This document shows, in pieces, positions 1-64,000 of a stretch of 64,000 nucleotides of DNA; position 1 is the first letter of the stretch; every line of letters begins with the position of its first letter. The stretch is from Nemertoderma westbladi (lineage: Eukaryota > Animalia > Xenacoelomorpha). Below the pieces are notes generated by a model, which saw only the letters and a program-made list of their open reading frames with translations, was not told the DNA's origin and searched no databases. A program made the position numbers and the translations under genes. The stretch is taken from NCBI GenBank assembly GCA_032718475.1, contig JAUCBJ010001237.1, positions 1-64,000 on the forward strand, written 5' to 3'.

Positions 1-40
1 TAAACGGAACTGGTTCTAGATAATTATTTTATTAACTAAC

Positions 41-138
41 ATCAAACATCGAGAGTTGTGGAGAATTATTACGACGGACAATCCGTAGTGCATCTTCTAG
101 TAAGGTTAACGGTCTTGGTGGGGGTGACTTGGATACAC
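41..138 (-). CDS. CEP126/KIAA1377-like gene, downstream coding exon (VSKSPPPRPLTLLEDALRIVRRNNSPQLSMFD)
   Basis: Acceptor cttgcag (AG at 140-139) and donor GTTAGT (40-35). Phase matches the exon at 41663-41811 (T+GT=Cys). Peptide resembles the CEP126 segment VSRKPVPPLEEALKQI as recalled. Confidence 0.75.
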
Positions 139-212
139 CTGCAAGTATAGATAGGATGCACCTTAAAGCTCCATGTTCAATAGAAGTGGATTAGATGGAA
201 GCGTCTGAACTG

Positions 213-263
213 GTTAGCGCTACTGATGAGGCCTGATGGCCGAAACGTACGTATAGCGCTGGC
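213..263 (+). ncRNA. Minimal type I hammerhead ribozyme (probable Penelope-like element remnant)
   Basis: Stem I GTTAGCGCTA/TAGCGCTGGC; core CTGATGA (223-229); stem II GGCC-tgat-GGCC; GAAA; palindromic stem III AC-GTAC-GT; GUA cleavage triplet at 251-253. Confidence 0.9.
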
Positions 264-316
264 TCAACCCCCGGTGACGTGCTTTCCCATTGTTACCATT
301 TCTGAATCAAATCCTC

Positions 317-3300
317 CTCGTCCCTTTCCCTATCAATAGACTTACATTCTCTCGCGTCCCTTTCCCTATCGATAGACTTACATTCTCTCGCGTCCCTTTG
401 CCCTATCGATAGACTTACATTCTCTCGCGTCCCTTTGCCCTATCGATAGACTTACATTCTCTCGCGTCCCTTTACCCTATCGATAGACTTACATTCTCTC
501 GCGTCCCTTTGCCCTATCGATAGACTTACATTCTCTCGCGTCCCTTTACCCTATCGATAGACTTACATTCTCTCGCGTCCCTTTGCCCTATCGATAGACT
601 TACATTCTCTCGCGTCCCTTTGCCCTATCGATAGACTTACATTCTCTCGCGTCCCTTTCCCTATCGATAGACTTACATTCTCTCGCGTCCCTTTACCCTA
701 TCGATAGACTTACATTCTCTCGCGTCCCTTTGCCCTATCGATAGACTTACATTCTCTCGCGTCCCTTTACCCTATCGATAGACTTACATTCTCTCGCGTC
801 CCTTTGCCCTATCCATAGACTTACATTCTCTCGCGTCCCTTTCCCTATCGATAGACTTACATTCTCTCGCGTCCCTTTACCCTATCGATAGACTTACATT
901 CTCTCGCGTCCCTTTGCCCTATCGATAGACTTACATTCTCTCGCGTCCCTTTGCCCTATCGATAGACTTACATTCTCTCGCGTCCCTTTACCCTATCGAT
1001 AGACTTACATTCTCTCGCGTCCCTTTGCCCTATCGATAGACTTACATTCTCTCGCGTCCCTTTCCCTATCGATAGACTTACATTCTCTCGCGTCCCTTTG
1101 CCCTATCGATAGACTTACATTCTCTCGCGTCCCTTTGCCCTATCGATAGACTTACATTCTCTCGCGTCCCTTTGCCCTATCGATAGACTTACATTCTCTC
1201 GCGTCCCTTTACCCTATCGATAGACTTACATTCTCTCGCGTCCCTTTGCCCTATCGATAGACTTACATTCTCTCGCGTCCCTTTGCCCTATCGATAGACT
1301 TACATTCTCTCGCGTCCCTTTCCCTATCGATAGACTTACATTCTCTCGCGTCCCTTTCCCTATCGATAGACTTACATTCTCTCGCGTCCCTTTACCCTAT
1401 CGATAGACTTACATTCTCTCGCGTCCCTTTACCCTATCGATAGACTTACATTCTCTCGCGTCCCTTTGCCCTATCGATAGACTTACATTCTCTCGCGTCC
1501 CTTTCCCTATCGATAGACTTACATTCTCTCGCGTCCCTTTCCCTATCGATAGACTTACATTCTCTCGCGTCCCTTTCCCTATCGATAGACTTACATTCTC
1601 TCGCGTCCCTTTACCCTATCGATAGACTTACATTCTCTCGCGTCCCTTTGCCCTATCGATAGACTTACATTCTCTCGCGTCCCTTTCCCTATCGATAGAC
1701 TTACATTCTCTCGCGTCCCTTTACCCTATCGATAGACTTACATTCTCTCGCGTCCCTTTACCCTATCGATAGACTTACATTCTCTCGCGTCCCTTTGCCC
1801 TATCGATAGACTTACATTCTCTCGCGTCCCTTTGCCCTATCGATAGACTTACATTCTCTCGCGTCCCTTTGCCCTATCGATAGACTTACATTCTCTCGCG
1901 TCCCTTTCCCTATCGATAGACTTACATTCTCTCGCGTCCCTTTGCCCTATCGATAGACTTACATTCTCTCGCGTCCCTTTCCCTATCGATAGACTTACAT
2001 TCTCTCGCGTCCCTTTGCCCTATCGATAGACTTACATTCTCTCGCGTCCCTTTCCCTATCGATAGACTTACATTCTCTCGCGTCCCTTTACCCTATCGAT
2101 AGACTTACATTCTCTCGCGTCCCTTTGCCCTATCGATAGACTTACATTCTCTCGCGTCCCTTTCCCTATCGATAGACTTACATTCTCTCGCGTCCCTTTA
2201 CCCTATCGATAGACTTACATTCTCTCGCGTCCCTTTGCCCTATCGATAGACTTACATTCTCTCGCGTCCCTTTACCCTATCGATAGACTTACATTCTCTC
2301 GCGTCCCTTTGCCCTATCGATAGACTTACATTCTCTCGCGTCCCTTTACCCTATCGATAGACTTACATTCTCTCGCGTCCCTTTGCCCTATCGATAGACT
2401 TACATTCTCTCGCGTCCCTTTGCCCTATCGATAGACTTACATTCTCTCGCGTCCCTTTCCCTATCGATAGACTTACATTCTCTCGCGTCCCTTTGCCCTA
2501 TCGATAGACTTACATTCTCTCGCGTCCCTTTACCCTATCGATAGACTTACATTCTCTCGCGTCCCTTTGCCCTATCGATAGACTTACATTCTCTCGCGTC
2601 CCTTTGCCCTATCGATAGACTTACATTCTCTCGCGTCCCTTTACCCTATCGATAGACTTACATTCTCTCGCGTCCCTTTACCCTATCGATAGACTTACAT
2701 TCTCTCGCGTCCCTTTCCCTATCGATAGACTTACATTCTCTCGCGTCCCTTTGCCCTATCGATAGACTTACATTCTCTCGCGTCCCTTTGCCCTATCGAT
2801 AGACTTACATTCTCTCGCGTCCCTTTGCCCTATCGATAGACTTACATTCTCTCGCGTCCCTTTGCCCTATCGATAGACTTACATTCTCTCGCGTCCCTTT
2901 CCCTATCGATAGACTTACATTCTCTCGCGTCCCTTTACCCTATCGATAGACTTACATTCTCTCGCGTCCCTTTACCCTATCGATAGACTTACATTCTCTC
3001 GCGTCCCTTTACCCTATCGATAGACTTACATTCTCTCGCGTCCCTTTACCCTATCGATAGACTTACATTCTCTCGCGTCCCTTTGCCCTATCGATAGACT
3101 TACATTCTCTCGCGTCCCTTTCCCTATCGATAGACTTACATTCTCTCGCGTCCCTTTCCCTATCGATAGACTTACATTCTCTCGCGTCCCTTTACCCTAT
3201 CGATAGACTTACATTCTCTCGCGTCCCTTTCCCTATCGATAGACTTACATTCTCTCGCGTCCCTTTACCCTATCGATAGACTTACATTCTCTCGCGTCCC

Positions 3301-6132
3301 TTTGCCCTATCGATAGACTTACATTCTCTCGCGTCCCTTTGCCCTATCGATAGACTTACATTCTCTCGCGTCCCTTTGCCCTATCGATAGACTTACATTC
3401 TCTCGCGTCCCTTTGCCCTATCGATAGACTTACATTCTCTCGCGTCCCTTTGCCCTATCGATAGACTTACATTCTCTCGCGTCCCTTTCCCTATCGATAG
3501 ACTTACATTCTCTCGCGTCCCTTTGCCCTATCGATAGACTTACATTCTCTCGCGTCCCTTTGCCCTATCGATAGACTTACATTCTCTCGCGTCCCTTTGC
3601 CCTATCGATAGACTTACATTCTCTCGCGTCCCTTTGCCCTATCGATAGACTTACATTCTCTCGCGTCCCTTTGCCCTATCGATAGACTTACATTCTCTCG
3701 CGTCCCTTTACCCTATCGATAGACTTACATTCTCTCGCGTCCCTTTGCCCTATCGATAGACTTACATTCTCTCGCGTCCCTTTGCCCTATCGATAGACTT
3801 ACATTCTCTCGCGTCCCTTTGCCCTATCGATAGACTTACATTCTCTCGCGTCCCTTTGCCCTATCGATAGACTTACATTCTCTCGCGTCCCTTTGCCCTA
3901 TCGATAGACTTACATTCTCTCGCGTCCCTTTGCCCTATCGATAGACTTACATTCTCTCGCGTCCCTTTACCCTATCGATAGACTTACATTCTCTCGCGTC
4001 CCTTTCCCTATCGATAGACTTACATTCTCTCGCGTCCCTTTACCCTATCGATAGACTTACATTCTCTCGCGTCCCTTTGCCCTATCGATAGACTTACATT
4101 CTCTCGCGTCCCTTTGCCCTATCCATAGACTTACATTCTCTCGCGTCCCTTTACCCTATCGATAGACTTACATTCTCTCGCGTCCCTTTGCCCTATCGAT
4201 AGACTTACATTCTCTCGCGTCCCTTTGCCCTATCGATAGACTTACATTCTCTCGCGTCCCTTTCCCTATCGATAGACTTACATTCTCTCGCGTCCCGTTG
4301 GCCTATCGATAGACTTACATTCTCTCGCGTCCCTTTCCCGATCGATAGACTTACATTCTCTCGCGTCCCTTTACCCTATCGATAGACTTACATTCTCTTG
4401 CGTCCCTTTGCCCTATCGATAGACTTACATTCTCTCGCGTCCCTTTGCCCTATCGATAGACTTACATTCTCTCGCGTCCCTTTCCCTATCGATAGACTTA
4501 CATTCTCTCGCGTCCCTTACCCTATCGATAGACTTACATTCTCTCGCGTCCCTTTCCCTATCGATAGACTTACATTCTCTCGCTTCCCGTTGGCCTATCG
4601 ATAGACTTACATTCTCTCGCGTCCCTTTCCCGATCGATAGACTTACATTCTCTCGCGTCCCTTTACCCTATCGATAGACTTACATTCTCTCGCGTCCCTT
4701 TGCCCTATCCATAGACTTACATTCTCTTGCGTCCCTTTCCCTATCGATAGACTTACATTCTCTCGCTTCCCTTTGCCCTATCGATAGACTTACATTCTCT
4801 CGCGTCCCTTTGCCCTATCGATAGACTTACATTCTCTCGCGTCCCTTTGCCCTATCCATAGACTTACATTCTCTCGCGTCCCTTTACCCTATCGATAGAC
4901 TTACATTCTCTCGCGTCCCTTTGCCCTATCCATAGACTTACATTCTCTCGCGTCCCTTTACCCTATCGATAGACTTACATTCTCTCGCTTCCCTTTGCCC
5001 TATCGATAGACTTACATTCTCTCGCTTCCCTTTGCCCTATCGATAGACTTACATTCTCTCGCTTCCCTTTGCCCTATCGATAGACTTACATTCTCTCGCG
5101 TCCCTTTCCCTATCGATAGACTTACATTCTATCGCGTCCCTTTGCCCTATCCATAGACTTACATTCTCTCGCGTCCCTTTACCCTATCGATAGACTTACA
5201 TTCTCTCGCGTCCCTTTGCCCTATCGATAGACTTACATTCTCTCGCGTCCCTTTACCCTATCGATAGACTTACATTCTATCGCGTCCCTTTGCCCTATCC
5301 ATAGACTTACATTCTCTCGCGTCCCTTTGCCCTATCGATAGACTTACATTCTCTCGCGTCCCTTTACCCTATCGATAGACTTACATTCTCTCGCTTCCCT
5401 TTGCCCTATCCATAGACTTACATTCTCTCGCGTCCCTTTGCCCTATCGATAGACTTACATTCTCTCGCTTCCCGTTGGCCTATCGATAGACTTACATTCT
5501 CTCGCTTCCCTTTGCCCTATCCATAGACTTACATTCTCTCGCGTCCCTTTACCCTATCGATAGACTTACATTCTCTCGCGTCCCTTTGCCCTATCCATAG
5601 ACTTACATTCTCTCGCTTCCCTTTGCCCTATCGATAGACTTACATTCTCTCGCTTCCCTTTGCCCTATCGATAGACTTACATTCTCTCGCTTCCCGTTGC
5701 CCTATCGATAGACTTACATTCTCTCGCGTCCCTTTACCCTATCGATAGACTTACATTCTCTCGCGTCCCTTTGCCCTATCGATAGACTTACATTCTCTCG
5801 CTTCCCTTTGCCCTATCCATAGACTTACATTCTCTCGCGTCCCTTTGCCCTATCGATAGACTTACATTCTCTCGCGTCCCTTTACCCTATCGATAGACTT
5901 ACATTCTCTCGCGTCCCTTTGCCCTATCGATAGACTTACATTCTCTCGCGTCCCTTTGCCCTATCGATAGACTTACATTCTCTCGCTTCCCTTTCCCTAT
6001 CTATAAACTTACATTCTCTCGCGTCCCTGTCCCTATCGATAGACTTACATTCTCTCGCATCCCTTTACCCTATCGATAGACTTACATTCTCTCGCGTCCC
6101 TTTACCCTATCGATAGACTTACATTCTCTCGC
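317..6132. repeat. 36/37-bp satellite array 1 (~158 units): CTATCGATAGACTTACATTCTCTCGCGTCCCTTT(G/A/-)CC
   Basis: Directly visible tandem repeat; copy number estimated from length divided by period. Confidence 0.98.
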
Positions 6133-7171
6133 TCCCAGATCTCAACAATCACCGCCCCACTCGGTAGCGACACTGCTCCACTGGTTAACTCAGGGTTCTT
6201 CACTCCCATCAATAACCTGTGATATGTACCAAGATTGCAAGATATGTACTCATGTGGTTAGTTTATCTGGTAATCAACCAGTTTTTTTTTGTGTTACGGT
6301 AACTAATTAGCCATATGGTTCCAGGCTTTGTCACTTATCTCCTGGTTAGAAATCTTATCTTTGAAAACATATAAACTCTTTTTTTTAGGCTTAATGATGG
6401 AAACGCTCCCAATTTATTAATTTTTTTTTCTTTTTATTACATAATTATTATAGCTCAAGTTCTATGATTATCAGTTTAATGTAATAACTAAAATTTAAAT
6501 TATATACCCTACCGGTACTTAAGCTAGTAAGTCTAACAGTCTGGGATTTTCATATGTGTACATGATCCATATACACCTACTTTCGTAAATGGTTTTGAAT
6601 TGATCTGAATTGATGGTTTTGAAAATGGTGCATAAAAATACATACTGCACAATACTGCATAATATAAATAAATCACAATTTACCGGTAATTTATTTTACA
6701 TTGTCTTATGTAAATCTGGTGTAAATCAGTAAATTAATGGACGGCAGGATAATACATGTTTAAAGTCATATAATATAATTGACTTGCCTAGGTAACATAA
6801 ATGGTCTAACTCTGTACAGTAGTTTACAATAAATCACGTGTATATAAATACATTGATACATTAAACTTGAAATAAAATTAAATTTACAGTTTGAAATATA
6901 TCAGTTACGTAGCTACAGTGTAAAAAGTAGTATCACATATGTACAGTAAAATTTATCTAACTAGGTACAATAAACTATGAACACCATATAAAATAAATAA
7001 TTATGAAGTTCAATAAAATACAATGTTTATTATGTTAATTAATAATCATAATAAATGTATTCATTGGTACTTGGAGTACATAGATTAGATTATATATTGA
7101 TGCTTGAAGTTAATAATGCTGTGCAGTTAGTACTGTACTGACTACATTTTATCGTTTAAACTATCTTCGCC

Positions 7172-8532
7172 TTGGTTAGTGCCTCGTCATTTTCTCCCAG
7201 ACAAATTAAACAGTCTGTCAATTGTACTATCATTTTAGCCAACCCCTGTCAGTTGCCATCTCTTGTGGATGATGGCTGCGGGTTTTGCTATACCCGTATT
7301 TGCCTCCGCGAGGCCCACTTTCACTGCCCACTATGTGGTTTATCCTTTCATTTTCAATGTGGCTCCCATATTCCAACCTCAGATTTCGAATCTAATCAAA
7401 TCTATTGGTGCTTTCACTGTTTACATGAAACCTTTCCCTTCTCTGGAATTCCTGACAATGATTTAGACATATTTTATGATAATCTGGATAATATTAATAA
7501 CAACATCTCTGTAGACGAGGTAAACAATTACTTTGAAAGTATTAACCCGGACGGTAATATTACATCATACCTAACCACAAATGAGTATTTTAATTTCGAT
7601 AAATTTGATACTTTGTACAAATCCTGTGACCACCCATTGTCTGTGTTTCACTTAAACTGCCGCAGCCTCCCTGCCAATTACTCGGAAATTTCTAACTTTT
7701 TTGAAACTCTTGAGTCGCGATTTGATATTATTACTTTCAGTGAAACTTTTCTGACCGATAATATTGAGCTGGGCCCACTTAGCTTCGCTGGTTATACCTC
7801 TCCTTTCTGTGATTTTCGGGATTCAATGAAACCTCGTGGTGGCACTGCGATTTACGTTCGTAATGAATTGGATGTCACTGAGAGGAGTGACATTAAGATT
7901 ATTGGACCGGAAAATAAGTGGATCCAGGTCAATCATCCACATTCCAATAAACCGCTAATAGTAGGTTGTATTTACCGTTCACAACAAGTTGACACTAGTA
8001 ATTTTATCTCGAACCTCGATTCAACACTGCATACTTTGGCTGACAAAAATTATGATGTTATCGTTACAGGAGATATTAATATTGATCTATATGGGAATAA
8101 TGCTAATACCATTAATTCCCAGGATTATTTAGCTGCTTTGTCCTCCAATGGTTTCACCCAGCTGATAGACAAACCAACCAGAATAACTCCCTTCTCTCGT
8201 ACTCTAATCGATCACATTAGTACAAACATTAAATCTTCCTTGTGTCACCATGGTGTTTTCCTCCATGAAATTGGCACATCTGACCATTTATCTACTTTCA
8301 TTTTGCTATCTGATTATAACACTTATTTTAAACCTGAGAGTTCCAAGACTAGTTACGATTTCTCTCAGTTTAATAAAAATAATTTCATTGACAGCTTAAA
8401 TAATCCTGATTTGTGGACTTATAAGAGTCTGAATGTCCCCTCTACAGACCGCTTCAATTGCTTCTATAAGGATTTCCAAAATATTTGTTCTCATAATCTC
8501 CCGACCAAAATAATAACAAAAAAAGATTTACC
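7172..8532 (+). pseudogene. LINE ORF, 5' half: PHD-like finger and APE endonuclease
   Basis: Cys/His pattern CxxC..CxxC..HxxC..WCxxC; APE motifs HLNCRSL, FSETFL, RGGTAIYV, GDINID, IDHI, SDHL. Confidence 0.92.
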
Positions 8533-9605
8533 AGTAGTAATAGTTTACCCTACTTCTGCGACAGTTTAGTCCTACTTCACACCTTGGGTGTTAAGTAGGT
8601 CATTAATTAATTAATCAATTAATTAATTGGTCGATTAAACAATTAATTAATTGTTTAATCAATCGATTCGTATCAAATAATGTTGCCAAAGGCAATTTAA
8701 TTTGATACAAATCAATCAGATAGGGGGCGCGAGATGAATAAATTGTACTACAACAAATGAAATATACAATACAATATACAATACATTTGTATTATTTTTG
8801 CCATACAATAAAATGATATAATTAAATATAAAGACGCAATCGAGGCCCAAAACATAAATATACCCTTTCACCAAAATAAAGTGGCCCCAGTTTGGTCCCG
8901 AGTCATCCCTCAATAATCTATGGCTGCTCGGGCTCTTATTAACCGTATAGCATGACTAACCCAATCATCAATGCGTGAATGGGGCATGCGATAGAGCTTA
9001 AATTATTCATACCCACAGCTTCGTTATTATATCAATTCATCCAAGAAATTAGAATAAACATCTGGTATGGCATTAGTTTGCATTCTTTCGCATTGTACTT
9101 TATGAAGCAGTCCACGTGCATATTAGCCCTACAACAAAGCCCTACCCAAAACACCACATGTCAAATTAATTCCCAAACCATCTCTTTACTACAGTGGATA
9201 CTGCAGTTTTTTTTGTTTGAAGTAATTTCAGTTGCTCTAGCGTAACATTAATTAACATACCCAGTCTGACGCAGCAACCCATTCATTACACACACTTTTC
9301 TCCGTTGCACTCCCCCGCTTCTCAATTCATCCCATTTCCCTTCGTAACTAATGTTTTACATTTAATTAACCCAATGAAATGTGTTTATTATTCCCTCAAT
9401 CCAATAGCGCGTCTCTCTCTCTCTCTTTTTTATTTCTATTGGTTCCCACAAGCTTCACTTTTATTTTCATTGGTCAGCCTTTCCCTTATAAACCCCCACC
9501 CATCGCTTCGAACTTTACTTACAAAAATATTATTGACAATTTTACTTTTTATTTAAAGTTATAATACATTTATTGTTATACATAATATTATATTTTCTTC
9601 AAGAT
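8533..9605 (+). repeat. Left terminal inverted repeat (1073 bp)
   Basis: Reverse complement of 23348-24418; about 2 substitutions and 2 single-base homopolymer indels seen. Confidence 0.97.
9401..9492 (+). promoter_or_regulatory. Putative Pol II promoter in the TIR (CCAAT boxes + TATA); mirrored in the right TIR at about 23460-23555
   Basis: CCAAT at 9401, ATTGG at 9438 and 9469 (31 bp apart), TATAAA at 9487-9492, pointing inward. Confidence 0.6.
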
Positions 9606-9736
9606 TGTTATACGTAACACATTTATTATTATAAATAATATATTGTTGCAAACATCAACGTGATTTGATTTTCCTTCTTATTATTCCTAATCGAGCAATT
9701 TTCTTTTTCCAATACCACGCACGAATCAATCTGCAG

Positions 9737-9860
9737 GTAAGAACAATAAATTTGTATTTTTATGAATTCGTTTAGTTTTAACATTATTACCTCAAAATAA
9801 ATATCAAACCCGCGAAACCTTCCCAAACTTATTATTATTATTTAGTTTTTTATTTTATAG
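9737..9860 (+). other. Putative 5'-UTR intron of the pPolB gene
   Basis: CAG|GTAAGA donor; T-rich tract ending TTTTATAG five bases before the ATG at 9866. Confidence 0.6.
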
Positions 9861-9865
9861 CAAAC

Positions 9866-12800
9866 ATGCCTATGTCACCAAAATTCGTTGACTGTCCCGT
9901 CTGCAATAAGAACATGCGCAGTGACAATCTCAACAAACATCTCGCATCTCATTTTAAACAATATTCATGCGATTGTTGTGGCACCTGGTCCTCCGATAAG
10001 AAAACCATGGTTAGCCATCTAGCGCTATGTACGCAAGGTGGGACTGGGTTCAGATTTATCAACGAAGAAAACACTTGCAAGTGTGGCGAATCATTCACTT
10101 TATCAGCCTTTAAAGAACACGATTGCTATACGCGACTCTTCTCTCGGAAACGCAAACAATCTCAAACGCCCTTGTCACCACCACCACCACCTCCACCACC
10201 AAACATTCAATCTCCAGGGGTTGGCCCTTCTACTTCAAGACAACAGACTGGAGGTTCGACCAACAACCCATTTTTACCATCCGTGAATAGCTCATCCCAC
10301 AACCGCTTATTTACATATACAAACACGTTACTTACACCACAATTAGATGTAGAGTTAACACTTAGAGAAAATGAAAGTTATATTTGGGATAGAGTGAGTC
10401 AACATTTTAATAATGAATTTAATTTTATAAAAGTTTGGTTAACTATTTCTATCTTAATGGAAAGGGAGACATCTGAGGATACTCAATTAGAAACCTTCTG
10501 TTTCAAATCAAACGCTTCAAATAATCAAATAACTTCTAATTCAGATTTTGAAAACTGGTTTTCGCAAACTATCGAACGAATAGATGAATTAATAGCAGTC
10601 TTTGTTTGCATGGGCAGTGGTTGGAATATTGTTTCAATTAAAGAAATCAATTTACAAATTTCTACCTTCAACCGCAACCCATATTTCAAAGGACACGGTG
10701 GTGGTTATATTCCTAAAATTTTAGCAAAGAAGAAGTGCATTATTAACTTAGATTGTCCCATCGGGGAATGTTTTAAGTATGCAGTAGTCGCGGCCGCTTG
10801 TTATAAAAAAATTGAAAGAAAGAAACAAAACATTAGTCGATTGTCAACATATACTCCATACATGACCATGTTTGATTTCAGTACGATGAGTTTCCCAGTA
10901 GATAGAGTAGTAGGCATCCCACGTTTTTTAGAAACCAACCCTTTGTACTGCATTAATTTATTATTTTGGAGTACTGATAACACATTGAGCATTCTATCAC
11001 AACCAGATTCAGAACATTGCTTCCAAAAAACTGTTTTAAATTTAATGTTTATAGAAGGTAATCAAAACAATCCAGGACATTACTGCGCAATTGTCAACTT
11101 AAATAGACTTATTAAAAAACAAGGACAAAAGAACAAATCAATTTGCGAGCGTTGTCTGAGAGCTTTTTATACTATCAACTCATTGCAAACTCACCGGGAA
11201 CTATGTTACTCGAGCAAACGACAATTGGAACAAATGCCTACACCAGATAAATTAAAAATTAAATTCAATCGATTGGATAAAACATTATCCCCTCCCTTTT
11301 GCATATATGCCGATATTGAAAGCGTTTTAGAACCTACATCAAACCCTAAATTAGTTCAAAAGCACATTGCTAGCGCCGCCGCATTTTATACAGTACCAAA
11401 TCGCGAGCTAATAAATCCCCCGCAAACATCATTACAAATGTTTAGAGACACTGGAACAAACCATGTTATAGACGATTTTCTCACTGCCCTCGAATCACAC
11501 TGTAGGGAATTGTACGAATGGACTATTTCTGGTACAAACACCAATGTTCCTAAACATTTGACTCGAGCACAGCAACAAAATTTTGATAATGCTACAAACT
11601 GTTACACTTGTAACTGTTCTCTAACCCCCGATTCACACGGACTGAATCTAGCAGAAAATCTCAATACTAAAGTTTGTGACCACAACCATCTAACGGGAGC
11701 CTATCGTGGGGCGGCATGTGTTAGTTGTAACCGCAAACTTTCTCTTAAACGCAATAAATTTTATGTAGTGCTACACAACCTGAGGCATTACGATTCCCAT
11801 TTAATATTAAAAGAAGGTCTGAAAAACAGTTCTAGAACTCATTGGAAGATAAACGTAATTCCAAAGAACACTGAGACTTATATCAGTATAGAAATATCAT
11901 TTCCCATAGACAAAACCATGCAGACAGCAAATGCAAAAGAAAGTATTGTCATCAATCTTCTAGACTCTCTACAGTTCATGACAGCTAGTCTAGATAAGCT
12001 CAGTAGTTATCTTACTGCAAACAATTCTGATCTAACAAAAGCTATCCCACACACTTTGAAACAAATGAAAAATCTTTATCCCAATATTAGCGATTCCACT
12101 ATTAAAAACAAAGGTATATTTCCTTATAGCTATATTCAATCCTTATCAAACTTATACGAAACTCAATTACCACCAATCGAGAGTTTCTATAACGATTTAC
12201 AGCTTGAAGACTGTAGCGAGCATAACTATCAGCGTGCCCAAACTAGTTGGGTTGAGCTTCAATGTCAAAATATATTTGATTATATGATGGGGTACTTGGC
12301 TCTAGATGTCACACTTCTCGCGGATACTTTCCAACAGTTTAGGGAACTATGTTTCTCCAATTATGGGTTAGATCCTCTGCATTATTATACTTCACCGGGG
12401 TTAACGTACGATGCGGCATTGAAATTTACAAACAGTGAAATTGAACTACTATCTGATGGAACTATTTACGCAGATTTTGAAAATAATATTCGTGGAGGGC
12501 TTGTATTTCTGAATACACACTTAGAGGAAGCTAATATACCTGGCAAACCAGAATACAACCCCTGTAAACCAGAAAAATACCTAATTCCTCTCGATGCAAA
12601 TAACCTTTATGGTTCTGCTCTCTCTCAGAAGCTCCCCTGCAGTAATATGAAAATCGTCGATACACCAATAGATCTGGCTACAGTGGATGCCACTGGGTCA
12701 GTGGGATATTACTGCATCGTTGACCTGGAATACCCCCGAGAGATCCACGACGAAACTGCCGACCTACCACTAGGAGCGGAAAAAATGTCCATTCCCAAGA

Positions 12801-13927
12801 GCTTTCTTAGTACATACATGCAAGACCTCTGGCAACATTATAATCTCAATGATCAAGGGACCTATAAGCAATATAATGAGAAATATAGTAAACTGATTCT
12901 TCATCAATTCAAAAAAACTAATTATGGTATTCATATAAAATTACTCCAATTATACTTAAAATTAGGACTTCAAATAACACAGGTGCATAAAGTATACTCA
13001 TTCACTCAAAAATACATATTCAGAGACTATATCTCGTTTAATACATCCAAACGACAATCCGCCAAAAATGCTTTCGAAGTTTTATTTTATAAACTACTCA
13101 ACAACTCACTCTATGGGAAAAGTCTTCAGAAGGTACGAGACCGGCTATCATTCCGACTCTGCACATCCCCAGAACAGTGCGATCTACTATTATCAAAACC
13201 AAATCATGAGCGCTTCGTCTCATTCTCCCCCTATCTCAGTGGTCACACTTTTACTAAAGAAGTAGCAGTACTCAATCAAGCTGTATTTATTGGAGCAACC
13301 ATCTTAGATCTTTCAAAGCTAGAGATGTATGATTACTATTACTGTAAACTGAAACCTCTCGAAGAAAAGCTGAGATGTGAAATTCGAGCCTTAGCCGGAG
13401 ACACGGACAGTTTCTTTCTTTCGGTTACCGGTGTTGAGCACAAAATATTCCTAGAAGCCATGTTTAACTCCGGCTTTCTAGACACTTCAAATTACGACCC
13501 CTCACACCCACTCTTTACAAATCAAAACAAGGCTTCCTTAGGTTTTTTGAAAGATGAAAGTAGAGGTCTATTATACAAATCATTTGTATTTTTAAAACCG
13601 AAAATGTATTCATTCGAGGCATACGATGCGCAACCAAAGCGGACTTGCAAAGGAATTTCAAAAAATATTGTAGCCAAGCAATTAACACATAAACACTATT
13701 TAGACTGTTTTATCAACGAATCAACAGATTACACAAACAACACAATATTTACTTCTAGGGAGCATCAAATGTTTACGGGGAGAATAAAAAAAAAAACATT
13801 AAGTCTCTGGGATACAAAATCATTCTGGATGACGAAATATTACAGTAGACCATATGGCCACTATATTACGGGGTTAACTAAACCAACAAAAAAAACTGTA
13901 ATACCACCTTATTTAGTTGCAGAATAA
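9866..13927 (+). CDS. Protein-primed family B DNA polymerase with N-terminal zinc fingers, vOTU-like region and an endonuclease VII-like insertion
   Basis: Exonuclease motifs YADIES and HNLRHYDSH; polymerase motifs LDANNLYG, KLLNNSLYGK, DTDS, KMY; CDHNHLTGAYRGAACVSCN insertion. Confidence 0.97.
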   Translation: MPMSPKFVDCPVCNKNMRSDNLNKHLASHFKQYSCDCCGTWSSDKKTMVSHLALCTQGGTGFRFINEENTCKCGESFTLSAFKEHDCYTRLFSRKRKQSQTPLSPPPPPPPPNIQSPGVGPSTSRQQTGGSTNNPFLPSVNSSSHNRLFTYTNTLLTPQLDVELTLRENESYIWDRVSQHFNNEFNFIKVWLTISILMERETSEDTQLETFCFKSNASNNQITSNSDFENWFSQTIERIDELIAVFVCMGSGWNIVSIKEINLQISTFNRNPYFKGHGGGYIPKILAKKKCIINLDCPIGECFKYAVVAAACYKKIERKKQNISRLSTYTPYMTMFDFSTMSFPVDRVVGIPRFLETNPLYCINLLFWSTDNTLSILSQPDSEHCFQKTVLNLMFIEGNQNNPGHYCAIVNLNRLIKKQGQKNKSICERCLRAFYTINSLQTHRELCYSSKRQLEQMPTPDKLKIKFNRLDKTLSPPFCIYADIESVLEPTSNPKLVQKHIASAAAFYTVPNRELINPPQTSLQMFRDTGTNHVIDDFLTALESHCRELYEWTISGTNTNVPKHLTRAQQQNFDNATNCYTCNCSLTPDSHGLNLAENLNTKVCDHNHLTGAYRGAACVSCNRKLSLKRNKFYVVLHNLRHYDSHLILKEGLKNSSRTHWKINVIPKNTETYISIEISFPIDKTMQTANAKESIVINLLDSLQFMTASLDKLSSYLTANNSDLTKAIPHTLKQMKNLYPNISDSTIKNKGIFPYSYIQSLSNLYETQLPPIESFYNDLQLEDCSEHNYQRAQTSWVELQCQNIFDYMMGYLALDVTLLADTFQQFRELCFSNYGLDPLHYYTSPGLTYDAALKFTNSEIELLSDGTIYADFENNIRGGLVFLNTHLEEANIPGKPEYNPCKPEKYLIPLDANNLYGSALSQKLPCSNMKIVDTPIDLATVDATGSVGYYCIVDLEYPREIHDETADLPLGAEKMSIPKSFLSTYMQDLWQHYNLNDQGTYKQYNEKYSKLILHQFKKTNYGIHIKLLQLYLKLGLQITQVHKVYSFTQKYIFRDYISFNTSKRQSAKNAFEVLFYKLLNNSLYGKSLQKVRDRLSFRLCTSPEQCDLLLSKPNHERFVSFSPYLSGHTFTKEVAVLNQAVFIGATILDLSKLEMYDYYYCKLKPLEEKLRCEIRALAGDTDSFFLSVTGVEHKIFLEAMFNSGFLDTSNYDPSHPLFTNQNKASLGFLKDESRGLLYKSFVFLKPKMYSFEAYDAQPKRTCKGISKNIVAKQLTHKHYLDCFINESTDYTNNTIFTSREHQMFTGRIKKKTLSLWDTKSFWMTKYYSRPYGHYITGLTKPTKKTVIPPYLVAE

Positions 13928-13928
13928 A

Positions 13929-14453
13929 ATGCCATACAAAGCAAGCAGCGGATCAATACCAATTCAAATAATCAATCGCCAATATACAGCTCAAACTGAA
14001 TTTCCAATTGATATAATCAAAGTTTCTCAACAACTAAAAGGTGAGATGCGGCAAAAACCAAAAATGTTTGTGTATAAGACTGGATCTGCGACAATTATGC
14101 TATTCCCAACTGGTTCAATAACAATAGTGGGTCCATGTAAAAATATTTGTAATGATTTACTTTATCTGAAACAATGTACCAACATACTAATTAAGAAAAT
14201 TAAATTAAATACAGTGACCAGACTAATTAAGTTACCATCTCTTAATTTTAAATCATTAAGTAAAAAGTGTGGACATCATTTTGTAAACAATGTAAAGGTA
14301 TATATTGATTTTACGCCGGAGCTCTTTTGTGGAATTCGATTGTATATTGGGCGATGTTATTTCAGTGTCTTTCACTCGATGAAAGTTATAAGTATGTGTC
14401 CTGTTGGTGATTTTGAAGAAGCTCTCATTATATTATTTAGTTTATTGAATTAA
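13929..14453 (+). CDS. Divergent TATA-binding-protein-like protein (174 aa)
   Basis: Two-repeat pattern. ATIMLFPTGSITIVG resembles TBP TALIFSSGKMVCTG; FTPELFCGIRL…FSVFHSMKVI resembles YEPELFPGLIY…LIFVSGKVV. ATG lies 1 nt after the pPolB stop. Confidence 0.75.
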   Translation: MPYKASSGSIPIQIINRQYTAQTEFPIDIIKVSQQLKGEMRQKPKMFVYKTGSATIMLFPTGSITIVGPCKNICNDLLYLKQCTNILIKKIKLNTVTRLIKLPSLNFKSLSKKCGHHFVNNVKVYIDFTPELFCGIRLYIGRCYFSVFHSMKVISMCPVGDFEEALIILFSLLN

Positions 14454-14461
14454 TAAGTAAA

Positions 14462-14650
14462 ATTATCTCTCAATATACTACATGTCATTATACTGTATGT
14501 GCGGTTTTATATATTTATGTGATTATATTATCTCTCAATATACTACATGTCATTATACTGTATGTGCGGTTTTATATATTTATGTGATTATATTATCTCT
14601 CAATATACTACATGTCATTATACTGTATGTGCGGTTTTATATATTTATGT
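14462..14650. repeat. Three copies of a 65-bp direct repeat inside the Polinton
   Basis: ATTATCTCTCAATATACTACATG… starts at 14462, 14527 and 14592. Confidence 0.95.
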
Positions 14651-14957
14651 AAAAAATATATTGAATTATATTATTAATAACATCTTACCTTGAGAACAAG
14701 TAATGGGGACCCACCTCTCCTCACCAAACCCCTCCCGAAAAAGTCCGTAAGGCCAAGGTTTACTGCGCTTGTTCTCCATTGAGTGATTAGTTGTTAAACT
14801 GGTGAATTCATTATATAAATTTAAATATTTACTAAAGCCGCTAGATGGCATGCATTTGTGACACGAACATTAATTTCATATTATACTGTATAAACGTTAA
14901 AATTCAATTATTATTTTAATAAATATAATAATAATTGTGTTATAAAAGGAAAACACG

Positions 14958-15584
14958 ATGGATATAGTAGATATGCGGTTTCGTTTTGGAAGTACAATAT
15001 TAATAGCCGGTCCTAGTGGTAGTGGAAAAACTTCTTTCTTGGAGAAAATGTTATTAAATAGGAAATTGATCTTTAACGAAACTCCAAACAGTATTACTTG
15101 GTTTTATGGACAGACGAAACCAATAATTAAAGGGGTTAATATTACCGCTTTAAATGAAATTCCAGAACACTTTAATGAAAATGTGAAAAACCATTCTATC
15201 ATTATAATCGACGATTTGATGACAGAACTACAAAATTCCAAACAAGCGACTACGCTATTTACTAAAGTAGCTCGACATACAAATTCATTGGTAATTTTTC
15301 TCACTCAAAACCTTTATCAAAAAGGAGGAGAATCTAGGACCCGATCCATTAATTCCACTTATTTCTTATTGTTCAAAAATCCGAGGGATCAGACACAGAT
15401 AAGAACTTTAGCCTATCAGATGAAACCAAATACACCCAAATTCTTAATCGCGGCATTTCAAGACGCAACAAAGGTTCCCTTTAACCCACTTCTTATTGAT
15501 TTTCATCAATTAACGAATGATAGCCTACGCATACGTGGTTATTTATTTACAAATGAACATTGTGTTTATCAACCCGTGTCGTAA
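14958..15584 (+). CDS. A32-like genome packaging ATPase
   Basis: Walker A GPSGSGKT, Walker B IIIIDD, ARH, LTQN and FKNPRD motifs. Confidence 0.95.
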   Translation: MDIVDMRFRFGSTILIAGPSGSGKTSFLEKMLLNRKLIFNETPNSITWFYGQTKPIIKGVNITALNEIPEHFNENVKNHSIIIIDDLMTELQNSKQATTLFTKVARHTNSLVIFLTQNLYQKGGESRTRSINSTYFLLFKNPRDQTQIRTLAYQMKPNTPKFLIAAFQDATKVPFNPLLIDFHQLTNDSLRIRGYLFTNEHCVYQPVS

Positions 15585-15597
15585 TATACGTAGAAGA

Positions 15598-15735
15598 ATG
15601 CTTCTATTAGCAATTGTCTGTTATTTAGTTATATTATACTTATTTGTGGTTTATCATCGACAAAGGTTTCTTAAATTTCTTAATAGTATAGAACAAGTAT
15701 GGAACTTAATATACGAAAGTATAGGAAAGAACTAG
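15598..15735 (+). CDS. Small putative membrane protein (45 aa)
   Basis: Hydrophobic N-terminus MLLLAIVCYLVILYLFVV; fills the gap between the ATPase and the next gene. Confidence 0.45.
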   Translation: MLLLAIVCYLVILYLFVVYHRQRFLKFLNSIEQVWNLIYESIGKN

Positions 15736-16040
15736 AATTTTTGAAAAATAGCAACGCATTAGCGCGAGGGGCATTTATTCGAAAAAAGGCTAGTAGCGAA
15801 TTAATACGACTTCTCGTTAATATTACACTGAATACGCTCTATGGGAATATAAATATTGATGGAAAGATTGTTAAAAAATTGAAGCCTTATAAGAAATATA
15901 TGAGACGATTGAAATCGAAAAATTCAGTTTCACTTCAAAGACGTTCTCTCTCTCAGGCTGGGGGGTTCCTTCCACTTATTTTGCCACTGTTGATAGGCGC
16001 CACAAACATTGCCACAACTGTTGCCACAGCGTTAACATAG
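15699..16040 (+). CDS. Basic virion core-like protein with protease site and hydrophobic tail
   Basis: K/R-rich body followed by QAGG|FLPLILPLL, the adenovirus pX-like motif common in Polintons. Confidence 0.8.
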   Translation: MELNIRKYRKELEFLKNSNALARGAFIRKKASSELIRLLVNITLNTLYGNINIDGKIVKKLKPYKKYMRRLKSKNSVSLQRRSLSQAGGFLPLILPLLIGATNIATTVATALT

Positions 16041-16042
16041 CC

Positions 16043-16225
16043 ATGTCATTCAAGAAACTATATTTAATAACCCCCGAACAACATGCTAGGTTGCAACCAA
16101 CACAGTTGAAAACTAAACCTTTAATTAAAGAAACAAAGAAAAAAGGTCAAAATAAACGGACAATAAACGATAGAAGAAAAGTGTTGAAACTGTTTGATTA
16201 TACGCGCCGCAAATCGCGAAAATAA
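16043..16225 (+). CDS. Small basic protein
   Basis: Tightly packed with neighbours, GCCATG start context, lysine-rich. Confidence 0.5.
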   Translation: MSFKKLYLITPEQHARLQPTQLKTKPLIKETKKKGQNKRTINDRRKVLKLFDYTRRKSRK

Positions 16226-16294
16226 TGTCTTGGTTAAAAAAACTTTCAATAACTTGCAATTTTCGTTGTCTGTGCAATTCTAGCAGTGTTACCT

Positions 16295-17365
16295 ATGGCT
16301 ATGATCAACAAGATGGTAGAAAAACGCTTAGCCAAAGCTTACTACAATCCTTCAAGTGTTGCAGGGTTTTCCACTGTAGGAAAGCTAGCAAAAGAGACGG
16401 GAGTCAATCCAAAACTCGTGAAAAGATGGCTTCAAAGTCAGCCGACCTTCACATTGCATGCCCCAGCGAGGCGTCTGTTTCCCACAAGCCGAATGTATTT
16501 TTATGGAATTAGTGACACCATTCAGGCAGATTTAATAGATATGCAAAAATATCGTGCAACAAACTCAGGTTATGGATATATTCTAACCGCAATCAACTGT
16601 TTTAGTAAGAAGGGGTGGGCATTACCATTGAAACGGAAGACTGGTATTGAAATTAAACATGCACTACAGTCTATTTTTACTGAAGAAGTACCACGTAATT
16701 TATGTACAGATCAAGGGTTGGAATTCGACAATAAAGTTGTACTCAATTACTTGAAAATGAAAAAAGTTAAATATTATACAACACGATCGCAGTTCAAAGC
16801 AGCCATTTGCGAAAGGTATAATAGAACGATAAAGACAAAGATGTATAAAATTTTTAGTAGAAGAGGTAACCATAAGTGGCTTGCTATTCTACCAAAAATT
16901 GTATACTCTTATAATAATTCTATACATAGATCTATTGGAATGCCCCCAATTCAAGTCAATAAGTCGAATGAAGATAACGTGAGAAGAAACCTCTATGGAA
17001 ATTTAGCTAAAATCATTGTAACAAAACCCAAATTGAGAATAGGTGACAATGTGCGACTTAATATAGCTAAAACGGCGTTTGAAAAAGGTTATACAAAAAA
17101 TTGGACCGGTGAGGTGTTTACTGTAAAACGTATAAGACTAGATCGTTTTCCTCAGCCTATGTATCATATAATAGATTCAGTTGATAGAGAAATAGAAGGA
17201 ACATTTTACCCTCACGAATTGCAAAAGGTTACACAAACAACTGATATTCACCCAATCGAGTCCATTTTGAAGTCTCGAATAAAAAACGGTCGGAAGGAAT
17301 TCCTTGTAAAATTTAAAAACTATAAACGGAACTCTTGGTTGAGCGAATCCCAACTACGTAAATAA
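16295..17365 (+). CDS. Retroviral-like DDE integrase with C-terminal chromodomain
   Basis: QADLIDM, TDQGLEF, ERYNRTIK; chromo-like IESILKSR…EFLVKFKNY…SW. Confidence 0.96.
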   Translation: MAMINKMVEKRLAKAYYNPSSVAGFSTVGKLAKETGVNPKLVKRWLQSQPTFTLHAPARRLFPTSRMYFYGISDTIQADLIDMQKYRATNSGYGYILTAINCFSKKGWALPLKRKTGIEIKHALQSIFTEEVPRNLCTDQGLEFDNKVVLNYLKMKKVKYYTTRSQFKAAICERYNRTIKTKMYKIFSRRGNHKWLAILPKIVYSYNNSIHRSIGMPPIQVNKSNEDNVRRNLYGNLAKIIVTKPKLRIGDNVRLNIAKTAFEKGYTKNWTGEVFTVKRIRLDRFPQPMYHIIDSVDREIEGTFYPHELQKVTQTTDIHPIESILKSRIKNGRKEFLVKFKNYKRNSWLSESQLRK

Positions 17366-17375
17366 ATCAACAAAA

Positions 17376-18203
17376 ATGAATAACTATATAACTTTATTCT
17401 CAAATGGACCTACAAACAAATTTCCTGATAACACCCTTTCGAAATTTACGGTTGATCTACCCTATACAATCAATCTCAGTGGTGATGTAGAAGTGGGACT
17501 ATCTGAAATTCAATACTGTTCCTCATTCTATAATATACGTCAACAATCTCTGTTTACAATTTATTATGGAGATAGGTCATCGCAAGTTGTTATATTTGAA
17601 CCAGGACTATATACGAGTGTAGAAGCCATTATTAATAAAATCAATCAACAAATTGATCACCCGAAGTGGCCCCAAATTCAATATTTCAAATACTCAAATA
17701 AAATCGAGCTCGCTACTTCGCAACACTTTTCTTTTGAAATTACTGGAGATTTGATTACAATACTCGGTTTTGAGGAGTTTACGCAGGATTATGATCCGAG
17801 GGATGTACCTTATCTAGCTAATTGGTATGATTATTGGAGTGTAAATGTTAGTGAATTTGGTTCTTTAACATTCAAACAGCAACCGGGACAGCGTGCTCAA
17901 TTTAGGGGGATTTGTCCCTTTTCTTGCGATTTAGTCTTGGGGCGACATAATTTGTTTATCTATAGTGACATTACTTCTCATGTGACTGTAGGAAATACGA
18001 CGGCACCGTTATTACGCACGGTACCTCTCGAACTTGAGCATAATAAAGTTATAACACGCGAATTTAAAAAAATTTATTACAGACCAGTTGCTAGAACAGT
18101 TGTTAATCAGATAAATATTGAATTACGCAACGAAAAAGGAGAACTAATATTATTTAATGAAGGTGCAACAATAATTACCCTACACTTAAAAAGTAAGTCA
18201 TAA
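17376..18203 (+). CDS. Minor capsid (penton) protein 1
   Basis: YITLFSN…FPDNTLSKFTV, EVGLSEI, FIYSDI…VGNTTAPLLR, IELRNEKGE motifs typical of Polinton minor capsid proteins. Confidence 0.88.
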   Translation: MNNYITLFSNGPTNKFPDNTLSKFTVDLPYTINLSGDVEVGLSEIQYCSSFYNIRQQSLFTIYYGDRSSQVVIFEPGLYTSVEAIINKINQQIDHPKWPQIQYFKYSNKIELATSQHFSFEITGDLITILGFEEFTQDYDPRDVPYLANWYDYWSVNVSEFGSLTFKQQPGQRAQFRGICPFSCDLVLGRHNLFIYSDITSHVTVGNTTAPLLRTVPLELEHNKVITREFKKIYYRPVARTVVNQINIELRNEKGELILFNEGATIITLHLKSKS

Positions 18204-18997
18204 TGGAGAAAATATTATATTTACCCTCGAATTCTTCACCTAAACGATTTCCATTAAATCAACCTTCCAACTTTAATGTGGAACTATCTGAACCATTGCG
18301 TTTTAGTGGAAAGTGGATGGTGGGTTTGTCAGAATTTGTTTACCTCTCCTCGGTTCATAATTTAGAAGATACATTCATTTATATTCGGAGTTTACAAGGA
18401 ACTAAAAGAAAATATATAATACCATCTGGTTGCTATACTAATGTGGAGGCGTTGCTTACACAGCTAAATATAGATGGTCTCAATTCCCATTTAGAAATAA
18501 GACAAAATGAGCTTTATGACAACATTAGTATTCAGTTTATCGACGAAAGTAAAGTTGTTCGTTTTTATGGAAATAAGTTGATTGAGTTACTTGGATTGCG
18601 GGGATTAGAAAATGAGTGTTATGTTAATAAAAATAAATTTCTTGTTAGCCTAAAAAATGATTATCTACAAATAACGCGAAGGGGGGAAATAGAGGGTGAT
18701 TCTGATATATTACATATTCAAAAAGCAGCAAATGTTTTTATGGGAAACATTAGTATATTTTCAAATATTTGCGGAAATGAGATTGTTGGAAATCAACTGA
18801 AACCCCTCTTAAGATCTATTCCTTATCAAGGAGATTATGGTAAGCTTGTTCATCATGAATTCACAAATATTAATTATAAATCCATTGATATGCAAAATAT
18901 AGAAACAATAAATATACAGTTAAAAAATGATCGAGATGAATTCATAAAGTTTAATAATGGTACTGTAATTGCGACATTAATTTTGAAACGCCAATAA
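18203..18997 (+). CDS. Minor capsid (penton) protein 2, a diverged paralog
   Basis: Same motif series: LPSNSS…FPLN, VGLSEF, VGNQLKPLLR, IQLKNDRDE. TAATG stop/start overlap with penton 1. Confidence 0.85.
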   Translation: MEKILYLPSNSSPKRFPLNQPSNFNVELSEPLRFSGKWMVGLSEFVYLSSVHNLEDTFIYIRSLQGTKRKYIIPSGCYTNVEALLTQLNIDGLNSHLEIRQNELYDNISIQFIDESKVVRFYGNKLIELLGLRGLENECYVNKNKFLVSLKNDYLQITRRGEIEGDSDILHIQKAANVFMGNISIFSNICGNEIVGNQLKPLLRSIPYQGDYGKLVHHEFTNINYKSIDMQNIETINIQLKNDRDEFIKFNNGTVIATLILKRQ

Positions 18998-19028
18998 ACG
19001 ATAAATAAGGAAATATATTTAGGAAGCA

Positions 19029-19637
19029 ATGAGTTATAAAGATTATTATCAAAGGAGTTTGTAGAAAACATTACAGAGAACACTTTATAAGGTTATTCGC
19101 GGTGGTGTTAAAAATAAACAGACTGGGAGGATGAAGGGTCTCAGCTCAGAAATGGTTACACCTCCTTCCATAATGAGGCAACGATTACAATTATTAGAAT
19201 GGAAACGAAAGGCGGGGGGAGGACTACCTTATTTTGAGGGGGGATATAGACATCGACACATGAACAGTCGCACAGTTTTTGTGAGACACGGTCAACGAGG
19301 TAAAGGTATCCTTGGAAATATTATTCGGATTGCAACTAAAGTAGTGCCCAAAGTTATTAAGCCCGTCGCGCGAGCAGCAATTCGCAAAAGTGCTCCTTTT
19401 GTAAAAAAGACAGGGAGAAAAATTGTCAAACGAGTAATTCGTCGGGGAATTCCACAACTTAAAAAGATTGGAAAGAAATTAGCAGAACAGGCTCTCGCCA
19501 GCTCAAAACCTTCCACTAAACGAGTAGCTCATAAAATTATTGAAGAAGTTTTAAACGCAGCTGATGGGAGGTCAATAAACGAAACTCGCAAAAAACGCAA
19601 ATCAAAAAAGCATCACTGTCCAGATATTTTTGGTTAA
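19029..19637 (+). CDS. Basic core protein (protein VII-like) with an in-frame TAG at codon 12; the tracked ORF 19131-19637 is the downstream part
   Basis: MSYKDYYQR is in frame with AGGGLPYFEG…QRGKGILG and an R/K-rich body; TAG at 19062-19064. Confidence 0.7.
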
Positions 19638-19663
19638 ACTAAATAATAACACTGGAAGAAACC

Positions 19664-20902
19664 ATGGAAGAACTAAATTTATTTAATCACAGTGATGTTC
19701 AGAGTGTAATTGAAGAAAGTTTTGAGCAGGAAATATACCCTGTGACTACATTGGGAGAGGGCACATCAGTTATAGATTTCATGATTGAAAAGTCAGAAGA
19801 TTACTATACGATAGGAAGTGAAACAACACTACAATTAGTATATCGTGTTGTAACAACAATACGACCTGACAATGGCGCAGTTTATCAAACACCACTAAGC
19901 CTCTCTACTCTATTTTCAAACATTAGTGTTTTGATTAATGAGCGGGAGGTAGAGTCTAATACTGCCAACTATCCCTATAAAGCTTTCCTAAAAGCGGTCT
20001 TACTTAATGATCAGAGTACAAAAGAAACGATTTTAGCTGCCGAAGGGTTTGCAGAACAAGAAGCGTTTGGTGTTCCTGTAGACTTTGCTGCAGCTGCTCA
20101 TTTGGAAAGTAGACCATATTATGTTCAGGGGTCTCTATTTGTTGACCTTTTTGAACAGGTTAAATTTATCCCACCCAAAACTAGTATAAGAATTAGATTA
20201 ACAAGAGCAACAAATGCATTTAACTTAGTATGTATTGCAGCCGTACAAGAGCCTCGAATCAATATATCTAATGCTTTGCTGAAAATTAAACGAGTAAAAT
20301 TGGATCCATATACACGTCAACAACATATAGAACAATTAAAAATAGGAGATTATATTTATCCAATTATGCAGAATGAGGTAACAACCTTTACTATAGCAAA
20401 TGGTCAACAATCTCATGTGAGGGAAAATTTGTTTACAAGCAAGAATGTACCTCGCTTTGTTAATATTGTCATGGTTCGAAATGATTCTTACAATGGAAAC
20501 TTAAGATCTAATTCACTATTGTTTGATCACTTTAATGTGAATTACTTACAACTTACGTTGGATGGTAAGGTAATTGGAGGTGTGACATATAAACCAAATT
20601 TTGCTAATGGACAATATATTAATGAGTATTGCGCCAGTCAAAAAAACCTTCTATCTATAACCAGAGGTACAAACAACGGCATTACTCCCACTAGATTTCG
20701 TGATTTATATCCAATATTTTCTTGGAATTTATCCCCCACGGGATTTATTGATGAAGACGAACGAAACCCACATCAAATAGGCAATGCTAGATTAGAGATT
20801 GCTTTCTCAGCTCCTTTACAAAATACAATTAACGTAATTATGTGGGTGGGATATGATAGAACTGTGAATATCAGCAATGTTGGATCCGTAACTATTTTCT
20901 AG
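19664..20902 (+). CDS. Double jelly-roll major capsid protein
   Basis: ELNLF…Q…IE…YP…IDF N-terminus, YPYKAF, F.HFNV, GNARLEIAF; 412 aa, directly before the protease. Confidence 0.9.
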   Translation: MEELNLFNHSDVQSVIEESFEQEIYPVTTLGEGTSVIDFMIEKSEDYYTIGSETTLQLVYRVVTTIRPDNGAVYQTPLSLSTLFSNISVLINEREVESNTANYPYKAFLKAVLLNDQSTKETILAAEGFAEQEAFGVPVDFAAAAHLESRPYYVQGSLFVDLFEQVKFIPPKTSIRIRLTRATNAFNLVCIAAVQEPRINISNALLKIKRVKLDPYTRQQHIEQLKIGDYIYPIMQNEVTTFTIANGQQSHVRENLFTSKNVPRFVNIVMVRNDSYNGNLRSNSLLFDHFNVNYLQLTLDGKVIGGVTYKPNFANGQYINEYCASQKNLLSITRGTNNGITPTRFRDLYPIFSWNLSPTGFIDEDERNPHQIGNARLEIAFSAPLQNTINVIMWVGYDRTVNISNVGSVTIF

Positions 20903-20912
20903 AAAGAAAAAC

Positions 20913-21341
20913 ATGTTGAACTCATATGATTTGAATAATTTCCCAATAGGAGAACATTATCGTGGTTCTTTCGCCATTGATCAATTACCAGCGAAGGATG
21001 GCTCTAAAATGAGCTTCATTTCAAATACTCAAGCCGCTCATTTACCTGGTATGCATTGGGTGGCTGTTTTTATGAATGAAAATATAGGTGAATACTTTGA
21101 TTCATTTGGAGTGTTCCCCCCGGCTCGTATAGAAGACTGGTTGTTGCGTAATACAATAAAATGGTCAAGGACACGAAAAGTGGTTCAACACCCTCTAAGG
21201 ACGAGTTGTGGGGGATACTGTTTATATTACTTATCTGAACGATCAAAAACTGACACGCCTCTACGCAAGTTTGGAACAGACTTGAAACAAAATGAAAAGA
21301 TACTTGCATGTTGGTTGCGGAACAAAGCCATAATGAATTGA
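20913..21341 (+). CDS. Adenain-like cysteine maturation protease
   Basis: Catalytic motifs HWVAV, YFDS, Q…CGGYC. Confidence 0.95.
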   Translation: MLNSYDLNNFPIGEHYRGSFAIDQLPAKDGSKMSFISNTQAAHLPGMHWVAVFMNENIGEYFDSFGVFPPARIEDWLLRNTIKWSRTRKVVQHPLRTSCGGYCLYYLSERSKTDTPLRKFGTDLKQNEKILACWLRNKAIMN

Positions 21342-21636
21342 TATTATTAATTGTGTTACAATGTGTTATATCTTATGTGTTACAATGTGTTATATCTTAA
21401 ATGTTACTCTGCTATATGTATATGTGTTATGTTATAAATATAATTTCAATGTTGCTATATTAAAAATAAGAAAATAGTCGACTATATTTCATTTTTCTTT
21501 TTCAACTTTGGATAAATAATATAAGGGTTAAACAAAGAACATCAAAACAGTTAAACAGCTACATTTAACATTTAGACAGTAAACAGTAACAGTAAACATT
21601 TACATGACCAGTTACAATAGACAAGTAACATAAAGT

Positions 21637-23349
21637 TTAGTTTATATCCACAGCATCTAGCTTTATCTTTTTCTGTTCTAATGGAGGATAGTGAGCTAAT
21701 TTTCGTTTTACAATTTCCATCGAATATCTTTTAGAGATGTTGGGGGAATCATTAGGGTGAAATAGATTGAGGTGGATCTGCTTGGGGAGGAAAACTGCGT
21801 CTTTTAGTGTGCGTTTGAGAAAGTTGATGCAACACTCAACAGCATAGTTTGAAGGTAGGGTTAATTTGTTTGTTGTCTTCAGGTTGACAATAATTGTTTC
21901 TGATGGTGTATGTTGAATGTGTATAAGGGGGGTGAGGTAGTAATGGGAGGAAGTGGATTGTTGAATGGGATGAAAGTTGGAGAAATCACTCGCTTTTATA
22001 TTTAAACCATCGGTAAACTGAAACGTGGTTGATTTCAAATCTTTTTTGATGACGGGCCATATGCCAACATAAGCTTCGCCTTTGAATGAATAAATGAAAG
22101 CCGCTACTGATTCGTATAAATTAAGACACTGGTGATTAGGTAGTTGTAGTTGCTTTGGTTCATAATCACTATTGTTGGCCAATGACTTTAGTTCAGAGAG
22201 TGCTTCTCGGGCGCGATCTGTATTGTCAATAGAGAACATGTAGTCATAGCGTCTGTCAGAAATTTCGAGGGTTTCGCAGTTGTAAGCGGTATAAATTTTT
22301 ATTCGATCTGAAATTAATTCTTCGTGGTTGACTTCATCGTAGCATTCGTATCCTTCGACCGCAGAATCGAACCATGAAATTTTAAGAAGTTCATTTCTCG
22401 TGAGTAAAAGTGCATCTCTTGTGGAAACAATAACTTTGTTTGAATCAACCTCAACGCCGCTCGCGAATGCAATGTTTCTTTTATTATTAATATTTGTGAT
22501 ATAACCAAAAGTAGAACTATCGAAAGAAACATAGTTCTCTGGCTCTAAGACAATGTGCGAGATTGGATTGATGTAAGGACGACAAATGTTTATATAATGT
22601 TGTAGTAAAGCAGCCGCAGTGTCTGAAATGGTTAACCAACCCCCATCTACTGTATCTTCTAGTTGTATTAAATCAATAGGTTTTAGTGGGGATGTTTTCG
22701 AATAACGAACAACTTTAAAATTAAAACCAAAATAATGTGCTTTGCTGTTGTTGTAGAAACAGGTTATTTCATTCAATTGTTCAATAAAAGTTAGTACATC
22801 ATATCCAAACAGTTTGAAGAAACGAGATTCATCTTTGAGGGGATGAATCGAGGCGTTCCAAATAATTAAAAGAATTGAGTTTGAAATATTATGAAAATCA
22901 AACAGACACTCATCAACAAAAAAGGAAGCTTTGAGTGTTGACAAACCAAGGAGCTTGTTTGCAGATTCTTGTGTTACATTGCTGTGGATATATTCAACAA
23001 CCGGTTGAGGTATTACAAATGTTTCTAACGAGGTTGTCAGATTGAACGTTATATTCGATTCTGATTTGTGCAGTTTGAAACCATGGTTTGCGGAATGAAA
23101 TTTGTCATTATTTAGAGTTTGATATTGTCCATCCTTCAACTCAAAGCAGGATCGTAGAATGAAATGTGCATAATTTGCTGGAATGAGTTGGGGTTGGTTA
23201 GATGAAGTGGTAACCGTCATTGGAAAGCGTTTGTTCGAAGGATCAAAATATAAACCGAAAGAGTTGTCTGAGAGAGATATTTGATTTTCGTTGGAAACAA
23301 TTTTTACTTGAGGGAAGTTGAACTTTTGAAGAAGTTGAGCTTGAGCCAT
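21637..23349 (-). CDS. 570-aa accessory protein with a PC4/Sub1-like segment and basic C-terminus
   Basis: Long intact ORF whose ATG straddles the right TIR boundary. AFIYSFKGEAYVGIW…GLNIKASDF resembles the PC4 motif. ORF is solid; domain call is tentative. Confidence 0.7.
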   Translation of the reverse strand: MAQAQLLQKFNFPQVKIVSNENQISLSDNSFGLYFDPSNKRFPMTVTTSSNQPQLIPANYAHFILRSCFELKDGQYQTLNNDKFHSANHGFKLHKSESNITFNLTTSLETFVIPQPVVEYIHSNVTQESANKLLGLSTLKASFFVDECLFDFHNISNSILLIIWNASIHPLKDESRFFKLFGYDVLTFIEQLNEITCFYNNSKAHYFGFNFKVVRYSKTSPLKPIDLIQLEDTVDGGWLTISDTAAALLQHYINICRPYINPISHIVLEPENYVSFDSSTFGYITNINNKRNIAFASGVEVDSNKVIVSTRDALLLTRNELLKISWFDSAVEGYECYDEVNHEELISDRIKIYTAYNCETLEISDRRYDYMFSIDNTDRAREALSELKSLANNSDYEPKQLQLPNHQCLNLYESVAAFIYSFKGEAYVGIWPVIKKDLKSTTFQFTDGLNIKASDFSNFHPIQQSTSSHYYLTPLIHIQHTPSETIIVNLKTTNKLTLPSNYAVECCINFLKRTLKDAVFLPKQIHLNLFHPNDSPNISKRYSMEIVKRKLAHYPPLEQKKIKLDAVDIN

Positions 23350-24418
23350 CTTGAAGAAAATATAATATTATGAATAACAATAAATGTATTATAACTTTAA
23401 ATAAAAAGTAAAATTGTCAATAATATTTTTGTAAGTAAAGTTCGAAGCGATGGGTGGGGGTTTATAAGGGAAAGGCTGACCAATGAAAATAAAAGTGAAG
23501 CTTGTGGGAACCAATAGAAATAAAAAGAGAGAGAGAGAGACGCGCTATTGGATTGAGGGAATAATAAACACATTTCATTGGGTTAATTAAATGTAAAACA
23601 TTAGTTACGAAGGGAAATGGGATGAATTGAGAAGCGGGGGAGTGCAACGGAGAAAAGTGTGTGTAATGAATGGGTTGCTGCGTCAGACTGGGTATGTTAA
23701 TTAATGTTACGCTAGAGCAACTGAAATTACTTCAAACAAAAAAACTGCAGTATCCACTGTAGTAAAGAGATGGTTTGGGAATTAATTTGACATGTGGTGT
23801 TTTGGGTAGGGCTTTGTTGTAGGGCTAATATGCACGTGGACTGCTTCATAAAGTACAATGCGAAAGAATGCAAACTAATGCCATACCAGATGTTTATTCT
23901 AATTTCTTGGATGAATTGATATAATAACGAAGCTGTGGGTATGAATAATTTAAGCTCTATCGCATGCCCCATTCACGCATTGATGATTGGGTTAGTCATG
24001 CTATACGGTTAATAAGAGCCCGAGCAGCCATAGATTATTGAGGGATGACTCGGGACCAAACTGGGGCCACTTTATTTTGGTGAAAGGGTATATTTATGTT
24101 TTGGGCCTCGATTGCGTCTTTATATTTAATTCTATCATTTTATTGTATGGCAAAAATAATACAAATGTATTGTATATTGTATTGTATATTTCATTTGTTG
24201 TAGTACAATTTATTCATCTCGCGCCCCCTATCTGATTGATTTGTATCAAATTAAATTGCCTTTGGCAACATTATTTGATACGAATCGATTGATTAAACAA
24301 TTAATTAATTGTTTAATCGACCAATTAATTAATTGATTAATTAATTAATGACCTACTTAACACCCAAGGTGTGAAGTAGGACTAAACTGTCGCAGAAGTA
24401 GGGTAAACTATTACTACT
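23348..24418 (-). repeat. Right terminal inverted repeat (1071 bp)
   Basis: Reverse complement of 8533-9605. Confidence 0.97.
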
Positions 24419-24424
24419 TTTACC

Positions 24425-26384
24425 TAAGAAACCATGGCTTACGGCATCACTTCTGACTGCTATTAAACGGAAAGGCTATTTATACACAAAATCTGTTTCA
24501 AACCCATCTGAGTATAATCTTACGGCATATAAAAAATATAGGAACTTGCTTACTTCACTTCTCCGTGCAGCTGAAAAACAATATTATTCAAAAGAATTCG
24601 AGAAAAATAAGTCGAGTATAAAAAAAACCTGGCGTACTATAAACTCTGTTCTTCATCGCGGGAAAAATCTCTCACATCCCAAAAAACTAGTCTCCATTGA
24701 TCATAAAGTAACTCTTACAGATCCTAACGACATAGTAAACGAATTCAATAACTTTTTCACCACCATCGGTCCGTCTTTGGCCGCTGCTGTACCTAGTTCC
24801 ACACGCTGTCCCACTGGTCATATCAGTTATAAGAAATCGAATTCATTTGGACTAACTGAGACATCCCCGGTCGAGGTTCAATATAACATTTTACATCTCA
24901 AAGAAGATTCTGCCTCTAATGATAATTTTCCTATCAAATTACTTAAATTTGGCGCATATCCCCTATCATTACATTTGGCCACTCTAATAAATCTTAGTTT
25001 TACCCAGGGCTTTTATCCCAGTCTACTTAAGGTTGCAAAGGTGATTCCCGTATATGAGGGCGATTGTCCTCTGAACCCATCTAACTATAGGCCGATCTCA
25101 TTGCTTTCTGTTTTCAATAAACTATACGAAAAACTGATTAATGATCAAATTGTTTCTTACCTTGAACGTTACTCAGTCATCTGTCCAAATCAATTCGGGT
25201 TTAGGAAAAAATTCACGACAACTTTTGCTGTTCTTAATATTGTAGAAAATATTCGTACCGCCTTAGATAATAAAGAATCCACTTCAGTTGTATATATAGA
25301 CCTAAAGAAAGCTTTCGACTCTTTGGACATAGGAATTCTTCTGAAGAAACTTTGCTCGTACGGTATCCGCGGGACTCCTCACTCTCTACTTACAGATTAC
25401 CTATCTGAACGTTCCCAGTTTGTTTCCATAGCCAATATCCACTCTTCCATCAAACCGGTCACCTGTGGAGTTCCCCAAGGATCTATTTTAGGACCACTTC
25501 TATTCCTCCTATATATCAACGACCTACCAAATTCCAGTAAACTTCGAACCACTTTATTCGCTGATGATACCAGCCTTAGCCATACAACAGCATCGGTTAG
25601 CGATATGTTTCTATCGGTTAACTCAAATCTGACAAGTGTATCTAAGTGGATAAATGATAATAAATTAACAATAAACCTCAAAAAAACAGAATATACAATC
25701 TTTTCCAATCTCCACGGCAACTTCAGACAGTTAAACCCAATTCATATTGATGGCAAACAAATTAAACAAGTTTCAGTTTCCAAGTACTTAGGCCTACACA
25801 TAGACAGTAAACTAACATTTCGCCAACATGTCCAGTATGTTCTCAATAAAATATCTAAATCCGGTGGCATTTTTTTCAGACTAAGACATTTACTCCCCCT
25901 CCAAATAATGCGTACCCTATTCTTTTCTCTTATCTATCCTTACATAAACTACGGGTTAGTTGTATGGGGGGGTACATACACTTCGATCTTAAAACCTTTA
26001 CGAATTAAAATTAATAAAATAGTTAGGTGCTTATCTTTCAGCCACCGCCGATCATCTTCAATTCCTATCTACCGTAAGCTACAAATCTTACCCCTTGAAG
26101 CTTTATATAAGCACCAGATCTGTAATCTAATGTACGATATATCCCGTAACCCTAAACACCCACTGGCATATTTATTTCGTAAAACTGCTTCTATCCATTC
26201 ATATAATACTCGCTCTTCTAAATCTGGCCATTTTAATCTCCCTTCAGTCCGTCTTGAAGTTGCCCACCAATCTGTTGCTTTTCAAGGTCCCCTACTATGG
26301 AATTCACTGTCTGATGACCTTCGAAATATTGTTGTTAAATCAATCTTTGCCAAACAACTAAAAAGGCATTTACTTGATCTATAA
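24425..26384 (+). pseudogene. LINE ORF, 3' half: reverse transcriptase and C-terminal domain
   Basis: NYRPISLL, QFGFR, DLKKAFD, GVPQGSILGP, FADD, KYLG. Confidence 0.95.
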
Positions 26385-26670
26385 TCGGTTACCATCATCC
26401 ACTATGTCTTATTGGTCACAATTAACCACTCAGTCAAATTGATTACAATTATCGACTATGACACATCGGTAAATATTTATCCACTCTGATTCATCCATCC
26501 ACTCTGTCTCATCGGTCGCATTTATCTACCTTGAAATATTGGTCACAATTTTTCCACTCTTACTCATCGGTTTCAATTATCCAGTCTGTCACATCTTTTA
26601 GAATTATACCCTCTGCGTATCATCGGTTACAGTTATCCACTTTGACATATCGACCTCAATTATCAACTCT
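26385..26670 (+). repeat. Degenerate ~27-bp tandem repeat in the LINE 3' UTR
   Basis: Recurrent TATCCACTCTG…CATCGGT.ACAAT-like units. Confidence 0.7.
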
Positions 26671-27086
26671 GAAACTTATATTACTATCCTACTCATTACT
26701 CTAGAATGCCACCGTTTTTTCTCACTCCCCTCAATTTCACAGTCTGCAGTCTGGTCAGTGAGAAGGTCCTCGCGGGAGTACTCTGGGTTGGCTTCCCACA
26801 GTTATCATTCTCAGGTGTATAAGATGGTTACCCAATTCTTTGGTGTCATACCGCCAATCCACCCCCCCCCCCCCCCCCCTCGCAAATCAACTTGTTAGTA
26901 AAAGGTTACCCAGGCACAGCACTAGCTTTGCTATTGTGTCTAAGTAATCTCCTAAAATTGTAGGCACCAGTCAATGGCGATTGATAAACAATGACGTTTA
27001 GTAATTATATTACTATTCCATACAATTTTTGGTGCGGTGCATCTGTATTGTTTGTGAGGTATCTTGAAATTATATACTGAAACATC

Positions 27087-30000
27087 CTCGCGTCCCTTTA
27101 CCCTATCGATAGACTTACATTCTCTCGCGTCCCTTTACCCTATCGATAGACTTACATTCTCTCGCGTCCCTTTACCCTATCGATAGACTTACATTCTCTC
27201 GCGTCCCTTTGCCCTATCGATAGACTTACATTCTCTCGCGTCCCTTTACCCTATCGATAGACTTACATTCTCTCGCGTCCCTTTCCCTATCAATAGACTT
27301 ACATTCTCTCGCGTCCCTTTCCCTATCGATAGACTTACATTCTCTCGCGTCCCTTTCCCTATCGATAGACTTACATTTTCTCGCGTCCCTTACCCTATCG
27401 ATAGACTTACATTCTCTCGCGTCCCTTTGCCCTATCCATAGACTTACATTCTCTCGCGTCCCTTTCCCTATCAATAGACTTACATTCTCTCGCGTCCCTT
27501 TCCCTATCGATAGACTTACATTCTCTCGCGTCCCTTTCCCTATCGATAGACTTACATTCTCTCGCGTCCCTTACCCTATCGATAGACTTACATTCTCTCG
27601 CGTCCCTTTGCCCTATCCATAGACTTACATTCTCTCGCGTCCCTTTCCCTATCGATAGACTTACATTCTCTCGCTTCCCTTTCCCTATCATAGACTTACA
27701 TTCTCTCGCGTCCCTTACCCTATCGATAGACTTACATTCTCTCGCGTCCCTTTCCCTATCAATAGACTTACATTTTCTCGCGTCCCTTACCCTATCGATA
27801 GACTTACATTCTCTCGCGTCCCTTTCCCTATCAATAGACTTACATTTTCTCGCGTCCCTTACCCTATCGATAGACTTACATTCTCTCGCGTCCCTTTGCC
27901 CTATCGATAGACTTACATTCTCTCGCGTCCCTTTACCCTATCGATAGACTTACATTCTCTCGCGTCCCTTTGCCCTATCGATAGACTTACATTCTCTCGC
28001 GTCCCTTTCCCTATCAATAGACTTACATTCTCTCGCGTCCCTTTCCCTATCGATAGACTTACATTCTCTCGCGTCCCTTTCCCTATCGATAGACTTACAT
28101 TCTCTCGCGTCCCTTTCCCTATCGATAGACTTACATTCTCTCGCGTCCCTTTCCCTATCGATAGACTTACATTCTCTCGCGTCCCTTTGCCCTATCGATA
28201 GACTTACATTCTCTCGCGTCCCTTTACCCTATCGATAGACTTACATTCTCTCGCGTCCCTTTGCCCTATCCATAGACTTACATTCTCTCGCGTCCCTTTC
28301 CCTATCATAACTTACATTCTCTCGCGTCCCTTTCCCTATCGATAGACTTACATTCTCTCGCGTCCCTTTCCCTATCAATAGACTTACATTTTCTCGCGTC
28401 CCTTACCCTATCGATAGACTTACATTCTCTCGCGTCCCTTTCCCTATCGATAGACTTACATTCTCTCGCGTCCCTTTCCCTATCGATAGACTTACATTCT
28501 ATCGCGTCCCTTTCCCTATCAATAGACTTACATTTTCTCGCGTCCCTTACCCTATCGATAGACTTACATTCTCTCGCGTCCCTTTACCCTATCGATAGAC
28601 TTACATTCTCTCGCGTCCCTTTCCCTATCAATAGACTTACATTCTCTCGCGTCCCTTTCCCTATCGATAGACTTACATTCTATCGCGTCCCTTTACCTAT
28701 CAATAGACTTACATTTTCTCGCGTCCCTTACCCTATCGATAGACTTACATTCTCTCGCGTCCCTTTCCCTATCGATAGACTTACATTCTCTCGCGTCCCT
28801 TTACCCTATCGATAGACTTACATTCTCTCGCGTCCCTTTCCCTATCGATAGACTTACATTCTCTCGCGTCCCTTTGCCCTATCCATAGACTTACATTCTC
28901 TCGCGTCCCTTTCCCTATCGATAGACTTACATTCTCTCGCGTCCCTTTCCCTATCAATAGACTTACATTCTCTCGCGTCCCTTTCCCTATCGATAGACTT
29001 ACATTCTATCGCGTCCCTTTACCCTATCAATAGACTTACATTTTCTCGCGTCCCTTACCCTATCGATAGACTTACATTCTCTCGCGTCCCTTTCCCTATC
29101 GATAGACTTACATTTTCTCGCGTCCCTTTCCCTATCGATAGACTTACATTCTCTCGCGTCCCTTTCCCTATCGATAGACTTACATTCTCTCGCGTCCCTT
29201 TGCCCTATCGATAGACTTACATTCTCTCGCGTCCCTTTCCCTATCGATAGACTTACATTCTCTCGCGTCCCTTACCCTATCGATAGACTTACATTCTCTC
29301 GCGTCCCTTTGCCCTATCGATAGACTTACATTCTCTCGCGTCCCTTTACCCTATCGATAGACTTACATTCTCTCGCGTCCCTTTCCCTATCGATAGACTT
29401 ACATTCTCTCGCGTCCCTTTGCCCTATCGATAGACTTACATTCTCTCGCGTCCCTTTGCCCTATCGATAGACTTACATTCTCTCGCGTCCCTTACCCTAT
29501 CGATAGACTTACATTCTATCGCGTCCCTTTACCCTATCGATAGACTTACATTCTCTCGCGTCCCTTTACCCTATCAATAGACTTACATTCTCTCGCGTCC
29601 CTTTCCCTATCGATAGACTTACATTCTCTCGCGTCCCTTTACCCTATCGATAGACTTACATTCTCTCGCATCCCTTTGCCCTATCGATAGACTTACATTC
29701 TCTCGCGTCCCTTTGCCCTATCGATAGACTTACATTCTCTCGCGTCCCTTTGCCCTATCCATAGACTTACATTCTCTCGCGTCCCTTTCCCTATCGATAG
29801 ACTTACATTCTCTCGCGTCCCTTTCCCTATCGATAGACTTACATTCTCTCGCGTCCCTTTACCCTATCGATAGACTTACATTCTCTCGCGTCCCTTTGCC
29901 CTATCGATAGACTTACATTCTCTCGCGTCCCTTTCCCTATCAATAGACTTACATTCTCTCGCGTCCCTTACCCTATCGATAGACTTACATTCTATTGCGT

Positions 30001-33000
30001 CCCTTTACCCTATCGATAGACTTACATTCTCTCGCGTCCCTTTACCCTATCGATAGACTTACATTTTCTCGCGTCCCTTTCCCTATCGATAGACTTACAT
30101 TCTCTCGCGTCCCTTTGCCCTATCGATAGACTTACATTCTCTCGCGTCCCTTTGCCCTATCGATAGACTTACATTCTCTCGCGTCCCTTTCCCTATCGAT
30201 AGACTTACATTCTCTCGCGTCCCTTTCCCTATCGATAGACTTACATTCTCTCGCGTCCCTTTACCCTATCCATAGACTTACATTCTCTCGCGTCCCTTTG
30301 CCCTATCGATAGACTTACATTCTCTCGCGTCCCTTTACCCTATCGATAGACTTACATTCTCTCGCGTCCCTTTGCCCTATCGATAGACTTACATTCTCTC
30401 GCGTCCCTTTCCCTATCGATAGACTTACATTCTCTCGCGTCCCTTTGCCCTATCGATAGACTTACATTCTCTCGCGTCCCTTTGCCCTATCGATAGACTT
30501 ACATTCTCTCGCGTCCCTTTCCCTATCTATAAACTTACATTCTCTCGCGTCCCTTTCCCTATCGATAGACTTACATTCTCTCGCGTCCCTTTCCCTATCA
30601 ATAGACTTACATTTTCTCGCGTCCCTTACCCTATCGATAGACTTACATTCTCTCGCGTCCCTTTCCCTATCGATAGACTTACATTCTCTCGCGTCCCTTT
30701 ACCCTATCGATAGACTTACATTCTCTCGCGTCCCTTTCCCTATCGATAGACTTACATTCTCTCGCGTCCCTTTACCCTATCGATAGACTTACATTCTCTC
30801 GCGTCCCTTTGCCCTATCGATAGACTTACATTCTCTCGCGTCCCTTTACCCTATCGATAGACTTACATTCTCTCGCGTCCCTTTGCCCTATCGATAGACT
30901 TACATTCTCTCGCGTCCCTTTCCCTATCGATAAACTTACATTCTCTCGCGTCCCTTTCCCTATCATAGACTTACATTCTCTCGCGTCCCTTTCCCTATCG
31001 ATAGACTTACATTCTATCGCGTCCCTTTACCTATCAATAGACTTACATTTTCTCGCGTCCCTTACCCTATCGATAGACTTACATTCTCTCGCGTCCCTTT
31101 CCCTATCTATAGACTTACATTCTCTCGCGTCCCTTTACCCTATCGATAGACTTACATTCTCTCGCGTCCCTTTGCCCTATCGATAGACTTACATTCTCTC
31201 GCGTCCCTTTACCCTATCGATAGACTTACATTCTCTCGCGTCCCTTTGCCCTATCGATAGACTTACATTCTCTCGCGTCCCTTTGCCCTATCGATAGACT
31301 TACATTCTCTCGCGTCCCTTTGCCCTATCGATAGACTTACATTCTCTCGCGTCCCTTTCCCTATCGATAGACTTACATTCTCTCGCGTCCCTTTCCCTAT
31401 CGATAGACTTACATTCTCTCGCGTCCCTTTCCCTATCGATAGACTTACATTCTCTCGCGTCCCTTTACCCTATCGATAGACTTACATTCTCTCGCGTCCC
31501 TTTACCCTATCGATAGACTTACATTCTCTCGCGTCCCTTTGCCCTATCGATAGACTTACATTCTCTCGCGTCCCTTTCCCTATCAATAGACTTACATTTT
31601 CTCGCGTCCCTTACCCTATCGATAGACTTACATTCTATCGCGTCCCTTTACCCTATCGATAGACTTACATTCTCTCGCGTCCCTTTACCTATCAATAGAC
31701 TTACATTTTCTCGCGTCCCTTACCCTATCGATAGACTTACATTCTCTCGCGTCCCTTTCCCTATCAATAGACTTACATTTTCTCGCGTCCCTTACCCTAT
31801 CGATAGACTTACATTCTCTCGCGTCCCTTTGCCCTATCGATAGACTTACATTCTCTCGCGTCCCTTTCCCTATCCATAGACTTACATTCTCTCGCGTCCC
31901 TTTCCCTATCGATAGACTTACATTCTCTCGCGTCCCTTTCCCTATCGATAGACTTACATTCTCTCGCGTCCCTTTCCCTATCGATAGACTTACATTCTCT
32001 CGCGTCCCTTTCCCTATCGATAGACTTACATTCTCTCGCGTCCCTTTACCTATCAATAGACTTACATTTTCTCGCGTCCCTTACCCTATCGATAGACTTA
32101 CATTCTCTCGCGTCCCTTTGCCCTATCCATAGACTTACATTCTCTCGCGTCCCTTTGCCCTATCCATAGACTTACATTCTCTCGCGTCCCTTTCCCTATC
32201 TATAGACTTACATTCTCTCGCGTCCCTTTACCCTATCGATAGACTTACATTCTCTCGCGTCCCTTTCCCTATCGATAGACTTACATTCTCTCGCGTCCCT
32301 TTCCCTATCAATAGACTTACATTCTCTCGCGTCCCTTACCCTATCGATAGACTTACATTCTATCGCGTCCCTTTACCCTATCGATAGACTTACATTCTCT
32401 CGCGTCCCTTTGCCCAATCGATAGACTTACATTCTCTCGCGTCCCTTTCCCTATCGATAGACTTACATTCTCTCGCGTCCCTTTGCCCTATCCATAGACT
32501 TACATTCTCTCGCGTCCCTTTCCCTATCGATAGACTTACATTCTATCGCGTCCCTTTGCCCTATCCATAGACTTACATTCTCTCGCGTCCCTTTCCCTAT
32601 CGATAGACTTACATTCTCTCGCGTCCCTTTCCCTATCAATAGACTTACATTCTCTCGCGTCCCTTTCCCTATCGATAGACTTACATTCTATCGCGTCCCT
32701 TTACCTATCAATAGACTTACATTTTCTCGCGTCCCTTACCCTATCGATAGACTTACATTCTCTCGCATCCCTTTGCCCTATCGATAGACTTACATTCTCT
32801 CGCGTCCCTTTACCCTATCGATAGACTTACATTCTCTCGCGTCCCTTTGCCCTATCGATAGACTTACATTCTCTCGCGTCCCTTTACCCTATCGATAGAC
32901 TTACATTCTCTCGCGTCCCTTTGCCCTATCGATAGACTTACATTCTCTCGCGTCCCTTTACCCTATCGATAGACTTACATTCTCTCGCGTCCCTTTGCCC

Positions 33001-36000
33001 TATCGATAGACTTACATTCTCTCGCGTCCCTTTACCCTATCGATAGACTTACATTCTCTCGCGTCCCTTTGCCCTATCGATAGACTTACATTCTCTCGCG
33101 TCCCTTTGCCCTATCGATAGACTTACATTCTCTCGCGTCCCTTTACCCTATCGATAGACTTACATTCTCTCGCGTCCCTTTACCCTATCGATAGACTTAC
33201 ATTCTCTCGCGTCCCTTTGCCCTATCGATAGACTTACATTCTCTCGCGTCCCTTTACCCTATCGATAGACTTACATTCTCTCGCGTCCCTTTCCCTATCG
33301 ATAGACTTACATTCTCTCGCGTCCTTTACCCTATCGATAGACTTACATTCTCTCGCGTCCCTTTACCCTATCGATAGACTTACATTCTCTCGCGTCCTTT
33401 ACCCTATCGATAGATTTACATTCTCTCGCGTCCTTTGCCCTATCCATAGACTTACATTCTCTCGCGTCCCTTTCCCTATCAATATACTTACATTCTCTCG
33501 CTTCCCTTTACCTATCAATAGACTTACATTTTCTCGCGTCCCTTACCCTATCAATAGACTTACATTCTCTCGCGTCCCTTTCCCTATCAATAGACTTACA
33601 TTTTCTCGCGTCCCTTTCCCTATCTATAAACTTACATTCTCTCGCGTCCCTTTACCCTATCGATAGACTTACATTCTCTCGCGTCCCTTTCCCTATCAAT
33701 AGACTTACATTTTCTCGCGTCCCTTTCCCTATCGATAGACTTACATTCTATCGCGTCCCTTTACCTATCAATAGACTTACATTTTCTCGCGTCCCTTACC
33801 CTATCGATAGACTTACATTCTCTCGCGTCCCTTTCCCTATCGATAGACTTACATTCTCTCGCGTCCCTTTCCCTATCAATAGACTTACATTCTCTCGCGT
33901 CCCTTTCCCTATCGATAGACTTACATTCTATCGCGTCCCTTTCCCTATCGATAGACTTACATTCTCTCGCGTCCCTTTACCCTATCGATAGACTTACATT
34001 CTCTCGAGTCCCTTTCCCTATCGATAGACTTACATTCTATCGCGTCCCTTTCCCTATCGATAGACTTACATTCTCTCGCGTCCCTTTACCCTATCGATAG
34101 ACTTACATTCTCTCGCGTCCCTTTGCCCTATCCATAGACTTACATTCTCTCGCGTCCCTTTCCCTATCGATAGACTTACATTCTCTCGAGTCCCTTTCCC
34201 TATCGATAGACTTACATTCTATCGCGTCCCTTTCCCTATCGATAGACTTACATTCTCTCGCGTCCCTTTACCCTATCGATAGACTTACATTCTCTCGCGT
34301 CCCTTTGCCCTATCCATAGACTTACATTCTCTCGCGTCCCTTTCCCTATCGATAGACTTACATTCTATCGCGTCCCTTTGCCCTATCGATAGACTTACAT
34401 TCTCTCGCGTCCCTTTCCCTATCGATAGACTTACATTCTCTCGCGTCCCTTTCCCTATCAATAGACTTACATTCTCTCGCGTCCCTTTCCCTATCGATAG
34501 ACTTACATTCTATCGCGTCCCTTTACATATCAATAGACTTACATTTTCTCGCGTCCCTTACCCTATCGATAGACTTACATTCTCTCGCATCCCTTTGCCC
34601 TATCGATAGACTTACATTCTCTCGCGTCCCTTTACCCTATCGATAGACTTACATTCTCTCGCGTCCCTTTGCCCTATCGATAGACTTACATTCTCTCGCG
34701 TCCCTTTGCCCTATCCATAGACTTACATTCTCTCGCGTCCCTTTCCCTATCAATATACTTACATTCTCTCGCTTCCCTTTACCTATCAATAGACTTACAT
34801 TCTCTCGCGTCCCTTTCCCTATCAATAGACTTACATTTTCTCGCGTCCCTTACCCTATCGATAGACTTACATTCTCTCGCGTCCCTTTCCCTATCAATAG
34901 ACTTACATTTTCTCGCGTCCCTTTCCCTATCGATAGACTTACATTCTATCGCGTCCCTTTCCCTATCAATAGACTTACATTTTCTCGCGTCCCTTACCCT
35001 ATCGATAGACTTACATTCTCTCGCGTCCCTTTCCCTATCAATAGACTTACATTCTCTCGCGTCCCTTTCCCTATCGATAGACTTACATTCTATCGCGTCC
35101 CTTTACCTATCAATAGACTTACATTTTCTCGCGTCCCTTACCCTATCGATAGACTTACATTCTCTCGCATCCCTTTGCCCTATCGATAGACTTACATTCT
35201 CTCGCGTCCCTTTACCCTATCGATAGACTTACATTCTCTCGCGTCCCTTTGCCCTATCGATAGACTTACATTCTCTCGCGTCCCTTTGCCCTATCCATAG
35301 ACTTACATTCTCTCGCGTCCCTTTCCCTATCAATATACTTACATTCTCTCGCTTCCCTTTACCTATCAATAGACTTACATTTTCTCGCGTCCCTTACCCT
35401 ATCGATAGACTTACATTCTCTCGCGTCCCTTTCCCTATCAATAGACTTACATTTTCTCGCGTCCCTTACCCTATCGATAGACTTACATTCTCTCGCGTCC
35501 CTTTCCCTATCAATAGACTTACATTTTCTCGCGTCCCTTACCCTATCGATAGACTTACATTCTCTCGCGTCCCTTTCCCTATCAATAGACTTACATTTTC
35601 TCGCGTCCCTTACCCTATCGATAGACTTACATTCTCTCGCATCCCTTTGCCCTATCGATAGACTTACATTCTCTCGCGTCCCTTACCCTATCGATAGACT
35701 TACATTCTCTCGCATCCCTTTGCCCTATCGATAGACTTACATTCTCTCGCGTCCCTTTACCCTATCGATAGACTTACATTCTCTCGCGTCCCTTTGCCCT
35801 ATCGATAGACTTACATTCTCTCGCATCCCTTTGCCCTATCGATAGACTTACATTCTCTCGCGTCCCTTTGCCCTATCGATAGACTTACATTCTCTCGCGT
35901 CCCTTTACCCTATCGATAGACTTACATTCTATCGCGTCCCTTTACCCTATCGATAGACTTACATTTTCTCGCGTCCCTTACCCTATCAATAGACTTACAT

Positions 36001-39000
36001 TCTCTCGCGTCCCTTTCCCTATCAATAGACTTACATTTTCTCGCGTCCCTTACCCTATCGATAGACTTACATTCTCTCGCATCCCTTTGCCCTATCGATA
36101 GACTTACATTCTCTCGCGTCCCTTTGCCCTATCCATAGACTTACATTCTCTCGCGTCCCTTTACCCTATCAATAGACTTACATTCTCTCGCGTCCCTTTA
36201 CCTATCTATAAACTTACATTCTCTCGCGTCCCTTTCCCTATCGATAGACTTCATATTCTCTCGCGTCCCTTTACCCTATCGATAGACTTACATTCTCTCG
36301 CGTCCCTTTGCCCTATCGATAGACTTACATTCTCTCGCGTCCCTTTCCCTATCAATAGACTTACATTTTCTCGCGTCCCTTACCCTATCGATAGACTTAC
36401 ATTCTATTGCGTCCCTTTACCCTATCGATAGACTTACATTCTCTCGCGTCCCTTTACCTATCAATAGACTTACATTTTCTCGCGTCCCTTACCCTATCGA
36501 TAGACTTACATTCTCTCGCATCCCTTTGCCCTATCGATAGACTTACATTCTCTCGCGTCCCTTTGCCCTATCCATAGACTTACATTCTCTCGCGTCCCTT
36601 TCCCTATCAATAGACTTACATTCTCTCGCGTCCCTTTGCCCTATCGATAGACTTACATTCTCTCGCGTCCCTTTGCCCTATCGATAGACTTACATTCTCT
36701 CGCGTCCCTTTCCCTATCAATAGACTTACATTTTCTCGCGTCCCTTACCCTATCGATAGACTTACATTCTCTCGCGTCCCTTTGCCCTATCGATAGACTT
36801 ACATTCTCTCGCGTCCCTTTCCCTATCTATAAACTTACATTCTCTCGCGTCCCTTTCCCTATCGATAGACTTACATTCTCTCGCGTCCCTTTCCCTATCA
36901 ATAGACTTACATTTTCTCGCGTCCCTTACCCTATCGATAGACTTACATTCTCTCGCGTCCCTTTCCCTATCTATAAACTTACATTCTCTCGCGTCCCTTT
37001 CCCTATCGATAGACTTACATTCTCTCGCGTCCCTTTCCCTATCTATAAACTTACATTCTCTCGCGTCCCTTACCCTATCGATAGACTTACATTCTCTCGC
37101 GTCCCTTTACCCTATCGATAGACTTACATTCTCTCGCGTCCCTTTCCCTATCAATAGACTTACATTTTCTCGCGTCCCTTACCCTATCGATAGACTTACA
37201 TTCTCTCGCGTCCCTTTCCCTATCTATAAACTTACATTCTCTCGCGTCCCTTTCCCTATCGATAGACTTACATTCTCTCGCGTCCCTTTCCCTATCTATA
37301 AACTTACATTCTCTCGCGTCCCTTTACCCTATCGATAGACTTACATTCTCTCGCGTCCCTTTGCCCTATCGATAGACTTACATTCTCTCGCGTCCCTTTC
37401 CCTATCGATAGACTTACATTCTCTCGCGTCCCTTTACCCTATCGATAGACTTACATTCTCTCGCGTCCCTTTGCCCTATCGATAGACTTACATTCTCTCG
37501 CGTCCCTTTCCCTATCTATAGACTTACATTCTCTCGCGTCCCTTTCCCTATCGATAGACTTACATTCTCTCGCGTCCCTTTCCCTATCTATAGACTTACA
37601 TTCTCTCGCGTCCCTTTCCCTATCGATAGACTTACATTCTCTCGCGTCCCTTTCCCTATCTATAAACTTACATTCTCTCGCGTCCCTTTACCCTATCGAT
37701 AGACTTACATTCTCTCGCGTCCCTTTGCCCTATCGATAGACTTACATTCTCTCGCGTCCCTTTCCCTATCAATAGACTTACATTTTCTCGCGTCCCTTAC
37801 CCTATCGATAGACTTACATTCTATTGCGTCCCTTTACCCTATCGATAGACTTACATTCTCTCGCGTCCCTTTACCTATCAATAGACTTACATTTTCTCGC
37901 GTCCCTTACCCTATCGATAGACTTACATTCTCTCGCGTCCCTTTCCCTATCGATAGACTTACATTCTCTCGCGTCCCTTTGCCCTATCGATAGACTTACA
38001 TTCTCTCGCGTCCCTTTCCCTATCAATAGACTTACATTTTCTCGCGTCCCTTACCCTATCGATAGACTTACATTCTATTGCGTCCCTTTACCCTATCGAT
38101 AGACTTACATTCTCTCGCGTCCCTTTACCTATCAATAGACTTACATTTTCTCGCGTCCCTTACCCTATCGATAGACTTACATTCTCTCGCGTCCCTTTAC
38201 CTATCAATAGACTTACATTTTCTCGCGTCCCTTACCCTATCGATAGACTTACATTCTCTCGCGTCCCTTTGCCCTATCCATAGACTTACATTCTCTCGCG
38301 TCCCTTTGCCCTATCCATAGACTTACATTCTCTCGCGTCCCTTTCCCTATCTATAAACTTACATTCTCTCGCGTCCCTTTGCCCTATCCATAGACTTACA
38401 TTCTCTCGCGTCCCTTTCCCTATCGATAGACTTAAACATTCTCTCGCGTCCCTTTCCCTATCGATAGACTTACATTCTATCGCGTCCCTTTCCCTATCGA
38501 TAGACTTACATTCTCTCGCGTCCCTTTACCCTATCGATAGACTTACATTCTCTCGCGTCCCTTTGCCCTATCCATAGACTTACATTCTCTCGCGTCCCTT
38601 TCCCTATCGATAGACTTACATTCTATCGCGTCCCTTTGCCCTATCCATAGACTTACATTCTCTCGCGTCCCTTTCCCTATCGATAGACTTACATTCTCTC
38701 GCGTCCCTTTCCCTATCAATAGACTTACATTCTCTCGCGTCCCTTTCCCTATCGATAGACTTACATTCTATCGCGTCCCTTTACCTATCAATAGACTTAC
38801 ATTTTCTCGCGTCCCTTACCCTATCGATAGACTTACATTCTCTCGCATCCCTTTGCCCTATCGATAGACTTACATTCTCTCGCGTCCCTTTACCCTATCG
38901 ATAGACTTACATTCTCTCGCGTCCCTTTGCCCTATCGATAGACTTACATTCTCTCGCGTCCCTTTGCCCTATCCATAGACTTACATTCTCTCGCGTCCCT

Positions 39001-41693
39001 TTACCCTATCGATAGACTTACATTCTCTCGCTTCCCTTTACCCTATCGATAGACTTACATTCTCTCGCGTCCCTTTCCCTATCAATAGACTTACATTCTC
39101 TCGCGTCCCTTTCCCTATCGATAGACTTACATTCTCTCGCGTCCCTTTGCCCTATCGATAGACTTACATTCTCTCGCGTCCCTTTGCCCTATCCATAGAC
39201 TTACATTCTCTCGCGTCCCTTTGCCCTATCGATAGACTTACATTCTCTCGCTTCCCTTTCCCTATCAATAGACTTACATTCTCTCGCGTCCCTTTCCCTA
39301 TCAATAGACTTACATTCTCTCGCATCCCTTTGCCCTATCGATAGACTTACATTCTCTCGCGTCCCTTTACCCTATCGATAGACTTACATTCTCTCGCGTC
39401 CCTTTCCCTATCTATAAACTTACATTCTCTCGCGTCCCTTTGCCCTATCTATAAACTTACATTCTCTCGCGTCCCTTTGCCCTATCCATAGACTTACATT
39501 CTCTCGCGTCCCTTTGCCCTATCGATAGACTTACATTCTCTCGCGTCCCTTTCCCTATCGATAGACTTACATTCTCTCGCGTCCCTTTACCCTATCGATA
39601 GACTTACATTCTCTCGCTTCCCTTTACCCTATCGATAGACTTACATTCTCTCGCGTCCCTTTCCCTATCAATAGACTTACATTCTCTCGCGTCCCTTTCC
39701 CTATCGATAGACTTACATTCTCTCGCGTCCCTTTGCCCTATCGATAGACTTACATTCTCTCGCGTCCCTTTGCCCTATCCATAGACTTACATTCTCTCGC
39801 GTCCCTTTGCCCTATCGATAGACTTACATTCTCTCGCTTCCCTTTCCCTATCAATAGACTTACATTCTCTCGCGTCCCTTTCCCTATCAATAGACTTACA
39901 TTCTCTCGCATCCCTTTGCCCTATCGATAGACTTACATTCTCTCGCGTCCCTTTACCCTATCGATAGACTTACATTCTCTCGCGTCCCTTTCCCTATCTA
40001 TAAACTTACATTCTCTCGCGTCCCTTTGCCCTATCCATAGACTTACATTCTCTCGCGTCCCTTTGCCCTATCGATAGACTTACATTCTCTCGCATCCCTT
40101 TGCCCTATCGATAGACTTACATTCTCTCGCGTCCCTTTACCCTATCGATAGACTTACATTCTCTCGCTTCCCTTTCCCTATCAATAGACTTACATTCTCT
40201 CGCGTCCCTTTCCCTATCAATAGACTTACATTCTCTCGCATCCCTTTGCCCTATCGATAGACTTACATTCTCTCGCGTCCCTTTACCCTATCGATAGACT
40301 TACATTCTCTCGCGTCCCTTTCCCTATCTATAAACTTACATTCTCTCGCGTCCCTTTCCCTATCAATAGACTTACATTCTCTCGCGTCCCTTTCCCTATC
40401 GATAGACTTACATTCTCTCGCGTCCCTTTGCCCTATCGATAGACTTACATTCTCTCGCGTCCCTTTGCCCTATCCATAGACTTACATTCTCTCGCGTCCC
40501 TTTGCCCTATCCATAGACTTACATTCTCTCGCGTCCCTTTCCCTATTGATAGACTTACATTCTATCGCGTCCCTTTACCCTATCGATAGACTTACATTCT
40601 CTCGCGTCCCTTTGCCCAATCGATAGACTTACATTCTCTCGCGTCCCTTTGCCCTATCCATAGACTTACATTCTCTCGCGTCCCTTTGCCCTATCCATAG
40701 ACTTACATTCTCTCGCGTCCCTTTGCCCTATCCATAGACTTACATTCTCTCGCGTCCCTTTGCCCTATCGATAGACTTACATTCTCTCGCGTCCCTTTCC
40801 CTATCGATAGACTTACATTCTCTTGCGTCCCTTTGCCCTATCGATAGACTTACATTCTCTCGCGTCCCTTACCCTATCGATAGACTTACATTCTCTCGCG
40901 TCCCTCTACCCTATCGATAGACTTACATCCTCTCGTGTCCCTTTGCCCTATCGATAGACTTACACTCTCTCGCGTCCCTTTGCCCAATCGATAGACTTAC
41001 ATTCTCTCGCGTCCCTTTACCCTATCGATAGACTTACATTCTCTCGCGTCCCTTACGCTATCGATAGGCTTACATTCTCTCGCGTCCCTTTACCCTATCG
41101 ATAGACTTACATTCTCTCGCGTCCCTTTACCCTATCGATAGACTTACATTCTCTCGCGTCCCTTTACCCTATCGATAGACTTACATTCTATCGCGTCCCT
41201 TACGCTATCGATAGACTTACATTCTCTCGCGTCCCTTTACCCTATCGATAGACTTACATTCTCTCGCGTCCCTTTGCCCTATCGATAGACTTACATTCTC
41301 TCGCGTCCCTCTACCCTATCGATAGACTTACATTCTCTCGCGTCCCTTTGCCCTATCGATAGACTTACATTCTCTCGCGTCCCTCTACCCTATCGATAGA
41401 CTTACATTCTCTCGCGTCCCTCTACCCTATCGATAGACTTACATTCTCTCGCGTCCCTTACCCTATCGATAGACTTACATTCTATCGCGTCCCTTACGCT
41501 ATCGATAGACTTACATTCTCTCGCGTCCCTTTACCCTATCGATAGACTTACATTCTCTCGCGTCCCTTTGCCCTATCGATAGACTTACATTCTCTCGCGT
41601 CCCTCTACCCTATCGATAGACTTACATTCTCTCGCGTCCCTTTGCCCTATCGATAGACTTACATTCTCTCGCGTCCCTTTGCCCTATCGATAG
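27087..41693. repeat. 36/37-bp satellite array 2 (~400 units); its last unit is the real exon end and splice donor
   Basis: Same unit as array 1 with more variants; runs directly into the exon at 41663-41811. Confidence 0.98.
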
Positions 41694-41811
41694 ATGACTC
41701 CTTTGAAACCTCCTGGTTGCATCCAACTGAAACCGACGTCTTTCCTCCAGCACACTTTCCCTTCTCTTCTCCTCCCGTTCCTGTTCTTGGCGGCGTTTTG
41801 TTTCCAAAGCC
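41663..41811 (-). CDS. CEP126/KIAA1377-like coding exon (ALETKRRQEQEREEKRRESVLEERRRFQLDATRRFQRSHLSIGQRDARE)
   Basis: Acceptor tgtttcag, donor GTAAGT (41662-41657); phases fit both neighbouring exons. Resembles recalled CEP126 AFEEKRKEQEEKE…EVTEKFQRAHVPLSQR. Confidence 0.8.
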
Positions 41812-42574
41812 CTGAAACATTAACATGTAACTAAATGATACGTTGAGCTACGGCCACGCCAGTCTATGTATAACGAACGATATCATTAAATGTATATTCA
41901 ACCCGATAATAAAACACAAATATAATGATATAATAACACAAATAGTATTAAACAATAAATATTATTCTTGGAAATAATATTGTCATTGTCCGAGCTTGAA
42001 AATTGTTTTTCTATTCAAATTTTAGTGGCAGTATTTAAGGTTGCTATTTATTTCCCTACGGCGGAAGGAGAAGTGTTGTATTCTAAAGATATAAGAACGA
42101 AATAATGCACCTCAATATTGCTCGGTACATCTCCTATCAGACTGCAGTGCAAATGTAAATAAACCACTGCACTGGTAGCGGTAGGTCTTCTAAAGTTATA
42201 AAGTGGTAGGCTAATACCCCAAATAGGAGGTAATTAAATGTTCGAGAAGGTCTTAAAGATCAGTGGGCGAGTCAACCCGACCGGAATATGAGAAGATTGA
42301 AGAGAAACCCAGTCGTTGGACTTTTGGAAGAGATGATGCGAGAATAAACTAGAAGTACTATAACGCAATCTAGTAAACAGCTTGAACAAACAACGGCGGG
42401 GTCAGAGAGACGACGAGATAGGAGTGCAAGGTAAACCATATAGACGATAAGATGGGAGGAGGTTCAGTGATTTCGAGAGGATGAAAGGCAATTTAAGTAG
42501 AACGTGAAAATAGAATAGCTTTTATAGTTTATAAGTCTAAATAAATTTCAAGCATAAAGTTATATATTTTTTAA

Positions 42575-42858
42575 ATAAAGTTTTCTTCGACGGTTAGGTT
42601 AGGCCATGGATCACGCACAAATGCAAAGTCTTACGACTTATTTCCAGTGCGGTACTCCCTAAACTATACTTCCTAGAGAAACTCCAATATTCATTAATCT
42701 ATATACCAATCACGGACGCAAGGAAGATATGCACCCTGGCTATTCCCATAAAGCATTCACACCGAAACGAAAACCTCCCTGGCCCCCCATGCGGGGATCG
42801 AACTCACGACTTCCTGAGGGATGTGAATTCAATGCAACTACTACACCAAGGTGGAACT
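42575..42858 (-). mobile_element. tRNA-derived SINE, family A
   Basis: A box TGGTGTAGTAG and B box AGTTCGATCC on the minus strand; diverged copy of 56225-56506. Confidence 0.8.
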
Positions 42859-44893
42859 TAAATTATTTGCACCAACTATAATCGGTGTTAATTGAGGTCA
42901 AACTGGTTAATATACTATATTAATATAATATAATATAGTATCAATAAGTTATTTCATTTTAAGTAAGTAATGTAAAAGACCAGTTTTAGTGAAAGCCAGT
43001 GGCCAGTGTGTGGCGGCGTGCGTGTGGATAAGTAAATACCCATTCCATACCTTGGGAACCCTGGCACTGGTTGTGGCGAAGAACGGAATACAGGGAATTC
43101 ATAAAGACCGCGCCATGACTTCCGTAAATCGTAGAATGGTTGGTTACATTCGCTACAATGTATGTTGGTACCAGGGAAGGATTTTATGTGAACCATAGCA
43201 GTAAAAATTAATATTATTAATAAATTATGTCTACAACTGTAGTATTATTATAGCAACGTTGGTTTAGCTAAAATATAGTTGTTTAGAGAAAATAATAGTT
43301 ACAGTGATGTTACAATTTAAATATTAGAGAATATTAACTTGTGTGTGTAAATAATATTGTATCAATACAAATAGTTCTGCATAATATTATTACATTATAA
43401 TCTCCCCACATCTTTCATTCTGTATAATTTACTGGTTGCAATATATATTATTTAGGTCAAGTCAAGTTGCAATTTATTTAAATTTCAAATTCAGTGAACA
43501 GGTGATTTAATATAATATAGTAAGTACTGTAGTCGTGTAGTGCGAAAAAAAAATAAATGAGAAAAAAAAATATCAAATAAAAAGGGCAACTAGAATTGTG
43601 GAAACATTTAGTAATAATAATAATGGTTTCGTGATGAAGTATGTCCATCAGCGCTTGATAAATAATAATAATGATTTATAGGAAACAACTTAGTGATGAG
43701 AGTGGAGGAGACTCATTGTGTACGCAGGTAAATCACATATACCGAGAGTGTATGGAATAGGTGCGCAGGTAAGGTAGATTTATCCAATCAATATCCAATT
43801 AATCGAGTATTGAGTGCAAGGAGACAGTAACCTAGGTGATGGGTGAGCATCAATAATAACAGCTTCATTTATTATCTGAGAGACATATTATATATATTCA
43901 ATAAGTAAATAAGAAATAAGAACATGTGTGCAAGTGCAACTCATTACACAGTAAAGTTGCGCACACATGCACAATTAGTTATAATCAATGATATATTATT
44001 AACGTATATTAATCACATTATAAGAGAAATAGCAGCCAGAAATATATATTTTTTTATTATTGTCTCCCTTTTTCGTAATAAACTCCTCATCTTTAGACAG
44101 TTATAAGTTTAAATAAATAATAAGCCTTAATTGATTCTGTGGATTAGTTATAAATAAAATTAATTGTATGGGGCGAGCCGCGAAGTAAACGAAGCCTGAA
44201 AGGGAAGTTATATTATTACACGACTCGTCCGATTACACCATCACGGCGCTAATGTCTAAATATCCAAATAATTCTTCTGATTCTGTGCTCATTGTGAGAA
44301 CTTTTCTTACAGATAGTAGACGACAGTTTTCCCCGATTTATAGTAATAATGACGTGGCAAATCCATGTCACATACAGCCCGCCGAGTCATATGTGTAGTA
44401 TATTATATGTAACATAAGGCTCGAATGGGAATATGCACACGGGGGAGTGAGAGAGAGATAGTGAAATATGTACACGAGGGAGGGTGAGATATATATATAT
44501 ATTGAAAGATGAGAAGTGAGAAAAAGTAACATGTTATATCCCGATCCACACCTTCCCTGTTTTCGGGGCATCTTTCCCCTGATAGGCCTGGCCTACATGA
44601 CTAGATCATAGGCATTTAATCCAGAATGCTCAACATTATTGTCGGCAAGCTGTAATTTACTGTATCTTCATAATATGAATGGGAAACAAGTCTAAATGAT
44701 ATTTGGGTGTTCGTTGTTAAAGCAACGGGATATTACAAGGGCTAGTAATACCGCGGCTAAATCCAACAACACAATATCAACGGTGTTTTTTTAATGTCCA
44801 AAACGCCAAAATGTTCATTTTGAGAAAACAAATATTTTTTTAATTTATTATATTTACTTATAATATACATTATAGTGCTACACAATATCACCA

Positions 44894-46899
44894 GGTGGCG
44901 GTCTCAATAGAAAGGGACCTATTGACATATTTGTCCAATTATATTTTATTGGCCATTTAGATGCAGAATTTTCAGGAGATTTCAAGATCTCTTTTAGTTC
45001 TCGAGTTATGGGACAAAGTATGCGGCAAGGTTTGGAGGGGCGGAAAAACATTGTTATTTGAATGTTTATTTTTTCCTGAAATGCTAAAAACATTTCAGGG
45101 CTTTCGCGCAGCACGTGAGTGGCTCAATCTTTAAAAATATTTGAAAATTTAGGATTAATTAGGATTAAAAAATTACATAACTATCTACCATTATTATTAT
45201 AATTAATAATTAAATAATTAATATATCGAATCAGAAAATGCTGTTACATTTTCATTATTATCAGTATTATCGATACCAACAAGCTCCTCAAGTTGTTCCA
45301 GATCTGCTAATGCATTGAAGTACTCAGTTAAATAATTAAATTCCACTTCCATAATTTAAGATAGAGTTACAAAAATATAACATAAACACTAGTAAAACAA
45401 CAGATAAGATAAATACTAATTTGAATTTCCCTCATAACAAGATTTTCAACAGCTGATATTATTGCAAAAAAATGTCCACTAAAGGCGTTTTTCTCAGATA
45501 AGAGAGTTTTTCCCAATAGAGAACGCCTTGCGTGACAAGTTCCTTCCAGCGATTATGGGTGGTTCAGTTTCCAATGTGGAACGGAAGCTGCTTTCCTTAC
45601 CAGTAGGCAAAGGTGGCTTGGGAATCCCTGATCCTACTCAGACAGCAACTACCTCACTAGAGACTTCTCGATCCGCAACGCAAGTGGCATGTGAAGCAAT
45701 CAAAAGTCGATCAGAAATTAACTTTTATGAACATGGACGCTCCGTGAAGGAGGCACGGCAATCCCACTCCAAGCAGGCATGTGAACATGCCGACAACATC
45801 CTTGATTCGGTGCAGAATGAATTACCCCCATCTCGTCGACGAGCAGTTGGAAGGGCCTCATCATCGACTTCGAGTTGGCTGACAGCACTTCCACTCAAGT
45901 CACAAAACTTCGATCTGGCAGCCAATGAGTTTAGGGATGGACTCAGTCTTCGCTATGGACGTCCTCTAGTGGGTGCACCCACCAACTGTGATGGCTGCGG
46001 TTCAGCATTCACGCTCTCACACGCCTTGGATTGCAAGAAAGGTGGTTTAGTAACATTGCGTCACAACGAGGTGCGAGATGCCCAGGGTGAGCTCTTTAGC
46101 CTGGTCCTCTCGGAGGCATCAGTAGAGAGAGAGCCCATCATCCGCGAGGCAGATGAGCAACACAACATGGAAGGACTGCGAGGTGACTTATCTGTACGGG
46201 GATTCTGGCAGCAGCAGAAGAGGGCGTTGTTTGATATTCGAGTTGTTGACTCTGACGCCCCCTCTTATGCTACCAGATCAGTACAGTCGCTATTGAGCAG
46301 CCCAGAAAGAGAGAAGAAAAATAAATATCTGGACGCTTGCACACAACGTCAGGCTGACTTCTCCCCTTTGGTTACCACAGTAGATGGCGTTCTGGGTACA
46401 GAGTACTCCATGGTCCTCCGCCGCCTGGCTGAGTTCCTCAGTACCAACTGGGATAAACCCTACTCCCAGGTAATGTGATGGGTCCGAACCAGACTGTCAT
46501 TTGCGACGCTGAGGGCCACCTGTGCCTGTTTTAGATCATCCAGGTCACGTTGGCGGTGCTCAGGTGTAACGGATGGAGCTGCACTACCTCGATTTACATT
46601 CGAGAACTAGACACTTCCTGCAGCTGGTATTGAATAGTTTGCATTTTCAGGTTGTACAGTTTGCAGGGTTATCAATATCAACACTATTTTACTATAGCTA
46701 TATATGTTTGTCTTCTGTCCTTCCTCCACTTTTTGGCCATATTTCATTAATATTTCTGTGCAGAATAATTTCAAATCAGTTTTATTATGTAATCGTAACA
46801 ATAAAAACTCTAAATTATTTTTATGATGTTGAATAATAAATTAAATTGAATTCATTATAAAAAAAAAAAAATAGGTCCCTTTCTATTGTGACCGCCACC
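44894..46899. mobile_element. Probable non-autonomous DNA transposon bounded by 30-bp inverted repeats, containing a CRE-like insertion
   Basis: GGTGGCGGTCTCAATAGAAAGGGACCTATT (44894-44923) matches the inverted copy at 46870-46899 in 29/30 positions; true ends uncertain. Confidence 0.55.
45517..46580 (+). mobile_element. 5'-truncated CRE-like non-LTR retrotransposon (zinc knuckle + restriction-like endonuclease)
   Basis: LP…GGLGIP, SSWLTALP, CxxC…H…C, RHNEVRD, RGDL…FDIRV, EREKKNKY. A premature TGA at 46476 is followed by further coding-like sequence. Confidence 0.85.
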
Positions 46900-47129
46900 A
46901 AATGTGTATATATTGCAGAGATGTTATTCACCACAAAATTGATTATAAAAAATGTGGCTTTTGGTATATACAATACATCTAAAGAAATATTACATACAAA
47001 ATTAAATATTTTAGTTTCAAAAAATAATCGCAAACGACATTTTATATTTACCTGTGTGGAGTTTGGTAGATAAAAAAACCTATTTTCATTAAAAAATTTC
47101 AAAATGTTCCAAACGACATTTTTTCTTAC

Positions 47130-50100
47130 CGGTAGGCCTATAATTCCATTGGCATTTGGTATGCATTGGTAGGTCTATGACCTGCATTGATAGGCCTATG
47201 ACGGTAGGACTATGACCTGCATTGGTAGGTCTATGAGTTATGACCTGTATTGGTAGGCCTATGACCTGCATTGGTAGACCTATGGCGGTAGGACTATGAC
47301 CTGCATTGGTAGGCCTATGGCAGCAGGACTATGGCATGTATTGGTAGGCATATGGCGGTAGGACTATGACCTGCATTGGTAGGCCTATGGCAGCAGGACT
47401 ATGGCATGTATTGGTAGGCCTATGGCGTTAGCACTATGACCTGCATTGGTAGGCCTATGGCGGCTGGTCTATGGCATGTATTGGTAGGCTTATGAGTTAT
47501 GACCTGTATTTGTAGGCCTATGAACTGTATTGGTAGACCTATGGCGGTAGGACTATGACCTGCATTGGTAGGCCTATGGCGGCAGGTCTATGGCATGTAT
47601 TGGTAGGCTTATGAGTTATGACCTGTATTGGTAGGCCTATGAACTGTATTGGTAGACCTATGGCGGTAGGACTATGACCTGCATTGGTAGGCCTATGAGT
47701 TATGACCTGTATTGGTAGGCCTATGACCTGCATTGGTACGCCTATGGCGGCAGGACTATGACATGTATTGGTAGGCCTATGAATTATGACCTGTATTGGT
47801 AGACCTATGAGTTATGACCTGTATTGGTAGGCCTATGGCCTGTATTGGTAGACCTATGGCGGTAGGACTATGACCTGCATTGGTAGGCCTATGAGTTATG
47901 ACCTGTATTGGTAGGCCTATGGCCTGTATTGGTAGACCTATGGCGGTAGGACTATGGCCTGTATTGGTAGGCCTATGGCGGCAGGACTATGGCCTGCATT
48001 GGTAGGCTTATGGCCTGTATTGGTAGGCCTATGGTGGTAGGCCTATGGCCTGCATTGGTAAGTCTACGGCCTGCATTGCTAGGCTTATGTCCTGTATTGG
48101 TACGCCTATGGTGGTAGGACTATGACCTGCCTTGGTAGACCTATGGCCTGCATTGGTAGACCTATGGCCTGTATTTTGGTAGGCCTATGGCGGTAGGACT
48201 ATGGCCTGTATTAGTAGGCCTACGTCCTGCATTGGTAGGCCTATGAGTTATGAGCTGCATTGGTAGGCCTATGGTGGTAGGACTATGACCTGCATTGGTA
48301 GGCCTATGGCGGCAGGACTATGGCATGTATTGGTAGGATTATGGCGGCAGGACTATGGTATGTATTGGTAGGCTTATGGCCTGTATTGGTAGGCCTATTG
48401 TGGTAGGCTTATGGCCTGTATTGGTAGGCCTATTGTGGTAGGACTATGGCCTGTATTGGTAGGACTATGGCCTGTAATGGCAGGACTACGGCCTGCATTG
48501 GTGGGCCTATGGCCTGTATTGGTAGGCCTATGGCCTGTATTGGTAGGCCTCTGGCCTGTATTGTTAGGACTATGGCGGTAGGACTATGGCCTGTATTGGT
48601 AGAACTATGGCCTGTATTGTTAGGACTATGGCGGTAGGACTATGGCCTGTATTGGTAGGCCTATGGCGGTAGGACTATGGCCTGTATTGGTAGGACTATC
48701 GCCTGTATTGGTAGGACTATGGCCTGTATTGGTAGGCCTCTGGCCTGTATTGTTAGGACTATGCCGGTAGGACTATGGCCTGTATTGGTATAACTATGGC
48801 CTGTATTGTTAGGACTATGGCATGTATTGGTATGCTTATGGCGGTAGGTCTATGGCATGTATTGGTAGGCTTATGTCTGTATTGGTAGGATTATCGCCTG
48901 TATTGGTAGGACTACGGCCTGTATTGGTAGGACTATCGCCTGTATTGGTGTAGGTCTATGGCCTGTATTGGTAGACCTATGGCCTGTATTGGTAGGCTTA
49001 TGGCGGTAGGACTACGGCATGTATTGGTAGGCTTATGGCGGTAGGACTATGGGCATGTATTGGTAGGCCTATGGCGTTAGGACTAAGGTATGTATTGGTA
49101 GGCTTGTGACCTGTATTGGTAGGAATATCGCCTGTATTGGTATGCCTATGGCGGTAGGCTTATGGCCTGTATTGGTAGGCCTATGGCTTGTACTGGTACG
49201 GCTATGGCATGTATTGGTAGGCTTATGGCTAGGCAGGGCTATGGCATGTATTGGTAGGATTATGCCTGTATTGGTAGGCCTATGGCGGTAGGACTATGGC
49301 CTGTATTGGTAGGCCTATGGCGGTGGGACTATGGCCTGTATTGGTAGGCTTATGGCCTGTACTGGTAGGCCTATGGCATGTATTGGTAGGCCTATGGCCT
49401 GTATTGGTAGGCCTATGGCGGTAGGACTATGGCCTGTATTGGTAGGCCTATGGCGGTAGGACTATGGCCTGTATTGGTAGGCCTATGAATTATGACCTGT
49501 ATTGGTAGACCTATGGCATGTATTGGTAGGCCTATGGCCTGTATTGGTAGGCCTATGGCGGTAGGACTATGGCCTGCATTGGTAGGCCTATGGCGGTAGG
49601 ACTATGGCCTGTATTGGTAGGCTTATGGCCTGTATTGGTAGGCTTATGGCCTGTATTGGTAGGCTTATGGCCTGCATTGGTAGGCCTATGGCGGTAGGAC
49701 TATGGCCTGTATTGGTAGGCCTATGGCGTTAGGACTATGGCCTGTATTGGTAGACTTATGGCCTGTATTGGTAGGCCTATGGCCTGTATTGGTAGGCCTA
49801 TGGCGGTAGGACTATGGCCTGTATTGGTAGGCCTATGGCGGTAGGACTATGGCCTGTATTGGTAGGCCTATGGCGGTAGGACTATGGCCTGTATTGGTAG
49901 GCCTATGGCGGTAGGACTATGGCCTGTATTGGTAGGCCTATGGCCTGTATTGGTAGGCCTATGGCGTTAGGACTATGGTATGTATTGGTAGGCTTATGGT
50001 CTGTATTGGTTGGCCTATGGCCTGTATTGGTAGGCCTATGGCCTGTATTGGTAGGCCTATGGCGGTAGGACTATGGCCTGTATTGGTAGGCCTATGGCGG

Positions 50101-51150
50101 TAGGACTATGGCCTGTATTGGTAGGCTTATGGCCTGTATTGGTAGGCCTATGGCCTGTATTGGTAGGCCTATGGCCTGTATTGGTAGGCCTATGGCGGTA
50201 GGACTATGGCCTGTATTGGTAGGCCTATGGCGGTAGGACTATGGCCTGTATTGGTAGGCTTATGGCCTGTATTGGTAGGCCTATGGCGGTAGGACTATGG
50301 CCTGTATTGGTAGGCCTATGGCATGTATTGGTAAGCCTATGGCGGTAGGACTATGACCTGCATTGGTAGGCCTATGGCGGTAGGACTATGGCCTGTATTG
50401 GTAGGCCTATGACCTGCATTGGTAGGCCTATGGCGGTAGGACTATGACCTGCATTGGTAGGCCTATGGCGGTAGGACTATTACCTGTATTGGTAGGCCTA
50501 TGGCATGTATTGGTAGGCTTATGGCGGTAGGACCATGGCATGTATTGGTAGGCCTATGAGTTATGACCTGTATTGGTAGGCCTATGGAATGTATTGGTAG
50601 GCTTATGGCCTGTATTGGTAGGCCTATGGCCTGTATTGGTAGGCCTATGGCATGTATTGGTAGGCTTATGGCCTGCATTGGTAGGCCTATGGCGGTAGGA
50701 CTATGGCATGTATTGGTAAGCTTATGGCGGAAGGACTATGGCCTGTGTTGGTAGGCCTATGGCGGTAGGACTATGGCATGTATTGGTAAGCCTATGGCGG
50801 TAGAACTATGGCCTGTATTGGTAGGCCTATGGCGGTAGGCTTATGGCCTGTATTGGTAGGCCTATGGCCTGTATTGGTAAGCTTATGGCCTGTATTGGTA
50901 GGCCTATGGCGGTAGGACTATGGCATGTATTGGTAGGCCTATGGCGGTAGGACTATGGCATGTATTGGTAAGCCTATGGCGGTAGAACTATGGCCTGTAT
51001 TGGTAGGCCTATGGCGGTAGAACTATGGCCTGTATTGGTAGGCCTATGGCTGTAGGACTATGGCCTGTATTGGTAGGCCTATGGCGGTAGAACTATGGCC
51101 TGTATTGGTAGGCTTATGGCGGTAGGACTATGGCCTTTATTGGTAGGATT
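47130..51150. repeat. Composite satellite built from 7-bp modules (21-bp and 14-bp units)
   Basis: Modules AGGCCTA, TGGCCTG, TATTGGT, TGGCGGT, AGGACTA, TGAGTTA in varying order. Confidence 0.95.
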
Positions 51151-52165
51151 ATATGGCTTATAGAAATTTGTTGGATGGGCAATTGCCCTCCTTGCCCCTT
51201 GTCCCGTACGCCTATTGGACTATTAATTGGTGACAAGTTACGCATTTCATATGTAACGTATTTTTGTCAAGAAAATATGTATACTTGTCCACAAATTTAC
51301 AGTATTCACGAAGTATAAGAAAATTATATAAGAAATATAATACTGAAATTTCAAGATATAATTTTTTTAAGCAAAGAAGAGGTTACAGAGGTTTTTCAAC
51401 ACATATAATTTTTTTACACTTTATACTTGGGTTTCCTGTCGCGATAAAATCGATGCTAATGTACTGTAAGTAGTTAGTTTTGATGAACTGCAAATTATAT
51501 GAGGATCACATATGTAATATATTTGCATAAACTTGTTTTGAATTCTTCATTTTCAATATATTATGACGCCACCTCTTCCAAAACAACACAAATTTTATTG
51601 ACAAGTCTACGTTTTTGTAGTTTGGAATTTACTTTCTCAGGTTGTGTATAATCACATTTGTACTACAATTTTACAATTTATATATGTTAAAGAGCAAAAA
51701 ATTAGCTTTCGAACGATACTTGAATGACTGAAATCCGTTCAGCGGTTCAAATTTTACAACTTTGACCAAAATATTGGCCTTTTAATTCCTTAAAGTGTTA
51801 TAAGTGCCATATATGTTCCGCAGATTAATTTTTATAAACGTTTTTGGGCATTATCATCAAGAAGGAATACAGGAAATATGGGTCGGTTTGAGAACAACTT
51901 ATATTTGGTTTTAAGTTTAAGTTACTCAAGTGAATCAATTTTGGAATATCTTTCATCAAACGCTCTGTAAAATTTGGATCGTAGATAAAAAAAAAAGGTT
52001 TGGTAAATTACAGCCAGAATTGAATCAGTTAGTTTAAGGGATTTAGGAAAGGAAAACTTGTAGTACAGACTACAGCACGTGTACACTGGGTAGTTCACTA
52101 CGCAGTTAACCTACTTACGTAGTTGTCAAGTAAACAGTTTTTTTTATACAAATAAATGGACTTAC

Positions 52166-52282
52166 TTGCGACGTTTGTTTGTCTCCGCGGAAAGTATTCG
52201 GATTCTATCACGCCCCCTAGAGGCTCGGCCCATATCCCGCACTTTCTCCAATCTCTCGAAGTCCATAAGCTTAAATTTCTCT
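52166..52282 (-). CDS. CEP126/KIAA1377-like upstream exon ((EKFKL)MDFERLEKVRDMGRASRGRDRIRILSAETNKRR)
   Basis: ctaac-tttag acceptor, ATG at 52266, donor AA|GTAAGT. AA+G joins the next exon as Lys. Resembles recalled CEP126 CRNRARKYFVESNRRKK. Confidence 0.75.
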
Positions 52283-52879
52283 CTAAAGTTAGTTTGAATA
52301 ATATTACAATTTAAGGGAAAATAATGAACAATTATTTATAATATAAGGTTAATAATAATAAAAAAAACAAAATAATTAACCAATAACTTTGAACGAGAAT
52401 AAAATTAACGCAAATATGACTAATTGACTCTAGTTTATTATTGATATAACATTGTGTTGGCAAGATGTATTTTTATACATAGTTTATACAGTGTATACAT
52501 AGTATACTAGTTTATTATGGCATAACTATAAAAATATGCAACTGTAATCTGCTCAATACCATTAATTGATAAGTATAACATTATTGATTCGTCGATTCGA
52601 TATGGTAAATGGTATTTGTGGAAAATAAATGTTATTGTTATTTGCGTAATTTTCCCCTGGGTGGGGTTCAATTGTTTTTCAACGCAATGCAATAAGTAAA
52701 TTAGCGCTTCCTTGGATTACAGCAGGGGCCTACTTATTAATCGTATCTTAGACTACTAAAATCAACGTTATTTCAATGCTTCCCACATGATTACTAACTG
52801 GTAAGGTAAGTTTTCAACCAAATTCTAAAATAATACTACACGACCTATTACATTACTACCGGTACCTCCTTATATCCAT

Positions 52880-53069
52880 CAAGCAAAGCAAACAGTCGGC
52901 CGAAGCCGGAGGCGACCCGAATGCTCCTCTTTCGATTTTGCTCCCAGTTATTTAACTGGAACTCATTTTATCGACTCCAGTGGATGAAAGGCTGAGTGGA
53001 CCCTGGCGGGACTGAACCTACAACCAATAGATTGCAGGCCCGGCGCTCAACCAAATGAGCTACCTCGCC
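52880..53069 (-). mobile_element. tRNA-derived SINE, family B
   Basis: A box TAGCTCATTTGG, B-box-like GGTTCAGTCCC, (TTGC)n-like tail, near-perfect TSD TTATATCCAT/TTATACCCAT. Confidence 0.8.
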
Positions 53070-53788
53070 TTATACCCATAGCCTATGTATTATAATTGAT
53101 ATAAAAAGGATACGAATACGATGACCCATGGAATCGATTGTGGTCGCTGTAGACCAAAGACGAATCGTAACTGTTCCGTCGTTCTAAAAGATGATGTTGT
53201 TCCGGCATCTTCTAGCTGAGTAGATCGGTTGCGCTAACCTTCGATGCGAAAAGAGCTGAGTGCCATTGAGGTGAAGTACAGCTTACCGGCGGGCCAATAA
53301 ACACCGAAACGGTTGAATTAATTACAACAATTTATAGGCCTACCCGCTAGCGGTATAATAATAAATCGCGTTCAATTTCAACTAAAATTATGCTGGTTAA
53401 ATAAAACCAACAAAGATTAATAACGTTCTACGTCCTTTGTGGAATTAGGTTATATGTCCATTAGAGAGACAAGTAGAGTATTCCACAGCCTATAACTGTA
53501 TATAGGTTTTTAAAAGTTCACACAGTGAGAGAAAAACCACTGGTACGTAAACTGCTTATAGCGCATCACAATCACACATCAATCAATCAGTTTACACAAT
53601 CACAATCAAACAATGCGTACCGGTACATTAAATATCTGCTGCCATACAAGCCAGACCACATGGACTGTAATTGGTGAAGTTGCCACGATCAGACGATGTA
53701 CGACGACATGGCGACGTAGGCCTATTATGCTACCGGTATCAGATAGCTGATAAATTGAAGTATTGTGCTGCCAAGTCAAGATTCCTTA

Positions 53789-53801
53789 GTTGCATAGCAA
53801 C
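53789..53801. promoter_or_regulatory. Possible RFX X-box
   Basis: GTTGC-ATA-GCAAC palindrome 1.5 kb upstream of the first identified exon of a centrosomal/ciliary-type gene. Confidence 0.4.
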
Positions 53802-55874
53802 AAGAATGAAAACAACTTACATTGCTGATTAATATTGAGGGATTTTATTTTAAATAACGCATTGTTAGATTATAGATTTAAACTATGTCACCTAATGCAA
53901 TAATGCATATGAAAGGCGTTGGGGAGTATTGAGTTAAAATTAAACACACTCCAGGGCAAAATAATAGATAATTGCGAGCACAAAGGAAAATGTAACCTGC
54001 TCTGCTCTCTTGACTCGCACTTAGTGTTTTGTTAGAATAATAGAAATAGCTTGCCAATATAAACCCCTTCCCGTTATTTTATAGTCGGGATCCAAGAAAC
54101 GACCCTGATGCGAAGTGACAGTCATCCATCCATGTAGGTTGAGAGGGAGAAGGTCGTGTCTGAAAACCAGCATTTTTACTTTTTAGTCCGGCAGATATTT
54201 CGGTACCTCGCATGGGGATAATGGTGCAAAATGACCGAAAACACGAACTATGTGTGTAGATGGTTTAAAAAATTAATTTAATTTAAAACATTAAGTGAAA
54301 GGATCAGGTTACAATGGTGGTGTTTTCTAACCAAAACAATAAACGAAACTTTATTTTACTTGCGGTCAATTTGAAACACGTTCGAAGGGCCTTCGCGTAG
54401 CACGTAATCCTGAGAAGCTGTACAGATTCATACCAAGTTAGGTATAATTTCATCAATGATTGACCGACTTATTTCGGTTTTTATCAAAAGGCTGAAACTA
54501 CTGGTAAAGACTGAAAGACTGTCTGATTTTTGACCAAACTTCAGAATCTTTCTAAACCTTTGACAGACCACAAGTTTACCAAGTTTGGTTATACAGTATC
54601 AATCAATCAATCAATCCGGAATGATGCCCCGGTGGCTTTAATGATATACAATTTTGTAAATTATATTATTTATAGCACACAACTAAGAACTAACTACAGT
54701 ACTACTAACTAATATAATATAGCCTACTACAAGATTAATACACTAATAATAATAACTACACAATACTACTACTGCATTGCATATAGTCAATCAGGGGCGA
54801 ACAAGCGAACTTATGATACGCCCATGAAAGACATTAAATAATTATCTTAATAACGTACCAAACGGTATGGTAATTTGAAAATAATAATAATGTAGAGTCT
54901 GCGACCCTCAGAGATCAAATATTTACTCTATCAACAAAAATGAAAGATAATATAATTTTAATTGTTTGCAACGAAATGTTGTGACCTCAAAACAAGTAAA
55001 ACAGTTTAAAACTATGCATTGCTATTGTGATTTAGAAATGCTGTTATTGTACCCTTATGGTGTAATTTTTGATTGACTTCCTGAACATGTTATAGCAGAT
55101 CCCTTGAAGTGTTTAAGATCAAATGGTAGATCATTCCATAGTGAAAGGCCCATATAGAAAAGGTTAGCTCTGGAGTAGTTAGTTCTCAGAGTCGGTAGTC
55201 TGTAATCATTTTGGCGTCTAGTGTGTCTGCCATATTGCAAATCATTTTCAAGTTCAGTTGCGGTGGTAAAAACGAGTATCATCCCATATTGAGTTTGTAT
55301 ATGAGCTTTATATTTTGGAAATTATATAGCGAATTCAGAGTCAATAATTTTAAATCTGAGAATAGTGGTGCAGTGTGGTATCTGTAAGGCTTTAGGCATG
55401 TGACCCTAATTGCCCTCTTTTGCAATTTAAATAATTTTCCAAGGTTTGTGTTGTTAGTATTACAGTTGCCCCAGATACTCAATGCATATGTAATGTAAGA
55501 TATGGCTCAATTAAGGTATTATATAACGTTTTACGGATTTGAAATGGGATAAAGTGCTTAATTTTATTAATTACGCCGATTTTTTTTTGCAATTTTTACA
55601 CGAATGGTATCAATATGAAAGTTCCAAGTTAAGTTAGCAGAAAAGTGTACACCAAGGAATTTGATGTTCTCCGTTTTTGAAATATAATTGTTTCCAATGG
55701 ATATAGGGTACCGGTAGTTTAAATTTTGGGTAATACAGCGCAGCTTAAATATCATATATTTTGTTTTCTTGATATTCAAGGATAGTTTGTTAATACTCAA
55801 CCATTCGTATATATGTGAAATTTCACCATTTAAAGTATTTACAACCTGATCTATGTTCTTCCCAGAAATAAATA

Positions 55875-57015
55875 CTACTAGGATCGGCATGCTGCATTGC
55901 AGCTGCATTTTTAAGAATGCTGTGCCGGCTTATCGACAAAATTGCACCGCCACAACTCCCTATCACCCATGACATTTGCTAGATCATCCGCATCTTCAAG
56001 GCCAGTGTCCTTTAAGATGCGTCTCAAGAAAGTCATGGGCTGTCCACCATGCTTATTCACTCCATGAGGCTGCCAAAGTACAAGATTATGCACTGGCTGG
56101 TACTCACGGCGAAAGCAATGTCCTGCAAAGCGGAGGCGATTTTGTTCTAGTGTCAAGCTTGGGGGAACCAATGAGACACCTCCAATGTTATACAGTGGCT
56201 GGTTGGAGATGTGTGCATTGTACTTAAAGTAAAAAGTAAAGTAAATTTTCTTCGGCCGCTAGGCCAGGGATTACGCACAAAGTCTGACGACTTATTTCCA
56301 GTGCGGTCCCCCCAGAACTTTACTCCCCAGAGGAAACTCCAGTACTCATTTAGCTACCACTTAAGGATGCAAGGCAGAGATGCGCCCTGGCTGGTCCCTT
56401 TAAAGCATTCGTGCCGAAACGAAAACTGCCCTGGCCCATGTGAGGATCGAACCCACGACCTACGGGAGATGTGAATTCAATGCGACCACTACACCAAGGT
56501 GGAACCTAAATTTGACACATTGAACCCGGCGTAGCATTCTTGTGAATGTGCCATCCAGAGATTTGGTGTCCTCAGCAGTTAGAGCCCAGCATGGACTCCC
56601 ATAGAGGAGTAATGGAACTACTGCTGCTCTAAATAATCGGACCTTAAGTTTCCGATTAATTCTCGGTGACTTCCAAATCCTGGAAAGCCTATTCAAGGCT
56701 GCCCATGCCTTTCCCTTACGTATTCGAAGGTCCTCACCTGACTTCCGGATCCATGATCTCAGGTAACAGAAGTCATCCACATGCTCAAGCATACCATCTT
56801 TTGAGCTTATGCTCATCCGATCAGAGACTTGCTGAGGACTTTTAAAGTTAACTGTCAAAATTTTGGTCTTTCTGGAGTTAATAAAAATACCAACACTAGA
56901 AGCAGCATGTTCTAATGAGCTGAGGAGCCGTTGGGCTCCCTCTAGTGATTCTGAGAGTACTCCTAAGTCATCAGCAAAGTCTAGATCAGTTAGGTACTTG
57001 GCAGGATTTCCTCGA
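55875..57015 (-). mobile_element. 5'-truncated RTE-clade LINE
   Basis: 12-bp TSD CAGAAATAAATA (55863-55874 and 57016-57027); DLDFADD, LLYG, RLRFAGH motifs; TAG-repeat tail. Confidence 0.9.
56225..56506 (-). mobile_element. tRNA-derived SINE, family A, inserted in the RTE
   Basis: A box TGGTGTAGTGG, B box GGTTCGATCC, (TTTAC)n-like tail; the RTE frame resumes across it. Confidence 0.85.
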
Positions 57016-57622
57016 CAGAAATAAATAGATTGGTATCATCAGCAAATATAATAAATTTAAGAATTTCGGAGCAATTAACAATATCATTAATATATAATAA
57101 GAACATTAGTGGCCCCAGTATGGACCCCTGGGGTACGCCACACTTAATTTCTAGAGGGCTAGAAAGTGTTCCACCGAGGTCAACATATTGATACCTACAA
57201 TGGAGATAACTTTCAAACCATTTTAACGGCATGCCACGTATGCCATAGTGTTCTAGCTTTTTTAGAAGAATGGAATGATTTACTGTATCAAAGGCTTTGC
57301 TAAAGTCCAGGAATATCCCTATTGTGATATCTTTATTTTGTACAGCATCAGATAGATTTGACTGAAGAAGGGTGAGGGCGGTAATTGTAGATTTTTTAGG
57401 TTGAAATTCAAATTGGTCGTCTGTTATAACTTTGTTATCGGCCAAAAATTTCATCATTTGCAAACTAACTGATTTTTCTAGAATTTTTGAAAATAGGGGT
57501 AGAATGCTGATTGGACGATAGTTACCAAACTGATTGTCTTCACCATTTTTCTAAATTGGTACAACACGGGCAATTTTCATCAAATCAGGAAAAATACCAA
57601 GATATAATGATTGGTTTATTAT

Positions 57623-60335
57623 CGTCACCTTCAAGGCAGAACCCCCTAAGTCGATTTTTGTAGTTCTGAGATAATCGATAAAAACTGTTTATTTTTTAAA
57701 GAGATGCCTCAGTTTACTTGTTATTGTGTTTTTTGATAACTAAATATATATAGAATTCATATAACTAAACTTTCAATTTGATTTAGAATAACCTTTGAAA
57801 TATATTGCGGTTTTTATGTAAAAATTCGGACTTATGGTGTTTTGCCAAAACAAGGGGGAACACCATTTTCTGGTATTATCCCGTAACTATACGATAGTTG
57901 CGGGGTATTGCCTAGAAAACAAGGTATCCTCAATTTGGTAAAACACCATAAGTCCGAATTTTTACAAAAAACACGCAAAATATATCAAATAATAGCCAAG
58001 GCGTATCGTACGTCCTTAATTATTTAGTGCGTAGTGCGCACGTAATACATGTGCGCATTTGTTATTAGCTAATACGTGCTATCTAACATGTTAACTAGCA
58101 CATGATCAGGTGTTAGTATTACCTGTAAACGCAATAATAACAAATAATCACATACAATATAGCTAACATACACGCACATGTTGGAAATTGTTGAATTCAA
58201 AATTCTAAAGGGCTCCATAAGTTTTTGATATTTTGGTATTAATTGCTTCTAAAATAAGTACGGGACTGTAGTTAGAATCATGTATCAATACAAATTGAAC
58301 AAAATGTAGCCAAATGCAGAACTATAAGAAGAAAATTTAGATTCAAGAAAGCGGAACTCTAAGTACAAAATATAGCCATGGGTGGTACTCTACAGTAAGA
58401 ACAAAGTCTAGCTACAGGGTTACAGCTACGTTAAAGTAAAGTTCACTTACATTACGTCATGACGAATAATTAAAGACCTGTTTTTTCTACAGTACGTGGC
58501 AACATTCTGAGCAACTCTATCAGCAACTTAGTAAGCATTTCAGGTTGCCGATCAAGTTGCTCTATGTAAACGCGAACTTTGTTGCTGTTAAAGATGCCTC
58601 ATATAACGGAGACTAAAAGTTAATGTTGCTCAAATTAAGTTGCTAGTTGCTGACCAAATTGTCCAAAACGTCCGGCAACCTAGAGTAACTTATAGCAACT
58701 TGGACAAAAACAAAATGAGGGATAGATATTTATCAGCGCCACAAACATTAAATGAGGGATAGATATTTATCAGCGCCACAAACATTAATGTGGGACAAAC
58801 ATTAATCAGGGTGACAAACATTAATGTGGGACATAAACATTGATGTAGGACACAAACATTAATGAGGGACACAAACATTAATGAGGGACACAAATATTAA
58901 TGAGGGACACAAACATTAATGAGGGATACAACATTAATGAGGGACACAAACATTAATTGAGGGACACTAACATTAATGAGGTACACAAATATTAATGAGG
59001 GACACAAACATTAATGAGCGACACAAACATTAATGAGGGACACAAACAATAAACGAGGGACAGATATCAATCAAGGGCACAAACATTAATGAGGGATACA
59101 AACATTAATGAGGGACACAAACATTAATGAGGGACGCAAAATTTAATGAGGTACACAAACATTAATGAGGGACACAAACATTAATGAGGGACACAAACAA
59201 TAAACGAGGGACAGATATCAATCAAGGCCACAAACATTAATGAGGGATACAAACATTAATGAGGGACACAAACATTAATGAGGGACGCAAACATTAATGA
59301 GGTACACAAACATTAATGAGGGACACAAACATTAATGAGGTACACAAACATTAATGAGGGACACAAACATTAATGAGGGACACAAACATTAATGAGGGGC
59401 ACAAACATTAATGAGGGACACAAACATTAATGAGGGTCACAAACATTAATGAGGGACACAAACATTAATGAGGGACACAAACATTAATGAAATACACAAA
59501 CATTAATGAGGGACACAAACAATAAACGAGGGACAGATATCAATCAAGGGCACAAACATTAATCATGGGCACTATCGCCCTTCGCACTTAGTATGATTCA
59601 TGTTACCACCCATATACATACAATATATTACAGTATTACAATTCTCATTACTGTCAAGCAATAAAATAACAACAATAAATAATAACATATTAATCTGACC
59701 AAACCAATAAACTATGTTATTGCCAATTGAAGGAAAGGATCAGGTTACAGAGATGTTTTTTCTAACCAAAACAATAAACGATGTTGTTAGTAAAAAGGGA
59801 AGGAGTAGGAGTAAAAAAATGATGAACATGAGGGGGAGATAGGAATCGGGGAGGGGGGGGGGGGGGGGGGTAAAATGAATGGTGGTGGTAGGAGGTAAAT
59901 TGAAAATATGGGGGTATACCAGCCGGGGTGTGGGTGGGGGGGGGTCAATAATGTTTGTGTCCCTCATTAATATTTGTGTCCTGGCCGCAATACAAACCAG
60001 TATAAATGATAAATTACGGGGTTTTGCCAGGCTATTGTTTCTGATTTACGGGGTTTTACATGATGTTATTTCTAATTTAAGGGGTTTTGCCAGGTGGACT
60101 GAATTTCATATACTTGAATTTACGGTGTTTTGCAAGCCAATTATAGACTTGGGGGGTTCTGCCTCGAAGTGGGCATAAGTTACGGGGAACTGTCTTTGGC
60201 TTATAACTCAAAAATGGCTGGTAGAAAAGCTTCGGGGTTCTGCCAGACGAAAAAGCCGATATCGAATTACCCAAAAAGTCAAAAACATGAAAATCGAAAA
60301 AAATCGACTTAGGGGGTTCTGCCTTGAAGGTGACG
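57623..60335. mobile_element. Non-autonomous DNA transposon with ~37-bp TIRs and 4-bp TSD TTAT
   Basis: CGTCACCTTCAAGGCAGAACCCCCTAAGTCGATTTTT inverted at both ends. Removing it restores the LINE peptide EHPLTHI|INQSL. Confidence 0.9.
58720..59570. repeat. 19-bp minisatellite ACAAACATTAATGAGGGAC
   Basis: Directly visible tandem array; inverted copies at about 59948-59981. Confidence 0.95.
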
Positions 60336-60796
60336 TTATATGAGTTAGGGGATGTTCAATATTTACAAAATTATTGACAGCAATTATTGGATCAACTCCG
60401 TCTGAACTGATTGCTTTCGATTTACTTATACTTGATGCAATGTCACATACATCATCAATAGTTAACGGGGAAAATAAAATAGAATTACAGGTTGGTGTAC
60501 CCATGGTATTACTGTATATAGAGAACCGCATACTAATGGTATATCTTTTGCCAGATTTAATCCAACATTACTGAAGAAATTGTTAAAACCATTTGCAATA
60601 TCAATTTTATTGGAACTAGGGCAATTGTTAATAATGAAAGAGTCAGGGTATCTCAAAGTTGTATTTTTCCTATTAATCAGTTCTTTGATTACTGTCCATG
60701 TTTTGCTAATATTATTTCTATGCGTATTAAATAACTTTGAGTAGTAATTTTGTGTTGCTTGTGTTAAGGTTTTGGTTAAAATATTTTTGTACATTA

Positions 60797-61200
60797 TACT
60801 ACTACTACTAGGTCGAGCGAACTCGGACAGTGGAAATGAGATCCTTCCAGGCTTCCAGATTCTCCACAGTTGTCGCAATTTCGTTTCTCCCAAGTTCAGT
60901 ATCCCTTTCAAGTTGATCTATATATGTTATAGCCGGTCGTCCACTGGTACGCTTTCAATGAGTTGGTTGCCAGAGAAGTAGATCTGGTAGGACCTCGTCT
61001 TTACTTCGCCAGCAGTGCCCACTGAATCTTAATCTGCGTTCACGGAGGGTGGTTGATACAGGTGGTCTTGTACCATAAAGCTCGGCATTTGTCATGTGTT
61101 GTCTCCAGCTGATGTTTAGGGCTGCCCTTAGTAGTCTTGTGTAGCAACCATCAATTCATTGGTCAAGTGATTTAGTCAGTGTCCAGGTCTCACCCGTTAG
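60797..61200 (-). mobile_element. RTE-clade LINE 3' fragment
   Basis: ETWTLTK…DGCYTRLLRAALNISW…RLRFSGHCWR…LLWQP with stops; (TAG)n tail. Confidence 0.85.
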
Positions 61201-61499
61201 TCTGTACTGTAGTAGTCCGGTAGTATAAGTTGAGATTATTATCTAGTAGGGGGACCCAGACAGCTTAATACGATACGATACGAGTATTATAAAACTGACA
61301 TGTCTGCATGTTGGTAAAAAGTTTCTACAAAATAGGCCTATACCCCTACTGCACTACTGACAATCTGGCATCTTTAGTCAGCCCTCCAATTGTTAACAAT
61401 TGAGTTGCTCGGAAAACACATTAAAAAAAATATGATGAAAAAAAAGACTGGGGGTGAACCCCCCCCCCCCCCTTAAATGTAACTTCCAGCCACATACAG

Positions 61500-62120
61500 T
61501 AGGCCTAGGCCTACATTCAATAAGTAACTTTACACAATCGTCTCCAGTAAAAATATTTTACCATCGTTGTAAACTAAGGAGAGTGATTTTCGATCTATTC
61601 AAATACACATAAAATCTCAACCTTTCCACACTTCGTTTGGTTTATATCAATTATTAATATGATTAAGAATATTTTTGCAATTGCAAAAAATCAGCATTGA
61701 ATGTTCCTCTTAAATTATTTAATTTATTGTTGCGCCAAAAGACTCGCCCCTTTCTAATGATAGACACCGTGAAATTATTGATGATTGAAACTGAAAATGA
61801 TTGAAACTCACTGATGCCCACCGGCCCAAACATCTGGAACAAACTACCCCCCTCATTAAAAAACTCAGTATCTCGTAAATCGTTGTCTCGAAAACTCAAG
61901 AAACATTTCCTATTCGACCTCGACCTAAAGTAATGATTACTTACTAACGACTGTCCCACTGCCGATTTAATATTACAATTGTATAATGTGTCTAATATCA
62001 CATTACCACTGTATATCTACAGTATGTTGTTCAGTTATAATCAAAACGTTATGCTGTGCTAGGTTTTATATGTAACTAATATACGAGCTCGCGAGGGCTC
62101 GTTGAATTGAATTGAATAAT
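61500..62120 (+). mobile_element. Decayed CR1-group LINE 3' end
   Basis: Plus frame GPNIWNKLPPSLK…RKLKKHFL; (TTGAA)n tail at about 62102-62120. Confidence 0.6.
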
Positions 62121-62581
62121 TGAGTGTTATTTAACAAACACCGTCGACTCCGGGCACGTTGTCACCCCTTATTCAATTGTTTCTCGCCCAACACTTTTTT
62201 CGCGCCCAACCTTATTCACAGAGCTCTTATTTTTTTATCTTTTTTTTTATTTATATCTTTTTACATACATAGGCTTAACCGCTTCTACTTGTACGTTTAA
62301 AAAAACCACAAATTTCCGCTGGTAGATGAAATGAACAGCCACGAATAATAAGATATAGAAAAGTATTAATGTCACAACCACATTTCCAATAATAATTTAA
62401 TTAAATTGGAGATTCGAATTAAAACTTGGCAATGGGTAAATAACTGAAAGTAAAAACCAAGTAAGACAATATTTAAATTAAAAACTTAAGCAAATGGATG
62501 GGGTGTGTGGGGGGAGGGGGGTGTTGTGTTCTGCGTTACATTCTCTGACTTCTGTGTTAACAACTACCCACCCACCTTTAG

Positions 62582-63424
62582 TTATAGTTCAGCTAAGGGC
62601 CTTGTACTATTGTAGTGCTCCCCCAACCCAAACATATGTCTATGGTAAGTTATAACCAGAACGGGTACAGCTTCGCTATTTACTGTAACAACGGGTCCTT
62701 CGGACTGCACAACATCAATGCGAGCCTTCAGCTCGGCGGAGAGCGCGTGAATCTCCGGCTGACCACCCCAGACTGGTTCATTAACGATCCGTCTACAGTA
62801 GGAAGAGAACTCCTCCAGAGTGAGAGGCTCCCCCTCGGAGTCGGTGAGGAACGGGAGGTATTCCTCCGGGTTGGAACGCATCCGTTCCGACGTGCGTTCC
62901 CGCAATGACTCAACGTCCACGGCCTGGATGCCGCGCAACCCGCGGCGCCAGTTCCATTGGTCCCCTACCGCCGCGTACAGACAATCCCCGTCGGACGCGA
63001 TGTCCCGGGGTTCCAACCCTCGGTCCCGGAGGATGCTCGCTATCCTCTCGGTTTCCCGTTGCCGCGGTCCGTTCGCGTCCTCCAGCCGACCCGCCTCTAT
63101 CAGTTTATCGGTTTCCGCCGACTTGGCCGCCTTGCGGTCTCGTCGCTTCTGGGCACGCGTTACTCGCACCCCGTTACATGCGTTAACCTCTTCCGTTTTC
63201 TTGTTATTCGCATCTCCGCTGTCGATATCTAAATCTCGAAGTTCCAGCGAGAGTCTAGCTATAATGGCAGACAGTTTTTTAATGTTTTTCTTGTCAGATT
63301 GTTTACATTCTGCTTTTTTGAGTTCTAATTCTCCTATCCTTGATTCCAACTCAAGTTGAATTTTGTTTTTTAATGATGTCTCGTCTGGTAATAATTCTTG
63401 TTCAATATTATTGTTCTTAGCCAT
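62582..63424 (-). CDS. OTUD6B: OTU-domain deubiquitinase, OTUD6B/Otu2-like
   Basis: RAQKRR linker, SDGDCLY catalytic Cys, WGGQPEI, YHRHMFGLGEHYNS; uninterrupted ORF. Confidence 0.92.
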   Translation of the reverse strand: MAKNNNIEQELLPDETSLKNKIQLELESRIGELELKKAECKQSDKKNIKKLSAIIARLSLELRDLDIDSGDANNKKTEEVNACNGVRVTRAQKRRDRKAAKSAETDKLIEAGRLEDANGPRQRETERIASILRDRGLEPRDIASDGDCLYAAVGDQWNWRRGLRGIQAVDVESLRERTSERMRSNPEEYLPFLTDSEGEPLTLEEFSSYCRRIVNEPVWGGQPEIHALSAELKARIDVVQSEGPVVTVNSEAVPVLVITYHRHMFGLGEHYNSTRPLAEL

Positions 63425-64000
63425 GCCACCGTCTTTTTGTCATTACTGCATTAGGGAAGAAAACATCAATTAAAAGGTACCGGTACCAGTAACACCAACA
63501 AACAAAGCCTACATGACTAAGCAAGCCTGCTCTGCAGCCTAGGTACGGTAATATTCTTTTATTTATTTACAACTGATTTATTTATTAACACAATTCAGCA
63601 ATTATTACAGTATTATTAAGAAATAAAACAATAATTGACTGATTGAGGGAGACCACCATGACCTACTATAACACCATGACCGACTATGTTATAGTAGGTC
63701 ATGAGACCACCAAAGGTAAAGACACTAACATGGTGGAATTCACAAAACAAAAATTTCAAATAAAATACCACAAGACAACTAGTTAAGACAATATAGGCCA
63801 GTATAGGGCCCATAGTAAAAACACGTTGTGGGGTCTTCGAGCAGCACGTGTTCAAATGTTCAATGACTGAGCAGCGACTAATTAACAAATTTATGAGAGA
63901 TTCATTGACCAGCTACCGACAGACCAATATTGTGACATATATTTTAGTTTAATGTTTGATTCAATTAGAGGCACAAATTAAAAAGGCTACAAATATATAG

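Follow-up and report, generated by a model that had tools for sequence, protein, structure and literature searches.

Organization of the array-bearing locus

The window analysed here, a 64,000-nt stretch of Nemertoderma westbladi DNA (GCA_032718475.1 JAUCBJ010001237.1:1-64000), carries part of a predicted protein-coding gene on its minus strand. In one intron of this gene, the end of the preceding exon and its 5' splice site are repeated in tandem, and the repeats are split by nested mobile elements. In the direction of transcription, the features are as follows:

52166-52282, minus strand: predicted upstream coding exon (exon 2), with AG and GTAAGT ends and a frame open into the next exon, aligning to CEP126 homologues
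41663-41811, minus strand: exon 3 (149 nt), supported by homologues that carry PF15352 and by a contig of run X5 that covers 41811-41661 and ends at both exon edges
41693-41663, minus strand: founder copy of the repeat, the last 31 nt of exon 3, followed by the authentic donor GTAAGT at 41662
27087-41694, minus strand: array A, ~400 units of 52 types in irregular higher-order blocks of up to 12 units (400.7 copies by Tandem Repeats Finder)
6133-27086, plus strand: non-LTR retrotransposon (LINE), antisense to the gene, with an APE endonuclease (7160-8569) and a reverse transcriptase (24402-26384)
8533-24418, plus strand: putative Maverick/Polinton-type element lying within the ORF of the LINE, with AGTAGT termini and a 6-bp target duplication
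317-6136 (to 6132 by the insert boundary), minus strand: array B, 158 donors and 17 unit types, ending mid-unit at 317 (158.2 copies by Tandem Repeats Finder)
197-294, plus strand: repeat of high copy number whose core (223-246) resembles a type-I hammerhead by motif, antisense to the gene and adjoining the array end
41-138, minus strand: exon 4, which contigs of runs X4 and X5 join to the first donor, with an aligning LEDAL motif and its own donor GTTAGT at 40

Joining the exons (52282-52166, 41811-41663 and 138-41) gives a 121-aa frame without stops. The top phmmer match, P0121, is a repetitive wasp protein that offered no aligned stretch and was dropped, while the match P0122 was used to build a three-row profile that retrieved 13 longer proteins, to all of which the exon 2-4 product is 33-49% identical. 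Ten of these carry PF15352 and three are named CEP126 or CE126-like, and the FQRxH and LEDAL motifs, together with an N-terminal coiled-coil block, resemble those of named CEP126 proteins. Pfam analysis of exon 3 and exon 4 searched singly returned nothing. By these alignments, the host gene is a predicted CEP126 (KIAA1377, PF15352) homologue. Full-length CEP126 has approximately 1,100-1,300 aa; here, the remainder of the gene extends past window position 1, and the longest contig is 979 nt. CEP126 is reportedly required for primary cilium formation (PMC4293463). For the neighbouring OTUD6B-like protein, none of the 120 matches listed exceeds 47% identity, and no close clade appears among them.

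A satellite unit made of an exon end and its 5' splice site

The repeat unit (36/37 bp) consists of GTAAGT plus exactly the final 31 nt of exon 41811-41663 on the minus strand, and its predicted composition of 31 exonic and 6 intronic bases is borne out by the first intronic unit. A count of donor-like 9-mers gave 556 with the authentic donor included (552 AAT|GTAAGT and four variants), which agrees with the ~550 decoy donors originally proposed for this intron and places ~555 copies downstream of the authentic donor. Within the arrays this amounts to 54 donors per 2 kb, against a chance background of one GTAAGT in the 10,352-nt upstream intron. The array-bearing intron of 41,524 nt comprises 20,392 nt of array, a 20,954-nt insert and a 178-nt tail; the satellite is therefore ~20 kb in size as first described, but it lies in two blocks on either side of the insert rather than in one. 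Only 117 of the 550 scored units (three fused units of 70-71 nt were excluded) match the founder type. The 36-nt length is found in 243 of 553 units.

Seven unit types are common to the 52 of array A and the 17 of array B. In array A, blocks as long as 12 units recur non-randomly, whereas none of at least six units arose in 20 shuffles. Two variants are frequent in A, with 64 and 42 units, but missing from B, and separate turnover of the two blocks after the split is therefore likely. The 3' end of the array falls mid-unit at 317, and the original intron sequence that followed GTAAGT is lost from view. The adjoining hammerhead-like repeat had no Rfam match at gathering score. Array RNA is predicted to fold modestly better than shuffled sequences (z -2.2, 7 of 200) by virtue of a 10-bp palindrome in each unit, and its G-quadruplex signal is weak (G4Hunter maximum 0.8). 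An array of recursive splice sites was considered and rejected, as the unit has no AG with a GT directly after it and pyrimidines make up 20-47% of the sequence before each AG.

The insert consists of two nested elements. The LINE is inserted inside one repeat unit and flanked by a 5-bp target duplication (CTCGC). The element within it has terminal inverted repeats of 1.07 kb that are 99.6% identical, and its ORFs are predicted to encode an integrase, a packaging-ATPase-like protein, a protease-like protein and a long polymerase-like protein. Pfam analysis of this element returned rve, Pox_A32 and a weak, below-cut-off Peptidase_C5 match, but no PolB match, and the polymerase and capsid are without Pfam confirmation. 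Long inverted repeats, the 6-bp duplication, integrase, ATPase and protease together identify it as a probable member of the Maverick/Polinton class, a name that, like the polymerase label, follows the general features of such elements. The target duplications give the order of events as the array, then the LINE, then the Maverick-type element.

The first donor is joined to exon 4 in spliced contigs

Six sequencing runs were listed, none of which is recorded as RNA. Two of them (X4 and X5, from two different studies and labelled 'DNA?') were taken as spliced RNA on the basis of their exon-only cover; X4 was compared only with the downstream stretch, and X2 only with the upstream stretch. In a 979-nt contig of X5, letters 350-500 correspond to 41811-41661 and letters 501-597 follow contiguously as 136-40, where the two extra bases at the joint are the GT common to exon 4 and the donor. 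The two halves were treated as one contig owing to their equal length (979 nt) and depth (37.9). An identical GT..AG joint is present in a 342-nt contig of X4, whose loose end consists of unique exon-3 sequence rather than of another repeat. The predicted acceptor at 139 is confirmed by these contigs (AG at 140-139, with exon 138-41 joined there), and the proposed exon and donor are both used by transcripts, the first donor being joined to this acceptor in both spliced-type runs. These are assembled contigs, which drop rare forms, and nonsense-mediated decay (NMD) would hide mis-spliced RNA, so minor use of other donors is invisible in them.

No contig of X4 or X5 reads on into GTAAGT, and none shows intron retention or exon-4 skipping, although contigs cannot exclude either. 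The joint between exons 3 and 4 is missing from both DNA runs compared there, X1 and X3, and so does not come from a retrocopy. Runs X4 and X1 derive from the same sample (S1) and have a common allele at 41706; as X1 is positive for the repeat, first-donor splicing is seen in a repeat-bearing sample.

Splicing from any other donor would be expected to disrupt the protein. A premature stop results from 555 of the 556 donors, leaving only the first open: the second donor lengthens the exon by 37 nt and leads to a stop in exon 4, while each of the 554 donors from 3 to 556 has a stop inside the extension itself. As all 555 later donors lead to stops, a ladder of extended proteins is excluded on this allele. 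Under established NMD rules, RNAs with a premature stop are removed, and the products of leaky splicing at later donors would be NMD substrates. Of the two outcomes originally envisaged, first-donor use is thus what both spliced contigs show, whereas a ladder of extended exons could consist only of stop-containing RNAs. Structural masking of the later donors was also considered. With the last site set aside because it lies at the edge (0.306), the predicted accessibility of the first donor is 0.032, compared with 0.001-0.123 for 38 later donors. Accessibility is no higher at the first donor than at the later ones, so masking was rejected and position is left as the explanation.

The array is present in two haplotypes and probably arose in place

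Many intron sites distinguish sample S1 from the window (15 letters in 1,025 in one example), and the array is common to these two diverged haplotypes. Repeat depth is 327-405 times single copy in X1 and 79 times in X3, a run nearly identical to the window and perhaps its source; these ratios stand against 556 donor-like sites in the window, and depth is no copy number. A depth of hundreds fits one locus, unlike the neighbouring hammerhead-like repeat, whose depth in X1 is ~10,000 times that of single-copy sequence. The repeat start is crossed by one X2 record, with 39 letters on the repeat side, and the array end by one X1 record, with 30 such letters, one under the bar of 31. The presence of the repeat and both its ends in a second haplotype, at the depth of one locus, argues against both an assembly artefact and a dispersed satellite. 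That the length of the array was created by assembly is scarcely credible, even though no examined record spans an array and X3 reaches only 79 times single copy: assembly error would have to account for 52 and 17 unit types arranged in non-random blocks, for clean target duplications, and for the same repeat with both ends in S1.

It is somewhat less far-fetched, yet still quite improbable, that a pre-existing satellite invaded the intron and that its first copy was captured as an exon end. The ten residues encoded by the founder copy are poorly conserved and barely resemble those of the homologues, as capture would predict, but their number is kept. The spacing from FQRxH to L[ED][ED]AL is 23 aa here and 20-26 aa in the seven of 13 homologues in which both motifs were found, and this normal spacing indicates that the founder copy does not represent additional coding sequence. 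Moreover, the homologues P0122 and P0124 cease to follow the family alignment at the two ends of exon 3, and P0124 departs with the same 'CK' that is given by read-through of the exon 3 donor, a hint that the junction may be ancient and older than the repeat. Capture is also at odds with a depth that fits a few hundred copies and with the distribution of the unit, which was seen nowhere in the rest of the window or in metagenome contigs. The predicted in situ origin from a splice junction is accordingly supported by a coding spacing like that of the homologues and by one-locus depth.

A very large exon-boundary minisatellite

The arrangement had been taken to be unprecedented, but its kind is already known as exon-boundary (splice-donor) minisatellites, or mirages (PMC1557585, PMC5954066, PMC3087553), of which this is a very large member. 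As in that class, the first unit spans a real, used exon-intron boundary, head-to-tail copies repeat the intact donor, and the authentic first donor is the one used in both spliced-type runs (as contigs, in which minor forms are invisible). What is unusual is the size of the array and its nested insertions.

Among the closest parallels is intron 7 of human F7, reported to contain a 37-bp VNTR of 5-9 copies with four exonic bases per unit; in the 50 constructs described, the most upstream functional donor wins (PMC1557585). The same report places CBS IVS13, 6-16, LAMIN B2 and PDGF in this class and records that two further donors are also used in CBS and 6-16 (PMC1557585). Both F7 and the present locus have a first unit across the exon-intron boundary, reiterated identical donors and use of the most upstream one, but here the copies number ~555 and each include 31 exonic bases, the host is not a mammal, and mobile elements interrupt the array. 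Human ABCA7 intron 18 has a 25-bp VNTR reported at up to ~427 units (10.7 kb), where 2 +/- 1% use of the second donor gives an NMD-sensitive frameshift and VNTR length is linked to next-exon skipping (PMC5954066). This repeat also begins at the donor GT and runs to hundreds of copies, but its unit is without exonic bases, the present array is about twice as long, and length-linked exon skipping is a feature of ABCA7, with no exon-4 skipping in the present contigs. Another invertebrate case is that of the lancelet mirages in Adh3 and globin genes, tandem exon-intron boundary duplications with turnover, as here, which in the RT-PCR described did not interfere with normal splicing (PMC3087553); the globin example given there has 3-6 copies and is one to two orders of magnitude smaller. 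Finally, the chicken LL2R, with a 160-kb non-coding unit and more than five predicted donors per 2 kb, is likewise a tandem repeat that is transcribed and in which donors abound while acceptors and poly(A) signals are scarce, and has been reported to recruit snRNPs (10.64898/2026.03.19.712899). In contrast, the donors here lie at 54 per 2 kb within a protein-coding intron, and snRNP recruitment is shown for LL2R alone.

Neutral growth versus a role for U1 binding

The best explanation (probability about 0.8) is that an exon-boundary minisatellite arose by in-place duplication in a CEP126-like gene, expanded to ~555 copies and is near-harmless, as the first donor is used. A 37-bp piece across the exon 3 donor was likely duplicated in place, and ordinary repeat turnover would then have expanded the copies. 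The most upstream donor would win by position, as it did in the human F7 experiments reported (PMC1557585), and leak to later donors would end in a premature stop and removal by NMD. Copies would thus carry little cost, leaving the array free to expand further; the LINE would have landed later, followed by the Maverick-type element inside it, splitting the array. With first-donor choice and NMD combined, the array is most likely near-neutral.

The original prediction also held that the array may serve as a U1 landing pad that shields the TE-filled intron against premature polyadenylation (telescripting). The insert does contain 30 sense-strand AATAAA motifs and the arrays none, but the insert landed inside the array, hence the array came first and protection does not explain it. 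The reach of telescripting is reported at a median of ~0.5-1 kb (PMC5499120), while of the 30 motifs only one is located less than 1 kb from the last upstream donor and eight less than 5 kb, and the upstream intron contains 10 AATAAA motifs and a single GTAAGT. With the array predating the insert and 29 of 30 motifs more than 1 kb downstream, the proposal is unsupported and we consider it very improbable. A functional array of another kind is unlikely rather than implausible: its donors could load U1 snRNP and SR proteins, slow or detain splicing or seed a condensate, and so tune CEP126 output, with selection keeping the array. This would be in line with a donor density approximately ten times that of the snRNP-recruiting LL2R (10.64898/2026.03.19.712899), with the increased next-exon skipping reported for long ABCA7 alleles, and with the presence of the array in two diverged haplotypes. 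By carriers, the donor 9-mer is also the least variable 9-column window (10 versus at least 22), yet it is ordinary by distinct alleles (9, range 5-13). Neither retention nor exon-4 skipping appears in the contigs, with the limit given above, and U1 may bind as a by-product without function.

In the donor columns, no mutation has spread to three or more copies, compared with seven of 20 other columns (ungapped blocks). The donor is A/T-rich and unit variants fall mainly on G/C; once columns were split by base class, the p value rose from 0.016-0.05 (unstratified) to 0.05-0.15, in a test that was post hoc and borderline. The lack of widely shared donor mutations is not predicted by pure neutrality and gives a borderline hint toward a sponge or condensate role. 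In its specific form, a selected U1 snRNP sponge made from the gene's own splice junction, which detains or paces splicing or seeds a condensate while donor-breaking variants are held back, is a shade less likely still than function in general. If true, array length would be a heritable dial on a ciliogenesis gene.

The locus stretches the first-donor rule from the 5-9 copies of F7 to ~555 near-identical donors in a distant animal. It offers a natural test both of the choice of 5' splice sites by position and of the amount of unpaired U1-binding RNA that an intron can bear. The copy number exceeds the ~427 of ABCA7, the largest found in our literature search, which is no proof of a record. Such an array may also act as a mutation load on the coding exon through recombination with the exonic copy, as 361 of 550 intronic units would introduce a stop or frameshift if recombined into its place.

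Possible exchange between the array units and the coding exon

The satellite units (36 or 37 bp, comprising the last 31 nt of exon 3 of the CEP126-like gene followed by GTAAGT) were compared with the exonic founder copy at 41693-41663. In X4, a sequencing run that contains spliced contigs and derives from the same sample as the public DNA run X1, the exon copy carries a synonymous change inside the founder unit (stretch 41684-41706), and this change matches a variant that three of the window's intronic units (19, 29 and 254) also have. The match is a possible sign of exchange between the coding exon and the array. Reading by hand indicated that the commonest 36-nt unit of both arrays (27087-41694 and 317-6132) is open in the exon 3 frame, so an allele in which such units adjoin the exon could gain 12 residues per unit. 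In the window, the exon-adjoining units are 37 nt long (72% of the first 40 in the array at 27087-41694). Every unit opens with a 10-bp palindrome, located exactly at the duplication junction (41684-41693 in the founder copy), which may have a role in seeding or destabilising the repeat.

Other features of the window

197-294 (+), repeat with a type-I hammerhead-like core at 223-246
8533-24418, Maverick/Polinton-type element nested in the LINE, itself within the satellite
26384-26661, degenerate 27-bp repeats directly 3' of the LINE reverse transcriptase (RT) stop
42541-42906, short repeat of high copy number that on visual inspection resembles a tRNA/SINE
47162-51147, second satellite of 4 kb with 14/21/35-bp subunits, in the upstream intron of the CEP126-like gene
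about 53100-53350 (-), putative first exon in which the reading frame is open
58704-59535, 19-bp minisatellite of ~42 copies
62582-63439 (-), OTUD6B-like gene, apparently intronless

The hammerhead-like repeat has a depth of ~10,000 times single-copy, and loose ends in X1, X3 (a second public DNA run) and X5 (a second run with spliced contigs) place tandem copies elsewhere. It resembles Penelope- or retrozyme-type motifs (PMC4209133). The core is antisense to the CEP126-like gene and therefore would not cut its pre-mRNA.

The Maverick/Polinton-type element looks young; its terminal repeats are 99.6% identical and it has at least 10 long ORFs. The surrounding LINE has no poly(A) tail at its 3' end. 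The tRNA/SINE-like short repeat reaches a depth of up to ~2,000 times single-copy, with a similar copy near 56270-56500. Among the matches listed, the OTUD6B-like gene shares at most 47% identity with its homologues.

Follow-up and report, generated by a model that had tools for sequence, protein, structure and literature searches.

The window analysed here, 64,000 nt of contig JAUCBJ010001237.1 from Nemertoderma westbladi, holds a Maverick/Polinton element in which a 174-aa ORF directly follows the pPolB gene. [quoted passage not shown] The locus raises two questions: whether the product is a TBP at all, and which DNA such a protein would serve.

The element and its gene order

The structural hallmark of Mavericks/Polintons was present in full, namely long TIRs (~1,073 nt, about 1.07 kb, with a complementarity of 99-100%), AG...CT ends and a 6-bp target duplication, as was the gene set of pPolB, retroviral integrase, packaging ATPase and adenain-like protease (Table 1). 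On the plus strand, pPolB and the 174-aa ORF are followed by the ATPase, the X-like protein, the integrase, two putative minor capsid genes, the core-like ORF, the putative major capsid gene and the protease; the 570-aa ORF is the only listed element gene on the minus strand. pPolB is 32% identical to the polymerases of relatives of the element, and a Pfam search with it returned no polymerase match. The candidates for the double and single jelly-roll capsid proteins were picked through size, order and homology to relatives; the putative major capsid ORF is 27-28% identical to the gene of the relatives and had no Pfam match, and the 275-aa and 264-aa ORFs match the same genes in relatives and likewise had no Pfam family match. 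The ORF at 19131-19637 is one that we take to resemble core proteins.

The 570-aa ORF begins at the inner boundary of the right TIR and has a basic C-terminus. A Pfam search with it gave no match, and the best hit of a PDB search was nonsignificant (E 0.81). It is probably an early gene that uses the TIR promoter.

LINE-like fragments and arrays of a 36-37-nt satellite lie on either side of the element, a setting suggestive of an animal genome; the sequence around the insertion is LINE-like, and beyond it comes one array of this satellite on each side. Long satellite arrays lie at 1-6300, 27100-42000, 47100-51000 and 58700-59600 of the window; their repeat units are 36-37 nt long, based on 7 nt, or 19 nt long. 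An intronless ORF of 280 aa at 62582-63424 on the minus strand has, by eye, the look of what we take to be an OTU-family deubiquitinase. Read contigs were compared over 12500-14880 only; across this interval, three sequencing runs had summed contig depths of mostly ~700 to >10,000, which fits a repeated family, although depth does not equal copy number. The 3' region of the TBP-like gene that holds the 65-nt tandem repeats varies among element copies.

Table 1. Coordinates of the Maverick/Polinton and of its genes, signals and motif sites (positions in the window)
Feature	Position	Strand	Basis or remark
Target-site duplication TTTACC, 6 bp	8527-8532 and 24419-24424
Complete Maverick/Polinton, 15.9 kb	8533-24418		AGTAGT termini
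Left TIR	8533-9605	+	mirror 23348-24418
TATAAACC in TIR, candidate early promoter of the pPolB/TBP leader	9487-9494	+	presumed function
Splice-donor-like GTAAGA after CAG	9737-9742	+	joint deduced from one loose contig end, run X4
Pyrimidine tract and AG, 5 nt before pPolB ATG	9841-9860	+	predicted first acceptor
pPolB ORF, 1353 aa	9866-13927	+	named by sequence and position
Acceptor-like tract ending in CAG, in last pPolB codons	13907-13922	+	6 nt before TBP-like ATG
TBP-fold protein, 174 aa, pI 9.6 (P0001)	13929-14453	+
Three 65-nt tandem repeats, putative 3' UTR of TBP-like gene	14441-14650	+
Putative 3' end	14676-14699	+	AATAAC at 14676; A run behind 14699
TATAAACG	14889-14896	+	68 nt before ATPase ATG; site matching relatives
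Packaging ATPase	14958-15584	+	Pox_A32 above cut-off
Protein-X-like basic protein	15699-16040	+	weak Adeno_PX, E 0.036
Two ATAAACG	16152-16169	+	73 and 62 nt before ATG 16225
Retroviral-type integrase with chromodomain	16295-17365	+	Pfam, integrase E 5e-6
TATAAACG	17321-17328	+	54 nt before 275-aa ORF
Two ORFs, 275 and 264 aa, putative minor capsid	17376-18997	+	position
ATAAACG	18994-19000	+	35 nt before ATG 19029; 137 nt before ATG 19131
Basic core-protein-like ORF, 168 aa	19131-19637	+
ATAAACG	19575-19581	+	89 nt before putative major capsid ATG
Putative major capsid protein, 412 aa	19664-20902	+	size and position
Adenain-like protease	20913-21341	+	weak Peptidase_C5
570-aa ORF behind right-TIR promoter	21637-23349	-

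The 174-aa ORF encodes a two-repeat TBP-fold protein

As the preliminary description had it, the ORF is intact and lies right behind pPolB, its start 1 nt past the pPolB stop, and all six of the TBP-like repeat peptides quoted there were found in the translation, hereafter P0001. The Pfam TBP family (PF00352) was matched by P0001 at E 0.0015, with a score of 18.8 bits that stays under the gathering cut-off of 22.9 bits; because of this, routine annotation would miss P0001, and the family may be undercounted. No match was obtained by phmmer against PDB sequences or by a word-indexed protein search, and a single-sequence structure model of P0001 reached a pLDDT of 46. Among 1.84 billion representatives the sole match was P0002 (29% identity, E 2e-4), a clear two-repeat TBP (Pfam E 1.5e-17) encoded on a 15.7-kb contig, and two further search rounds led to 16 relatives, every one of them above the Pfam TBP cut-off.

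With a 17-row alignment, on which the model leans, AlphaFold gave a pLDDT of 91 and the expected saddle, its two repeats spanning the whole chain. TBPs came out on top in Foldseek, where all 38 listed rows of PDB matches through rank 44 were TBPs at a TM of about 0.7; VIA-align yielded Z 13.2-15.3 for TBP versus 8.7 for the next fold. Since the alignment weighs on the model, profiles that left P0001 out were built as well; these gave P0001 46.6 and 38.9 bits, while 2000 shuffles scored at most 13.3 bits and the other pieces of the window (1270 scanned) at most 11.8, so that the likeness exceeds chance. Together these data confirm that the ORF encodes a two-repeat TBP-fold protein. Among the listed differences between copies of the element, five within the ORF are synonymous and two are not (p 0.006-0.03), and none is an indel; those listed in pPolB stand at 26 synonymous to 4 not.

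A family of TBPs borne by Mavericks

A metagenome search returned 44 loci with a TBP relative: 15 also match other proteins of this Maverick, in five the TBP is cellular or archaeal-like, and the other 24, most of them short, have neither feature; viral-contig scans and one metagenome scan for relatives found none. Of the 11 loci that have an ATPase gene as well, 10 carry the TBP gene upstream of it. Conserved adjacency of the TBP gene and pPolB, the synteny that the preliminary description had proposed to look for, was abandoned, as it occurs in none of the three related loci with both genes.

A tree was built from 44 rows, 16 of 60 having been dropped as short or >90% identical. The cellular and archaeal-like rows form, with P0015 and P0017, a branch (99/96) outside of which P0001 falls; P0001, whose branch (2.68) is longer than any other in the tree, stands with the Maverick-type proteins, a placement that is unsure. 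The scores with P0001-free profiles (38.9-46.6 bits) and the separation from cellular TBP put P0001 with the Maverick-type mini-TBPs, a TBP family borne by Mavericks in which it is a long-branch member. Recent capture of a host TBP was rejected on the basis of the tree and of the 18% identity of P0001 to the cellular TBP in the set.

Loci L040-L043 carry compact archaeal-like TBP genes (~170 aa) on contigs without a match to this element's proteins, and these contigs possibly derive from an archaeal virus or plasmid. Accessory genes occur at several TBP-bearing related loci (L004:222-719, L006:6273-7040, L010:1918-3330 and L011:1003-1419), and include those for a ubiquitin-conjugating enzyme, a dynamin-like GTPase, a leucine-rich-repeat protein and a phospholipase-A2-like domain.

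The DNA-binding face is altered and the TFIIB side partly retained

Residues are numbered as in yeast TBP by way of the cellular TBP of locus L037, whose offset to the yeast numbering is our assumption. P0001 retains the equivalents of N69, F116, G119, G125, E188, L189, F190, F207, S209 and K211. The preliminary description had noted phenylalanines at DNA-contacting positions, which holds for F59, F133 and F148, three of the four intercalating residues; the first is missing, so that the canonical four are incomplete, and throughout the family a gap or Pro stands at the F99 position. Neither the canonical Asn/Thr pairs nor P191 are intact: N69 is kept, N159 is replaced by Thr, T124 by Val, T215 by Met and P191 by Cys. 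Among 52 relatives, V71 is changed to Asn in 37, V122 to Arg in 49, V161 to Thr in 52 and L205 to Asn in 51; P0001 has Gln, Thr, Thr and Ser, respectively, at these positions. Family-wide, hydrophobic DNA contacts have become new conserved polar residues and have not merely drifted, and this change of the DNA face suggests a specific target.

In the stirrup on the TFIIB side, P0001 keeps E188, L189 and F190 and has Thr for E186, with an Asp two residues earlier; within the family, E188 and F190 of this Glu-Leu-Phe are each found in 52 of 52. P0001 departs from near-invariant positions of the family at E186 (Thr), G210 (Met), G216 (lost) and the V122 position (Thr for Arg); E186, G210 and G216 are kept in 51-52 of the 52 relatives.

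ATAAACG stands in front of late genes

The TATA box is usually 25-30 nt from the start site. A TATAAAA at 14941, which the preliminary description had offered as the target, is present, but it is probably the wrong box because it lies 17 nt before the ATPase ATG (14958) and the element contains 14 copies of this word; it was rejected on distance and on frequency in so AT-rich an element. In relatives, ATAAAC[AG] is found 31-47 nt before the ATPase ATG at 11 of 11 loci (8 distinct). The motif also precedes major capsid (4/4), minor-capsid-like (4/4) and integrase genes (5/7), with 1/4 for the protease, 0/2 for pPolB, 3/35 for TBP genes and a background of 0.11; these counts come from TBP-bearing loci only and are circular, as the motif itself had been derived from these loci.

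As the motif was taken from relatives, the window provides an independent test. Here the motif falls within 15-100 nt of 5 of 9 late starts (background 0.079, p 3e-4), and the remaining four, the protease included, have none within 100 nt. ATAAACG occurs seven times on the plus strand of the element and never on the minus strand, six of the seven in front of late starts; it ranks first of 4664 7-mers in a 140-nt span picked after the distances were seen, with p 2.5e-5, which is not significant after correction for 4664. The earlier idea of a viral TBP that serves the capsid cluster thus keeps a conserved motif before late genes and loses the TATAAAA site that it had named.

Four of the six late-block sites read AATAAACG and therefore hold a poly(A) signal, and one overlies a stop codon. 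Of the 26 AATAAA/TATAAA words that the late block contains, 6 have CG right behind them, the share of CG among dinucleotides there being 2.8%; of 26 motif sites in relatives, 17 are preceded by T and 2 by A. In a plant protoplast reporter described in PMC10005294, TATAAACG retained 27% of the activity of TATAAATA, and so host TBP would read TATAAACG weakly, not negligibly.

Directly behind the two adjacent motif copies, a short ORF (16225-16512) overlaps the start of the integrase in another frame (offset mod 3 = 1). Five of seven relatives (L003:2475, L004, L012, L019 and L031) have an integrase-overlapping ORF of 54-66 aa, which starts Met-Gly with a Cys-Cys pair, a possible lipid anchor; that of the window begins with Met-Ser, its Cys residues lying in a comparable position. 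This ORF may represent an overprinted gene that is conserved and in addition limits translation of the integrase. ATG 19029, 35 nt behind a motif copy, shares its frame with the core-like ORF of 168 aa; the core-like gene may be broken in this copy, because a stop at 19062 separates the two.

A leader apparently shared with pPolB

The box in the TIR, TATAAACC, has a TATAAAC core in common with the late motif, which leaves little difference between early and late boxes; the mirror copy of the TIR box, at 23466, precedes the 570-aa ORF by 117 nt. The interval 9480-9737 is free of ATG, and so is the leader that would extend from the TIR box at 9487 to the donor. Among the loose ends listed, a splice-like joint and an A-tail were each seen in one contig of run X4. 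The joint (one contig, one run) connects the donor CAG/GTAAGA at 9737 to the CAG at 13922, the letters of the contig before 13918 matching 9636-9657 and 9726-9731 by eye; the tail is a 20-nt A run behind 14699, untemplated in the window. The two sides of the joint share 5 letters, for which reason a DNA deletion could mimic it, and the contigs are blind to strand. Run X4, which is not on record as RNA, looks like RNA; its depth is low and uneven, and highest over the TBP ORF.

Given the joint between leader and TBP gene and the A-tail in X4, the TBP gene is probably expressed early, as an alternative splice partner of pPolB; the simplest reading is a single early leader that is spliced either to pPolB or to the TBP gene. 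A pyrimidine-rich stretch of ~68 nt (9658-9725), with GT near its start and no matching AG in this copy, is absent from the X4 contig, and represents either an indel or a mini-intron that another copy has.

Proposed mechanism and alternative explanations

We propose, with a probability of slightly under 0.6, that an early-made viral TBP binds ATAAACG and brings host TFIIB and RNA polymerase II to the late genes. The early message would start at the TIR box, read by host TBP, and one spliced leader would serve both pPolB and the TBP gene. The TBP protein would then bind ATAAACG before the packaging and capsid genes; its retained Glu-Leu-Phe stirrup would recruit TFIIB, host RNA polymerase II would be brought to these genes, and the outcome would be an early-to-late switch. 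On the side of this mechanism, the fold, the family, the changed DNA face and the motif before late starts, here and in relatives, are established. Bolder, and in our estimate somewhat short of an even chance, is the picture of a 16-kb endogenous animal virus that would manage its whole early-to-late programme by means of one protein, in which a TIR leader would be spliced to a polymerase or to a re-specified TBP, and this TBP alone would join TFIIB and RNA polymerase II at a private ATAAACG.

The near-invariance of the TFIIB-side Glu-Leu-Phe (E188 and F190 as above) beside a changed DNA face could also be that of a decoy or repressor, which would tie up host TFIIB, NC2 or Mot1 or sit on TATA boxes, leaving the motif to host TBP or to the machinery of a helper virus. 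TBP and TFIIB are a textbook pair whose association needs DNA, and virophages share the promoters of their helper viruses. The C(-25) variant box of PDB 1qn3 is presumably TATAAACG. A host-type TBP was crystallised on that variant box, according to the entry. We nevertheless consider a decoy unlikely, as the DNA face went to new conserved polar residues, suggestive of a specific target, and the motif of the relatives keeps a TATA-like distance from the ATPase ATG. Rather unlikely, too, is a passenger gene, decaying or redundant in this lineage, with the motif a weak host TATA box or poly(A) signal; the lost family-invariant glycines and acidic residue, the longest branch and the AATAAA inside four of six late-block sites speak for this, whereas the ORF is intact, its listed copy changes are mostly synonymous, and the joint and A-tail of one run bracket exactly the TBP ORF. 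The excess of CG behind AATAAA/TATAAA and the preference for T before the motif in relatives also argue against it.

A third role, that of an origin-binding partner which bends or opens the AT-rich terminal repeat for the co-expressed pPolB, would suit the position of the gene directly after pPolB, apparently under the same leader, and the TIR, which has both the TATAAAC core and, near 8593-8668, a palindromic stretch rich in AT. The link to pPolB recurs in none of three loci, however, the Glu-Leu-Phe on the TFIIB side is retained, and the motif is concentrated before late genes; we hold a function in replication to be very improbable. Activation of late genes through ATAAACG is the reading that we prefer.

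Relation to known TBPs and significance

With cellular TBPs and TBP-related factors (PF00352; yeast 1YTB, human 1CDW), P0001 shares the two-repeat saddle (TM about 0.7, Z 15.3). It differs from cellular TBP in being 13-18% identical and below the Pfam cut-off, in having no N-terminal tail, and in the absence of the first Phe, the second Asn, both Thr and P191; several hydrophobic DNA contacts are now polar. Structure matches in BFVD were TBP-like proteins of Nucleocytoviricota and mirusviruses (TM 0.5-0.63). Nucleocytoviricota generally encode their own RNA polymerase. The same was reported for mirusviruses, in the portion of PMC10132985 consulted; the Maverick has the virus-encoded TBP fold in common with both groups and differs in that no RNA polymerase subunit was recognised among its ORFs.

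The viral TBPs (vTBPs) of herpesviruses (KSHV ORF24, EBV BcRF1), which act at TATT late promoters, provide a parallel: the fold is viral and the DNA face polar there as here, and the pairing with an altered TATA-like box before late genes, known for the herpesvirus proteins, is what we infer for the Maverick TBP. ORF24, as far as described in PMC12529657, shows the trend to a polar DNA face, is without TFIIB-binding acidic residues, and is a multi-domain member of a six-member viral complex that keeps four Phe; the Maverick TBP, in contrast, is a bare 174-aa core that keeps E188. The element does not reproduce the herpesvirus vPIC system of a multi-domain vTBP and five viral activators, and Pfam searches of the element and of 35 ORFs of related loci found none of the vPIC partners. 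Under the proposed mechanism, convergence with herpesvirus late transcription would be likely.

Among relatives of Polintons, a MELD virus with an adintovirus-like PolB, a mid-size PolB virus, has a TBP-labelled gene in the legend to Fig. 5 of Starrett et al. 2021 (PMC8502044). In what that paper offers, the gene is known by its label alone, and 'promoter' and 'splic' occur nowhere in the main text. On account of this label, the gene is not wholly unreported; the novelty seen in the preliminary description stands to the extent that prior annotation was one figure-legend label and not frequent in the literature searched. TATA and TBP had no occurrence in the main texts of PMC11131425, PMC10748475, PMC11296320 and 10.64898/2026.10.13.758929, nor in the three supplements searched. 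That label was the only TBP of a Polinton relative found in the literature searched; subscription papers, figures, Repbase entries and bioRxiv supplements may contain prior annotation.

Viral TBP mimics with late boxes of their own are known from herpesviruses and large DNA viruses; to these the present locus adds an extreme member, scoring below the Pfam cut-off, a sharp ATAAACG motif and a spliced leader apparently shared with pPolB. The Maverick TBP and its motif bear on how Mavericks activate their capsid genes and on whether they need a helper virus. If the proposed mechanism is true, P0001 would be a natural altered-specificity TBP, useful for studies of TATA recognition. Under the bolder picture it would form, with its promoter, an orthogonal pair and the smallest known viral pre-initiation system, and would be evidence that such Mavericks express their capsids without a helper virus.
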